Shown: positions 1 to 44,541 of the stretch, one piece after another | How the letters are laid out: every line of letters starts with the position of its first letter | Position numbering within the stretch: position 1 is the first letter of the stretch | Sequence record: SRR31156797_11646 | DNA: 44,541 nt | Reading direction: 5' to 3' (one strand) | Translations under genes and position numbers: made by a program | The notes under the pieces: model-generated | Told to the model about the DNA's origin: nothing | The model's input: the letters and a program-made list of their open reading frames with translations, nothing else | Databases searched by the model: none

Positions 1-537
1 ATGAGGCGGAATATTGGTAGCCATACCAACGGCAATACCGGTTGTACCGTTCAACAAAAGGTTCGGTACCTTGGTAGGCAGGACAGATGGCTCCTGCATG
101 GTATTGTCATAGTTAGGATTAAAATCAACAGTCTGTTTCTCAATGTCACCGAGGAACTCACTACACAACTTGGCCATACGTACTTCAGTGTAACGCATGG
201 CAGCCGCGGAGTCGCCGTCAATGGAACCGAAGTTACCCTGACCATCCACCAACATGTCGCGCATAGAGAAGTCCTGGGCCATACGGACCAAGGCATCATA
301 GACTGCGGAGTCACCATGCGGGTGGTATTTACCGATGACGTCACCGACCACACGAGCGGATTTCTTATAGGCACGATTGTGGTAGTTACCCAGATCGTGC
401 ATGGCGAATAAAATACGCCTGTGAACGGGTTTAAGCCCGTCGCGCACGTCCGGGATGGCGCGTCCTATGATAACAGAGAGGGAATACTCAAGATAACTTT
501 TCTTGAGTTCACTTTCGATGGTAATCGTATCACTCAT
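1..537 (-). CDS. gyrA: DNA gyrase subunit A, 5' part (runs off window)
   Basis: Manual translation from ATG at 537: [44 protein letters not shown]...[19 protein letters not shown]; directly follows gyrB. Not in the ORF track because it is open at the edge. Confidence 0.97.
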
Positions 538-552
538 TCGTTTGCCTCAAAC

Positions 553-2949
<2,397 letters not shown>

Positions 2950-4119
2950 TTATGCGTTTTCCTCTGTGTAGTAAGTCTCTTCCTGGATCATCATGGGCAT
3001 GACGATCACCTGATAGTCTTTGTCGTCCACGCCGGTTAGACCGCAGGGGGCCTCAGTACCGGTCAATGTGAATTTCACGCTATCGGAATTGAAATGGTTC
3101 AGAATCTCAATGAGATTCCTGGTTGGAAAGGCGATACGCTGCATGTCGCCGTTAAACGTGGCATCAATGGATTCCCGCGCAGTTCCTGTTTCCTGCCCCT
3201 GAGCAGAAACCGTTACTTCGGAACCATCAAAGGCAAAATACGCGCACCTGTTTGAATCAGTGTTGAACAGAGCAACACGGGACAGGGCATCGACTAAATC
3301 CAGCCTGTTTACCTCCAGCGTCGATACGGAATCATCTCCCAACTTCGCCAAAAAGTTATTATAATTCGGGTACTGATAGTAGGACAGGGGCAACGTGAAG
3401 GTTTCACGCTTATCACCAGTACGGAAAAACAGTCGCTTGTCAGAGATGGCCAGCTCGATTTCATCAGCGGTCAGCCACTTCTTCAACTCGGTGAGATACT
3501 TCTTCTGGATGAGAATACCATCTTCAGGAAGCATGGCGTAAATATCATCGTTTACGAAGTTGAGCATGGAGAACTGGTGGCCGTTCAAACCGCAGACCTC
3601 GACCTTTTTCTCACCCATGACTTCACGTGGTGCCATATATATACAGGCAATAGCTTCCATGGAATCTTCATCGGAAATGCAAAAGGATATCTTGTCGATG
3701 ATCTCATGCAGGAAATCACCGGACCAGAAGACTGTCCCATTATCAGGGAAACTGGAAAATTTCTGAAACCATTCAGGATCATTCACCGGGAATTTGTATT
3801 TTCTTGCTTTCTGTTCCACCAGGACATTCTGGTTTTCTTCGTCCGTGTGAATAGTCAGTTCTCCCTGACCACTTTTGAGCTGTTTGACCAGATCATAAAA
3901 TGCACGTCCCTGAACACCGGCAAGACCTTCGCCCTCCAAGGCGGCCGGGTAGGATCCCATGAATTCAAGATTGGAGTCCGTGCTCATGATATTCAAATTT
4001 CCATTTTCGCATTGCAACCAGATCGTGCGAAGGAATGCGGCGCCTGTTTTGGCCGGGATAATGTTGGCCGACTTCTGGAGTCCTTCAATGATTTCATCTC
4101 TGTTCACTTTCAGAAACAT
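2950..4119 (-). CDS. dnaN: DNA polymerase III beta sliding clamp
   Basis: 389 aa between dnaA and gyrB; STDSNLE, YPNY and C-terminal VIVMPM motifs. Confidence 0.95.
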   Translation of the reverse strand: MFLKVNRDEIIEGLQKSANIIPAKTGAAFLRTIWLQCENGNLNIMSTDSNLEFMGSYPAALEGEGLAGVQGRAFYDLVKQLKSGQGELTIHTDEENQNVLVEQKARKYKFPVNDPEWFQKFSSFPDNGTVFWSGDFLHEIIDKISFCISDEDSMEAIACIYMAPREVMGEKKVEVCGLNGHQFSMLNFVNDDIYAMLPEDGILIQKKYLTELKKWLTADEIELAISDKRLFFRTGDKRETFTLPLSYYQYPNYNNFLAKLGDDSVSTLEVNRLDLVDALSRVALFNTDSNRCAYFAFDGSEVTVSAQGQETGTARESIDATFNGDMQRIAFPTRNLIEILNHFNSDSVKFTLTGTEAPCGLTGVDDKDYQVIVMPMMIQEETYYTEENA

Positions 4120-4269
4120 AAATAATATCTCCTTTATTGTGATTTATTAGGTCGGTTCCTTTGTTCCTAAGTAGTCTAACATGCGTAAATATTATGTTTT
4201 TTTACGCACACCCACTGTGTCTAATTTGGAACCTTTTTTTCGTAAAATGGTCTTAATTCACGTTTGTCA

Positions 4270-5565
4270 CTACATGCGACATTTATTCTTCAACGTTTTC
4301 AACAGTTGTTTCAATTCGAAATCATCTTCCTGTAATTGTTCAATTTTTTTTACGGAATAAAGAACAGTTGAGTGATCTTTTCCACCAAATGTTCTTCCCA
4401 GAGCCGGATAGGATGTGCTGAGCATCTGACGACAAAGATACATGGCTACCTGTCGGGCCTGAGCAATGTGCTGGTGCCGTTTAGTGCCGATAAGATCTTT
4501 GACGTGGATGTTAAAATGTTCGGAAACCACGTTGAGAATCTTTTTGGGTGTAAGATCATCCGTGGTCTTTTCCTCGGTGTTGGCGAGGATATGTTCAAAG
4601 TCTTTTTGTGAGAGATCCTGTTTGACCAATTCCTTGAAGGCGAACAGCTTGAGCAGAATGCCCTGTAAGTATCGAAAATCCGTGAATCGCTGCGCCAAGG
4701 TCAGAATCTGATCCTTGGTAAGGGTTAGACGTTTTGCACGCGCCTGACGCTGAATATAGCCCACTCTGATTTCCAGATCAGGTTCCTTCAGTGTAACGAT
4801 AAGCCCCCAGCCAAGACGGGATTGCAGATTGTCATCAAGGAAGTCGTAACTGGTCACTTTTTCACGACAAGCCAGTACCATCTGTTTTTTATTGTCGTAA
4901 AAGTGGTTGAAAATATTGACGAGTTCCTGTTGAAAATGTGGATGTTCCTTAATTTTCTGGAAGTCGTCAATAAACAGAAAGTCATATTCGAACAGGTAAT
5001 TTCTGGCTTTGAACGGATCACCTTTGAACCGGATTGAGTATAGAGAATTCAGTTCATCCATGGAGCCCATGAAGACAGTGGAATAGTCGTTCTTCTTGCT
5101 TATTTCATTGCCCACGGACTTGAGAAGGTGAGTTTTACCTGAACCGCCCGGTCCGCAAATAATGAACGGATTGAACAATGAACCGGTCTGCTTGGATACT
5201 TCTTTGGCCGAAGCTATGGGAAAGTAGTTTTTCTTGTTGATCAGAAAAGTGTCAAAGGTGAATTCCTGACCAAATGGGAAGTCGATGCGTTTGACCACAT
5301 CGGCAACCTGTACACCTTTAGATTTGTCGGATGTGTCACTGTCCTTGTAGCTGACGAGATAGCCGTTTCCAAAGAACAGGTTGAGCTGGGCTTCAAACTT
5401 GTCCTGAATGTCCGTTTCGAACCATTTAGCAAAAAAAGCATGCGGAAATCCCACAGTCAGTTTTTTATTTTCCTCGGAATACTCAAATTCCAGAGGGTCA
5501 AACCAACGCTTGAGATCATCATCCGAGCATGTTTGAAGAAGATGTTGGCGAAGAGGCTCTTTCAC
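4270..5565 (-). CDS. dnaA: Chromosomal replication initiator DnaA
   Basis: FTFDTF..N, FNPFIICGPGGSGKTHLL (Walker A), FIDDFQ, SRLGWGL, domain IV RQVAMYL...GGKDHSTVLYS. Confidence 0.96.
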   Translation of the reverse strand: MKEPLRQHLLQTCSDDDLKRWFDPLEFEYSEENKKLTVGFPHAFFAKWFETDIQDKFEAQLNLFFGNGYLVSYKDSDTSDKSKGVQVADVVKRIDFPFGQEFTFDTFLINKKNYFPIASAKEVSKQTGSLFNPFIICGPGGSGKTHLLKSVGNEISKKNDYSTVFMGSMDELNSLYSIRFKGDPFKARNYLFEYDFLFIDDFQKIKEHPHFQQELVNIFNHFYDNKKQMVLACREKVTSYDFLDDNLQSRLGWGLIVTLKEPDLEIRVGYIQRQARAKRLTLTKDQILTLAQRFTDFRYLQGILLKLFAFKELVKQDLSQKDFEHILANTEEKTTDDLTPKKILNVVSEHFNIHVKDLIGTKRHQHIAQARQVAMYLCRQMLSTSYPALGRTFGGKDHSTVLYSVKKIEQLQEDDFELKQLLKTLKNKCRM

Positions 5566-6011
5566 TGTGTGATCTTTTTTTTAAGTGTCTGTTTTTATAA
5601 ACTGAAATTATTATCCGCGAAAAATATGAACGAGAATCAAAAAAAACCCGCGAAATTTCTTAGGATCTATACCTTATAATATACCTAAAGCCAAGCTTTT
5701 CAGCCCGAAATCAGGGGAAAAACAGGCTGTTTTACCCCTGATTTTCGTCCAATATGTCGTACTTGTTGAAAACATGGTTTTTCCATTCCGTATCCTCTTT
5801 GATTTCCCACTCAAAAAACTGTTTTTTTACGCTGTGAAAAATACAGATCAACAACAGTGTTTTCCTTCGGGCGAAATTCGATTACAAGTGGTGAACCAAT
5901 AACCAAGACTCTCCCTGCGGCATATGTCGTGGAGAGGAAAAGTTCAGGAAGGGGGGTCAGGGGTATAATTCCAATCCAAAGTGGTTCCCTGGCCGCCGGA
6001 GGCAATTACGT
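5566..6011. other. Candidate replication origin / divergent promoter region
   Basis: AT-rich region upstream of dnaA; TGTGAAAAA (5833-5841) fits relaxed DnaA box TGTGNAWAA, TGTTGAAAA (5764-5772) has one mismatch; no dense canonical box cluster. Confidence 0.3.
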
Positions 6012-7181
6012 ATGGCACAGTTTGAAGTGAATAAAACAGTCAAAGAGATTAACGAACGAATTCGCAAGGGCAAGGCCGTGGTGGTCAATGCCGAGGAAAT
6101 GATTGCGATCGTGAAAAAGGAAGGCAAGGTTAAGGCGGCCAAGGAAGTGGATGTCGTCACTACTGGAACCTTCTCGCCTATGTGTTCGTCCGGCCTGCTT
6201 TTTAATATAGGGCAGCAACCGCCGGTAATGAAAGTTTCCAAGCTTTGGTTAAATAACGTCCTCTGCTATTCAGGCATTGCCGCTGTAGACGCGTATTTGG
6301 GGGCTACAGAGGCTTCCGAAGACGATCCCCTTAACAAGGTTCATCCGGGTCGCTTTGCGTACGGTGGAGCGCATGTCATGGAAGATTTGCTTCGTGGCAA
6401 AGCCGTGCATTTGCGAGCGGAGTCCTATGGCACCGATTGTTATCCGCGCCGTGAACTTGATAAGGATGTGACCCTGGCTGATCTGCCGAACGCAGTCATG
6501 CTCAATCCGCGCAACTGCTATCAGAATTACAATGCGGCCGTGAACCTGACCAGCCGTACCATTTATACGTACATGGGACCGCTCAAATCGAATTGTTCCA
6601 ATGCAAACTTTGCCACTTCCGGTCATTTGTCACCACTGTTCAACGATCCGTATTACCGGACCATTGGCATGGGGACACGGATATTCCTTGGTGGCGGTGT
6701 TGGGTATGTCATTGGCGAAGGCACCCAGCATGTGCAAAAGCCAAAACGAAATGATCGCGGATTGCCGGAAAATCCGTCGGGTACTTTGATGCTCAAGGGT
6801 GACTTTAAACAGATGGATGCCCGGTATGTGCGCGCTCAATCACTCATCGGTTATGGCGTATCATTGGCAGTCGGTGTAGGTATTCCCATTCCGATTCTTA
6901 ACGAAGAAATGGCTTGGTTTACCGGTGTGTCCGATGCGGATATTACCATGCCGGTCAAAGACTATGGGTATGATTATCCCAACGGTATTCCCCGTGAATT
7001 GGCCCGTGTCACCTTCGAGCAATTGCGCAGCGGTGAGATTGAAGTCAACGGCAAGGCCACCGCTACCGTGCCTGTTACGAGCTACACCATGTCTCTGGAA
7101 GTAGCTAACAAACTCAAGGATTGGATCGAAAAGGGCGAGTTCCTGCTTTCCGAAAAAGTAGACGACATTCCTAGCTTCTAA
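6012..7181 (+). CDS. Homocysteine biosynthesis protein (DUF39, aspartate-semialdehyde sulfurtransferase family)
   Basis: KTVKEINERI, VDVVTTGTFSPMCSSG, YGTDCYPR, NPRNCYQNY, SPLFNDP motifs; no CBS domains. Confidence 0.88.
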   Translation: MAQFEVNKTVKEINERIRKGKAVVVNAEEMIAIVKKEGKVKAAKEVDVVTTGTFSPMCSSGLLFNIGQQPPVMKVSKLWLNNVLCYSGIAAVDAYLGATEASEDDPLNKVHPGRFAYGGAHVMEDLLRGKAVHLRAESYGTDCYPRRELDKDVTLADLPNAVMLNPRNCYQNYNAAVNLTSRTIYTYMGPLKSNCSNANFATSGHLSPLFNDPYYRTIGMGTRIFLGGGVGYVIGEGTQHVQKPKRNDRGLPENPSGTLMLKGDFKQMDARYVRAQSLIGYGVSLAVGVGIPIPILNEEMAWFTGVSDADITMPVKDYGYDYPNGIPRELARVTFEQLRSGEIEVNGKATATVPVTSYTMSLEVANKLKDWIEKGEFLLSEKVDDIPSF

Positions 7182-7200
7182 CCAACCAGATATACAACGA

Positions 7201-7236
7201 CAAAAGGCCTGCTGAGAAAATTCGGCAGGCCTTTTG
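7201..7236. terminator. Intrinsic terminator, probably bidirectional
   Basis: CAAAAGGCCTGCTGA-loop-TCGGCAGGCCTTTTG hairpin between convergent genes. Confidence 0.8.
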
Positions 7237-7338
7237 TGTGCTTTTTATGGAGCCTTTGTATGGCTATAAAAATTATATTAGAAATAAAATTTTGCGAAGC
7301 ACAAAAAAATTGAGGAAAAGGAAAGGCTGGGGGTATTC

Positions 7339-8214
7339 CTACCTCACTGCGACCCAACTTGAACAGATGGATACAAGCGTAACGGCTCCGGCCAGTATCA
7401 TGACTTGATTTATAGGCAGAAATTGAATTTCAAACAGGAACGGTGGAAAATTGAAAACTTCAGCAATGAACGAATGAACCACAGCCAATAGACCGATACC
7501 TGCCCCTGATCCAATAATTCCCTGAATGAACCCGCCAGTGAGCAACGGCCAGCGAATATACGCAGGTTTTGCACCTACCAACGACAGAATCTCAACTTCA
7601 TCCATGCGTGTGAGTAATGAAAGCTTGATTGTGTTGTGCACAACGAGCGAGACGATTAAGCCGAGAAAGCCGAGTACTGGCCAGATGACAGCATGTGACA
7701 TGGTCCGCCAACTTTGAGCGAGATCAGCCTGAAATGGCGTGTAATTGACTTTCGCAACAGCGGGCAGGGAGTTGAGTTGAGTGAGCAGTTTTTCAGCCCA
7801 TCCATTGTTCTGCGCATCTGGGGGAACGGCGTATGAAGCCAGACCGGAATAAGGCAGAGGATTATTATCTGCCAACCAGGAAAAATCGCCGGTTTCGCCA
7901 AGGGTCGTCGCGAGTTCGGTCAAGGCACTTTGAGGAGTGAAAGTTTTAAACACCATCAGGTGTTCCATGGATTTGATGACATTCCAGTCTTCAAGCACGG
8001 CTTCGACCTTGGCGTCTGTTTTCCAGTATATTTGAAATTCTACTTGTCCCCGGGATTTCAGGAGTTCGAGATTGATGTTGTGCAACCCGATGAGGATCAG
8101 ACCGGTGAGCAATGTGACCATGGCCACGGCCACCAGAGTAAGTAATTGGGCAAATGGATGGAGTCGAAGATCGGCAATGCCACGGCCTGTGAGGCGAAGA
8201 AATTGGGCGATCAT
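7339..8214 (-). CDS. ftsX: Cell division permease FtsX
   Basis: 4-TM topology, NPLP motif, NTIKLSLLTRMDEVEILSLVGA; overlaps ftsE stop. Confidence 0.92.
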   Translation of the reverse strand: MIAQFLRLTGRGIADLRLHPFAQLLTLVAVAMVTLLTGLILIGLHNINLELLKSRGQVEFQIYWKTDAKVEAVLEDWNVIKSMEHLMVFKTFTPQSALTELATTLGETGDFSWLADNNPLPYSGLASYAVPPDAQNNGWAEKLLTQLNSLPAVAKVNYTPFQADLAQSWRTMSHAVIWPVLGFLGLIVSLVVHNTIKLSLLTRMDEVEILSLVGAKPAYIRWPLLTGGFIQGIIGSGAGIGLLAVVHSFIAEVFNFPPFLFEIQFLPINQVMILAGAVTLVSICSSWVAVR

Positions 8215-8924
8215 AATTTCACTCCGCCAAAGGCACTTTCTTTTTCTTCATGGGGAGCAGAACCGTTGACCTTTGTGATGCGTCCGTCTTCAAGGTGAAG
8301 AATCGTCGCATTGGGGACACATTGCAGTACTTCACGACTATGGGTCGCCATGATGACCGAAGTACCGTAGGTATGAAACTGTTTGAAAATTTCCATCAAG
8401 TGCATAGTCAGATCAACGTCAAGATTTCCGGTGGGTTCGTCGGCCAGAATCAGTTCGGGGTTGGCGACCATGGACCGGGCAATGGCAACACGTTGCTGTT
8501 CACCACCGGACAATCGTTCACAGGTGGAATAACTTTTTGTTTCCAGTCCCATGGCACGAATGATGGCGCGAACTCGGCGTTCAAGGTGCGTGCGCGGCAT
8601 ACCGCGGACTTCCAGCGCCATGGCCACGTTGTCGAAGACAGTGTGTGTGGGTAAAATTTTGAAATCCTGAAAGACTACACCGACTTTGCGGCGTAGTTGT
8701 GGGATATGTCGTTTTTTCAAATTATTAAGTTGAAAACCTGCGACGGATGCACGGCCTCTCCGCATGGGAAGGGCGCCATAGAGCAGTCGTAACAGGGTAG
8801 TCTTGCCCGCCCCGGAATGACCGGTCAGAAAAAGGAATTCACCTTTGCCCAGTGAGAACGAGATATCCTTGAGCGCCCAATAGGCCCCGAAGTTGTATGA
8901 GAGATGTTCGACATTGACCATCAT
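8211..8924 (-). CDS. ftsE: Cell division ATP-binding protein FtsE
   Basis: [50 protein letters not shown]. Confidence 0.94.
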
Positions 8925-8989
8925 GCAGCTCTATGTACCCGTCCCTACAGTTTTTGTACAGCCTGTGCAGATCATGGCGTGTTACTTAA

Positions 8990-9757
8990 TCATGATGTCT
9001 CAAGGACAGCATGCATTACATCCTGACATGTGTCTTCGTCAGGGACAAATGCGGTTTCACCGATGGCGACCACAGGCCGCATGCCGACGATGGAGTTGAG
9101 AATATATGCATGTCGGAATGAATGCAGTTCGTCCAAAGGCAAACGGACAGGAATAATATCGAGAGTTTGCGAAGCTATGGCGAGGGCGGTTGAAGGAAGC
9201 CTGTAAGGAGAGTCTACGCTAACGAATGAACCTTCCTTTTTGAGTACAAGTGCACCAGTGGTGGCTTCAAGAAGATTGTCCTCAAGGTCGAACAGGGCGG
9301 CATCGTCAAAACCACGAGCCTTGGCCTGTTGCATGGCCAGATGAAAAAACATGTAGCTGGTGGTTTTGTGTGCGTTGAGTGTGGATACGTGATGGTCTTT
9401 GCAGACGCAGAGCCTATATGCCTTGTATGGCTTCGGGTCGTGAGCTACAGCGGTGATGACAGGGGATGCGCCGTTGGTTTCCATGGGGTAGAAAATGTTG
9501 ACCCGCGCAGTTTGACCAGTCAATCCATTGCGGTTGATAACTTGTTCGATAACCTCCTCGAAATCCGTAGTTTCATATTTCACGCCAAAAGATCGGAGTG
9601 AATAGAGAATTCGGTCGAGATGCTGGTCGAGATGGCAGATGTTTCGGCCATTGTAGTAAATGGTTTCGAAAAATCCTGCGCCATATCGGAACGCCGGAGC
9701 ACTCGGGTCAAGGCTGACAGTTCCGAGCGTGAAGGTGTTGTTGTAATAGTGGATCAT
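8990..9757 (-). CDS. pabC: Class IV aminotransferase, probable aminodeoxychorismate lyase
   Basis: FRYGAGFFET, HLDR, HKTTSY (PLP lysine), LLEATT; operon with pabA/pabB. Confidence 0.78.
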   Translation of the reverse strand: MIHYYNNTFTLGTVSLDPSAPAFRYGAGFFETIYYNGRNICHLDQHLDRILYSLRSFGVKYETTDFEEVIEQVINRNGLTGQTARVNIFYPMETNGASPVITAVAHDPKPYKAYRLCVCKDHHVSTLNAHKTTSYMFFHLAMQQAKARGFDDAALFDLEDNLLEATTGALVLKKEGSFVSVDSPYRLPSTALAIASQTLDIIPVRLPLDELHSFRHAYILNSIVGMRPVVAIGETAFVPDEDTCQDVMHAVLETS

Positions 9758-11028
9758 GATTCTCCCAGCACAAGAAATTTTTCAGCTTTGGCCATTGTCT
9801 CTTGATACTCTCTCACGGGGTCCGAGTCTACAACGATACCGCTTCCGACATACGAGTCGAGCATGTGTGTTTCCATGTCGAATGTTGCGGTACGGATAAC
9901 AATGGATGAATCCATGTTTCGTTCGTCTTCAATGAACACGACCGAGCCGCAATAGACACCCCGGCTGTGTGGCTCCAGTTGCTCTATGATCTCCATGGAA
10001 CTTTTTTTTGGGCACCCGGTAATGGAGCCTCCTGGAAAGGCGTCAAGAAAGAGATCAAGACAATCCTTGTCGGTGCGCAGGGTGCCATGAACGTCGGCAT
10101 ACATCTGGAGAAGATTATCCACTGCAAACACGGATTTATGTTTTTTTACAAGCACTGAACCATAGTCACAATTGGCAGAAATATCGTTGCGCACAAGATC
10201 AACAATCATGGAAAGTTCCGCAGATTCTTTGGGAGAATCCGTTAATTGTCGATGTGCGTCAGGTGTAAGAATATCGAAACGAAGCGTGCCTTTGATGGGT
10301 TGGGATAAGACCTTCCCATCTCGTACAGCCAGGAATCGTTCTGGTGATGTAGATAATATGCGTTTTTGACCGCTGATAAGCCATGCGTAAAACGGAGCAG
10401 GATGCTTACGGCGCAAGGTTATGAAAAGAGCGAGTGGATCGAGTTCTGGACAATGCCATGAAAGACGTGTGGTCAGATTTAACTGATACGTATGACCGGA
10501 CCGGATATATTCCAGAGTTTGACGGACACCATCTTCATATCCAGCCTTGTCGAGAGATGCTTTCATCCCGGAAAGTGGCTGTTCGTAATCGATCTGCGTT
10601 TTATTTTCAGCTCTCATGTTTTCCAGCATTTTTGTGAGCGTGTCGATCAATGTTTGATGACTGGATGAAAACGTCACTTTTCCATTTTCAAAGGAAACAA
10701 GGGCTTCATATTTTTTAAGATGACCGAGGGGAAAGTCATATGGCTTGGAAGAGGCGATGCCTCGCAACATCATGCCGTAGGTATAACTGATGAAACCAAG
10801 GGCAGGGCCAAGCGAATCAAAACAGAATATTTTGAGCTGTTCCGGCGTTGTCACTTCCGTGATAATGAGTTCCGCCATAGGATGTACACCGACAACTGAG
10901 CGAGTTTGCGCGGGATACCCATCGGCTGACAAAATCATTTCAGCGTCAAGATCACGGGCCAATAATCCTGCAAATCTATCAAATTGTGCTTGATTAATTG
11001 AGGCCGAGAAAGTGCAGGGCAAATGCAA
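9754..11028 (-). CDS. pabB: Aminodeoxychorismate synthase component I (chorismate-binding)
   Basis: YQLNL, SPERF, PIKGT (PabB-type lysine), MIVDLVRND, FPGGSITGCPK. Confidence 0.85.
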   Translation of the reverse strand: MHLPCTFSASINQAQFDRFAGLLARDLDAEMILSADGYPAQTRSVVGVHPMAELIITEVTTPEQLKIFCFDSLGPALGFISYTYGMMLRGIASSKPYDFPLGHLKKYEALVSFENGKVTFSSSHQTLIDTLTKMLENMRAENKTQIDYEQPLSGMKASLDKAGYEDGVRQTLEYIRSGHTYQLNLTTRLSWHCPELDPLALFITLRRKHPAPFYAWLISGQKRILSTSPERFLAVRDGKVLSQPIKGTLRFDILTPDAHRQLTDSPKESAELSMIVDLVRNDISANCDYGSVLVKKHKSVFAVDNLLQMYADVHGTLRTDKDCLDLFLDAFPGGSITGCPKKSSMEIIEQLEPHSRGVYCGSVVFIEDERNMDSSIVIRTATFDMETHMLDSYVGSGIVVDSDPVREYQETMAKAEKFLVLGES

Positions 11029-11533
11029 TGTACCAGCCTCCGTCCGGTGTCATGAATGACTCGGGATGAAATTGATAACCGAGAAGTCGTTTTTCAGCAT
11101 TGCCGAGACACATGACTATCTCGTCCCGGTTCACAGCCAATACATCCAACGTATTGCCAACCTTTGTCACCTTGAGGGAATGATACCGAGCCACTACACG
11201 TTTCGTACCATCAAATTCAATCAAATCGGTTTTTCCGTGTACACAGCCATCCAACCGACCGGTGGACCCACCGTGCAATTCATTGATGATTTGCATGCCA
11301 AGACAAATTCCCAACACTGGCTTGTCAGCATTGAATATCCGTTCATAGCCGGGATACTCGGCAGGTTCTCCCGGTCCCGGTGAAATAATGATGAGATCAT
11401 ACGCCGAATACTCGAGCGAATCTAACAATGAATATGGCTTGATATCAACAACGCAGCTATCCACCGTCGAAACAATCAAATGCTCAAGGTTTCGAGTAAA
11501 ACTGTCATTGTTATCTATTAGAAGGATATTCAT
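10994..11533 (-). CDS. pabA: Glutamine amidotransferase component II
   Basis: MNILLIDNNDSFTRNL, ISPGPG, LGICLGMQ, RYHSL, QFHPES; start moved to ATG 11533. Confidence 0.85.
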   Translation of the reverse strand: MNILLIDNNDSFTRNLEHLIVSTVDSCVVDIKPYSLLDSLEYSAYDLIIISPGPGEPAEYPGYERIFNADKPVLGICLGMQIINELHGGSTGRLDGCVHGKTDLIEFDGTKRVVARYHSLKVTKVGNTLDVLAVNRDEIVMCLGNAEKRLLGYQFHPESFMTPDGGWYIAFALHFLGLN

Positions 11534-11603
11534 GCTCACATCTACCCACATTCACGAAGCGACTCAAAAGTTGAGAAAAAGAGAGGGGTGGGAGGGGCTG
11601 AGT

Positions 11604-12560
11604 CTATATTTTATCCTTCACCTGACGGAAATATTCCTGAAGGAATTGAGAAGAGGCTTCTGCTCCATTCACATCGAGTCGTTCAAGGAGCACCACCAAA
11701 TTTCCTCTGGGTGTGGTGGTAGAGGAGAAGTAAAGAGCTTGCGATTCACCATTGGGAGAAGTTAGGACAAATATCCAGATATCGCCGTCACGATACCAGT
11801 ATGTATTTGAGATACCGGATTCTTCAGCCTCACGAGCCAGAATTTCCACAAAACCGGATAAAGGGAGTCTTCCGGGGACGCCGAGAAATTCATCCTGTTC
11901 ATTCTTGATGACTATAGGGGTGTTCAGAAAAGCATCTGATGGCCTTTCAAGCTCAGTAGGCTTTTCAAGGGCGTAAGATTTAACCTCACCTTCCGGGCTG
12001 CGGACATTAACTATTTTTCGTGCGCGAACTTTTGTTTCAGGCTCGACTTTTGGAGCAACGGTTTTTTCGGGTGCGGTTTCCTGTTTATCAAGGAGGCGTT
12101 CAGAGGATTCTTTGTTGCGCGATTCAAGCTCAAGAAGTTTTTCCAAAACAGATTCAACCTTGCGCAACCGCTGCTCTGCTTTGGCCTGTGCCGTGGCTAG
12201 ACCAGCCATGCCCTGCATCATTTGTCCTGCAGTAGCGAAGAATTTTTCCATGTATTCCTGCGACACTCCAGCAGGTGCTGTAACTGGCTGGCTTGTGGCC
12301 TGAGCGCGGCGCGGGCGAGTAACAGGAGCTTCCTTGAAGTTTTCCTTTAAGACTTTGTGTGTTTCTTCAACAGACATGCCTTTGGCAAAACAATCGCGGA
12401 TCTTGAGACAGACGTCACCAGCTTCACTTTTGAAACGGATAGGCTTGCCCCGGGTCAATACGGGGATGAATCCCTGAAATTTTCGGCGGTAACTTTTGAT
12501 AGTGGTCTCTGACACGCCGCAGAGTTTGGCGAGGTCTTTATGCGTATAGGTATCTGCCAT
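11604..12560 (-). CDS. MerR-like HTH protein with coiled coil and unknown C-terminal domain
   Basis: YTHKDLAKLCGVSETTIKSYRRKF helix-turn-helix; central QAKAEQRLRKVESVLEKLLELE coiled coil. Confidence 0.7.
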   Translation of the reverse strand: MADTYTHKDLAKLCGVSETTIKSYRRKFQGFIPVLTRGKPIRFKSEAGDVCLKIRDCFAKGMSVEETHKVLKENFKEAPVTRPRRAQATSQPVTAPAGVSQEYMEKFFATAGQMMQGMAGLATAQAKAEQRLRKVESVLEKLLELESRNKESSERLLDKQETAPEKTVAPKVEPETKVRARKIVNVRSPEGEVKSYALEKPTELERPSDAFLNTPIVIKNEQDEFLGVPGRLPLSGFVEILAREAEESGISNTYWYRDGDIWIFVLTSPNGESQALYFSSTTTPRGNLVVLLERLDVNGAEASSQFLQEYFRQVKDKI

Positions 12561-12917
12561 GATATTTACTCATTCTGGGTTGTATGGGGACTGTATTTCT
12601 GGTGGTCAGACTGAGTCGTCGGGGCCTGGATCTGAGACGTGTATCCCAGATGCAGGAAATAGTGCTTTGTCTGCCCTTCAATGCGTGATTAAGCGTATTC
12701 TTTTTACCAAGCCTGACAACGACCTTTTGGGGTATGGAACCAAATGAAAGTCGGATCATCTGCCCTCCGTGTGTCAAATCGTCACCAATCGTCACCCTTG
12801 AAAAATATGAAAAAGTGAACAACGAAACTTATCGATCTTTTATCTAGAATTTATCTAGACGTCAAGAGTCGGATCAGCGTTTCGCTTGATAAAAGGAGGC
12901 AGAAAGTCGTGGTGTGA

Positions 12918-13460
12918 CTAATTTATTTTGATGGTGGCCACATTGCTTTTTTTCACGGTGACGAGCTGTTTATCCAGATTATTGTCAATGGTATAAAAAG
13001 AATATGTGTCCGCGCTGTCACTTCCCATATAGATGCGGGCGTCCATGAAGATCAGTTCCTTGCCCTTTTTGGTGGTGACGATGAAATTGTGTTGATCTTT
13101 GAAAATGAACGCTTCGAAATTTGTAAAATCTTTAAATCGGGTGAAGCTGACCACGGTGGAGGAACGGCCATTGAGTTTGCCGGACATGTATAAATAGTAT
13201 TTGCCGAGTTTGATCAGTTCGCTGATGACAATGGTGGAACCGTCTGCGAGTTGCAGTGTGCCAACCGGCCCATCCGGAATTTCATCCTTGAGGGTATTGG
13301 TGGATTTTGGATTTTGATCGTCCGTAGCTGGCGCAGGGGCCGGGGCAGCAGTTTGTTCTGCCGCTTCGGCATCCGGCATGGGTGATTCGACGGAATCGTC
13401 TTTGGTTCCACAGGCAGCAAGTGTCAGCACGAGCATCAAGGCTATAATAATGGTCCGCAT
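12918..13460 (-). CDS. Hypothetical lipoprotein
   Basis: Signal peptide with LAAC lipobox; GGAGG RBS; Ala/Pro-rich linker. Confidence 0.8.
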   Translation of the reverse strand: MRTIIIALMLVLTLAACGTKDDSVESPMPDAEAAEQTAAPAPAPATDDQNPKSTNTLKDEIPDGPVGTLQLADGSTIVISELIKLGKYYLYMSGKLNGRSSTVVSFTRFKDFTNFEAFIFKDQHNFIVTTKKGKELIFMDARIYMGSDSADTYSFYTIDNNLDKQLVTVKKSNVATIKIN

Positions 13461-13642
13461 GGGTCCTCCATGGATTTGTCATTGGAAAGGTGGTTTTAGC
13501 AGGTAACTGTGGGAGAATCCAGAGCCGGGTTGCGTGTCCATAATTTTCATCCTCTAAGTATGAAGAGGCGTGTGATTGTTTGAATCTTCAGCTGATGATA
13601 TATTGTTTTTATCTTTGTATCCATCGTACGCTGAGGAGGAAT

Positions 13643-14371
13643 GTGAAGTATCATCATTTTATCATCACCCGTTTCAATGTGAACATCTATCCCATTGATT
13701 TTCCGAAAAGACTTGAAGACACTTGGTTGTCATTACGACTGGAGTTGTTTCAAAAGTACTGTTTCCCTACGGTACAGGCACAGAGAAATCAGTATTTTAC
13801 ATGGTTGGTTCTTTTTGATGAGCAGACTCCTGATCGGTATAAAAATCTTATTACTATTTATGCTAAATACAGAAACTTTACGCCGGTCTATTGCGGGGCG
13901 TTCGACACTATTACGCCGCAAACTGTTCATGCCATGCACGAAATTGCGCCTGACGTTGACTGGTTTTTGACGACGCGGTTGGACAACGATGACGCATTGT
14001 CTACAGGATTTATCCAATGTCTACATGGGGTTGTCAATTCTCTGAATACAGACGATCTCAAACCATCAGATACATTGTATATAAACTTTCCCAACGGATT
14101 GCAGTTCTGTGATGGGGAATTCTATGATTTCAAGGATGCGACCAACGCTTTTGTCAGCCTGCTTGAACGTCGGGATAATCCTCACACGGTTTTTTGGGTG
14201 GATCACCCGTCGATCTATGACATGGCGCCGGTTATCCAGGCCGAGACCGGACCCTTATGGCTTCAAGTGGTGCACGAGATGAACGTGTACAATTATGTCC
14301 GTGGTGAAAAGGTAGACTTGGAAGGAATAAGCAGTCGTTTTCCATGTGACTTTGGGAATGGTAAGTCTTAG
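13643..14371 (+). CDS. Putative rhamnosyltransferase-like glycosyltransferase
   Basis: HFIITRFN, RLELFQKYCFP, FTWLVLFD, TTRLDNDDAL; GTG start 13643 after GAGGAGG. Confidence 0.75.
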   Translation: MKYHHFIITRFNVNIYPIDFPKRLEDTWLSLRLELFQKYCFPTVQAQRNQYFTWLVLFDEQTPDRYKNLITIYAKYRNFTPVYCGAFDTITPQTVHAMHEIAPDVDWFLTTRLDNDDALSTGFIQCLHGVVNSLNTDDLKPSDTLYINFPNGLQFCDGEFYDFKDATNAFVSLLERRDNPHTVFWVDHPSIYDMAPVIQAETGPLWLQVVHEMNVYNYVRGEKVDLEGISSRFPCDFGNGKS

Positions 14372-14377
14372 AAAGCA

Positions 14378-14413
14378 AACGGCCCCTGATCGCACGTACG
14401 ATCAGGGGCCGTT
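14378..14413. terminator. Bidirectional terminator hairpin
   Basis: Perfect 15-bp stem AACGGCCCCTGATCG / CGATCAGGGGCCGTT between convergent genes. Confidence 0.8.
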
Positions 14414-14416
14414 CTT

Positions 14417-16399
14417 TTAGAATTTCTGGAATTCGTCTTCTGGGAGAGCCCTGTACCCCTGTACTTCATTCGTTCTCTGGTACTGAGTGGTAGGATCACA
14501 AATGGAATCATTGAGCTTGAAGAAGCTGATGGAGGTATCGAGTTGCAGGACCTTGTCCGACAAACTTGCTGCTGCTTCGGCAACCTGTGATGCTGCTGCT
14601 GCGTTTTGCTGAACGACACGGTCGGATTCCTGTAATGCGCCGGTAATCTGTGTCACGCCGGAATTCTGTTCGGCGGTGGCGGCTGATATCTCCTGAATGA
14701 GCTCTGCTGTGGACTGAATGTCTGGGACAATCTGTTCCAGGAGCTTTCCGGCTTCTTCGGCCACAGCCACACTGGTCGATGAGAGTTCACTGATTCCGGC
14801 TGCGGCGTTACCGCTGCGTTCAGCCAGTTTGCGAACTTCGGCAGCGACCACGGCGAATCCCTTTCCGGCCTCGCCAGCCCGTGCAGCTTCAATGGCTGCG
14901 TTCAGGGCAAGCAGATTGGTTTGCCGTGCGATATCTTCGATTATGCTGATTTCTTCGGCAATTTTCTTCATGGCTTCCAAGGTTCTGCTGACTGCCTGAC
15001 CACCAACTTCGGCGTCTTTAGCTGCCTTTGCTGCAACTTTTTCTGTCTTGAGTGCTGTTGCGGATGCCTGCCGGATACTGCCGGACATTTCTTCCATGCT
15101 GGCGGATACCTGCTCAAGTCCGGCTGCCTGTTCCGTGGCACCTTGCGACAGGCCGTCGCTCGCATTGGCAAGTCCATGGCATTCGGAAGAGACGTCTTTC
15201 GAGACCTGTTGTACGTCTCTAAGCGTGTTGTTGAGTTTGGAACTCATTGTGTCCATGGCTCCGAGTATTGTTCCCATTTCATCATTGCGTTTTTCACAGT
15301 CCACATGGCTGAGGTCTCCCTCGGAAATGCGGGATACAATGTTCGTGCAATCAGACATGGGATTCATGATAGATTTTTGGAGCACCCAAAGAATGATGAG
15401 AACTGGGGCAATAACCATGGCGAGCATGATGGCCATGATGACCCACATGACCGTGGAAATCATGGCTCCCTGTGTAGCAATGTCCATGGACAGGACGATG
15501 ACACCAATGACTTCCCCTCGGTAATCTTTGACCGGGAATGCGCCCAAAGCATTATCGCCAGCGAGAGATATCGTGGTGTTTGTCATCCCTTTTTGTAGGA
15601 TATCGTCTGTTGCCATAGTTTGGGTTGCGTCATTCTTTTGTCCATATACGAGTACGTATTTGCCATCTCTGATGGGGTTTTTCGTCTGGTCTTGCAGCTT
15701 GGTGGTGATGGGCAGTAATTTGGAGTCCATGTACAGGAGCGTTTTGATGTCACCTGAAGATTCCATGGTTTTGAGGATTCCGGAAAATCCTATGAGAACT
15801 TCAACGGAGCCAAGATGTTGTCCTCCTGTTCCAGTGACAGGAGCCAATCCACGAATGGTGAATCCGCCTCGTCCTGGTTCAATTCCCAAAACTGCCTTGT
15901 GATCCCTATTTACATCGATAACTGTGTTTCGGAAACTGGACAGATCATCCGAAATATCGACCCATTTTCCGTTTTTCTTTGCCTGCTTTTCACGCCAGAC
16001 GCGAACCAGACTTCGCGCAGTTGGCAGGTGGAAATGGGCTCTGAAACTGGAGCCGACCGTGTCCTTGTATCCTTTGAGAACTGGAGCGAGTGCCGTACGC
16101 AATTGTTCTCTGGCTTCCTGTGCCCTTGGGTCCATCGGGTCATTCATGTTTCCCATATTGGCTATGGAAAATGCGTCGACAACAGCGGGCATTTTGCTGA
16201 ATAGAGCTGCCTGCTCCAATGCGTTGCCAGACATTTTGACAATGGATTGTTGCATATCCTCCACCTTGCCTTTGATGATGAGGGATACAAAAGACTCTTT
16301 GAGGGTATTGAATTGAGAATTGAGGCTAAAAAAGCCACCTGCAATCATTACCAACGTGACTATCAGCAACGGGGCGAATATTTTTGTTCTGATGCCCAT
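14417..16399 (-). CDS. Methyl-accepting chemotaxis protein (Cache-type sensor, HAMP)
   Basis: Two TM helices, large periplasmic domain, [38 protein letters not shown]. Confidence 0.95.
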
Positions 16400-16517
16400 G
16401 TGAATCTCCTGTCGGATTTTTACGATTAGACGAGAATATAGATGAGTTGAATATTATCCACTATTATAAAGTGTCTGCGTCGCAGACGGAACAACGATGA
16501 TGAGAAGAGGATGTTTT

Positions 16518-18029
16518 CTACAGTAAGCTTTGTACGCGTTGTTGCTCTTCCGTAATGTATGAGAATAATTCCCTGGACATGTCGCCGTATACCCTGATCG
16601 CTTCCATATTGAGTGGGACATCGACGTACTGCATAATGATCCTGTCGTCTCCGTCGTGAATATGAGGCATAATCCCTGCAAATGAAAAACCCATTTGTTC
16701 GCATTCTTCGACTAGGCGCGGCGAAGCGGGAACACCCAGAGGGAGGAAGGCATAAAGGGCATCCCGACGGTCCATTTTGCATTGATGCAAGCCTTCTGCA
16801 ATGTCCCGTTTCGTCGATTCTCCGATGGTATGAACAATAATAAAAGCCACGTTGAGTTCATCGGGTAAGGGAAATATGCTGATTGATGATTCACCTGAAG
16901 GCGGTTGAGTCTCGCCGTGTTCAATTTCTCGTGGTATTTCGAGCCATGAGTATATTTCGGCTACCATATCTGTATGTCGTGGCGATGCGTATATGGTCTT
17001 TGGTGAGCGATCGAAAGCGAAGTAGTGGTTTATGACCGAGCCTTTTTTTTGAGTTGACGTAGCCAACTCTTTGGCCTGCATGCCGGAAGCGGCGATGCCC
17101 AGAAATAGACTGCACGGCCTTGAGCCCATTTCATGCATGCCTTTCTGGGAAAATGTGTGCGTGGTCACCGAGCAATCGAATACGCCTCGATCTCCCTCTG
17201 CTTCGGCAATATCGAAGAGCAGTCGGGCCATTTTTTTGGGCAGACCGGGAGACCTGTATGAAGGGTCTACAAATGCCAGTCCAAGCTCGGGAACTTTGGA
17301 TGCGGGGTCATGATATTTGAATCCGGCGTGACCGATCATGGCTCCGTCTTCAGGGTCAAAGGCCGTAACGGATCGGAATTCGTTGAGGGCAACCTTTTGT
17401 TTCAGGGATTCAAGATCGTAAAGAAATTCTTCTTGAGTGAAACCGTAGCAGCGCCATGCAAGCCTGCATACTTCTGGCAGTTCTTCGGTTTTGGTTAAAC
17501 GGACTTCCGGTTCTTTGACAGTGGTTCTTTTTTTTCCACTTTTGACAGCTTTTGTGTTGAGCAATTCCGGTGGTAATGCGCCATAGGCCAACCGTTTTTT
17601 TAGCCGCGTTTCCTTTCCTTCCCGCCCATGGATAAATAATTCTACAGAATCCATGGATTGGTGCATCAGAAGGGTCCCCAATCCTGGTTTGTTCATGTTT
17701 TCAAGGCTGTCCGGGGTGTAGCGTTCGGCCTGCCCCAGATTGAATGGAATACCTTTTTCCCTGATGGAAATAATCAGAAATTCTTCTTCGACGGAAAATT
17801 CTATATGAATACGTTCTGAGTCTTTTACAGGACCGGAGAAGTGGTCAACAGCATTACAAAAAGCTTCATCAACAGCCAATTTGATACTAAAGGTATCTTT
17901 TTTATTGAAAGACAAAACCTTTGCTACTTGCGCTGCACAATCGACAGCTGTTTTAACCATTATTTTGCGAACAGGGAGCGTTAATTGAGCCAGAAAAAAC
18001 GTGACTGTGTGTTTTGTTGCAGCTCTCAA
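16518..18029 (-). CDS. RsbW-like HATPase domain fused to GNAT-like domains
   Basis: LAVDEAFCNAVDH, EKGIPF, PGLGTLLM in N-terminus; ELGLAFVDPSYRSPGL acetyl-CoA-binding-like motif. Confidence 0.7.
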   Translation of the reverse strand: MRAATKHTVTFFLAQLTLPVRKIMVKTAVDCAAQVAKVLSFNKKDTFSIKLAVDEAFCNAVDHFSGPVKDSERIHIEFSVEEEFLIISIREKGIPFNLGQAERYTPDSLENMNKPGLGTLLMHQSMDSVELFIHGREGKETRLKKRLAYGALPPELLNTKAVKSGKKRTTVKEPEVRLTKTEELPEVCRLAWRCYGFTQEEFLYDLESLKQKVALNEFRSVTAFDPEDGAMIGHAGFKYHDPASKVPELGLAFVDPSYRSPGLPKKMARLLFDIAEAEGDRGVFDCSVTTHTFSQKGMHEMGSRPCSLFLGIAASGMQAKELATSTQKKGSVINHYFAFDRSPKTIYASPRHTDMVAEIYSWLEIPREIEHGETQPPSGESSISIFPLPDELNVAFIIVHTIGESTKRDIAEGLHQCKMDRRDALYAFLPLGVPASPRLVEECEQMGFSFAGIMPHIHDGDDRIIMQYVDVPLNMEAIRVYGDMSRELFSYITEEQQRVQSLL

Positions 18030-18489
18030 ATTTGTCTCCGGTGCTATCCGTCTGAAGTTTATCGATGAATTAACGTAAACTCATAGCGAAAGCTGAAGAT
18101 GATCGCAATGACGTGGGGTGTGTGTGATTTATTTCACGTTGAGAAGAGCGTCTTATAAGTAAATAATATTATTTGTATTAATATATTGTGATAAAAAGTG
18201 CAAAGTGTGCGCGGTTGGTAAATTGAAGGACTGGAATTTCCTTTTATCAAGAAGTTTGATGTTGGACAGAAAGTTATGGTGACATTGGGACTGGTATTAA
18301 AGCTGCTGTTTTGTTTCTTGGGAGGAGGAAAATCATCAGTTTGAAACTATGTCGAATGGCGATCTTTTTATGAGAGCTGAGAATGAAATTCAATCATTAT
18401 ATTAGTATATTATAATAGCCTATCCTCAGGCATAGGCCTATTTCCCCATTGAAAAAGTATAATAATTTTTAATAAGCAGAAAGGGGATT

Positions 18490-20094
18490 ATGATGAAATG
18501 GTATCAGTCGATTCGGTTCAAAATAATTGGAATGCTTATGCTGGTAACGCTCCTGTCGGCAAGTTTGACCGGGGCGATTCTGTTTAGCCAATATTACAGT
18601 AGTGAGGTGACCAATCTGGAGGTTGCGCTGAAGAGAAGTGCCGAGACAACTCTGAACAAAATAGGCCTCGACGACGTGAAGCCGTATGTTAAGGGCGGTT
18701 CTGAAAAAAACGAATTTTTCATGAATAAACTGCATGAATTGGCTGCAATAGTGGATATTTTTGATCTTGCTTACCTCTATGTCGTCGAACGTACCCCCAC
18801 TGGCCAGTATAGATTTCTTATGGATGCAGCGATGCTGACAGGCGATCCAAAACCTCTGCAAATCTATGAAGGCGCACCTCCTGAGTTAGATAAGGTCTAT
18901 ACTTCCCGGAAAATGATTTATCCTGAAATTTATACTGATGAATATGGAACATTTAAATCCATTTTGAGCCCAATCGTTGTTAACGGGGAAACCATTGCTG
19001 TTATTGGTGCTGATTTTGATGCTTCCTCATTGCAACAGATTCGATCCAAGGTTTTGTTAACATTACTTGTCGCCATTACTATTTCTGGTATTATTGCGGT
19101 GCTGATTTCTTTTTATTTTAGCCGAAAGATCAACACGGCGATTACTGCGGGAGTAACTATTGCCGAATCCATTGCAGAAGGGAATCTTGTCGTTGACGCG
19201 AATTATTCCGGCAAGGATGAAATCGGTCTCATGATTTTCACTCTTATGAAAATGGTCAAGAAGTTGAGGCAGGTTGTCGGCGAAGTTCATTCCGTAACGG
19301 GCAATGTCACATCAGGGTCGGAAGAGTTGTCTTCAACTTCCATTATTCTTTCACAGGGAGCCACAGAACAGGCCGCTTCCATTGAGGAAGTTTCAGCGAG
19401 TATGGAAGAGATGACTGCTAACATTCAACAGAATGCGGGCAGTGCTACTGAGACACAAATTCTTGCTAACGGTGCAGCAAAACAAGCAGCGGAAAGTGGG
19501 ACGGCTGTTTCTAAATCAGTCACAGCCATGCGTGAAATAGCGGATAGAATCAGTATTATTGAGGAGATCGCCAGACAGACGAATCTTCTTGCACTCAATG
19601 CCGCCATTGAGGCCGCTCGAGCTGGAGAACATGGGAAGGGTTTTGCTGTGGTCGCTGCCGAAGTTCGCAAGTTGGCAGAACGTTCTGGCCTTGCTGCTGG
19701 CGAAATCAGTCAGCTGGCGGTGAGCAGTGTCGATGTAGCGGATCGTGCCGGCGAATTGTTGGGCAAATTGGTCCCGGATATTCAGCGTACAGCGCAATTG
19801 GTGGAAGAGATTACAGCAGCCAGTAACGAGCAGAGTACGGGGGCTTCTCAGATAAATAACGCCATTCGACAGCTTGATGAAGTCGTGCAGCAGAATGCCG
19901 CAGCTTCAGAGGAAATGTCATCCACATCCGAGCAGTTGTCAGCGCAGGCTGTTCAGCTTCAGCAGACAGTTTCTTTCTTTGACCTTGGAGATGCCAGCCA
20001 ACCCAGTCAGGGAATGGTGAACAGGTCCCCTAGGGAGTATAATAAGAGAGCGTCCGTGAATATGGAGATGGATGGCGGGTTTAAACGTTTCTAA
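18490..20094 (+). CDS. Methyl-accepting chemotaxis protein
   Basis: Two [12 protein letters not shown] sensor segment, HAMP, conserved signalling hairpin [17 protein letters not shown]. Confidence 0.95.
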
Positions 20095-20104
20095 CAGCGC
20101 AAAC

Positions 20105-20134
20105 GAAAAGGCCGGACTGATGTTCGGCCTTTTC
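20105..20134 (+). terminator. Intrinsic terminator
   Basis: GAAAAGGCCGGAC-TGAT-GTTCGGCCTTTTC hairpin after MCP stop. Confidence 0.75.
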
Positions 20135-20304
20135 TTGTTGAGTTTTGATCAATATAAAACACAATATAAATAGATCAGAAAATATATTGGTGGGTTCCGT
20201 GTGTTGTGCATCCATCTGTTCGCCTATGTGATATTCGTTTGCAGAATGTCATGGGTTTGGTTAGTAATTTCAGAGTTGTTACCAATTTCAGACGGATACC
20301 TCAT

Positions 20305-21399
20305 ATGATTGCCAAAGTTTCCTGTGCAGCCCTTATGGGCATCGATGCTTTTAAGGTTCAGCTCGAAGTTGATTTCTCCCGTTCCGGGATGCCCTGTTTT
20401 ACCATGGTTGGTCTTGCCGAGGGCGCTGTTAAAGAGTCCAAGGAGCGAGTGTTTTCCGCGCTCAAGAATTGTGGATTCAAGGTGCCACCAGCACGGATTA
20501 CCGTGAATCTGGCTCCGGCTGACGTCCGCAAGGCGGGCAGTGCCTATGATCTGCCGCTCGCCATTGGCATTCTGGTCGGTATAGGCATCATCAAACCAGA
20601 AAATGCTGATGGTTGGTTTATGGCGGGAGAACTGTCCTTGACTGGCGACCTCAAGTCTGTCCCCGGTGTCTTGCCTCTGGCGTTGGCGGCGCGACAGGAA
20701 TCCGGGAAGGGGATTATTGTCCCGGCTCCCAACGGGCGAGAGGGCGCTGTAGTCAAGGACATTCCGGTTATTGGTGCATCTGACCTTGGACAGGTCGTCC
20801 GTATGCTTTTGGGCGAGGAAGAAGTTGAACCTACAGCCGTGGACATCGATACTCTTTGGAATGAACGGCAGTCACATCGTGTGGATTTCGGTGAAGTTAA
20901 AGGGCAGGAACACGCCAAGCGCGCCATTGAAATTGCGGCGGCTGGCGGACATAATCTTTTGTTCATCGGGCCTCCCGGATCGGGAAAGACCATGCTTGCC
21001 AAACGTATTCCCACGGTGCTCCCACCTTTGCGTTTTGAAGAAGCGTTAGAAGTGACCAAGATATATTCCGTGGCCGGATTGCTTCAGAAAGACCGTGCCC
21101 TTATGGTCACCCGCCCATTCAGGACGCCCCATCATACCATTTCGGATGTAGGTCTCATCGGAGGCGGGCGATATCCTCAACCGGGAGAAACGTCCTTGGC
21201 ACATCGAGGGGTGCTTTTTCTTGATGAAATGCCTGAGTTCAAGAAGGCCGTTCTCGAAGTCTTGCGCCAACCGCTTGAAGATGGGGAAGTCTCGATTTCG
21301 CGTTCGCTCATGACGTTAAAATATCCGGCAGATGTAATGCTTGTGGCAGCCATGAACCCGTGTCCGTGCGGGTATATGTCAGACGATACGCATACGTGC
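20305..21399 (+). pseudogene. comM: ComM/YifB Mg-chelatase-like AAA+ ATPase, 5' fragment interrupted by transposon
   Basis: [61 protein letters not shown]; frame stops at TGT TAA (21400-21405) supplied by the transposon end. Confidence 0.95.
21395..21399 (+). repeat. 5-bp target-site duplication CGTGC (left copy)
   Basis: Identical to 37374-37378; removing the element and one copy restores the comM frame (HTC|TCSP). Confidence 0.93.
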
Positions 21400-21465
21400 T
21401 GTTAAAAATATTTTTATTTGATATTTAACAAAAATATTTGATAGCATGCTTACAATTATTTGAGA
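21400..21465 (+). repeat. Transposon left end with three TnsB-type sites
   Basis: TGT terminus; TATTTGATA at 21415 and 21435, TATTTGAGA at 21457 (20-22 bp period). Confidence 0.85.
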
Positions 21466-21497
21466 ATGAGGAAGCGAAAACACCTCCTCAGGTTCAC

Positions 21498-21525
21498 TTG
21501 CATATCTATTTTGATCAACTATAAT
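21498..21525 (+). promoter_or_regulatory. Sigma70-like promoter for the second tniQ
   Basis: TTGCAT-N16-TATAAT, ending 26 bp before the ATG at 21552. Confidence 0.55.
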
Positions 21526-21551
21526 AAAATATTAAACAAGCTAATCAATTG

Positions 21552-22316
21552 ATGTGGCCCATTCATCTTCATTTTCAGGAAGGCGAGTCGATATTTTCTT
21601 GGTTAATTAGGATGGCCATGGCAATGGGGACACGGCCACATTTGCTATGCCGGAGCTTTGTCAAAAGTCGACTTAACCGAGTAAGTGATTTTGACATAGA
21701 AATAACCACGGAAGAGTTCAGAATCGCATCCGCATTAACCGGCATCCATTTGAAACAATTTGAAAAAGCTTCTTTGAAAGACTACCATAAATTGTTTTTC
21801 AAGAACAGTCGTCAAAAAATAACATGGCTTACAAGCTCCATAAGTCTGCCTCCAACCAAACGGCTGGCAACTGTATGTCCATTATGCATGGCTAATGAAT
21901 CTATACCTCATTTAAAAAAAGACTGGAGGCTTACTTTTATAACAGTATGCCCAACTCATGCTGTACGACTCATAGATAAATGTCCACAATGCAATCACTT
22001 TTTTTATGCAGATCAAACGCTTTTTAAAATGGCAAATAAAAAGAGATGCGAAAGTTGTGGTTTTAAATTTGAAAAAATGTCAACTCCATGTACTAATGAA
22101 ATTTATTACTCAAACAAATTCTTCACAGATATTGATATGGATCCTTTAGCATGGAGGGCGTTCTATTTACTTGGCAGGCTTGTAGGTGAAGGGAGTTTAT
22201 ATAGACCAAAATTTGGTGAAGATACTGTTGCCAATCGACATATGATTTTGAAAAGAGCTTTTCTGGAATATGAACTTCTGTGTAACGACAGACGAGAAAA
22301 AAATGATGGCTTATAA
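21552..22316 (+). CDS. tniQ: TniQ-family protein (second copy, short)
   Basis: WPIH...GESIFSWLIR, VCPLC, WRLTFITVCPTH, CPQC, CESCGF: TniQ N-terminus and zinc ligands. Confidence 0.87.
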   Translation: MWPIHLHFQEGESIFSWLIRMAMAMGTRPHLLCRSFVKSRLNRVSDFDIEITTEEFRIASALTGIHLKQFEKASLKDYHKLFFKNSRQKITWLTSSISLPPTKRLATVCPLCMANESIPHLKKDWRLTFITVCPTHAVRLIDKCPQCNHFFYADQTLFKMANKKRCESCGFKFEKMSTPCTNEIYYSNKFFTDIDMDPLAWRAFYLLGRLVGEGSLYRPKFGEDTVANRHMILKRAFLEYELLCNDRREKNDGL

Positions 22317-22472
22317 GTTCTTTATTTTATTAGCCTGATTTTGGTGTCGGGGCCTTAAAATTTTAACAAGCAAGATCAATGTTGTCGTTTAATTTAATAA
22401 TTATCCGTCTTTTGACTGCATTATGTAGGAAATGAACAAGCGCACTGTATGTGTGCTTGTTTTTTTACATTC

Positions 22473-23381
22473 TTATAATGTCAATTCCCATAAGTGGAGC
22501 TGTCTATCGCCGGGAGCAACTTGTGTGTATTTTGTATTAAGTCCTAAAACTTTACAAATAAGTTTCGTATTGAAATTGGGAAATTCATGTCTGAAATTTT
22601 GTGTTGGAGGATTGTATCCTATTGGCTCACCTGCAAACAAAGCTTCATGTGTTAGGTCGTTCCGGGTTTGGCTAAGATCACTGATCTTTTTGTTTCCTGG
22701 TCGTATTTTCGCCCATTGCGGAAGTTCTACGTCATAGAAATCAGCCATCTTCACTGGGCGCTCTGCATGTGAGCCACTATCTGTAATCGCCCCTTTCGAA
22801 ACCGAAATGCGGTAAATCCCATCAAGCACTTTATACTGTGCGTCGAAGTGGTCCCACGGCATTTCATATGCACCGCTCAATAAGAACCAATGGAGGATGG
22901 CAAACATCTGCTTTCTTTCTTTGGAAGTGCTTTTTGAATAAAAATCATTAATACACTTCATGCCTATTTCACAGTCATTCCGTTTTGCTTTAAGGGGATG
23001 GAGTATGCAGGAAGAATGTGGGGTCTTGCAAAAATGCTGATAGCTTTCTGGCAAAAGATACCTTCCGAGCAAAAAACCATACCCCATTATCAAAAAACGA
23101 ATATGCTCGTCATCGATTTTTTCGCTCTCAAATGCGATTGAATGCGTAGAAGGTAAGAGGAAATATTTTTCAGGTAGAAGTGGGCCAGCTTGTTTAAAGT
23201 GATGTTTTTCAAGATGCGTTTGTTTTGCAGGCACATCGCGCACGGGGGGGTAGATCCATCCCCCTGCGACCTCCCAGGTTTGATATACTTCCTGAAGAAG
23301 TTCGTCGTAATCAGGTAAAGGGGATATTCTGATCCCATCAAACGAGAAGTTGTAATTGTTTATTAGAAATCCAAAGTTCAT
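22473..23381 (-). CDS. Hypothetical protein with C-terminal HEPN-like RxxxxH motif
   Basis: 302 aa; helical C-terminus FDAQYKVLDGIY...TRNDLTHE. Confidence 0.55.
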   Translation of the reverse strand: MNFGFLINNYNFSFDGIRISPLPDYDELLQEVYQTWEVAGGWIYPPVRDVPAKQTHLEKHHFKQAGPLLPEKYFLLPSTHSIAFESEKIDDEHIRFLIMGYGFLLGRYLLPESYQHFCKTPHSSCILHPLKAKRNDCEIGMKCINDFYSKSTSKERKQMFAILHWFLLSGAYEMPWDHFDAQYKVLDGIYRISVSKGAITDSGSHAERPVKMADFYDVELPQWAKIRPGNKKISDLSQTRNDLTHEALFAGEPIGYNPPTQNFRHEFPNFNTKLICKVLGLNTKYTQVAPGDRQLHLWELTL

Positions 23382-23693
23382 ACCTTGAGCTACTTCATTT
23401 AACCAACAGAAAAACTATTGTGATACAATTATTGTGTCGCAATAGTGATCGTTAATATTTTGAAATTTTTGAATTTCACCTGCAAAATAAGATCGATGGA
23501 AGCCAGAAAGAAGTCTGGGACTCCTGCTACAGCTTCCTTCGTCCACGAAACGTCCACTTAAAATCTTTATTACTCATCCACAAGATTAACATAAATCCGG
23601 AACACAAATAGTGGGCTATCGTGACTGTTTTGGAAAGTTCCTATAGCGGCAATAACCGAGCAAAACGTCAGAGAAGGATGCTGAGTAGGATTT

Positions 23694-24689
23694 TTACTTC
23701 GCCACAAATTTTAAAAAATAATTTCCATACGAATCTTTAATGTCGAGATTCCCACCGGCTTTCTGGGCATAGGACTCATTCTCGACATATATATTTATTC
23801 CAGTATCAAGGGGATACATTGCAATATTTCCAGCTTGATTTTTTGTAACCTTGTCCAGCCCTCTGTTGTTCCACGGGGCATATGCTAAATGTTCTGATGG
23901 TGCACAACCGAAGATGCTGAACTTAGGGTTTACGATATCTAAAAAATCCCAAGAGCGATTGGATTTTCTTCCATGGTGTGGCGCAAGCAAGACGGTTGCG
24001 TTTTCAACATCTTTTTTAAAGTCTTCTAAAATGGATTCCCATGCTTTATCATGTGAATCACCAGAAAATACAATTTTGCATCCAGCAGTTCGGTATGTCA
24101 CGACATACGAGGCATCGTTTATCGCTTCAGCGCTTTCTGAATCATTTGCGTCTGAGACTAATTGAGCTGTCGGGGAGGAGATCCAAAGCCCGTCACCTCC
24201 CCCTTTGCCGTCTTCTCCTCTGTTGAAAAATTTTCTTCTTGATCCTGCCAATGGAGATATTACGGTGATATTTTCATTTTCGCTAATTATATTGTCATAC
24301 CTATTCCAATCTTCTTCTTTAAACCTGTTACCTTCAGAAAAATCGGGCTTTTCTTTGCGCACGCCGGAATCCCAAAAATTAGTGATAGAAACTGTGTTCA
24401 TCAAATTGTCGATACCATCCATATGATCCATGTCAGGATGTGTCAGAATAAATCTGAAAATTGAAGTGACGTTGAGCTTATCCGTCAAAAAATCCACAGG
24501 ATTTGTCGGATGTTTACACATGCCAAAATTACCTCTAGCTGCTTTTCTTTCTAGAGCAATAAGTCCACGAGATTCATCAATTTTTTCTGCGTTTCCGTTA
24601 CAGATGTCTATGGCCGTAACATTACCATTATTGTGTTTAATGATATGACAGTCACCTTCTCCGCAATTTAAAATATGTATTTCAGCCAT
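23694..24689 (-). CDS. ComEC/Rec2-type metallo-beta-lactamase fold hydrolase (standalone, cytoplasmic)
   Basis: LNCGEGDC, ILTHPDMDHMDG, NDASYV, FSGDS, APHHG. Confidence 0.85.
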   Translation of the reverse strand: MAEIHILNCGEGDCHIIKHNNGNVTAIDICNGNAEKIDESRGLIALERKAARGNFGMCKHPTNPVDFLTDKLNVTSIFRFILTHPDMDHMDGIDNLMNTVSITNFWDSGVRKEKPDFSEGNRFKEEDWNRYDNIISENENITVISPLAGSRRKFFNRGEDGKGGGDGLWISSPTAQLVSDANDSESAEAINDASYVVTYRTAGCKIVFSGDSHDKAWESILEDFKKDVENATVLLAPHHGRKSNRSWDFLDIVNPKFSIFGCAPSEHLAYAPWNNRGLDKVTKNQAGNIAMYPLDTGINIYVENESYAQKAGGNLDIKDSYGNYFLKFVAK

Positions 24690-24793
24690 GACTATCCCAT
24701 TAATTTTGAGTTAAATTGTTGAATCGCGGTATGTATTGAGGGCTTTTTTAGAAAAACAATTAATGTGGTAAATCGGGGGCGATCTTTGTCGAG

Positions 24794-25768
24794 TTAATCA
24801 TCGTCTGCTTCGCTGGTGGCTACTTTAAAAGCAATCGGATGATGGTCTGAGTATTTCATTCTGAATTCTTTTCGTTGGTATGGATCCCCTATGTACGGTC
24901 TGTCCGATTCCTTCCAATATTTCCTCATCTCATCAATTAAGTTTATCACTTTGAACTGCTGATTTTTATGCATTTCATTAGCACTATACTCTAAATTGTA
25001 TAGAACATGGTCGTAGGGCTTAGGGCCTTTGGGATTTGTATTGGTGGGAATGCATGAGCCATTTAACGAAGTGAACCCTTTTGGTAAAATTGAATTTAAC
25101 TCCTCGCAATCTTCAATATTCATATCGCCAAGAATTACGTAATCTTTCTCTGGACCGTTCTGTTTATCAATCCATTTGAATATGGACTTAAACTCATGAG
25201 CACGACGTGTCCTTTTTTTAGAACTCCCTCCAGGTTGCAAATGGACTGATATGAAGACCAAATCACTATTTCCGGCCCTAAAAGAGAATGCATATGGCAC
25301 GCGTTCGTAATCAGGATTATCTGAGCGGTCATTGGCAATAAAACCGTGTGGCAAGCTCTCAGCAGGTGTCACACGGTTTGGTTTGTAAAATGCGACAAAC
25401 CACTCAGTAGCGGATGACTGTTTATGGTTTTCTGGACCGGTTCCGGTATCTTCTTCAGACAATACATAAGAAAAGCCTTCGACTGTCATGGCGTTAAAAA
25501 AGGCCTGAGCCTCTTTGTCGTTTTTATACGATGTGCCATCAGGATATTGACCCGAAAATGGGGGCGCGACTAATTCTTGGATGAATATCAGGTCGTATGG
25601 GGAAAGCAGCTTAGCTAATGCAGGATTGTCTCTATTTTTGAAATGCCCAAGAAATTGGATGTTAAACGACACTACCTCAAGCGATGTTGCAAACGCGCTG
25701 GTGTACATCCCAAATAGGATTACAAAACAGGATGTTATTATTGATGTGAGCCAAAATTTTTTACGCAT
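24794..25768 (-). CDS. Exported endonuclease/exonuclease/phosphatase (DNase I-like) protein
   Basis: Signal peptide ending SAFA; SFNIQ, IQEL, SVHL, GDMN, YDH, SDHHPI catalytic motifs. Confidence 0.85.
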   Translation of the reverse strand: MRKKFWLTSIITSCFVILFGMYTSAFATSLEVVSFNIQFLGHFKNRDNPALAKLLSPYDLIFIQELVAPPFSGQYPDGTSYKNDKEAQAFFNAMTVEGFSYVLSEEDTGTGPENHKQSSATEWFVAFYKPNRVTPAESLPHGFIANDRSDNPDYERVPYAFSFRAGNSDLVFISVHLQPGGSSKKRTRRAHEFKSIFKWIDKQNGPEKDYVILGDMNIEDCEELNSILPKGFTSLNGSCIPTNTNPKGPKPYDHVLYNLEYSANEMHKNQQFKVINLIDEMRKYWKESDRPYIGDPYQRKEFRMKYSDHHPIAFKVATSEADDD

Positions 25769-25861
25769 ATCAGTTCTCTTTACTTCTAAATAGGCGTTTG
25801 ACGTTCTTTTAAACAGGGTTCATATTAACCCGTGAACAATTACTCATGCAAGGAGAGAATA

Positions 25862-26797
25862 ATGCCAGGCGCATATGCACACCTTACCATGGTTAACAGA
25901 TTCAAAACCCCACAAGCCCTTGGGGCTGTGCAAGAACTTTCGTCGGAAAAGGCTTTTCAGATAATGCGATGGACCCGTTTTGTGGAACTGGGGGCGGTCA
26001 GTCCAGATTACCCTTATCTTTCCATAATGGATGAAGACGCCAAAATTTGGGCGGATGCCATGCATTACACAAGCGTTGGCGATCGCCTTAAAGCTGGAAT
26101 TGAGGCCCTCCGGGAAACAGAGCCCGTCACACAGAATAAGGCCTTTGCTTGGCTGCTTGGCTTTGCCTCGCACATTGCCATGGATTTGACGATTCACCCC
26201 GTTGTTGAACTGAAGGTTGGAGAATACGCGGAAAATGCCGCCGAGCACAGAACCTGTGAAATGAATCAGGATGTATTCATTTTCGAAGAAATGAATTTTG
26301 GGCCTCTGGCATTTGCCGAGTTCATTGATGCCGGCGTTGGTCGTTGTAATGCGGAAGATGACGAAGAGATGATCGATCGAGAGATCAAGCAAATCTGGAT
26401 GAAAATGCTTCGTAGAACGTCCTCTTCAGACCTCTTGGAGAATTTCCCTCCTGATATGGATAAGTGGCATCGCCGGTTCAAGATGATGGTCGATGACATT
26501 GCGGAGGAAACTCAGCGGCTGCCCTCAATCGCCCGTCACGCACTTGCCGGTACTGGTGTGGCTTATCCACTTCGGGAAGAGGTCGACAATACGTTTATCA
26601 CCGGCTTGGAAACACCTGAAGGCGAACGGATGGATTATACTCAGATATTCGACAAGGCGCAAAGTAGTGTAGCCTCTCTATGGTCATTGGTTACCCGAGG
26701 AGCATTCGGAATTGACAGTGAGTATGAGGATGCCATTCACGATTGGAATCTTGATACCGGTAAGCGTCCGGACGGCACGTTTGAATTCTGGAGGTAA
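25862..26797 (+). CDS. Zinc-dependent phospholipase C / P1-nuclease superfamily protein
   Basis: MPGAYAH, GAVSPDYPY, MHY, GFASHIAMDLTIHP, HRTCEMNQD; ATG 25862 after AGGAG; no signal peptide. Confidence 0.75.
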   Translation: MPGAYAHLTMVNRFKTPQALGAVQELSSEKAFQIMRWTRFVELGAVSPDYPYLSIMDEDAKIWADAMHYTSVGDRLKAGIEALRETEPVTQNKAFAWLLGFASHIAMDLTIHPVVELKVGEYAENAAEHRTCEMNQDVFIFEEMNFGPLAFAEFIDAGVGRCNAEDDEEMIDREIKQIWMKMLRRTSSSDLLENFPPDMDKWHRRFKMMVDDIAEETQRLPSIARHALAGTGVAYPLREEVDNTFITGLETPEGERMDYTQIFDKAQSSVASLWSLVTRGAFGIDSEYEDAIHDWNLDTGKRPDGTFEFWR

Positions 26798-26800
26798 TAA

Positions 26801-27223
26801 ATGAAACGGAAAGTTGTAAGCCTTGCCCTTCTCGCGTTCCTACTTTTTAGTTTCGGATGTGCTTGCCAACAGCATCAGCCTATGTACAGCCTATCCGTCG
26901 AACTCAACAAACTCACAACTGCGGCTGAAGGTTATGAACACTTCATGAAGCCGCCCGCCGACTTAAGTGACGAGGAATTTTTGAAAAAGGCTACAGAGCA
27001 CGATCCGAGGCTTCTGAAGCCCTTTGAGGATTTTAAGCTAGATGTCGTTCGAAAAGATGGTCACGTAAGCATTCTTGTTTGTTCAAAGGAAGACGGACGT
27101 GCACTTCTCCAAGACATCGGCTGCACCGGTGAGTTTGACCTGCACCTCTGGAAGACAAAATCTCCCGTATCTTGTGGTCAAGTCGATGACGGAATCTCTA
27201 TCTGCACCCCGAATAAGGAGTGA
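26801..27223 (+). CDS. Hypothetical Cys-rich lipoprotein
   Basis: MKRKVVSLALLAFLLFSFGC lipoprotein signal; five further Cys; GGAGG RBS in upstream gene. Confidence 0.7.
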   Translation: MKRKVVSLALLAFLLFSFGCACQQHQPMYSLSVELNKLTTAAEGYEHFMKPPADLSDEEFLKKATEHDPRLLKPFEDFKLDVVRKDGHVSILVCSKEDGRALLQDIGCTGEFDLHLWKTKSPVSCGQVDDGISICTPNKE

Positions 27224-27228
27224 TTTCA

Positions 27229-28269
27229 ATGTCTGTATTTTTTGAACACGAACAACTTATGGAGGCCCCGCCGATCAAGCGAGCGGCATACTCTGACCGA
27301 ACGGCGTGGCTGATGGGAGAACTCTCTAGATTAGTTTATGAAAGGCTTCCTAATGAACAAGAGTTGGAGGAATTGCTGGGCAAGCTGATTAAAGGCATCC
27401 AGGAAGACAAGTCGAAGGCAGAACTGAGTTTTATGGCTGCCGAGTTTGTAGCCTGCACTAATGAGACACAAGAAAGCCAGACGGACAAAGTCCTTAAGGG
27501 GCAAAATTTTGAACTGTTTCGTTCATACTCCATTGGCGGGACTGAATGCATGATTGTCAAAATCCCAGAAAGGGATGAGGTGAATTTTGCAGGCATGTTC
27601 GTGATCGTTTTCAGGGGCACCGAGCCGACGTCATTGGCAGATCTGAAAGCTGATGTGAGGGCGAACTTGACTGCTGCGCCAGGCGGAGGACGAGTTCATA
27701 AAGGTTTTTTGGACGCCTACAACAAGGTTGGAGAAATCCTCAAAGAGGATATCAAGGAAGCGGGCAACCTGCCAGTTTACATTGCGGGACATTCTCTTGG
27801 TGGTGCCCTTGCGCTAGTGGCCACTCGCTACATCGGAAGTGATAGCGTGGGGGCAACATACACCTTTGGCGGGCCCAGAGTTGGTGATGACGAATTCTTT
27901 GAGAATATCAAAACGCCAGTGTATAGAGTCGTAAACGCCGCTGATGGTGTAGCCAGGGTGCCATTTGGAGTAGGCTTGTCCATTGTGGTGACGGTTATCC
28001 GATTAATTCCTCTAAATGGAACCAAGAAGGTTTCTAAGTGGATAGCGCGATTGTTTAGTGGGTACACGCATTACGGCGACATGAAACTTCTTAGCGATCA
28101 TACAAAGAAGAAACCGGTCCAGGTGTTCTCTAGCCCGAGTATATTCAAGACTATGCTCCAGGTTGTTCTTCCTCGTTTAATGGCCACCATGGGAAAAGCA
28201 AGCTTTCAGGACCACAGTATGGATGGTTATTGTGAAAAATTGGCCAACTATGCAAAGAGAAGGATTTAA
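27229..28269 (+). CDS. Class 3 lipase (alpha/beta hydrolase)
   Basis: VFRGTE, VHKGF, GHSLGGALA, YTFGGPRVG, VVNAADGVARVP, DHSM; ATG 27229 after AAGGAG. Confidence 0.9.
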   Translation: MSVFFEHEQLMEAPPIKRAAYSDRTAWLMGELSRLVYERLPNEQELEELLGKLIKGIQEDKSKAELSFMAAEFVACTNETQESQTDKVLKGQNFELFRSYSIGGTECMIVKIPERDEVNFAGMFVIVFRGTEPTSLADLKADVRANLTAAPGGGRVHKGFLDAYNKVGEILKEDIKEAGNLPVYIAGHSLGGALALVATRYIGSDSVGATYTFGGPRVGDDEFFENIKTPVYRVVNAADGVARVPFGVGLSIVVTVIRLIPLNGTKKVSKWIARLFSGYTHYGDMKLLSDHTKKKPVQVFSSPSIFKTMLQVVLPRLMATMGKASFQDHSMDGYCEKLANYAKRRI

Positions 28270-29012
28270 TGGATTTCAAACTTGACCGCTATACTCTCAA
28301 CGCTCGCCTCGCGCCTATGCTGATCACGCTGATGCCAATCGGACTGGCAGTTCTTAGCTTGTTTCCCGCAAAGTCTTCAAACCTTGCTTTGGTGGTCGGC
28401 GTTGTGACTTACTGTGGGATGTTGGTCCTGCTGTCGAACTTGGGACGTGATTTGGGCAGAAATATGCAAACCAAACTTTTCAAAAAATGGGGCGGAAGCC
28501 CTACTTCGAAAATGCTGGATCCGAACGTTTCTCAAATGCCTAAAACGCAACTCGCAGCAATTCACTCCAGCTTAGAAAAGCTGACAGGTGTCTCACTTCC
28601 TGAGAATGCCAGTCCCGAGGAAAGAGTGGAGGTTTTTGAGACATGGACCACGTATTTAAGGACTAATACGAGAGGTCAAGATAACGGACAGTTTCGGCTG
28701 ATTCTATCCGAGAATATCAGTTTCGGTTTCCGGCGTAATCTTTATGGCCTTCGTTGGATTGGTTTTGTGCTGTCCATTCTTGCCCTTGGTATTGCAATTG
28801 GGGATCATACCATTATTACTTGGGGTGGAGAACCATGGCACACTGACATACTTGCTCTGCGACCAGTAGCAAAGGCTGCAACCCTTATTACAGCTTGGAC
28901 CGCCTTAGTATTTTTGTTTGTGGTACGGGAAAACTGGGTGAAAATTGCGGCTGAGGCTTATGCCAAGCAGCTTCTTGAAGCAGTGTTCGTCTTGAGCAAA
29001 GGTGAAGTGTAG
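28269..29012 (+). CDS. Hypothetical membrane protein, about 4 TM helices
   Basis: Two N-terminal and two C-terminal hydrophobic segments around a soluble domain (ENISFGFRRNLYG); TAATG overlap with lipase. Confidence 0.75.
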   Translation: MDFKLDRYTLNARLAPMLITLMPIGLAVLSLFPAKSSNLALVVGVVTYCGMLVLLSNLGRDLGRNMQTKLFKKWGGSPTSKMLDPNVSQMPKTQLAAIHSSLEKLTGVSLPENASPEERVEVFETWTTYLRTNTRGQDNGQFRLILSENISFGFRRNLYGLRWIGFVLSILALGIAIGDHTIITWGGEPWHTDILALRPVAKAATLITAWTALVFLFVVRENWVKIAAEAYAKQLLEAVFVLSKGEV

Positions 29013-29055
29013 TACCGTTTAACTGAAATACCCAAAAAACCCCAAGCCACTGCAA

Positions 29056-29095
29056 ACATTAAGGCTCTCTCGCAAGCGCAAGAAAGCCTTAATGT
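29056..29095. terminator. Hairpin between convergent cargo operons
   Basis: ACATTAAGGCT...AGCCTTAATGT 11-bp perfect outer stem. Confidence 0.6.
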
Positions 29096-29122
29096 GTAAG
29101 TGTTTAGGTTAAGAAGCATAAG

Positions 29123-31387
29123 TTATTCATGATTCATAATGATAACATTTATATCCATTTCTCCTACGATTAATTGAACTCCAGGACACCCATCCATCGA
29201 CAATGTGGACGACAATTCGGCCAATTGCCGCATATCGATACAGCTTGGCATTGAACTACATCCAGGCGGATGTGAATGCCATTCTCCCACGTAACGAATT
29301 TGGTCTAAGGTTCGGGCCATAGATTCTGTCACAAGATTCGTAAGACCTTCTGTTCCGCGCAGGAATTCTCTTTCGCTTTCTTTGCTGTCAGGAGGAGCCG
29401 GGAGCGCTTGAAGAATTTCAAGCTGCTTATTGGGCACATCAACGATCCCCATAAGAGCTCCTCCTGTTTCGCAGGGGAGCTTCATTTTTCGCATTCTTCT
29501 GATTTGCTTTTCAACAGGGGCAAGAATACGAACTCGCCATTTAGCTTCTTGAGCAATAGGCTCTTCTGTTAACAATGTTGTGGCCTGTACTGAGCCATCA
29601 GACTCCAATTGCCAAATTTTTAACCTCGCCTCATTGGTTTTCAAGACGTCGTTTATACCCATAGCCACAAGGCCGGACAAAATTTGAACAGTTGAGGCCG
29701 GAAGTTGAGTTGTAAGCGCCCGGCAGTCCCCAGAATAAGGTATCTGGCTAGGTTCTATAGTCAATAAATCAGACAAAGCAGGGGTTGTGAGGATGCTGTG
29801 GTAAAATGTGGCTTCAAGCGTCTTTAAATCAATTTTTCGAGCCATATCTTCAGCCATCAAAATCGCAGTATCTCCAACCGGGTTGTAAAAGAATGAAATC
29901 CGACGAGCTGAAACTGGAAGATCACAAAGGTTTCTGCTTGCCGCGATAGAGGCAGATGCATCCAAAATGAGATCCGCCTTTTCGGTCGCTTCCTTAAAGG
30001 GCTGTTCGTGGTCCCCTAAATTAAGGCAGTTGGCTTCTATAGAAGATGTTTTTAAACCGATGCAGTTCGTGACAAGTTTCGATGCCAAACCACTTGCCTT
30101 CGATGCATCCAAATTTTCCGTCGTCAATGCATGGCGCGCAAGATTGTGAGGGAATAAAATATCATTATCTACAATCGTCCATTCGAATCGTCCTTCGCGA
30201 GACAGCGACTCCGCGACCATTGACCCTATTGCGCCAGCTCCAACCAACACGACGCTCTTTGAATCGACTTCACTGTGGCCAGCCATCTTTGTTGCTAGGG
30301 TGGGATCAAAAGCGGCATGCACATTTCCCGCAATGATTTTAAAATTTTCAAAATCTTCGATTTCCCAGGGGGCGGAAGGGACGACCAACCCATATGTGCA
30401 GCTACTTTTTGTGGGATTTGGATATATTACATTCAATGCAACGCCAATGTCTCCAAGAGTATTATCTGCAGAGACAAAGGCAATCATACTCATGCCATCT
30501 ATTGCGCCTGTCCTTGGATGAATAATGGGCATCTTGAGGAGGAGGCCGAGCTTGGCTTCAAGCCTCTGGTATTTCCATTTATCCTGAATTTCTACCCAAT
30601 TTTTAATTCGAGTAGAGATCAAATCCAACAGGTTGACTCCTCTCTGATCAAGTTCACGGTGGAGATCTGCAAGATTGGAAGGAGTGCTACGAATTCGTTT
30701 CATCTTGGCTGGTTCAATCTCAATCGCGAGGAAAACACAAACTCCTTCAAGGTGTTTGTCTGGCCATTCGTTTGTTATGGGGAAACTTGAGAGATTGTTT
30801 CCACTCTGTTTGCTTCTAAAAAAAGCAAACAGATCGTATTGTTCTTCCGGTTCCAACGAAAATAGGTCTTGGGGGAAGGTGAAATTTGCTTGATCGGGAA
30901 AGAAATACGGATCAAGAGGCTGGTTGATTCCGTGAAATTCATCCCGCGCCGTCTTTTGAAACCACGTCACGATTCTCTGGAGCAGTTCTGCGGGGGTGTA
31001 TGTTAAAATTGCTTCAACCCAGGATCTGTCATCAATGCATAAACTATAAGGTGATCCGGCAGGCACAGTATTTTGATGAGGGGTGTCAGGGAAGTCTTCT
31101 CGATTACTTAATACAAACGGGGGGTAATTGTCCTCTCCGAAAATTATGGCGACAACTTCTTTCCTTTTTATATCATAAGCAGGCCGCTGCGGACATCCTG
31201 TTTGGACTTCAAGAAAAAGAACATCACCGCCCTTCTTAAAGGTGTAGGTTCCTAAAATCCGCGCGGTTCCGTCTCCATGAGCCTCAACGAACTGGTGGAA
31301 ATCAATAGATCGTGACTTTTCGAGGTCATCTTTGCTGATTTCCACCAGGATTTCTTTGGCTAAAAAAACCTCAAACCAGGGATGCAC
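29123..31387 (-). CDS. E2-E1(ThiF)-JAB fusion protein (Cap2-Cap3-like)
   Basis: E2: FPDTPHQN..SLCID; E1: LVGAGAIGS, VDNDILFPHNLARH, GDC; JAB: ETGG..GEWHSHP..PSCID; likely GTG start 31387 after GGAGG. Confidence 0.9.
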   Translation of the reverse strand: MHPWFEVFLAKEILVEISKDDLEKSRSIDFHQFVEAHGDGTARILGTYTFKKGGDVLFLEVQTGCPQRPAYDIKRKEVVAIIFGEDNYPPFVLSNREDFPDTPHQNTVPAGSPYSLCIDDRSWVEAILTYTPAELLQRIVTWFQKTARDEFHGINQPLDPYFFPDQANFTFPQDLFSLEPEEQYDLFAFFRSKQSGNNLSSFPITNEWPDKHLEGVCVFLAIEIEPAKMKRIRSTPSNLADLHRELDQRGVNLLDLISTRIKNWVEIQDKWKYQRLEAKLGLLLKMPIIHPRTGAIDGMSMIAFVSADNTLGDIGVALNVIYPNPTKSSCTYGLVVPSAPWEIEDFENFKIIAGNVHAAFDPTLATKMAGHSEVDSKSVVLVGAGAIGSMVAESLSREGRFEWTIVDNDILFPHNLARHALTTENLDASKASGLASKLVTNCIGLKTSSIEANCLNLGDHEQPFKEATEKADLILDASASIAASRNLCDLPVSARRISFFYNPVGDTAILMAEDMARKIDLKTLEATFYHSILTTPALSDLLTIEPSQIPYSGDCRALTTQLPASTVQILSGLVAMGINDVLKTNEARLKIWQLESDGSVQATTLLTEEPIAQEAKWRVRILAPVEKQIRRMRKMKLPCETGGALMGIVDVPNKQLEILQALPAPPDSKESEREFLRGTEGLTNLVTESMARTLDQIRYVGEWHSHPPGCSSMPSCIDMRQLAELSSTLSMDGCPGVQLIVGEMDINVIIMNHE

Positions 31388-31388
31388 A

Positions 31389-32525
31389 TCAGCCTCCCCG
31401 AGACTCGGAAGAGGTCGTTGTGCCGATCGCACTTGGAGTAATGACATCACACGCAGCACCATACTTGGTGATGTCGATGTGGAGCGGTTTTAGACTCTTA
31501 ATGGAAGGATGCTCCATTGTTACTTTGAATTCACCGTCTTTGCCTTTGATTACGCCCTTATAATACGCAGCTGCCTGACGATGAGGGGGATATTTATCCT
31601 TGTCAGCTTCAGTTCCCTTTTTAGGAATAGGTTTACTCGGGGAGACGATGATTGCGCCAGCTTGCCCCTGCGATTCGATGAGCCACTTAACATTAGGAAT
31701 GGGGAGAACTTTGTCTTTTTTCTCACGCTCTTTCTCATCAGCATTCAGTGCTTTATATGAGCAGTGGTGGAACAATTTAAGAATATCCCACTCCAACCTT
31801 TCTTCGTTGTTTTTCCGTTTGGTAGTCTGGGCAATCTTATCAAGAGTTTCAGAATCAACGTCAGAACCGAACAGAGCATATGTAGTAGAACGCCCTTCAA
31901 CAAAAGTAGCCTGAAATACGATGGAGTTTTGATTTCGGTCTTCAAGGCCGTCGTCAGATCGCCAGGCAAAGGGGCAATGAACAAAAAATTCAATAGCCTC
32001 AGCCCGATCTTTTGAATAGCCAGGTACGTATTTGCCTGCATCAACGATGCAGTCTTTTCGGCTTTCGATGGTGAGGTCGTACTTCTTTAAAAAGTCTTTC
32101 AAAGCTTCAGGGCGCGAAAAGACCTTAATGTCCTTCCCTTCACGAAGGCGATAGCGGGCTTCTTTACGGACTGTTTCGGCGTCCCCTTTAAGGTTCTTTT
32201 CGGTGAGAGCCTCAGCTGGCACCCAGAGTTCATTTATTCTCGGACGGCTGAGTTTTTGAGTGGATTTCAAACTTTTGAGTTCGAAATAGTCGCTGAATCC
32301 TTTGATGTGGTCTTCATCAACATGCGTGATGCAAACCACTTCAAAATCCTTTTGCTTGGCGCTGTAAAGAGCATTGTTCAGCTCTTTGGGCAAATCGCAC
32401 CTTTTGTCATCCTCTTCATCGGTGGCCATGTCCGCGAAATCAACTAGCATTAGTCTGCTATCTGCGAATCGGATAAGAGTGGTATCGGCGTTGCCAAGGG
32501 GATAGAATGTGAGTCGAGCTGACAT
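31389..32525 (-). CDS. MBL-fold metallohydrolase with C-terminal Gly-Gly tail
   Basis: FYPLGNADT, ITHVDEDHIKG, NQNSIV, GSD, FHHCS; ends SSESRGG; ATG 32525 after AGGAGG. Confidence 0.87.
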   Translation of the reverse strand: MSARLTFYPLGNADTTLIRFADSRLMLVDFADMATDEEDDKRCDLPKELNNALYSAKQKDFEVVCITHVDEDHIKGFSDYFELKSLKSTQKLSRPRINELWVPAEALTEKNLKGDAETVRKEARYRLREGKDIKVFSRPEALKDFLKKYDLTIESRKDCIVDAGKYVPGYSKDRAEAIEFFVHCPFAWRSDDGLEDRNQNSIVFQATFVEGRSTTYALFGSDVDSETLDKIAQTTKRKNNEERLEWDILKLFHHCSYKALNADEKEREKKDKVLPIPNVKWLIESQGQAGAIIVSPSKPIPKKGTEADKDKYPPHRQAAAYYKGVIKGKDGEFKVTMEHPSIKSLKPLHIDITKYGAACDVITPSAIGTTTSSESRGG

Positions 32526-32685
32526 GGGCCCTCCTGTGATATTTTTGTTCCTATTAAGTAATGCGGGTCTGGAGGTTGTCAACCGTTTGAAATACTAGAC
32601 TTTTGAAGTGTGTTTTATAGGCTAGGGGCTAATTCTCGCCTGCCCTATATTCATAGCTATTGAAATTATTCATCAGACCAAAAAT

Positions 32686-33840
32686 TCAGTTAAGTTCTTT
32701 GCGAATGATTGGAAATAGACTGCTATACTTACCTGGCCCAATCATTTCCCCATATATTTCTCTGCTAAACTTGGTGTGATTACGTCTTAGGAGTGAGATG
32801 ACATTGGTAACTTCAGCAACACTTGGTTGGTAGTAGGGGATCAAAAGATTTTGTCGAACCTCTTTGCTAAGCCAGTATGGTCTGGAATCTCTGGTCATAA
32901 TAATTGTATTGGCCGGGACACGGACCTTTTTGCAAGTCTCGATAAAACGTCTTGGCCAACTCTCAAATACCCAATTCAATATTCGCAAACAGTCGACACG
33001 AAAAGAGAGGGGGAGTAATTCGACTTCAGGATGTTCTGTGGAGTTTCGAAAAGTATGGTCCGCGTTAAGTTTTAACTTGTTGGCAACGTACTCATGAAAC
33101 TGTTGCCCGGCTTTTCTATATGCGAGGAAACTACACAGGACCCGCATACCCTCAAAGAATAAATGAGAGTATGGAATGTGTTTTTTGCCTAGGACGCCAT
33201 ATCCATTTTGATAGAAATGCATACACTTGCGTGTCATATGGACCAAATCTTCTGGAGCTTTATACACTCGCGTTGTTCGGAGATCGAAGCCGCATGTCGC
33301 GCACAGTGTAACTCCCACATCTTGCTTCAGTGACATGGCGGCGGGATGGACTTTTCGCAAATTGATTGGTGACCTACAAGAAGGACACCGGTCATGTAAA
33401 AAGCACCCGTGAATTGCACAGCTAGTATAAAATGCTAAGCGCCATCTCTTCAAAAAATGTGGATGCCTAGCTTCTTTTAAACACGAAGGACAAAATTGAA
33501 GACTGGTTTTAGGGTAATTCGGTCGCCGTAGGCGTAAAGGTAATATCCACTTGACTTGAACAGCTATTTTTTGATTTTCAGATAGCTTGTCAGCATCGTG
33601 GTGAAAGGTAAGATTTTGAATGGCTTGGTAGCTCATTCCGGTTTTGTCTGCGAGCTTTTCAACAATTTTTGAGTTGCAGAATATATCAAGATCATTTTTC
33701 CAAATATCAGGGGCCTGAACTGTCAAGCGCATGAAGGTGTATGGGATTTGACCATGGGTTAATGCAGACCTTGATATCCAAGATGAGAGGAGTTCCCCGC
33801 GAAAAGGGCTGGGACGAATTGGCCAGAGAGTTTCGCCCAC
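32686..33840 (-). CDS. tniQ: TniQ/TnsD-family target selector
   Basis: WPIRPSPFRGELLSSWISR, FCPSC, WRLAFYTSCAIH, CPSC, CATCGFDL; follows tnsC. Confidence 0.92.
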   Translation of the reverse strand: MGETLWPIRPSPFRGELLSSWISRSALTHGQIPYTFMRLTVQAPDIWKNDLDIFCNSKIVEKLADKTGMSYQAIQNLTFHHDADKLSENQKIAVQVKWILPLRLRRPNYPKTSLQFCPSCLKEARHPHFLKRWRLAFYTSCAIHGCFLHDRCPSCRSPINLRKVHPAAMSLKQDVGVTLCATCGFDLRTTRVYKAPEDLVHMTRKCMHFYQNGYGVLGKKHIPYSHLFFEGMRVLCSFLAYRKAGQQFHEYVANKLKLNADHTFRNSTEHPEVELLPLSFRVDCLRILNWVFESWPRRFIETCKKVRVPANTIIMTRDSRPYWLSKEVRQNLLIPYYQPSVAEVTNVISLLRRNHTKFSREIYGEMIGPGKYSSLFPIIRKELN

Positions 33841-33843
33841 AGT

Positions 33844-34722
33844 TCACACTACTCCAGCTCGCTCTGAGGGGCGAGTCCATTCAAGCTGTCCCAAAAGCTG
33901 CTGAGAGATGCTCTCCTCGCCAGTTTTTATGGCTAAGATAGCGCATTTTGTTAATAGGTTTGATATCTCACCAATCGCCCCTTCGCTAAGGTCAAAAATT
34001 TGTCGGGCTATTTCATTTTCACTCAGGTTGGATGTTTTTTTCAATGGGAGAGTGTATTCGAAACTATCCAATAGCTGTAAATATTCTTCATTAAATTCCC
34101 ACTGAGGTAGTGGTGCCTGTTCAAAACGATTTGCTAATTGAGGATCATATTGAATTGCTCTGAAAGCTTCGATGGTACCAACTCCAACTAATGGTATTTT
34201 GAGCTCATTACCTAAAAACCTTAAGGTGTTTAAAAAGCGTCGTTGCTTGTTAAGCGATCCAGATATTATATTGTGTATCTCGTCAATTATGAAGATACGT
34301 GTTTTGACTGCTTCAAGAATTTTGATTGACTGTAGCTGTTTCTTAGCCAGCCTGTCAGACGGATTGTAGGGGGCATTCAATTTGTCTAACAGGAATGAAA
34401 AAAAGAGGTTTTCGTCTGGACCTTGTGGGGCTTGAATATACACTACAGGTATAAAAGCACTTTCTTGCTTGGGTGAGTTTTTAGCAGGATGCTTTGAACA
34501 AAATTCCTTAGCGATAGTTGTTTTGCCATTATTCGTTTCGCCGACAATTAGTAGATTAGGCATACGATTTTTGGGTGGATAATGAAAAAGAGTATCTAAC
34601 TGATCAAGTATGTCATTTGCCCTTTGATAACCAAACCATTTATCTTTCAGAATATAACGGAGTCGTTCTTCGTTTGGTAGCTCAAGTGCTGAACTAGCTG
34701 CTTTGCTCAAATGATTGCACAT
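33844..34722 (-). CDS. tnsC: TnsC/TniB AAA+ ATPase
   Basis: RMPNLLIVGETNNGKT, IIDEIHN, LGNEL, DPQLANRF. Confidence 0.94.
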   Translation of the reverse strand: MCNHLSKAASSALELPNEERLRYILKDKWFGYQRANDILDQLDTLFHYPPKNRMPNLLIVGETNNGKTTIAKEFCSKHPAKNSPKQESAFIPVVYIQAPQGPDENLFFSFLLDKLNAPYNPSDRLAKKQLQSIKILEAVKTRIFIIDEIHNIISGSLNKQRRFLNTLRFLGNELKIPLVGVGTIEAFRAIQYDPQLANRFEQAPLPQWEFNEEYLQLLDSFEYTLPLKKTSNLSENEIARQIFDLSEGAIGEISNLLTKCAILAIKTGEESISQQLLGQLEWTRPSERAGVV

Positions 34723-34725
34723 TAG

Positions 34726-36603
34726 TTACTCCCGGATGTCTTTGAACGGTTTCTTTTTCCTTTTTTTGGATGAGGCTGTTGAGGGAAGTGCCTTGGGGGG
34801 CTCTTTTAGCCTAAGCGATGAAGTTTTGATCTTTTGGGGGGAACGCTCGGCATTCCTGCGCGCTTTTTTCTTTTCTTTAGTGGACTTCTCGACGATTTTT
34901 TGCATCTCACTATATGCTCGGAATATTTCCCTTTCATTAACTTTTGATGCCCCATCCTCTCGAAGTTTTTTCGCTGCAGCACGTATGTCCCATATTGAAG
35001 CTGGGGGGTTTGTATTTTCCCTGTAGGGAATGCTGTAATAGTTGTCTTCTTTCGGGTCATAAAAAAATACATGACTCATATCTGTAGGGTTGTAACGCAC
35101 TAAAAATTTTCTTTTTGTTTTGCTAGTTGGTTTTACTGAGGCGTTGATCCAAGGTCGAAGTTCGTGGCTGTAATATTTAATGTTCTCGATAGAAATACCA
35201 TATGGCTGGATGGTCCTTTCTTTAAACGGCATAAAATCCAAGAGAATTCTGTCTGGATTAGTTGGAATTGGCGGTAAACCTCGTTCCAAACAATCACCAT
35301 TACCAGTTATGGCATTCTGATATACATTGTATGGCGTGTCTTTTATCGAGGAATGTATTTTGTGGTGGTATACATTGACAATGTAATTTACTAACCACTT
35401 TTCAAACTCTCGAATTGTTAAAGAGGATTCTTTTTCTGAGTCATACGATCCGCGCTCTATAATATTTGAAGAAGTACTCCCTGGTAGGGTGTGCACTTCT
35501 TCAGCTAATGTCCTAAAGAAACGTTCGACATGACCACCATATCTAGGGCTTGCAACGGGCCTCCATTGCAAAGTAATTCCATATTCATCACACGCACGAC
35601 GAAGGGCTTCAGCTCTGAAATCTTTGCCATTATCTACATGTATATTGTCCATCACACCGTAAACAGGCCAGTCTTTATTTGTGTAGTATTTCGCGATGGT
35701 TTTTTTCTTGGGAATAATTGAATGTGCAACGCACATTGCTACAGAAAAGCTGTTTGGAGGATCAAACGACAAATAATACCCAGTCACCATACGAGAAAAC
35801 ACGTCTAAAGCTAACGTTATATTGGGCCTCCCAATAGCTAGGCGGTATTTTTCATCAACGAGAATGACATCTAACTTTGTGTGGTCAATTTGAACAGTTG
35901 CAAGGGGCCAATCGGCTCCTGGGAATTTGCCGCGAATAGCCTTAAATCTTGATGCAGCCTTTGAGCCTTTGCGCTTTTCCTCCCTTATTTCTTCAGGCAG
36001 AGCTAAAATCCTATTTCGAATAGTGTTGGGATGTGGAGGTTTGATTCCTAGGTCTAAACATTTAGAGACTACTTTATCCGATACCGTTCGGATCGATTTC
36101 TTTTGCATCGAAAGATAATGGGTTTCAATGGCTTCGGAGATGATTTCTTCCACTTCAGACGAAAGTCTTCCTTTCCCTAAATCGGATCGGTGGCGTTTTA
36201 ACAAAGAGGAGCGTAAGCCCCCGGTAGATTCATACTGTTTGATCCATCTGTAAATAGTTGCAGGCCCATACCCTGTTTGCTTCGCTCGATTGATTACATC
36301 GAGATATGTCCTTGAGGGGTTTGATAAAAGGGGTTTGATGGTTTCAAATCGTTTGTTCGCCTGTTCCCAGTCTATATCTGATATAGTCGTTAAATCAGGC
36401 TTTCTAGCTCCCGAACTTTCAAATTGAATTTGATCGTTGGCCAAGTCGAACACACATGCTCTTTCAGTTGCGTGTGTTCGATTGTTCCTTATAAGTGCGT
36501 GTGTTGCGCTTTCAAGCAAAATGACTACATGAGAATTTCCTTTGTATGTGACCTCTTGTCCTATCTTGAGGTTAAATTGATTCTGTTTGCCATTTTGGAT
36601 CAT
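34726..36603 (-). CDS. tnsB: TnsB/TniA DDE transposase (Mu-like)
   Basis: HTH ATIYRWI; QIDHT, HVDNGKDF, GHVERFFRT catalytic triad; Mu C-terminal VRYNPTDMS; start 36603 (or 36618). Confidence 0.95.
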   Translation of the reverse strand: MIQNGKQNQFNLKIGQEVTYKGNSHVVILLESATHALIRNNRTHATERACVFDLANDQIQFESSGARKPDLTTISDIDWEQANKRFETIKPLLSNPSRTYLDVINRAKQTGYGPATIYRWIKQYESTGGLRSSLLKRHRSDLGKGRLSSEVEEIISEAIETHYLSMQKKSIRTVSDKVVSKCLDLGIKPPHPNTIRNRILALPEEIREEKRKGSKAASRFKAIRGKFPGADWPLATVQIDHTKLDVILVDEKYRLAIGRPNITLALDVFSRMVTGYYLSFDPPNSFSVAMCVAHSIIPKKKTIAKYYTNKDWPVYGVMDNIHVDNGKDFRAEALRRACDEYGITLQWRPVASPRYGGHVERFFRTLAEEVHTLPGSTSSNIIERGSYDSEKESSLTIREFEKWLVNYIVNVYHHKIHSSIKDTPYNVYQNAITGNGDCLERGLPPIPTNPDRILLDFMPFKERTIQPYGISIENIKYYSHELRPWINASVKPTSKTKRKFLVRYNPTDMSHVFFYDPKEDNYYSIPYRENTNPPASIWDIRAAAKKLREDGASKVNEREIFRAYSEMQKIVEKSTKEKKKARRNAERSPQKIKTSSLRLKEPPKALPSTASSKKRKKKPFKDIRE

Positions 36604-36604
36604 A

Positions 36605-37246
36605 TTATGACCTCTCATAAAATAAATGGGTGTTCATACTAAGGGGATCAAATATATCTATTTTTAATATTTTTTTCGCAACCATTTGCCATATGCAGTA
36701 AATGAGTTTCCCTCTTTTAGTAGAGTCGAATGCATAATAATCTGTAATATCCCTTGGAGTTGTAAGGCCATACTTTTCAATAGCCGACGTTATTAGTTGA
36801 GAATACTCTGTATCAATCTCCGAGAGTGAATAGCCTTTCAAAAACTTGATATTCTCCCATTGGATCGTGCGGATTTGTTTTTCAGTCGCAACTTTGAAGA
36901 ATAAGTCGTTGGCTCTAGAATAGGCAATTGCCGCCTTAAACTTCGGTAAAAAATCATCTTTCTTTTCATGCAATTCTGATGAGTACTTCACCTCATAGAG
37001 CACTTTTCGGCCATCGGAATGGGAAACCAGCACATCGGGCGTGTATGACCTTTTACGGCCATTGTAATCTGTAAATTCAATTTGCATTGGTTGGACCTGA
37101 AAATTTGTCACGTCCTCTCTGAATTCAAGTTGGATATAAAAATCTTGCTCAAGAGTAGACTCAAATTGAGCTTCTCCAGGATTTTTATTGCTGCTTACAA
37201 TCCCAGTAACATTTCTGTAGCTCTTAGGGATTTTTCTGACGGCCAT
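36605..37246 (-). CDS. tnsA: TnsA endonuclease
   Basis: FESTLEQD, QVQP, YTPDVLV, YEVKY (PD-D/ExK). Confidence 0.93.
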   Translation of the reverse strand: MAVRKIPKSYRNVTGIVSSNKNPGEAQFESTLEQDFYIQLEFREDVTNFQVQPMQIEFTDYNGRKRSYTPDVLVSHSDGRKVLYEVKYSSELHEKKDDFLPKFKAAIAYSRANDLFFKVATEKQIRTIQWENIKFLKGYSLSEIDTEYSQLITSAIEKYGLTTPRDITDYYAFDSTKRGKLIYCIWQMVAKKILKIDIFDPLSMNTHLFYERS

Positions 37247-37284
37247 GAAAATACTCGCATTTATTTTTAGATTTTTTCTAGAGA

Positions 37285-37373
37285 CATATCACAGTGCACG
37301 GATGACTATCAAATATTTATGTAAAAAGGGGGCGTATTTCTTATACAGCTATCATTTAATTATATTATTAACA
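37285..37373 (-). repeat. Transposon right end with TnsB-type sites
   Basis: Reverse strand TGTTAATAATATAATTAAATGATAG; inner AAATATTTGATAG (37306-37318) identical to left-end site 2; weaker CTGTGATATG at 37285-37294. Confidence 0.85.
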
Positions 37374-37378
37374 CGTGC
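37374..37378 (+). repeat. 5-bp target-site duplication CGTGC (right copy)
   Basis: Follows terminal ACA; matches 21395-21399. Confidence 0.93.
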
Positions 37379-37813
37379 ACCTGTTCTCCGTTGGCTGTGC
37401 AGCGGTATCGAGGGAAAATCTCCGGCCCGCTTCTTGACCGTATCGATTTGCATGTGGACGTGCCTGCGGTTCCCTACGAGGATTTGAAAAAGGCACGAAG
37501 TGAGGTGGATTCGGCCACCATGCGCGCTCATATTTTGGCTGCTCGGGATATTCAGGTCCAGCGATATGAGGGGATGTATTTTTCGCTGAACGCTGAACTG
37601 GATGGCTCGGCATTGGAAGAGTTTTGCGCCTTGGGGGAATCGGAACACGGATTTCTCAAACAGGCCGTGGAATCGTTGGGGTTATCCGCCAGAGCGTATA
37701 CTCGTATTTTACGTATCAGTCGCACCATAGCGGATCTAGCCGGAGCTGATGAAATAGGTGTCGACCACTTGGCCGAAGCAGTGAATTACAGGGGTATGGA
37801 CAGAGAGGGATAA
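37379..37813 (+). pseudogene. comM: ComM 3' fragment
   Basis: TCSPLAVQRYRGKISGPLLDRIDLHV...LSARAYTRILRISRTIADL..HLAEAVNYR; in frame with 5' fragment. Confidence 0.95.
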
Positions 37814-37822
37814 AGAGGTGCT

Positions 37823-38752
37823 TTACTCTTCGAAATCAAGTCCAGCTTTGCTGCGACCAAGGAGAATGGAGGTGATGACGGCAATGAAAAGAATCGTCGC
37901 TGCAATGAGCCCATATCGGATCCATTCGGTTTTTTTTGCATGAAAGATGAACCAGTGACTGGCTATGTTCTTGTATTCGGCCATGGAGATGTCTGAAAAT
38001 CCTTGATCCATGAGATTCAGGAGGACTTTATTTCCTTTGCTAACAGCTCCGTGAATATTTTTTGTGAAAAGTATCTGTTTGACGATGAGACCGTGCCCAC
38101 TTCCCTTTTTTCCTACTTCAAAACCCAGAACGGGATGATCTCCGGCAGCAGCCTGAATCGTATCATTTGCAAGAGCCTTTGCTATATCTTCGTTTGTGGG
38201 GAATTTTTTGACTGTAATGTTGATTTTATTTTTGCGTAAAAAGTATTCAGTATAACCTCCTTCTAGAACGCCAACAATATAGGTGTCATAGATTGTCGTG
38301 AGATCAGCGTCATATTCGGCTTTGACAAGTAGAGCAGATTCAAGCTCATGAAAGGATCTGCTGAAATCGAGGGATTTAGCACGCTCATCATTGATGAAAA
38401 GGCCGCCGTGAATATCGTATTCACCGTCGGCAACAAGGGGAATGGTTTTTGTCCATTCTTCAAATTGGAATATAACGGGAATGCCAGTTTTGTCCGACCA
38501 TTTTTTCCAAATATCAATGAGGTACCCCTTGGGATCCCCGTTGACTCCCTGAAAAGAGAGCGGGGCGGAATTGGGCGGGTTGACCACTGTGACCCCATGT
38601 TTGCGATACCAGTTGTTATCCCGCGCTGAAGCTGCACTCCCAGACGGCCTTGTTATGGAAAACATGGCAAGGAGTATGGCCAGCGTTATGACTGCTTTGT
38701 GGCCAGTGGCGATAAAAGGTCTGCTGTTCAGGGAATACATATAGATCAGCAT
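37823..38752 (-). CDS. Family 3 substrate-binding domain protein with C-terminal TM anchor
   Basis: APLSF..GDPKGYLIDIW, ERAKSLDFS; N- and C-terminal hydrophobic helices. Confidence 0.8.
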   Translation of the reverse strand: MLIYMYSLNSRPFIATGHKAVITLAILLAMFSITRPSGSAASARDNNWYRKHGVTVVNPPNSAPLSFQGVNGDPKGYLIDIWKKWSDKTGIPVIFQFEEWTKTIPLVADGEYDIHGGLFINDERAKSLDFSRSFHELESALLVKAEYDADLTTIYDTYIVGVLEGGYTEYFLRKNKINITVKKFPTNEDIAKALANDTIQAAAGDHPVLGFEVGKKGSGHGLIVKQILFTKNIHGAVSKGNKVLLNLMDQGFSDISMAEYKNIASHWFIFHAKKTEWIRYGLIAATILFIAVITSILLGRSKAGLDFEE

Positions 38753-38788
38753 TAGCTGATTTTGGAGTCTATTGGCAATGATTCTACT

Positions 38789-38822
38789 AAAAAAAGAGGA
38801 GACGCCATGAGCATCTCCTCTT
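38789..38822 (-). terminator. Intrinsic terminator of the Fe-S/ATPase cluster
   Basis: AAGAGGAGA...TCTCCTCTT stem with T-run on minus strand. Confidence 0.7.
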
Positions 38823-38849
38823 CATTTCGTCTGAATGGAATTTTTGCGG

Positions 38850-39209
38850 TTACATTCTGCCGAGAATTTCCGCCAATTCCACACCATCTTTTTTGCCGGG
38901 ATCAAGCGGCAATCCTTTGAGTACGCCGAGACCTTCACTTTTGTCGTGAAAGTCTTCGTCGGACAGTGAGGTGACAGTGGCCGTGTTGACCATGGCGTTT
39001 ACCTTGATGACTTCCAAGGCCAAAGCCAAGGAGTCAAAATCGGACAGCCCTTCGTCAATGACGACCAACTTAACAGCACCGTCCTTGACCGCTTCGAGAG
39101 CGGCGGCACCGGAGGGCACCACGTCGATGTTTTGTCCGCTGGAATCTGCCAGAGAGTCAATGAACTCGCCTAGAGAGTCTCCACGGGTTGTTGCAAAGAC
39201 GATGGACAT
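38850..39209 (-). CDS. Receiver-domain-like small protein
   Basis: SGAAALEAVK..VKLVVIDEGL CheY-like pattern; last gene of cluster. Confidence 0.65.
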   Translation of the reverse strand: MSIVFATTRGDSLGEFIDSLADSSGQNIDVVPSGAAALEAVKDGAVKLVVIDEGLSDFDSLALALEVIKVNAMVNTATVTSLSDEDFHDKSEGLGVLKGLPLDPGKKDGVELAEILGRM

Positions 39210-39211
39210 GT

Positions 39212-39586
39212 TTAGCGGCCGCCGCCGCAGGTCTGCTCTGCAGTGAAAACAGGCAGGCTGTCACGCAGGAAAGCTTCAATGGCAGTTTTGACAGTGGGAG
39301 CACCATTGCCGTGGAAGACTTCAATGCCAACCTGATTGAAACCCATGAGTGGGCGCATGCCCATACCACCGGAAATCAGGGCCTTGACGTTTTGGTCGGC
39401 CAGATACTGCACCGGAGCCATGCATCCACCCTGTTCGTGGGGGCAGCTCGGTACGGTTTTTACGTCTTTGACTTCACCGTCGGCGACTGTCACGAGAGTG
39501 TACATGCCGCAGTGGCCAAAGTGGGCATCAACAGTGGCGTCCATGCCACCGGGTTCCGCAGTGGGAACAGCTACGAGAGTTTCCAT
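39212..39586 (-). CDS. NifB/NifX-family Fe-Mo cluster-binding protein
   Basis: VDAHFGHC, HEQGGC, ISGGMGMRP; ATG 39586 after AAGGAG. Confidence 0.85.
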   Translation of the reverse strand: METLVAVPTAEPGGMDATVDAHFGHCGMYTLVTVADGEVKDVKTVPSCPHEQGGCMAPVQYLADQNVKALISGGMGMRPLMGFNQVGIEVFHGNGAPTVKTAIEAFLRDSLPVFTAEQTCGGGR

Positions 39587-39612
39587 ATTCCTATCTCCTT
39601 CTGAAGGTTTGG

Positions 39613-40494
39613 TTACTTTTTTATGTCTTTGAGCATGTCCAGAATATCCGACCATGCCTGCTTGAGCGTTTTTGAGAGTTCACCGTCTTCATATTCCGTA
39701 ATAACTTGGCGGTTCAACATGGAGTCGACCACTTTTTTATCATGAGGGAATCGTCCTACAACGGTATATCCCTTTTCATTGCAGTATGTTTCAATCTGCT
39801 CTGAAAGTTCAGGGTTGATGTCCCATTTGTTGATCAGGACGGCAACTTTGGTGCGGAACCCATCACACAATTCGGCAACACGTTTGAGATCGTGCAGGCC
39901 GGAAAGGGTGGGTTCGGTGACCGCAACGGCAAGGTCGGTGCCGGCCATGGAGCTGATGACAGGGCAACCGATACCGGGAGCGCCGTCGCACAAAACCAGA
40001 TCCAATCCTTGCTCTTCTGCCATTTCACGTGCTCTCTGTTTGAGCAGAGTGACGAGTCGGCCTGAATTTTCTTCACCGGGAAAGAGCTGGGCGTGGACCA
40101 TCTGGCCGAATCTGGTTTGTGAAACATACCATTGTCCACAGTGTCTTTCCGGGAAATCAATCGCTTCGGTCGGGCACAGGGCCACACAGAGCTTGCATCC
40201 TTCACACAGCATCGGGGCGACAGTGAAAAGGCCGTCCTTCTGGGTGATGGCGTTGAATCGACAGAGTTCCGCACATTGGCCGCAACCGGCGCACAGCTCA
40301 TTGTCGATAACCGCTTCATTACCGGACTTGAATGATTCTTCGGTTTCATGCTTGGGGTCGAGGAGCAGATGTAGATCAGGGGCGTCTACGTCCAGATCGC
40401 ACAAGATTGCTTTGTCCGCGAGATGTGAGAAAGCGCCGGTAATGGAGGTTTTCCCTGCACCACCTTTACCGCTGATAATAACGATCTCATGCAT
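39613..40494 (-). CDS. MinD-superfamily ATPase with 2x[4Fe-4S] ferredoxin insert
   Basis: SGKGGAGKT, DLDVDAPDL, CAGCGQC..C and CEGCKLC..CP, DGAPGIGCP, VTEPT. Confidence 0.9.
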   Translation of the reverse strand: MHEIVIISGKGGAGKTSITGAFSHLADKAILCDLDVDAPDLHLLLDPKHETEESFKSGNEAVIDNELCAGCGQCAELCRFNAITQKDGLFTVAPMLCEGCKLCVALCPTEAIDFPERHCGQWYVSQTRFGQMVHAQLFPGEENSGRLVTLLKQRAREMAEEQGLDLVLCDGAPGIGCPVISSMAGTDLAVAVTEPTLSGLHDLKRVAELCDGFRTKVAVLINKWDINPELSEQIETYCNEKGYTVVGRFPHDKKVVDSMLNRQVITEYEDGELSKTLKQAWSDILDMLKDIKK

Positions 40495-41356
40495 GGCGTG
40501 CCTCCTTGGCTTCAACGGCTGCTGTCCGCATGCTTTCGCGCAGGGCGGTGAAGGTTGATTCCAACGGCTTGAGAGCCTTGGCGATAACTTCGCCCTTGGA
40601 GTAGGCCTCGGCTACATCGCGGGAATAAGGGATTTCAGCCCATACGGGAATGTCGTTTTCCCGACAGAACTCTTGCACAGTGTTGTCGCCAATTCCAGCC
40701 CTGTTGATGACCGCGCCCATAGGTTTGCCCATAGGTTTGAATGCTTCCCAGGCGAGTTTGAAATCATGGAATCCGAAAGGAGTGGGTTCCGTGACGAGCA
40801 CAATGCAGTCTGCGTCCATAACAGCGGCGATGGCCGGGCAGCTTACGCCGGGAGGGGCATCGATAAGAATGTCGCCTTCGGCGCTGAGAGCCGGGAATTC
40901 AGTACGAATTTGTCGCATAAGAGGAGGACTCATTGCTTCGCCAATGCGGAGACGTCCCATGATGAATTTATTACCGTTCGTCGTGCCCCGGCATATTTCA
41001 CCGAGTTCCCGTTTTCCGGGAGTGAGTGCGCCTTCCGGGCAGACTTCAAGACAGGCTCCGCATCCATGGCACATTTCCGGGAAGGTGAGCAGAGTGTCGG
41101 CCATGATCGTTATCGCTTTGAATTGGCAAATGTCGGCACAGGCCCGGCACTTGGTGCATTTGTCTTCGTCGGCCTCGGGCACCTCGATGTACGCCTTCTG
41201 GATATCGTCCAGATCAGGCTTCAGGAAGAGATGCAAATTTGGTTCTTCGACGTCCAAATCCACCAGAGTGATGGGAGAGTCCCACAAGGCGGCCAGGGAT
41301 GACGACATTGTCGTCTTGCCCGTACCGCCCTTGCCGCTGGCTACGGCGTATATCAC
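40487..41356 (-). CDS. MinD-superfamily ATPase with 2x[4Fe-4S] ferredoxin insert (paralog)
   Basis: SGKGGTGKT, DLDVEEPN, CTKCRAC..C, CHGCGAC..CP, DAPPGVSCP, VTEPTPFG. Confidence 0.9.
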   Translation of the reverse strand: MIYAVASGKGGTGKTTMSSSLAALWDSPITLVDLDVEEPNLHLFLKPDLDDIQKAYIEVPEADEDKCTKCRACADICQFKAITIMADTLLTFPEMCHGCGACLEVCPEGALTPGKRELGEICRGTTNGNKFIMGRLRIGEAMSPPLMRQIRTEFPALSAEGDILIDAPPGVSCPAIAAVMDADCIVLVTEPTPFGFHDFKLAWEAFKPMGKPMGAVINRAGIGDNTVQEFCRENDIPVWAEIPYSRDVAEAYSKGEVIAKALKPLESTFTALRESMRTAAVEAKEARHA

Positions 41357-42354
41357 TTGTTGCCCCCGGACTGTGCATTGGCGTTGTCAGCCATGGGGAC
41401 TTCGCCGTTCTTGAATTTTTCAACAGCTTCGCCCACGGTCATGCCGTCTACATCCTGACCGATTTTGATGCCGGCAGCCTGCAGGGCAGTGAAGGCCTTG
41501 GGGCCAACATAGCCGGTCAGGAGTACCTGAGCACCTGCATTGGCAACATTCTCGGCAGCCTGGATTCCAGCACCCTGAGCCATGGCTTGGGAAGAACCGT
41601 TATCTACGTATTCGACGTTCATGGTTTCGAGGTCAACGATAACAAATCCGCCTGCGCGGCCAAAACGGGGATCAACTTTGTCGTTCAGGGTCGGTCCATC
41701 ACTGGTAACTGCAATTTTTTTCACGGTAATATCCTTGAATTGTTGTGTTGTATTAGCTTGTTGGGGAGTATTGTCGGTTCCCATGGAACGGCCCATGCCA
41801 GCGTTGCCGCCGCCCATGCCCTGACCGCCCATTCCGCGGCCTCCGCCGCCCATTCCACGGCCCTGGCCTTGACCTTGGCCCATTCCTCGACCCTGACCGC
41901 CTACGCAGCGACCCTGACCGGACTTGCGACCTTGGCCGCCACCCATGCATCGTCCGCCGCCTCCGGCTCCTGATCCATTTCCATTCATACCTGGCATAGC
42001 TTCTTCTCCATCTGTTGTGGACGAGTTGTCCGCTTGCATTTTGGGGCAAGATGCCCCTTTGCAGGCGAGGGTGTAATGGCCGCCTTCGATGCGAATGGCG
42101 AGTCCGTTGGTCAACGCATTAGCGACGATAGACCTGGCTGCGCAGAGGATTCGTCCGAAGGTGGCGCGGGAAACACCCATCGCCTTGGCCCCATCCATCT
42201 GAGAGAGGCCTTCAGCGTCCGCAAGGCGAAGCGCTTCAAGGTCTTCAAAGGTGATCGTGGCGTTCTTCAGTTTTTGCATGGGAATCCCTTGCGGCTTGTA
42301 ATAAGTCGTGTCGGGTTCCTGTTGCACCATCCGTCGCTTTTTTTGCCTTCCCAT
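41353..42354 (-). CDS. DUF134 DNA-binding domain fused via Gly-rich linker to NifX-like (Orange-protein-like) domain
   Basis: YYKPQGIP, LEALRLAD..LSQ..MGVSRATFGRIL, AIRIEGG; GQGRGMG repeats; VDPRFGRA, GAGIQAA, GYVGPKA. Confidence 0.8.
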   Translation of the reverse strand: MGRQKKRRMVQQEPDTTYYKPQGIPMQKLKNATITFEDLEALRLADAEGLSQMDGAKAMGVSRATFGRILCAARSIVANALTNGLAIRIEGGHYTLACKGASCPKMQADNSSTTDGEEAMPGMNGNGSGAGGGGRCMGGGQGRKSGQGRCVGGQGRGMGQGQGQGRGMGGGGRGMGGQGMGGGNAGMGRSMGTDNTPQQANTTQQFKDITVKKIAVTSDGPTLNDKVDPRFGRAGGFVIVDLETMNVEYVDNGSSQAMAQGAGIQAAENVANAGAQVLLTGYVGPKAFTALQAAGIKIGQDVDGMTVGEAVEKFKNGEVPMADNANAQSGGNK

Positions 42355-42384
42355 AGTCCCTCTTTAATATGAACAAGTGTTGAA

Positions 42385-42435
42385 ATGACCATACACTCAT
42401 AAAAGTGGTCGTCAAGTGAAATGAGCATATGCTCA
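42385..42435 (-). promoter_or_regulatory. Promoter with palindromic operator pair
   Basis: Perfect palindrome TGAGCATATGCTCA (42422-42435), related ATGACCATACACTCAT (42385-42400), TTGACG-N16-TATGGT on minus strand. Confidence 0.6.
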
Positions 42436-42546
42436 AAAAAACATCAGAGATGTTGAAAAAGTCATTGATAATTACGTGGTGGGTATCAATTTAATCTGTA
42501 ATAGAATATGTTTACACGGAAAAAAATAATATTGCAGGGCTGTACT

Positions 42547-43296
42547 ATGAGAAAAGTATGTTTTTTTAATATGTTATTCTTTATAATTTTGTTTTGTGCA
42601 CCTGCGCACGGAGCAGAATTGAAAGAAGTTTATTCCGCGGGTCCAGAGTGGGAGACTTTTACGCACAGGGATGGAACCGGGCTGTACCATGAGGTACTTC
42701 GAGAAGTATTTGCTTTGTATGAAATTTCTGTGAAGCATGAGTATGTTCCTACAAATCGGGGGGATGAGCTGGTTCTCGCAGGGATGGCAGATATGATGAC
42801 CTGCGATGACAAAGCTACAAGCGACCAATTGCACATGTCCCGGTATCCTTTGTATGTGGATAAATATTACGCATTTTTCAGAAAAGAGCTGATTGGTCCT
42901 TGGCATGGCGTGGAAACTTTACGGGGCAAGGATGTCGCTTGCCAGTTGGGATATTACCATGAATGGGATTTTCCTGTGCCTGTGCACATCCGAGACCTGT
43001 CGTCAGGTGTGAAGTGCTTGCAGATGGTTTTACTTGAGCGGTCAGATTTTTATGTGGACGATATGCTGTTCATTGAGGATTCTATCAAAAAGTCGGGACT
43101 TTCTTTCAACCGTTTGGAATATGATACGAAAGAAGTGGGCATCAGATCATACCATCCCGTATTTAATGATACGGAACGGGGAAAGACGGTCATGCAGTTT
43201 TTTGATGAAGGGATAATGGTTTTGCACAAGGCCGGAAAACTTAAGCCTATTTATGAGAAATGGGGGCATGAATATCCCGACTTTGACAGCTTTTGA
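42547..43296 (+). CDS. Periplasmic substrate-binding protein (family 3-like)
   Basis: Signal peptide ending AHG; GTGLYHEVLREVF, GKLKPIYEKW. Confidence 0.8.
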   Translation: MRKVCFFNMLFFIILFCAPAHGAELKEVYSAGPEWETFTHRDGTGLYHEVLREVFALYEISVKHEYVPTNRGDELVLAGMADMMTCDDKATSDQLHMSRYPLYVDKYYAFFRKELIGPWHGVETLRGKDVACQLGYYHEWDFPVPVHIRDLSSGVKCLQMVLLERSDFYVDDMLFIEDSIKKSGLSFNRLEYDTKEVGIRSYHPVFNDTERGKTVMQFFDEGIMVLHKAGKLKPIYEKWGHEYPDFDSF

Positions 43297-43352
43297 TATT
43301 CGGTATTTCAAGTCATGGACAACCGCATGAAGCAGGTGTATTGACCTCCCCC

Positions 43353-43793
43353 ATGCGTACTCAAGCAGACAGGCTTCGCCACACAATTATGTTTGAAGTC
43401 ATAGGACTTCTCACTTGCACCCCCCTTGCATCCTGGATTCTTCAAAAGGATCTTATCAAGGTGGGGACTATGTCCATGATCATTTCGTTGACAGCTATGG
43501 GCTGCAATTATCTGTTCAATATCGCCTTTGACCACCTGCTCGTCAAACTGGGCCGTCGGGTGAATGATCGTCCACCGTGGCTCAGAGCTGTTCATGCCGT
43601 GAGTTTCGAAGCCAGTTTGCTGACGCTTACTGTTCCTTTCGTGGCATGGTGGTTGAATCTTTCCCTTTGGGCCGCATTTGTGACCGATATCGGTTTTGCC
43701 CTTTTCTTTCTGGTCTATGCCTATCTGTACAATTGGGCTTATGACGCCATTTTCCCCATGCCCGCGGATGACCCTCAACCCGTAATTCGGTAG
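43353..43793 (+). CDS. PACE-family efflux transporter
   Basis: Tandem repeats RLRHTIMFEVIGL / RAVHAVSFEASL and YNWAYD. Confidence 0.9.
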   Translation: MRTQADRLRHTIMFEVIGLLTCTPLASWILQKDLIKVGTMSMIISLTAMGCNYLFNIAFDHLLVKLGRRVNDRPPWLRAVHAVSFEASLLTLTVPFVAWWLNLSLWAAFVTDIGFALFFLVYAYLYNWAYDAIFPMPADDPQPVIR

Positions 43794-43808
43794 CACGGAG
43801 ATTCTTTT

Positions 43809-44441
43809 ATGTTCGGCACTCACGACCTCATACTATTTATTCTTTCCGGGTTGTTGCTGAACATTACTCCTGGGCAGGACGTTTTTTATATTGTGAGTCG
43901 AGGGGCTTCGCATGGCTGGAAAGGCGGAGCTTTGGCAGCACTCGGCGTAGGGTCCGGGTGTTTTGTCCATGTTTTTGCCGCAGCACTCGGCCTGTCCGCT
44001 ATTTTGGCGACATCCGCCACAGCGTTTACCGTCGTCAAGTATGTCGGCGCCGCGTATCTTGTTTGGATCGGGGTGAGTATGTGGTGCAAAGGGAATGGAG
44101 ACGCTGGCGACGCTCAAGAAAAGATTCTCTCTAGGCGAAAGGTTTTTTCGCAGGGCTTTTGGACGAATGCACTGAATCCCAAAGTCGCGTTGTTTTTTCT
44201 CGCTTTTTTGCCTCAGTTTGTGTCGGCGGATGCTGAGTCCAAGCCATTGGCCTTTCTCTTTCTGGGGATTTTGTTCACGATTAACGGTACCTTGATAAAT
44301 ATGATTTGGGCTTGGTCTGCCGCCAAGGCTTCTGATGTATTTGGCGGTGGTGGCAAGTATGTCCATTGGATCAAGCGGGCCGCTGGTTCTTTGTTTATTG
44401 GTTTGGGTATTCGGCTCGCCATGGCAGACTCGGCGGGATAG
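43809..44441 (+). CDS. LysE/RhtB family translocator
   Basis: NITPGQD, KYVGAAYLVWIG, GFWTNALNPKVALFFLAFLPQF. Confidence 0.93.
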   Translation: MFGTHDLILFILSGLLLNITPGQDVFYIVSRGASHGWKGGALAALGVGSGCFVHVFAAALGLSAILATSATAFTVVKYVGAAYLVWIGVSMWCKGNGDAGDAQEKILSRRKVFSQGFWTNALNPKVALFFLAFLPQFVSADAESKPLAFLFLGILFTINGTLINMIWAWSAAKASDVFGGGGKYVHWIKRAAGSLFIGLGIRLAMADSAG

Positions 44442-44471
44442 TTCTTTTTTGTTGAGATGAGAAGAGTAAGG

Positions 44472-44501
44472 AAGGGCCGCTTTGGAAGCTGCCCTTTTTT
44501 T
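44472..44501 (+). terminator. Intrinsic terminator
   Basis: AAGGGCCGCTT-TGG-AAGCTGCCCTT hairpin running into a T-tract. Confidence 0.7.
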
Positions 44502-44541
44502 ATTGTGGGAAGCGCCTTTGGCGAGAGTCATTGTTGGGTGC

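Follow-up and report, generated by a model that had tools for sequence, protein, structure and literature searches.

A Tn7-like transposon at a second site within comM, with two TniQ-family proteins and no detected TnsF, TnsE or Cas partner

Tn7-like elements owe both their usefulness and their biological distinctiveness to target choice. Tn7 itself combines TnsABC with TnsD for insertion into attTn7 and with TnsE for insertion into plasmids; the conserved sequence being read lies on the side of its right end, a few tens of bp from the insertion point. The window analysed here (the whole stretch of 44,541 nt, sequence record SRR31156797_11646) holds a Tn7-like element inside comM that encodes two TniQ-family proteins, called here TniQ1 and TniQ2. 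How would such an element select its target, and what would the second TniQ be for? We give a probability of about one half to the reading that TniQ1 homes to comM at a second, previously undescribed site, and that TniQ2 adapts the same TnsABC to a non-comM pathway.

A complete element within comM

The element spans 15,974 bp (21400-37373) and is complete, with TGT...ACA ends; its first letters are TGTTAAAA and its last are TTAACA. CGTGC, a 5-bp target-site duplication, flanks it on both sides (left copy 21395-21399, right copy 37374-37378). The left end (21400-21468, + strand) consists of the TGT terminus and three adjoining TnsB-site-like repeats of about 22 bp, the third weaker, and the right end (37306-37373, - strand) of the ACA terminus and two spaced repeats (37349-37373 and 37306-37328). 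Ends of this kind, together with multiple TnsB-site repeats and a duplication of 5 bp, are a Tn7-like hallmark. In G001, the nearest genome examined, the site is empty, with a single CGTGC and flanks that are 98% and 97% identical and overlap by 5 bp. The interrupted gene is comM: its 5' part, to codon 398, lies at 20206-21399 (+ strand; Pfam ChlI, 7e-42, and Mg_chelatase, 8.5e-82, on 20206-21405), its 3' part at 37379-37813 (+ strand; Mg_chelatase_C, 6e-32, on 37391-37813), and the two are uninterrupted in G001. With the ends read, the empty site found and the Pfam domains of comM split across the element, the intact element, exact ends, 5-bp duplication and insertion into comM described in an earlier note on this DNA were all recovered.

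The core genes lie on the - strand: tnsA (36605-37246; endonuclease subunit, 213 aa; Pfam Tn7_TnsA-like_N, 8e-15, and TnsA_C, 4e-8), tnsB (34726-36618; DDE transposase, 630 aa; Pfam rve, Mu-transpos_C and HTH), tnsC (33844-34722; short TniB-type AAA+ protein, 292 aa; Pfam TniB, 5e-72) and tniQ1 (32686-33840; operon TniQ, 384 aa, the proposed comM selector; Pfam TniQ, 1.1e-24). Neighbours overlap or are 3 bp apart. The Pfam matches bear out the order tnsA-tnsB-tnsC-tniQ (384 aa) at one end that had been read earlier, and what is expected of a Tn7-like element is present: TnsA together with the TnsB DDE transposase, and in the same operon a TnsC/TniB AAA+ protein and a TniQ/TnsD-family protein. 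The stretch 21400-37373 is a complete and probably active cut-and-paste Tn7-like transposon of the Tn6022-related group, with a TnsA+TnsB transposase and a short TniB-type TnsC. The AF2 model of TniQ1 (pLDDT 79) had full-length TniQ/TnsD proteins as its best Foldseek matches, and by fold and size TniQ1 is a core-only TniQ. Proteins of this size and fold are of the kind that needs TnsF in Tn6022, which counts against TniQ1 acting alone.

The cargo includes a 6A-MBL anti-phage system (29123-32582, - strand), composed of a 779-aa E2-E1-JAB fusion and a 397-aa MBL-fold protein (NCBIfam 6A-MBL_cap2_3, 3.6e-174, and 6A-MBL_enzyme, 5.7e-113, both above cut-off), and an MBL-fold protein matching the PADLOC candidate defence PDC-M48B (23694-24689, - strand; 9.1e-40). 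Between 24794 and 29012 are found an EEP-family nuclease (Pfam Exo_endo_phos, 1e-6), a zinc phospholipase-C-family protein (Zn_dep_PLPC, 2e-21), a 140-aa ORF, a class-3 lipase (Lipase_3, 1e-23) and a 247-aa ORF. A 302-aa protein of unknown family (22473-23381, - strand), the atlas neighbours of which are hypothetical proteins, had no Pfam, NCBIfam or PADLOC match and no homologue in the relatives' elements.

The insertion point and its use by relatives

The earlier note had compared the element with the comM-targeting Tn6022/AbaR family. The gene is indeed comM, but the site is a separate one: the gene is split after codon 398, the Walker B motif VLFLDE occupies codons 336-341, and the insertion point lies 78 codons (about 230 bases) downstream of the Tn6022 site. 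Thus Tn6022 inserts at the Walker B region, whereas this element sits before the SGPLLDRIDL box. That conserved box starts 47 nt from the element's right end; in L017, a relative at the Tn6022-type site (duplication GGGGG), the Walker B VLFLDE codons begin 48 nt from the right end. At both comM sites, it is the tnsA end that is turned toward the conserved box. On the basis of this spacing and of conservation across three hosts, we propose 37397-37450 (+ strand), which codes for VQRY...SGPLLDRIDL and lies 23-77 nt from the right end, as a candidate attachment sequence. No description of a second comM site or of a left-end TniQ was found in the passages of the literature searched; supplementary material to PMC10293859 and PMC11014353 may list such cases.

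Had comM been hit by chance, as the earlier note allowed, by an element without target preference, relatives should not share the site. The closest relative, L134, from a different host (TnsA/B/C/TniQ1 75/78/88/73% identical, host ComM C-terminal part 68%), joins comM 1 bp from the element's own point and in the same orientation. In Hymenobacter actinosclerus, an element for which both junctions were found (duplication TGTGC) lies 6 bp further on, again oriented alike. Insertion is therefore specific for both site and orientation, and with two more elements so placed in unrelated hosts, chance is hardly credible. Distant relatives whose operon TniQ is a different one occupy other insertion sites, as expected, and two sister elements of Hymenobacter, L025 and L054, lie one at each comM site. 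What L134 has in common with the element is limited to core genes and 6A-MBL cargo, with no further candidate selector among them; TniQ2 had no match within the 14.7 kb of L134 covered, a stretch that stops short of the left end of that element. One candidate for a minimal TnsF-less comM element, L073, was rejected: although the GGG codons mark its left junction, its tnsA has no 3' part of comM beside it.

Selector genes and their known counterparts

Models of Cas, TnsE and TnsF had no match among the 15 element ORFs scanned (Pfam, NCBIfam, PADLOC). TnsF queries from L072 and L093, checked for validity against A. baumannii pC13-2, gave no tblastn match in the element (best match in the whole window, E 0.18), and neither did a TnsE-like query (best E 0.16, outside the element). 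The element holds no direct-repeat CRISPR array and no Rfam family. The protein-only arrangement proposed earlier, two TniQ and no Cas, TnsE or TnsF, is thus upheld; no cargo ORF is a TnsF or TnsE, and the gene that follows tniQ1, where Tn6022 has TnsF, encodes the 6A-MBL MBL-fold protein. The lack of TnsF had also been presented as a contrast with Tn6022. It holds for the element, but does not distinguish it within its family: of 13 fetched relatives with comM beside tnsA at the Tn6022 position, only two had a BLAST-detectable TnsF, and in the other 11 the fetched stretch showed no detectable TnsF and no gene of TniQ2 type. Absence of TnsF is not special to this element.

What the earlier note said of Tn6022 (TniQ with TnsF, and tnsE) agrees with Faure et al. 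2023 (PMC10293859): Tn6022 has TniQ and TnsF, with tnsE on the opposite strand, and its 369-aa TniQ, similar in size to TniQ1, cannot target comM without TnsF (PMC10293859; PMC11014353). The Tn6022/AbaR comM islands of Acinetobacter share with the element heteromeric TnsA/TnsB, a short TniB-type TnsC and a TniQ of about 370-385 aa, all in one operon, as well as the comM target, the tnsA end toward the comM 3' part and the 5-bp duplication. They differ in having TnsF (orf3, about 480-500 aa) directly after tniQ, which the element lacks, and TnsE on the opposite strand, in the slot where the element has its second TniQ. Relative to the TnsF-bearing L072 and L093, TnsB is 41-45% and TnsC 38-39% identical; across the family sampled, the values are 30-47% for TnsB and up to 54% for TnsC. 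An LG+G4 tree set the element beside the TnsF clade (SH-aLRT 95), a join flagged as long-branch; this sister relation was gone from a mixture-model tree (quick C20), in which the element was unplaced, and we do not retain it.

The earlier statement that two-TniQ elements are often CRISPR-associated does not agree with the published survey, in which 998 of 5,072 loci are dual TniQ-TnsD loci, not mainly CRISPR-associated (PMC10293859). Such loci, for example Tn6230 and the type I-B1 and I-F3 (Tn7017) CASTs, usually combine one protein of more than 400 aa with a smaller one, by in situ duplication (PMC10293859). They share with the element two TniQ-family genes, read as two targeting options; here, in contrast, the two products are of 384 and 255 aa and 25% identical (over 181 residues), their genes lie at opposite ends and on opposite strands, and no Cas partner is present.

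The second gene, tniQ2 (21549-22316, + strand; Pfam TniQ, 1.9e-20), encodes a short TniQ-family protein of 255 aa with a TTG start at 21549, or 254 aa with an ATG at 21552, and points inward from the left end, as had been noted earlier. Its AF2 model (pLDDT 77) matched TniQ/TnsD chains best in Foldseek (probability 1.0), with a likeness to the minimal V-K TniQ, and its two zinc fingers are intact, their Cys and His residues being invariant in a 12-sequence family alignment. A prediction of a TniQ1-TniQ2 complex in which alignments were unused scored 0.00 against a mark of 0.34, a result that says nothing either way on binding. The promoter previously assigned to tniQ2, TTGCAT-N16-TATAAT (21498-21525, + strand), can be read in the sequence with a perfect -10 box; nothing beyond that box speaks for it, since its weak -35 box agrees with TTGACA in only three of six letters and a promoter scan (8 sites versus 6.8 expected in shuffles) did not list it. 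A terminator-like hairpin (22434-22462, + strand) separates tniQ2 from the convergent gene of the 302-aa protein.

In relatives, the inward-facing gene at the left end is tnsE: a 580-aa protein of L073 matches Pfam TnsE_C (4.9e-8), and a 588-aa protein of L017 adjoins the left junction, homologues of it being present in 27 of 79 other loci, in 23 of these opposite in strand to the tns operon. The element has no homologue of this TnsE-like protein; tniQ2 occupies its slot. A tniQ2-type gene in this place, inward-facing, intact and 150-190 bp from the terminus, is also present in G059 and G400. That of G059, where the element ends and a duplication AGTAT were identified, encodes a protein 40% identical to TniQ2 (E 1.9e-53). 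Position and orientation are thus common to three elements whose TnsB proteins are 40-50% identical, and the left-end position of TniQ2 is conserved.

Such genes are rare. A full HMMER search of 1.84 billion representatives returned no TniQ2 homologue more than 39% identical, a word-indexed search gave 98 candidates, none at E<=1e-3, and tblastn against plasmids gave generic TniQ matches only, at <=30% identity. One of 77 genomes of TniQ1 relatives had a strong match (361 bits, with a profile that includes a 259-aa form of that gene itself); the next-best matches reached <=140 bits, in frames of 146-553 aa, their position relative to the operon tniQ being checked for some. In the family of G059, 3 of 301 genomes had a tniQ2-type gene, one a broken fragment with no tns genes nearby. 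TniQ2-family loci were reached through genomes already gathered, and the relatives' loci were found with a 5-row TniQ1 alignment.

Possible roles of the two TniQ proteins

In the reading we prefer, TniQ1 would read the comM DNA coding for VQRY...SGPLLDRIDL on the right-end side and then recruit TnsC, whereupon TnsAB would carry out insertion at a point some 47 nt upstream, in a single orientation and with a 5-bp duplication; TniQ2 would be the adaptor for a second, non-comM targeting pathway served by the same TnsABC. The part of TniQ1 as comM reader, the DNA it binds and the targeting role of TniQ2 are what we infer from gene context and comparison. This logic shares with Tn7 one core machine with two alternative selectors and a right end toward the sequence read. 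It differs in that the second selector of Tn7 is TnsE, replaced here by a TniQ-family protein, in that the target lies inside a gene inactivated by insertion, and in the short TniB type of TnsC. Two Maridesulfovibrio elements, both at one lipA-adjacent site, are laid out like the comM element; their operon TniQ proteins are 90% identical, as compared with 54/50/50% for TnsA/B/C and 36% for the TniQ2-type proteins; the operon TniQ would appear to track the insertion site. Because these elements are distant (TnsB 40-45%), their logic is carried over to the comM element by extrapolation.

Alternatively, TniQ2 could take the place of TnsF, with TniQ1 as the bridge to TnsC and with the site at codon 398 recognised by TniQ2 or by TniQ1 and TniQ2 as a pair. 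The core-only fold and size of TniQ1, the need for TnsF of the similar-sized Tn6022 TniQ (PMC10293859; PMC11014353), the absence of TnsF here and the two intact zinc fingers of TniQ2 all agree with such a heteromeric selector. However, tniQ2 lies outside the operon, in the TnsE slot at the opposite end of the element and on the opposite strand, the Maridesulfovibrio pair keeps one site with TniQ2-type proteins at 36% against 90% for the operon TniQ, and 11 of the 13 relatives at the Tn6022-type site lack both detectable partners in the fetched stretch. We consider it unlikely. Of the two mechanisms offered in the earlier note, separate pathways are thus favoured over a heteromeric selector by the TnsE slot and the Maridesulfovibrio values, and the heteromeric selector is neither supported nor excluded.

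TniQ2 might instead regulate transposition, restraining it or setting its timing through competition for TnsC or by capping of TnsC filaments, its left-end promoter perhaps being TnsB-controlled. TniQ2 is smaller than the TniQ core of about 300 aa (PMC10293859) and resembles the minimal V-K TniQ, and the putative promoter follows the TnsB-site repeats at a distance of 30 bp, on their inner side. Yet that promoter is weak by consensus, no precedent was found in the literature searched, and conservation in the TnsE slot fits a selector equally well, so that this role seems rather improbable. Even less is to be said for TniQ2 as a functionless passenger or leftover of recombination between elements. 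Rarity and patchiness (1/77 and 3/301 genomes, one copy broken) and the lack of TniQ2 in the covered part of L134 would suit it, but the ORF is intact, the zinc-finger residues are conserved, and position and orientation are kept in three diverged elements; moreover, tniQ2 and the operon tniQ are oppositely oriented with respect to the ends, so that tniQ2 is not simply left over from a tandem copy.

More tentatively than the preferred reading itself, comM may offer two landing pads to Tn6022-related transposons, about 47-48 nt upstream of either Walker B or SGPLLDRIDL, between which lineages would have switched more than once (that of this element; L025/L054). In the lineage of this element the switch would have gone with loss of TnsF and TnsE, to give a TniQ-only design with two pathways in which a TniQ of about 385 aa alone reads comM and dispersal is served by a minimal left-end TniQ in place of TnsE. 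If so, retargeting would have occurred within one gene, a different conserved motif being read at the same spacing; TnsABC with a 384-aa TniQ would form a compact protein-only system that does without TnsF and is directed at a highly conserved bacterial site; and a small TniQ would be a candidate for the part of TnsE. In annotation, comM insertion of a Tn7-like element should not be taken to mean that its selectors or its site are Tn6022-like. Tsy, a tyrosine-recombinase element whose active TnsF serves entry into comM at the Walker B region (PMC10293859), is likewise a mobile element homing to this gene, with unrelated machinery.

Boundaries and gene content of the comM element

The element is an insertion of 15,974 bp (21400-37373; first bases TGTTAAAA, last TTAACA) interrupting comM after codon 398, with the ChlI and Mg_chelatase domains on the left part of the gene and Mg_chelatase_C on the right part (Pfam). 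CGTGC is present on either side as a 5-bp duplication. In the sister genome G001, the nearest genome compared, the left and right flanks are matched at 98% and 97% identity, with exactly five bases common to both matches, and the alignment reveals an empty site, with a single CGTGC in an unbroken comM. The exact ends and the 5-bp duplication claimed in the earlier note are therefore proven, and not merely inferred from repeats. Both ends have TnsB-site-like repeats: the left end has three in direct succession, of which the third is weaker, and the right end has two that stand apart. The packed repeats (21400-21468) mark the end distant from tnsA and the spaced ones (37306-37373) the tnsA end, a pattern also seen in the element of the Maridesulfovibrio genome G059; in canonical Tn7, the packed sites are at the tnsA (right) end.

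The element is complete and carries the full Tn7-type machinery. The core genes tnsA (213 aa) and tnsB (630 aa), together with tnsC (292 aa; Pfam TniB, 5e-72) and tniQ1 (384 aa; Pfam TniQ, 1e-24), lie on the minus strand, tightly packed with overlaps or 3-bp gaps. The second TniQ gene, tniQ2 (255 aa if started at a TTG, 254 aa if started at the ATG next to it; Pfam TniQ, 1.9e-20), starts 150 bp inside the left terminus and points inward. The promoter formerly assigned to it is present as a sequence, but its -35 box has only three of six matches and it is absent from the list of a promoter scan. TniQ1 and TniQ2 are 25% identical over 181 residues. Their AlphaFold models (pLDDT 79 for TniQ1 and 77 for TniQ2) have TniQ/TnsD chains as best Foldseek matches, with probability 1.0; TniQ1 matches the full-length forms of 330-460 aa, and TniQ2 additionally matches the minimal V-K TniQ.

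The cargo is defence-like. A 6A-MBL two-gene system (29123-32582), encoded on the strand of the tns operon, exceeds the NCBIfam cut-off with both genes (3.6e-174 and 5.7e-113). An MBL-fold protein has PDC-M48B as its PADLOC match (9e-40). There are also an EEP nuclease, a class-3 lipase and a protein of the zinc phospholipase-C family; three further ORFs (302, 140 and 247 aa) have no assigned family. The 6A-MBL pair is also found in L134, a metagenome contig with the closest relative of the element (13409-16854; 53% and 67% protein identity), there on the strand opposite to the tns operon.

Known accessory selectors are absent from the element. In family profile searches, none of its ORFs, cargo included, matched TnsF, TnsE or Cas families. 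As TnsF queries we used the 481- and 479-aa genes overlapping the tniQ end in two relatives, L072 and L093, whose products are 44% identical. Matches to the L072 protein occur in 51 Acinetobacter plasmid records, and in A. baumannii pC13-2 the match directly follows TnsA-TnsB-TniB-TniQ, at the position of orf3/TnsF, for which PMC11014353 gives 481 aa. In the window, these queries yielded nothing better than E 0.18, and the best match of a TnsE-like query (E 0.16) fell outside the element. Neither a direct-repeat array nor an Rfam family was found within it. All these searches uphold the earlier statement that Cas, TnsE and TnsF are missing.

A second insertion site in comM

TniQ1 has one close relative (73%) in 5.8 billion clusters, all others being at most 32% identical. 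Scanning species genomes with a TniQ1 alignment gave 80 loci, whose TnsB and TnsC have 30-47% and up to 54% identity, respectively, to those of the window. In 13 of them comM lies less than 400 bp from tnsA, and in all 13 the comM piece begins at window residues 309-324. Partial evidence of this arrangement comes from two additional loci, L047 (1.9-kb gap) and L073 (left junction only). Both junctions are visible in L017, with the duplication GGGGG at GGG codons 319-321, and the right end is 48 nt away from the first of the Walker B codons (VLFLDE), in agreement with the Tn6022 site, described as overlapping Walker B (PMC10293859, section 14). The window junction is 78 codons further downstream, and there it is the codons for SGPLLDRIDL that begin 47 nt from the right end. 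This box is presumably similar to the arginine-finger box found in related AAA+ proteins. So gene, orientation and spacing are alike at the two comM sites, whereas the conserved box differs.

The codon-398 site is precise, oriented and used repeatedly. In L134, where TnsA, TnsB, TnsC and TniQ1 are 75, 78, 88 and 73% identical to those of the window and the flanking ComM part 68%, the junction is 1 bp from that of the window, in the same orientation. The 14.7 kb covered there stops short of the left end and gave no TniQ2 match. For Hymenobacter actinosclerus, where L054 was combined with a separate contig carrying the comM 5' part, both junctions were found; the duplication is TGTGC, and the insertion point lies 6 bp further downstream than in the window. 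In both trees the sister of this element is that of H. ruricola (L025), which occupies the codon-320 site. Between these Hymenobacter sisters (L025 versus L054/L135/L138; codons ~320 versus 400), identity is 56% for TnsB, 64% for TnsC and 44% for TniQ, and the TniQ of the codon-400 element has 403 aa.

That comM is a target is already known. Descriptions of this second site, or of its repeated use, were not found in passages of PMC10293859, PMC11014353 and PMC8649781 or in a literature search; supplementary tables may list such loci.

The trees were restricted to loci with one complete, adjacent TnsB and TnsC. In a quick TnsB+TnsC tree (66 rows, LG+G4), the window and L134 stand beside the two TnsF-bearing loci (SH-aLRT 95), a position flagged as a long-branch join, and in a quick 29-row C20 mixture-model tree they form an isolated long branch. 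Our claim is therefore limited to membership in the Tn6022-related assemblage. G001 carries a distinct Tn7-like element of its own, with a TnsB 46% identical to that of the window. It includes, on the minus strand (L015:13738-15681), a single 647-aa ORF with TniB (3.5e-78) and TniQ (1.5e-23) domains, apparently a natural fusion of TnsC and TniQ or else two genes joined by read-through.

The left-end gene and its family

In L017, a 588-aa inward-facing gene adjoins the left junction. Of the 79 other loci, 27 have a homologue, and in 23 of these it is encoded opposite to the tns operon. The corresponding L073 protein (580 aa), weakly similar to that of L017, matches Pfam TnsE_C (4.9e-8, above cut-off). 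The left-end inward gene of Tn6022-type relatives is thus of the TnsE type, and tniQ2 therefore occupies the TnsE slot. The inward left-end protein of the H. actinosclerus element (592 aa) had no Pfam match. Elements with two TniQ are already known as a class, making up 998 of 5,072 loci (PMC10293859, section 11). In the literature passages named above, no description was found of a Tn6022 relative that lacks TnsF and TnsE and has its TnsE slot taken by a TniQ.

TniQ2-type genes are rare. Among 1.84 billion representatives, a HMMER search gave 1,901 matches at E<=1e-3 and only 6 at E<=1e-30, the best being 39% identical. TniQ2 could be aligned with eleven short TniQs of 232-326 aa; the zinc-finger Cys/His are invariant, and the sequences have a C-terminal helix motif in common. 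A profile of this family, run on the genomes of TniQ1 relatives, scored 361 bits for the G059 gene, itself in the profile, and at most 140 bits in the other 76 (frames of 146-553 aa); those weaker matches that were compared by position coincide with the operon tniQ. In 3 of 301 genomes of G059's family a TniQ2-type match reached E<=1e-40. One of them (L144, genome G387, ~12134-12600) is split into two frames, with no tnsABC in the 20 kb covered at this locus, and is probably a decayed remnant. A Rhodocyclaceae element (L077) has, ~5 kb downstream of the operon tniQ, another TniQ-family gene in inverted orientation (15683-16519), truncated where the contig ends; by score it is outside the TniQ2 family.

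The left-end TniQ module is conserved. One of the eleven aligned TniQs belongs to the G059 chromosome, already among the loci found, where tnsA-B-C-tniQ is followed 15 kb on by a TniQ2-type gene (40% identity, E 1.9e-53), inward-pointing and ~160 bp from the left terminus. This 20.8-kb element has three adjoining repeats at its left end, and its duplication AGTAT starts 1 bp past the stop codon of the lipoyl-synthase gene; no TnsE- or TnsF-like match was found in it. Its right terminus is separated from tnsA by a 191-aa ORF without Pfam match, encoded on the opposite strand (L102:3220-3795). The layout of G059 recurs, at the same flank, in a second Maridesulfovibrio species, G400, where ~6.7 kb separates the shared right flank from tnsA. 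Between the two elements, identity is 54% for TnsA, 50% for TnsB, 50% for TnsC, 90% for the operon TniQ and 36% for the TniQ2-type protein. Thus the attachment site goes with the operon TniQ, and TniQ2, judged by these identities, is no less diverged than the core. The difference between operon TniQ and TnsABC (L102/L103 versus L142/L143) suggests an exchange of selector modules between cores.

Roles of the two TniQ proteins

We propose that TniQ1 would read comM DNA 23-77 nt from the right end and then recruit TnsC, and that TniQ2 would be the adaptor of a second pathway, in place of TnsE. To this joint claim we give a probability of about 0.5. TniQ1 and TniQ2 might instead act together, as a heteromeric selector for comM, and TniQ1 is indeed a core-only TniQ, like the TnsF-dependent TniQ of Tn6022. 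This appears unlikely, as both the location of tniQ2 and the Maridesulfovibrio comparison (operon TniQ 90%, TniQ2-type 36%) argue against it. Moreover, in 11 of the 13 codon-320-site relatives the stretch analysed contains no TnsF and no TniQ2-type gene, so that TnsF-independent comM targeting seems common in the family; some of these 11 have TniQ/TnsD-like proteins of 530-547 aa. L017 and L023, both at the codon-320 site, are 84-86% identical in TnsA, TnsB and TnsC, and their TniQs (394 versus 536 aa) 47% identical, which may again point to swapped selectors, or else to truncation of a gene in a MAG.

What the first reader, a model, noticed from the sequence alone, without database searches (positions are those of the whole stretch)
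25862..29012. Unassigned four-gene membrane-lipid operon: Zn-PLC-like enzyme, lipoprotein, class-3 lipase, 4TM protein
Seen: four co-oriented genes with gaps of 3 bp and 5 bp and a TAATG overlap, the first three with clear RBSs; both enzymes keep catalytic motifs and lack signal peptides; shared hairpin downstream. Known: Tn7-like cargo is rich in anti-phage systems, and phospholipases and TM proteins are common death effectors. I know no named system with this composition. Inference: a new envelope-linked defence or conflict module, for example PLC making diacylglycerol that the lipase hydrolyses (parallel to the eukaryotic PLC/DAG-lipase route), controlled by the lipoprotein or TM protein. 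An orphan effector-immunity cassette is the alternative.
Basis: partly seen in the sequence, partly recalled or inferred. Interest (0 to 1): 0.8.

Follow-up and report, generated by a model that had tools for sequence, protein, structure and literature searches.

The report
Mosaic operon, not one four-gene system
The four tightly packed genes are real but are a patchwork: a widespread, unexplained enzyme-plus-lipoprotein pair, a usually free-standing lipase, and a membrane protein that elsewhere always travels with the kind of anti-phage system encoded next door.

Summary
In detail: four co-oriented genes (25862-29012) with 3 bp and 5 bp gaps and a TAATG overlap lie in the cargo of a Tn7-like element inserted in comM. 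The four-gene set is not a conserved unit.

- **g1 and g2.** The Zn-phospholipase-C-fold enzyme g1 and the lipoprotein g2 are an obligate pair. g2 follows g1 in 77 of 80 genome loci, and the 3 misses are contig ends. The lipase occurs in 0 of 80 and the membrane protein in 1 of 80.
- **g3.** The class-3 lipase g3 stands alone among housekeeping genes in 9 of 10 related genomes.
- **g4.** The 4-TM protein g4 lies beside an MBL-fold gene of PADLOC type PDC-M48B, or beside the 6A-MBL pair, in 24 of 24 other loci. Both partner types flank this operon, so g4 most likely belongs to that neighbouring defence system.
- **What g1-g2 does.** It has no known function. It sits beside strong defence genes in 11 of 35 loci, often CBASS, against 0 of 9 lipase control loci. 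It was not found in the phage and viral collections searched, and it is syntenic in Nitrosospira.

Best reading: a mosaic of a candidate conflict cassette and an unrecognised membrane partner of 6A-MBL. The PLC-to-DAG-to-lipase pathway is unsupported.

The parts
25862..26797 (+). g1: Zn-dependent phospholipase-C-fold enzyme of 311 aa, with no export signal and an invariant N-terminus MPGA[YF]AH
   Evidence: Pfam PF00882 at E 1.8e-21. The eight metal-ligand-type residues are invariant. The AlphaFold model has pLDDT 82.6 and pTM 0.86. Its best structural matches are B. cereus PC-PLC (Z 7.8), Listeria PlcB (Z 7.8) and alpha-toxin (Z 7.4). S1/P1 nucleases score 4.7-3.9 and unrelated chains 3.4 or less.
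26801..27223 (+). g2: lipoprotein of 140 aa, the obligate partner of g1
   Evidence: It lies immediately downstream of g1 in 77 of 80 loci. The lipobox Cys20 and four further Cys (94, 108, 125, 135) are invariant in 30 sequences. It has no Pfam, PADLOC or NCBIfam family. The model has pLDDT 91.4. It shows only weak pilin-like similarity, Z 6.1 or less.
27229..28269 (+). g3: class-3 lipase of 346 aa, with no export signal and a conserved hydrophobic stretch at 244-262
   Evidence: Pfam PF01764 at E 1e-23. GHSLG Ser189, D239 and His are invariant. A sequence-profile search of PDB gives fungal class-3 lipases at 1e-20. The gene is solitary in 9 of 10 related genomes.
28269..29012 (+). g4: 4-TM protein of 247 aa, from a large family without a name; probable membrane partner of the adjacent MBL-type defence genes
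   Evidence: The family has 1948 cluster representatives at E 1e-3 or better. It has no Pfam or PADLOC model. It lies beside a PDC-M48B-type MBL gene or the 6A-MBL pair in 24 of 24 other loci.
29056..29095 (.). Hairpin between the convergent g4 and cap2_3 genes
   Evidence: It has no T-run.
29123..31462 (-). 6A-MBL system E2-E1-JAB triple-module protein (cap2_3)
   Evidence: NCBIfam NF058523 at E 3.6e-174, 580.9 bits against a cut-off of 320. Pfam Prok-E2_A, ThiF and Prok-JAB.
31389..32582 (-). 6A-MBL system MBL-fold protein; its C-terminus ends in SRGG
   Evidence: NCBIfam NF058524 at E 5.7e-113, 377.6 bits against a cut-off of 220. C-terminus read.
23694..24689 (-). Second MBL-fold protein, PADLOC type PDC-M48B, the usual neighbour of g4-family genes
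   Evidence: PADLOC PDLC04673 at E 9.1e-40.
24794..25768 (-). Secreted EEP-fold nuclease-like protein that travels with g1-g2 in this genus
   Evidence: Pfam PF03372 at E 1.1e-6. NCBIfam MnuA family at 2.1e-12, below its cut-off. Homologues of 65-67% identity lie near g1-g2 in L001 and L172.
21410..37340 (.). Tn7-like element inserted in a comM-type gene; it carries all of the above as cargo (approximate ends)
   Evidence: TnsA, TnsB, TniB and two TniQ genes, with a split Mg_chelatase/ComM gene at 20206-21405 and 37391-37813. Terminal inverted repeat at 21424-21444 / 37306-37326.

Best explanation
The block is one probable transcription unit built from three evolutionary modules.

(1) g1-g2 is an autonomous, horizontally moving two-gene cassette.
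- g1 is made in the cytoplasm as a zinc phosphodiesterase of the phospholipase-C fold. Its own N-terminus appears to take the place of the processed N-terminus of secreted PLCs.
- g2 is exported, lipid-anchored and probably disulfide-bonded.
- I infer that this cassette is a conflict or defence module. In that reading g1 attacks phospholipid head groups when triggered, and g2 acts on the periplasmic side as guard or immunity partner.
- That the two are a pair is shown. The role is inferred, at about 0.4.

(2) g4 is the membrane component of the neighbouring MBL-type defence genes: the 6A-MBL pair (cap2_3 plus MBL) and the PDC-M48B-type MBL.
- By analogy with type II CBASS, the E2-E1-JAB protein would activate or conjugate the MBL enzyme through its Gly-Gly tail.
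- g4 would then be the membrane effector or anchor.
- The association is shown. The mechanism is inferred.

(3) g3 is a class-3 lipase from a mostly free-standing cytoplasmic family.
- In this lineage it has been captured between the two modules.
- It may serve as an extra lipid-hydrolysing effector coupled to g4, but there is no evidence for a conserved PLC-to-DAG-to-lipase pathway.
For: g1-g2 as a pair:
- g2 follows g1 in 77 of 80 loci; the 3 misses end at the contig edge.
- My script found a lipoprotein-type start in 67 loci. In 66 of these it lies -10 to +6 nt from the g1 stop, and in 34 it overlaps by 4 nt.
- Neighbourhoods are otherwise variable, apart from 22 syntenic Nitrosomonadaceae loci.
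- The pair is patchy: 8 of 201 genomes of the family carry g1.
- The g1 tree mixes phyla (quick tree only).

g1-g2 in a defence context:
- Within two genes either side, 11 of 35 loci have a PADLOC hit of at least 200 bits.
- These hits are CBASS, Wadjet, RM, AbiE, PDC-S01, PDC-M48B and Cas6f.
- None of the 9 solitary-lipase control loci has such a hit.
- Complete CBASS sets lie beside g1-g2 in L001, L039, L075, L076, L080 and L172.
- An Aliarcobacter plasmid has YegP-like > E1E2 > JAB > g1 > g2 in one operon.

g4 with MBL-type systems:
- 16 of 16 genome and viral loci, 7 of 7 plasmid loci and 1 phage have a partner gene beside g4.
- The partner is a PDC-M48B-type MBL in 18 of the 24 and MBL6A plus cap2_3 in 11 of the 24.
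- In one sample of 401 Pseudomonadota genomes, cap2_3 passes its cut-off in 9 and g4 lies adjacent in 4 of those 9.
- In the window both partners are present and full-length.
- The MBL ends in SRGG.

g3:
- It is found in 10 of 301 genomes of the order and is alone in 9 of the 10.
- 0 of 80 more distant metagenome loci have g1, g2 or g4 nearby.
Against: Against the mosaic reading:
- The four genes are as tightly packed as a true operon. The TAATG junction of g3 and g4 looks selected.
- G217 keeps g1-g2-g3 at 77, 58 and 75% identity.
- Two further contigs may hold both g1 and g3. This rests only on matching contig lengths.
- L069 has a g4-family gene 3 kb from g1-g2, so some link among the parts is not excluded.

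Against g4 belonging to the 6A-MBL or PDC-M48B genes here:
- In the window g4 is convergent with cap2_3 and 3.6 kb from the PDC-M48B-type gene.
- In the other 24 loci it is codirectional with and adjacent to its partner.
- 5 of 9 genomes with cap2_3 over its cut-off had no g4-family match.

Against a defence role for g1-g2:
- No match in 50,697 phage records.
- No match in IMG/VR contigs.
- Only 2 of 72,556 plasmids carry it.
- It holds a stable syntenic place beside nadB-rpoE-rseAB in Nitrosospira.
- 24 of 35 loci show no strong defence neighbour, and many are housekeeping contexts.
- The cytoplasm/periplasm split gives no obvious way for g1 and g2 to touch.

Caveat on the control set: 2 of its 9 loci had weaker PADLOC hits (QatD at 73.7 bits, DpdF at 99.3 bits). 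I read these as TatD-type and DEAD-box housekeeping proteins. That is my judgement.
Confidence: 0.6

Rival explanations
1. All four genes form one envelope-linked defence or conflict system. In the first reader's model, PLC makes diacylglycerol, the lipase hydrolyses it, and the lipoprotein and TM protein control them.
For: - The spacings are operon-like and g3/g4 overlap.
- The g1-g2-g3 trio is kept in G217.
- g1-g2 and a g4-family gene lie within 3.2 kb of each other in L069.
- The block is cargo of a Tn7-like element among defence genes.
Against: - 0 of 80 g1-g2 loci have the lipase and 1 of 80 have g4.
- The lipase is alone in 9 of 10 genomes.
- G217 lacks g4.
- In 24 of 24 other loci the neighbour of g4 is an MBL-type gene or the 6A-MBL pair, never a g3-type lipase.
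- Pfam found no lipase or alpha/beta-hydrolase among the neighbours scanned: 113 proteins within two genes of g1-g2 in 33 loci, where proteins with strong PADLOC hits had been left out.
Confidence: 0.1
2. g1-g2 is an interbacterial toxin-immunity pair. g1 would be a phospholipase toxin exported without a signal peptide, by T6SS or by lysis as bacteriocins are. g2 would be the periplasmic lipoprotein immunity protein, as in Tle/Tli pairs.
For: - The gene order is effector then lipoprotein, with translational coupling.
- g2 is periplasmic with four invariant Cys.
- g1 has no signal peptide.
- The T6SS sheath gene TssC (PF05943) is present in 8 of 10 carrier genomes from diverse taxa.
- The description of Tle/Tli pairs is recalled, not read here.
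Against: - No recurrent vgrG-, PAAR-, hcp- or adaptor-like cluster appears among the 80 loci, nor in the Pfam scan of 113 proteins within two genes of g1-g2 in 33 loci.
- In Desulfovibrionaceae only 2 of 8 carriers have TssC, against 53 of 201 overall. The window's genus has 0 of 7.
- g1 is unusually conserved for a toxin, at 42-50% identity across classes, and has an invariant N-terminus.
- No longer or fused forms appear among the best 120 homologues. Longer forms were not searched for.
Confidence: 0.2
3. g1-g2 is an accessory envelope or lipid-homeostasis module, for example phospholipid head-group turnover linked to an envelope lipoprotein. It merely hitch-hikes in islands.
For: - It holds a stable syntenic position in 22 Nitrosomonadaceae loci, between an ABC exporter and nadB-rpoE-rseA-rseB.
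- Other loci have housekeeping neighbours such as RNR, plsX/fabH and SLT.
- It was not found in the phage and viral collections and is rare on plasmids.
Against: - It is patchy: 8 of 201 genomes in the family.
- The tree mixes phyla.
- 11 of 35 loci have strong defence genes within two genes, against 0 of 9 in the control.
- Here it is cargo of a Tn7-like element.
Confidence: 0.25
4. g3-g4 is a functional pair in which the lipase replaces the MBL hydrolase as the enzyme partner of the g4 membrane protein. It would serve as the effector module of the adjacent 6A-MBL system.
For: - The TAATG coupling of g3 to g4 mirrors the tight coupling of MBL genes to g4 elsewhere. Examples are 4-nt overlaps in L196 and L224 and 4-bp gaps in L220 and L221.
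- In the Methylocystis plasmid g4 is followed by a DUF2235 alpha/beta-hydrolase instead of an MBL.
- CBASS-type systems use phospholipase and TM effectors. This is seen in PADLOC effector names; the generalisation is recalled.
Against: - This rests on a single instance. No other g3-g4 pair was found.
- The close g4 relatives lie on contigs whose lengths match none of those of the listed g1 or g3 hits. This is an indirect argument.
- g3 orthologues at 46-68% identity are solitary housekeeping-context genes.
Confidence: 0.2

Closest known systems
Secreted zinc phospholipases C: Bacillus cereus PC-PLC, Listeria PlcB and the clostridial alpha-toxin N-domain (Pfam PF00882)
   Same: g1 passes the Pfam gathering score. 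The set of conserved His, Asp and Glu residues is conserved. These three are the best structural matches at Z 7.8, 7.8 and 7.4, ahead of S1/P1 nucleases at 4.7 or less.
   Different: g1 has no signal peptide or propeptide. The protein begins at an invariant MPGA[YF]AH, and residue 2 of the model aligns with residue 1 of mature PC-PLC. It has an extra conserved C-terminal region of about 120 aa. It is always paired with a lipoprotein. It has no sequence-level PDB match at E 1 or better.
6A-MBL anti-phage system (operon type 6a of Iyer et al. 2006; the 'MBL pathway' related to type II CBASS)
   Same: The window encodes both defining proteins above the NCBIfam cut-offs. The published description is a two-gene operon of an E2-E1-JAB triple-module protein plus an MBL (PMC1779556, passages).
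   Different: A g4-family 4-TM gene sits directly beside the pair in 11 of the 24 g4 loci I examined. It does so in 4 of the 9 genomes with cap2_3 over its cut-off in one sample. That partner is not part of the description I could read. In the window g4 is convergent with the pair and coupled to a lipase.
PADLOC candidate system PDC-M48 (PDC-M48B MBL-fold protein)
   Same: The window's second MBL (23694-24689) and the MBL genes next to g4 relatives match PDC-M48B models strongly.
   Different: No PADLOC model matches any of 30 g4-family members at E 0.1 or better. So g4 is not the modelled PDC-M48A, or that partner is something else. I could not see the PADLOC definition of PDC-M48A.
T6SS lipase effector / lipoprotein immunity pairs (Tle/Tli)
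   Same: g1-g2 has a lipid-hydrolase-fold protein without a signal peptide, followed by a periplasmic lipoprotein.
   Different: There is no vgrG, PAAR or hcp linkage. 8 of 18 carrier genomes tested lack the TssC gene. The fold is Zn-PLC rather than the alpha/beta-hydrolase or PLD folds of Tle proteins; that last point is recalled.
CBASS operons with phospholipase or TM effectors and Cap2/Cap3
   Same: g1-g2 lies next to complete CBASS operons in at least five lineages. It lies behind an E1E2-JAB pair in one plasmid.
   Different: Those CBASS operons already have their own effectors. g1-g2 occurs without CBASS in most loci.

Membership tests
Zinc-dependent phospholipase C (PF00882) | Match to the family profile above the curated cut-off | tested here: met
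   77.2 bits against a cut-off of 26.8; profile positions 12-164 of 167 are matched.
Zinc-dependent phospholipase C (PF00882) | Conserved His/Asp/Glu metal-ligand set | tested here: met
   H7, D49, H68, H104, D108, H112, H129 and E133 are invariant in 15 sequences and at least 97% conserved in 121. Mapping them onto the numbered ligands of B. cereus PC-PLC is recalled, not computed.
Zinc-dependent phospholipase C (PF00882) | All-helical PLC fold | tested here: met
   VIA-align Z 7.8 (rmsd 3.9, 165 aligned) to 1ah7, 7.8 to 8cqm and 7.4 to 1olp. The next unrelated chain scores 3.4. Foldseek alone gave no match at E 0.001 or better. Z below 8 is modest on its own.
Zinc-dependent phospholipase C (PF00882) | Secretion signal, and an N-terminus created by processing, as in the characterised enzymes | tested here: not met
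   There is no hydrophobic N-terminal segment. The protein starts at an invariant MPGA[YF]AH.
Zinc-dependent phospholipase C (PF00882) | Phospholipid head-group hydrolysis | not testable with these tools
   This needs an enzyme assay.
Bacterial lipoprotein (g2) | Signal peptide ending in a lipobox Cys | tested here: met
   Cys20 is invariant in 30 sequences and is preceded by a hydrophobic segment. Most homologues show L-x-[GAS]-C. The window's own box (FGC) is atypical.
Type IV pilin-like fold (g2) | Pilin alpha/beta roll together with a class III prepilin signal | tested here: inconclusive
   The best Z values are 6.1, 5.9 and 5.4 to minor pilins. These tie with inositol-monophosphatase-type domains at 5.5-5.0. 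The signal is of lipoprotein type, not prepilin type.
Lipase class 3 (PF01764) | Profile match, and a Ser-Asp-His triad with GxSxG | tested here: met
   84.2 bits against a cut-off of 22. GHSLG, D239 and H281/H329 are invariant. PDB class-3 lipases match at 1e-20.
6A-MBL system | E2-E1-JAB triple-module protein and its MBL partner, adjacent | tested here: met
   NF058523 at 580.9 bits (cut-off 320) and NF058524 at 377.6 bits (cut-off 220). The genes are adjacent on the minus strand.
6A-MBL system | g4-family TM protein as a component | tested here: inconclusive
   g4 is adjacent in 4 of 9 genomes with cap2_3 over its cut-off and in 11 of 24 g4 loci. It is not part of any definition I could read. 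In the window it is convergent, not co-transcribed.
PADLOC PDC-M48 | PDC-M48B MBL protein together with its A partner | tested here: inconclusive
   The B component is met for window 23694-24689 (E 9.1e-40). No protein in the window or in the g4 family matched an A model.
T6SS effector-immunity pair (g1-g2) | Linkage to vgrG, PAAR, hcp or adaptor genes, and a T6SS in the host | tested here: not met
   No such cluster recurs in the 80 loci. None appears among the 113 neighbours scanned with Pfam. TssC is present in 10 of 18 carriers tested and in 0 of 7 genomes of the window's genus.
Known anti-phage systems (PADLOC-DB 2.0.0) | Match of g1, g2, g3 or g4 to any model | tested here: not met
   0 families at E 0.01 or better for all four proteins.

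The most novel reading that the evidence does not exclude
Two unrecognised pieces of bacterial immunity are hidden in this operon.

(a) g1-g2 would be a new, widespread two-gene defence or conflict system. It would be built from a cytoplasmically made zinc phospholipase-C-fold enzyme and a disulfide-bonded periplasmic lipoprotein. It is recruited next to CBASS-type systems. In one plasmid it occupies the place that a CD-NTase or MBL holds behind an E1E2-JAB pair, so it may be a further enzyme class regulated by ubiquitin-like conjugation.

(b) The g4 family would be the missing membrane effector or anchor of the 6A-MBL and PDC-M48B-type systems. It is found on chromosomes, on plasmids of Gram-negative and Gram-positive bacteria, and in a P2-like phage.
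Probability: 0.3. Interest if true: 0.75.

Novelty: new variant of a known kind. Interest (0 to 1): 0.55.

Why it matters
If g4 is a working part of 6A-MBL and PDC-M48B-type systems, it supplies a candidate effector or anchor for a ubiquitin-like defence pathway. I could not find a description of that pathway's output, and experiments that clone only the two named genes may miss it.

The g1-g2 pair is common: 1403 proteins at E 1e-3 or better in a word-indexed search, and relatives in 263 genome stretches. Its pairing is strict and it poses a clear topological puzzle, a cytoplasmic PLC-fold enzyme with a periplasmic partner. Solving it would either add a lipid-targeting defence or toxin system or reveal an envelope function.

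The result also warns that tight gene packing in transposon cargo does not by itself define a system.

Tried and rejected
Searches that gave nothing:
- PADLOC, NCBIfam and PHROGs gave no name for g1, g2 or g4.
- Pfam on 30 g2 relatives and on 30 g4 relatives gave only chance-level hits.
- A sequence-profile search of PDB found nothing for g1 at E 1 or better and only noise for g2.
- Foldseek alone gave no match at E 0.001 or better for either model.
- Earlier findings of this scan held nothing.

Searches of limited use:
- The metagenome scan for the lipase used generic lipase motifs. It returned mostly distant relatives of 48% identity or less, so it says little about close g3 contexts.
- The careful maximum-likelihood tree did not finish in two 300-s runs. 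Only the quick tree is used.

- The tools return no model coordinates, so I could not test whether the invariant C132 and C162 of g1 could form a disulfide.

Ideas considered and set aside:
- g1 as an S1/P1-type nuclease. It scores lower than the PLCs (Z 4.7 or less against 7.8) and Pfam prefers PF00882.
- g1-g2 as a CBASS effector. The adjacent CBASS operons already carry their own effectors.

Literature:
- Searches found no paper describing a Zn-PLC plus lipoprotein pair, or a TM partner of 6A-MBL.
- I did not find the primary 6A-MBL paper (van den Berg et al. 2024), which I know only from its citation in PMC13276650.
- No supplementary file was opened, so its gene content, and any mention there of a TM partner, is unknown to me.

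Full report
**1. What is there**

The window holds a Tn7-like element with TnsA, TnsB, TniB/TnsC and two TniQ genes. It is inserted in a comM-type Mg-chelatase gene whose halves lie at 20206-21405 and 37391-37813. The element has end repeats at 21424-21444 and 37306-37326.

Its cargo, read left to right, is:
- an unknown 302-aa protein that matches phrog_5937;
- an MBL-fold protein of PADLOC type PDC-M48B (23694-24689, E 9.1e-40);
- a secreted EEP-fold nuclease-like protein (24794-25768);
- the four genes of the finding;
- on the opposite strand, the two proteins of the 6A-MBL anti-phage system. NF058523 scores 580.9 bits and NF058524 scores 377.6 bits, both above their cut-offs.

- The spacings are 3 bp, 5 bp and a TAATG overlap.
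- RBS-like words precede each gene.
- Pfam assigns Zn_dep_PLPC to g1 and Lipase_3 to g3.
- Neither enzyme has a signal peptide, g2 has a lipoprotein-type signal and g4 has four hydrophobic segments.
- A hairpin lies at 29056-29095, but it has no T-run.

**2. The four genes do not travel together**

A profile of g1 relatives found 263 genome stretches that encode a relative, and the best 80 were kept. tblastn with all window proteins gave these counts:
- g2 lies directly downstream of g1 in 77 of 80 loci. The three misses (L013, L026, L036) end within 135 bases of g1.
- The lipase g3 occurs in 0 of 80.
- g4 occurs in 1 of 80 (L069, 3.2 kb away).

Searching from the lipase side gave the same picture.
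- 10 of 301 genomes of the order have a g3 relative.
- With 8-kb flanks, only G217 has g1-g2-g3, at 77, 58 and 75% identity and without g4.
- The other nine have the lipase alone, among genes that from their N-terminal sequences I take to be housekeeping genes such as surE and trigger factor.
- Eighty more distant metagenome loci had none of the partners.

**3. g1-g2 is a strict pair**

g1 belongs to a large family of uniform length. The word-indexed search found 1403 proteins at E 1e-3 or better, and the best 120 are 296-332 aa long.

My script recognised a lipoprotein-type start in 67 loci. In 66 of these it lies -10 to +6 nt from the g1 stop, and 34 have a 4-nt overlap.

g2 relatives keep the lipobox Cys and four further Cys. 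They also keep D105, D113 and, nearly always, W117. They have no Pfam family.

g1 keeps eight His/Asp/Glu residues of the metal-ligand type, two invariant Cys (C132, C162) and an invariant N-terminus MPGA[YF]AH.

The g1 model is good, with pLDDT 82.6 and pTM 0.86.
- In an all-against-representatives structural search the three best chains are the three solved zinc PLC types (Z 7.8, 7.8, 7.4).
- S1/P1 nucleases follow at 4.7-3.9, and unrelated chains score 3.4 or less.
- Residue 2 of the model aligns with residue 1 of mature B. cereus PLC.
- From this I infer that g1's own N-terminus plays the part that signal-peptide cleavage creates in the secreted enzymes. That would explain its invariance.

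The g2 model is confident (pLDDT 91.4). It resembles type IV pilin heads only at Z 5-6, which ties with other small alpha/beta domains, so I do not file it in any fold family.

**4. Where g1-g2 lives**

Outside a 22-locus syntenic block in Nitrosomonadaceae the neighbours vary. In that block the pair sits between an ABC exporter and nadB-rpoE-rseA-rseB.

I scanned 137 of the 139 proteins within two genes either side of g1-g2, in all 35 non-Nitrosospira loci with at least 3 kb of flank. Eleven loci have a PADLOC hit of at least 200 bits:

| Locus | Defence neighbour |
|---|---|
| L001 | CBASS cyclase and 2TM effector |
| L002 | HNH |
| L020 | type I REase, PDC-S01 |
| L030 | CapP, JetA, JetB |
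| L039 | CBASS phospholipase |
| L066 | AbiEi, AbiEii, PD-T4-2 |
| L069 | JetD, PDC-M48B |
| L072 | JetD |
| L075 | CBASS E2 and SAVED-2TM, Cas6f |
| L076 | CBASS 2TM, Cas6f |
| L080 | CBASS cyclase and Cap2 |

L069/L072 and L075/L076 are pairs of related genomes, so the 11 are not independent.

Other observations on the neighbourhoods:
- The nine solitary-lipase loci served as a control. None has a hit of at least 200 bits. Two have weaker hits (73.7 and 99.3 bits) that I read as TatD-type and DEAD-box proteins.
- Pfam adds toxin-antitoxin and mobility genes in further loci: HipA in L001 and L048, BrnT in L005, a transposase in L023, an integrase in L072 and a T4SS coupling protein in L063.
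- Pfam also shows clear housekeeping contexts in others.
- Complete CBASS operons flank g1-g2 in L001, L039, L075, L076, L080 and G217.
- On the quick tree these cases, the window and the plasmid below fall in at least five separate places.
- An Aliarcobacter plasmid carries YegP-like > E1E2 > JAB > g1 > g2 as one tight operon without a cyclase.

Against a classical mobile defence gene:
- g1 has no match in the phage collection.
- It has no match in IMG/VR.
- It occurs on 2 of 72,556 plasmids.

**5. The T6SS idea**

The pattern of an effector without a signal peptide followed by a periplasmic lipoprotein recalls Tle/Tli pairs.
- TssC is present in 8 of 10 diverse carrier genomes.
- In Desulfovibrionaceae only 2 of 8 carriers have it, against 53 of 201 overall. 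The window's genus has 0 of 7.
- No vgrG-, PAAR- or hcp-like gene recurs beside the pair.

A T6SS is therefore not required. Another toxin-immunity arrangement is not excluded.

**6. g4 belongs with the MBL-type genes**

A full HMMER search shows that g4 is a member of a large unnamed family. It has 1948 representatives at E 1e-3 or better and conserved cytoplasmic motifs. It has no Pfam or PADLOC model.

The family is rare and patchy:
- 4 of 401 genomes of the window's phylum;
- 6 of 401 Pseudomonadota genomes;
- 84 plasmids, including Clostridium, Bacillus and Rhodococcus;
- 7 IMG/VR contigs;
- one P2-like Ralstonia phage.

I examined 24 loci in all: 16 genomic or viral, 7 plasmid and 1 phage. 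In every one the gene next to g4 is a PDC-M48B-type MBL (18 of 24) and/or the MBL6A plus cap2_3 pair (11 of 24). The usual order is MBL6A > cap2_3 > g4 > PDC-M48B, all on one strand.

In one 401-genome sample cap2_3 passes its cut-off in 9 genomes, and g4 is adjacent in 4 of them.

The window has all three partners in full length, but g4 is convergent with cap2_3. The EEP gene and g1-g3 separate it from the PDC-M48B-type gene.

What I could read about 6A-MBL:
- The description I could read gives the 6a operon as two genes (PMC1779556, passages).
- A later preprint groups the 'MBL pathway' with type II CBASS and Pycsar. It describes these as systems whose fused E2-E1 conjugates the signalling enzyme (PMC11601596, passages).
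- The window's MBL ends in SRGG, which fits that picture.
- Two papers name 6A-MBL as an anti-phage system of Pseudomonas aeruginosa (passages).
- I did not find the primary report.

**7. How it most likely works**

Shown:
- the pairings, the folds, the conserved residues and the neighbourhoods.

Inferred:
- g4 is the membrane effector or anchor for the MBL-type defence genes.
- g3 is a captured lipase that may add a lipid-hydrolysing activity at the membrane. It has a conserved hydrophobic stretch at 244-262. In one plasmid a DUF2235 hydrolase follows g4.
- g1-g2 is a separate conflict or defence cassette. Its enzyme cuts phospholipid head groups from the cytoplasmic side and its lipoprotein acts in the periplasm.

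How the two halves of g1-g2 communicate is unexplained.

**8. Verdict**

The interpretation of one new four-gene system is not supported. Two parts remain of real interest. One is a strict, widespread enzyme-lipoprotein pair of unknown role that is enriched beside defence genes. The other is an unrecognised membrane partner of 6A-MBL and PDC-M48B-type systems. Interest is 0.55.

Noticed in passing
window 31389-32582 (-): The 6A-MBL MBL-fold protein ends in ...SESRGG. This is a ubiquitin-like Gly-Gly tail that fits conjugation by the adjacent E2-E1-JAB protein. Its ORF overlaps the annotated start of cap2_3 by 74 nt.
   Followed up: partly
L175 (G202, same genus) 6293-9032: A g3-type lipase (63% identity) lies directly after an intact comM gene, and a partial comM copy lies upstream. 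comM looks like a recurrent insertion hot spot, and the lipase there may be an island remnant.
   Followed up: no
window 24794-25768; L001 4234-5178; L172 4375-5322; L039 8366-9142; L033 5850-6600; L080 8869-9660: Secreted nucleases recur beside g1-g2. An EEP-fold protein does so in three Pseudodesulfovibrio islands, Endonuclease_NS in two Geobacter-type loci (one broken), and Endonuclease_I in one locus.
   Followed up: partly
L223 (Aliarcobacter cryaerophilus plasmid NZ_CP099557) 3333-7335: One tight operon reads YegP-like (162 aa) > Cap2-like E1E2 (564 aa) > JAB (161 aa) > g1 > g2, with no cyclase or MBL gene. g1 could be the enzyme partner of the conjugation pair here, or the operon could be a decayed CBASS.
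   Followed up: partly
L216 (Methylocystis heyeri plasmid) 1581-7387: The order is MBL6A > cap2_3 > g4-family > DUF2235 alpha/beta-hydrolase. A hydrolase other than an MBL follows g4 here.
   Followed up: no
L069 (Sulfuritalea MAG) 2041-12896: The order is a 1159-aa ORF upstream of JetD (probably JetC; not scanned), then JetD > g1 g2 > PDC-M48B > IS transposase > g4-family > PDC-M48B. This is a second, unrelated lineage in which g1-g2 lies beside the g4/MBL module.
   Followed up: partly
L015, L028 and 20 other Nitrosomonadaceae loci: g1-g2 keeps a fixed place between an ABC exporter and nadB-rpoE-rseA-rseB, the envelope-stress sigma factor cluster.
   Followed up: partly
window 22473-23381 (-) and 21549-22316 (+): A 302-aa protein with no Pfam or PADLOC match but a PHROG hit (phrog_5937, 5.8e-13) lies next to the PDC-M48B-type MBL. 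A second, short TniQ gene lies at the far end of the element.
   Followed up: no
L187 1163-5953; L197 2234-8476: A retron-type reverse transcriptase (PADLOC RT_VI, 1.3e-78) lies just upstream of g4 > MBL6A > cap2_3 in L187. A full-length HmaC lies next to 6A-MBL in L197.
   Followed up: no
L224 (Ralstonia phage YO009_3, Peduoviridae) 2350-4244: A P2-like phage carries a PDC-M48B-type MBL gene that overlaps a g4-family gene by 4 nt.
   Followed up: partly
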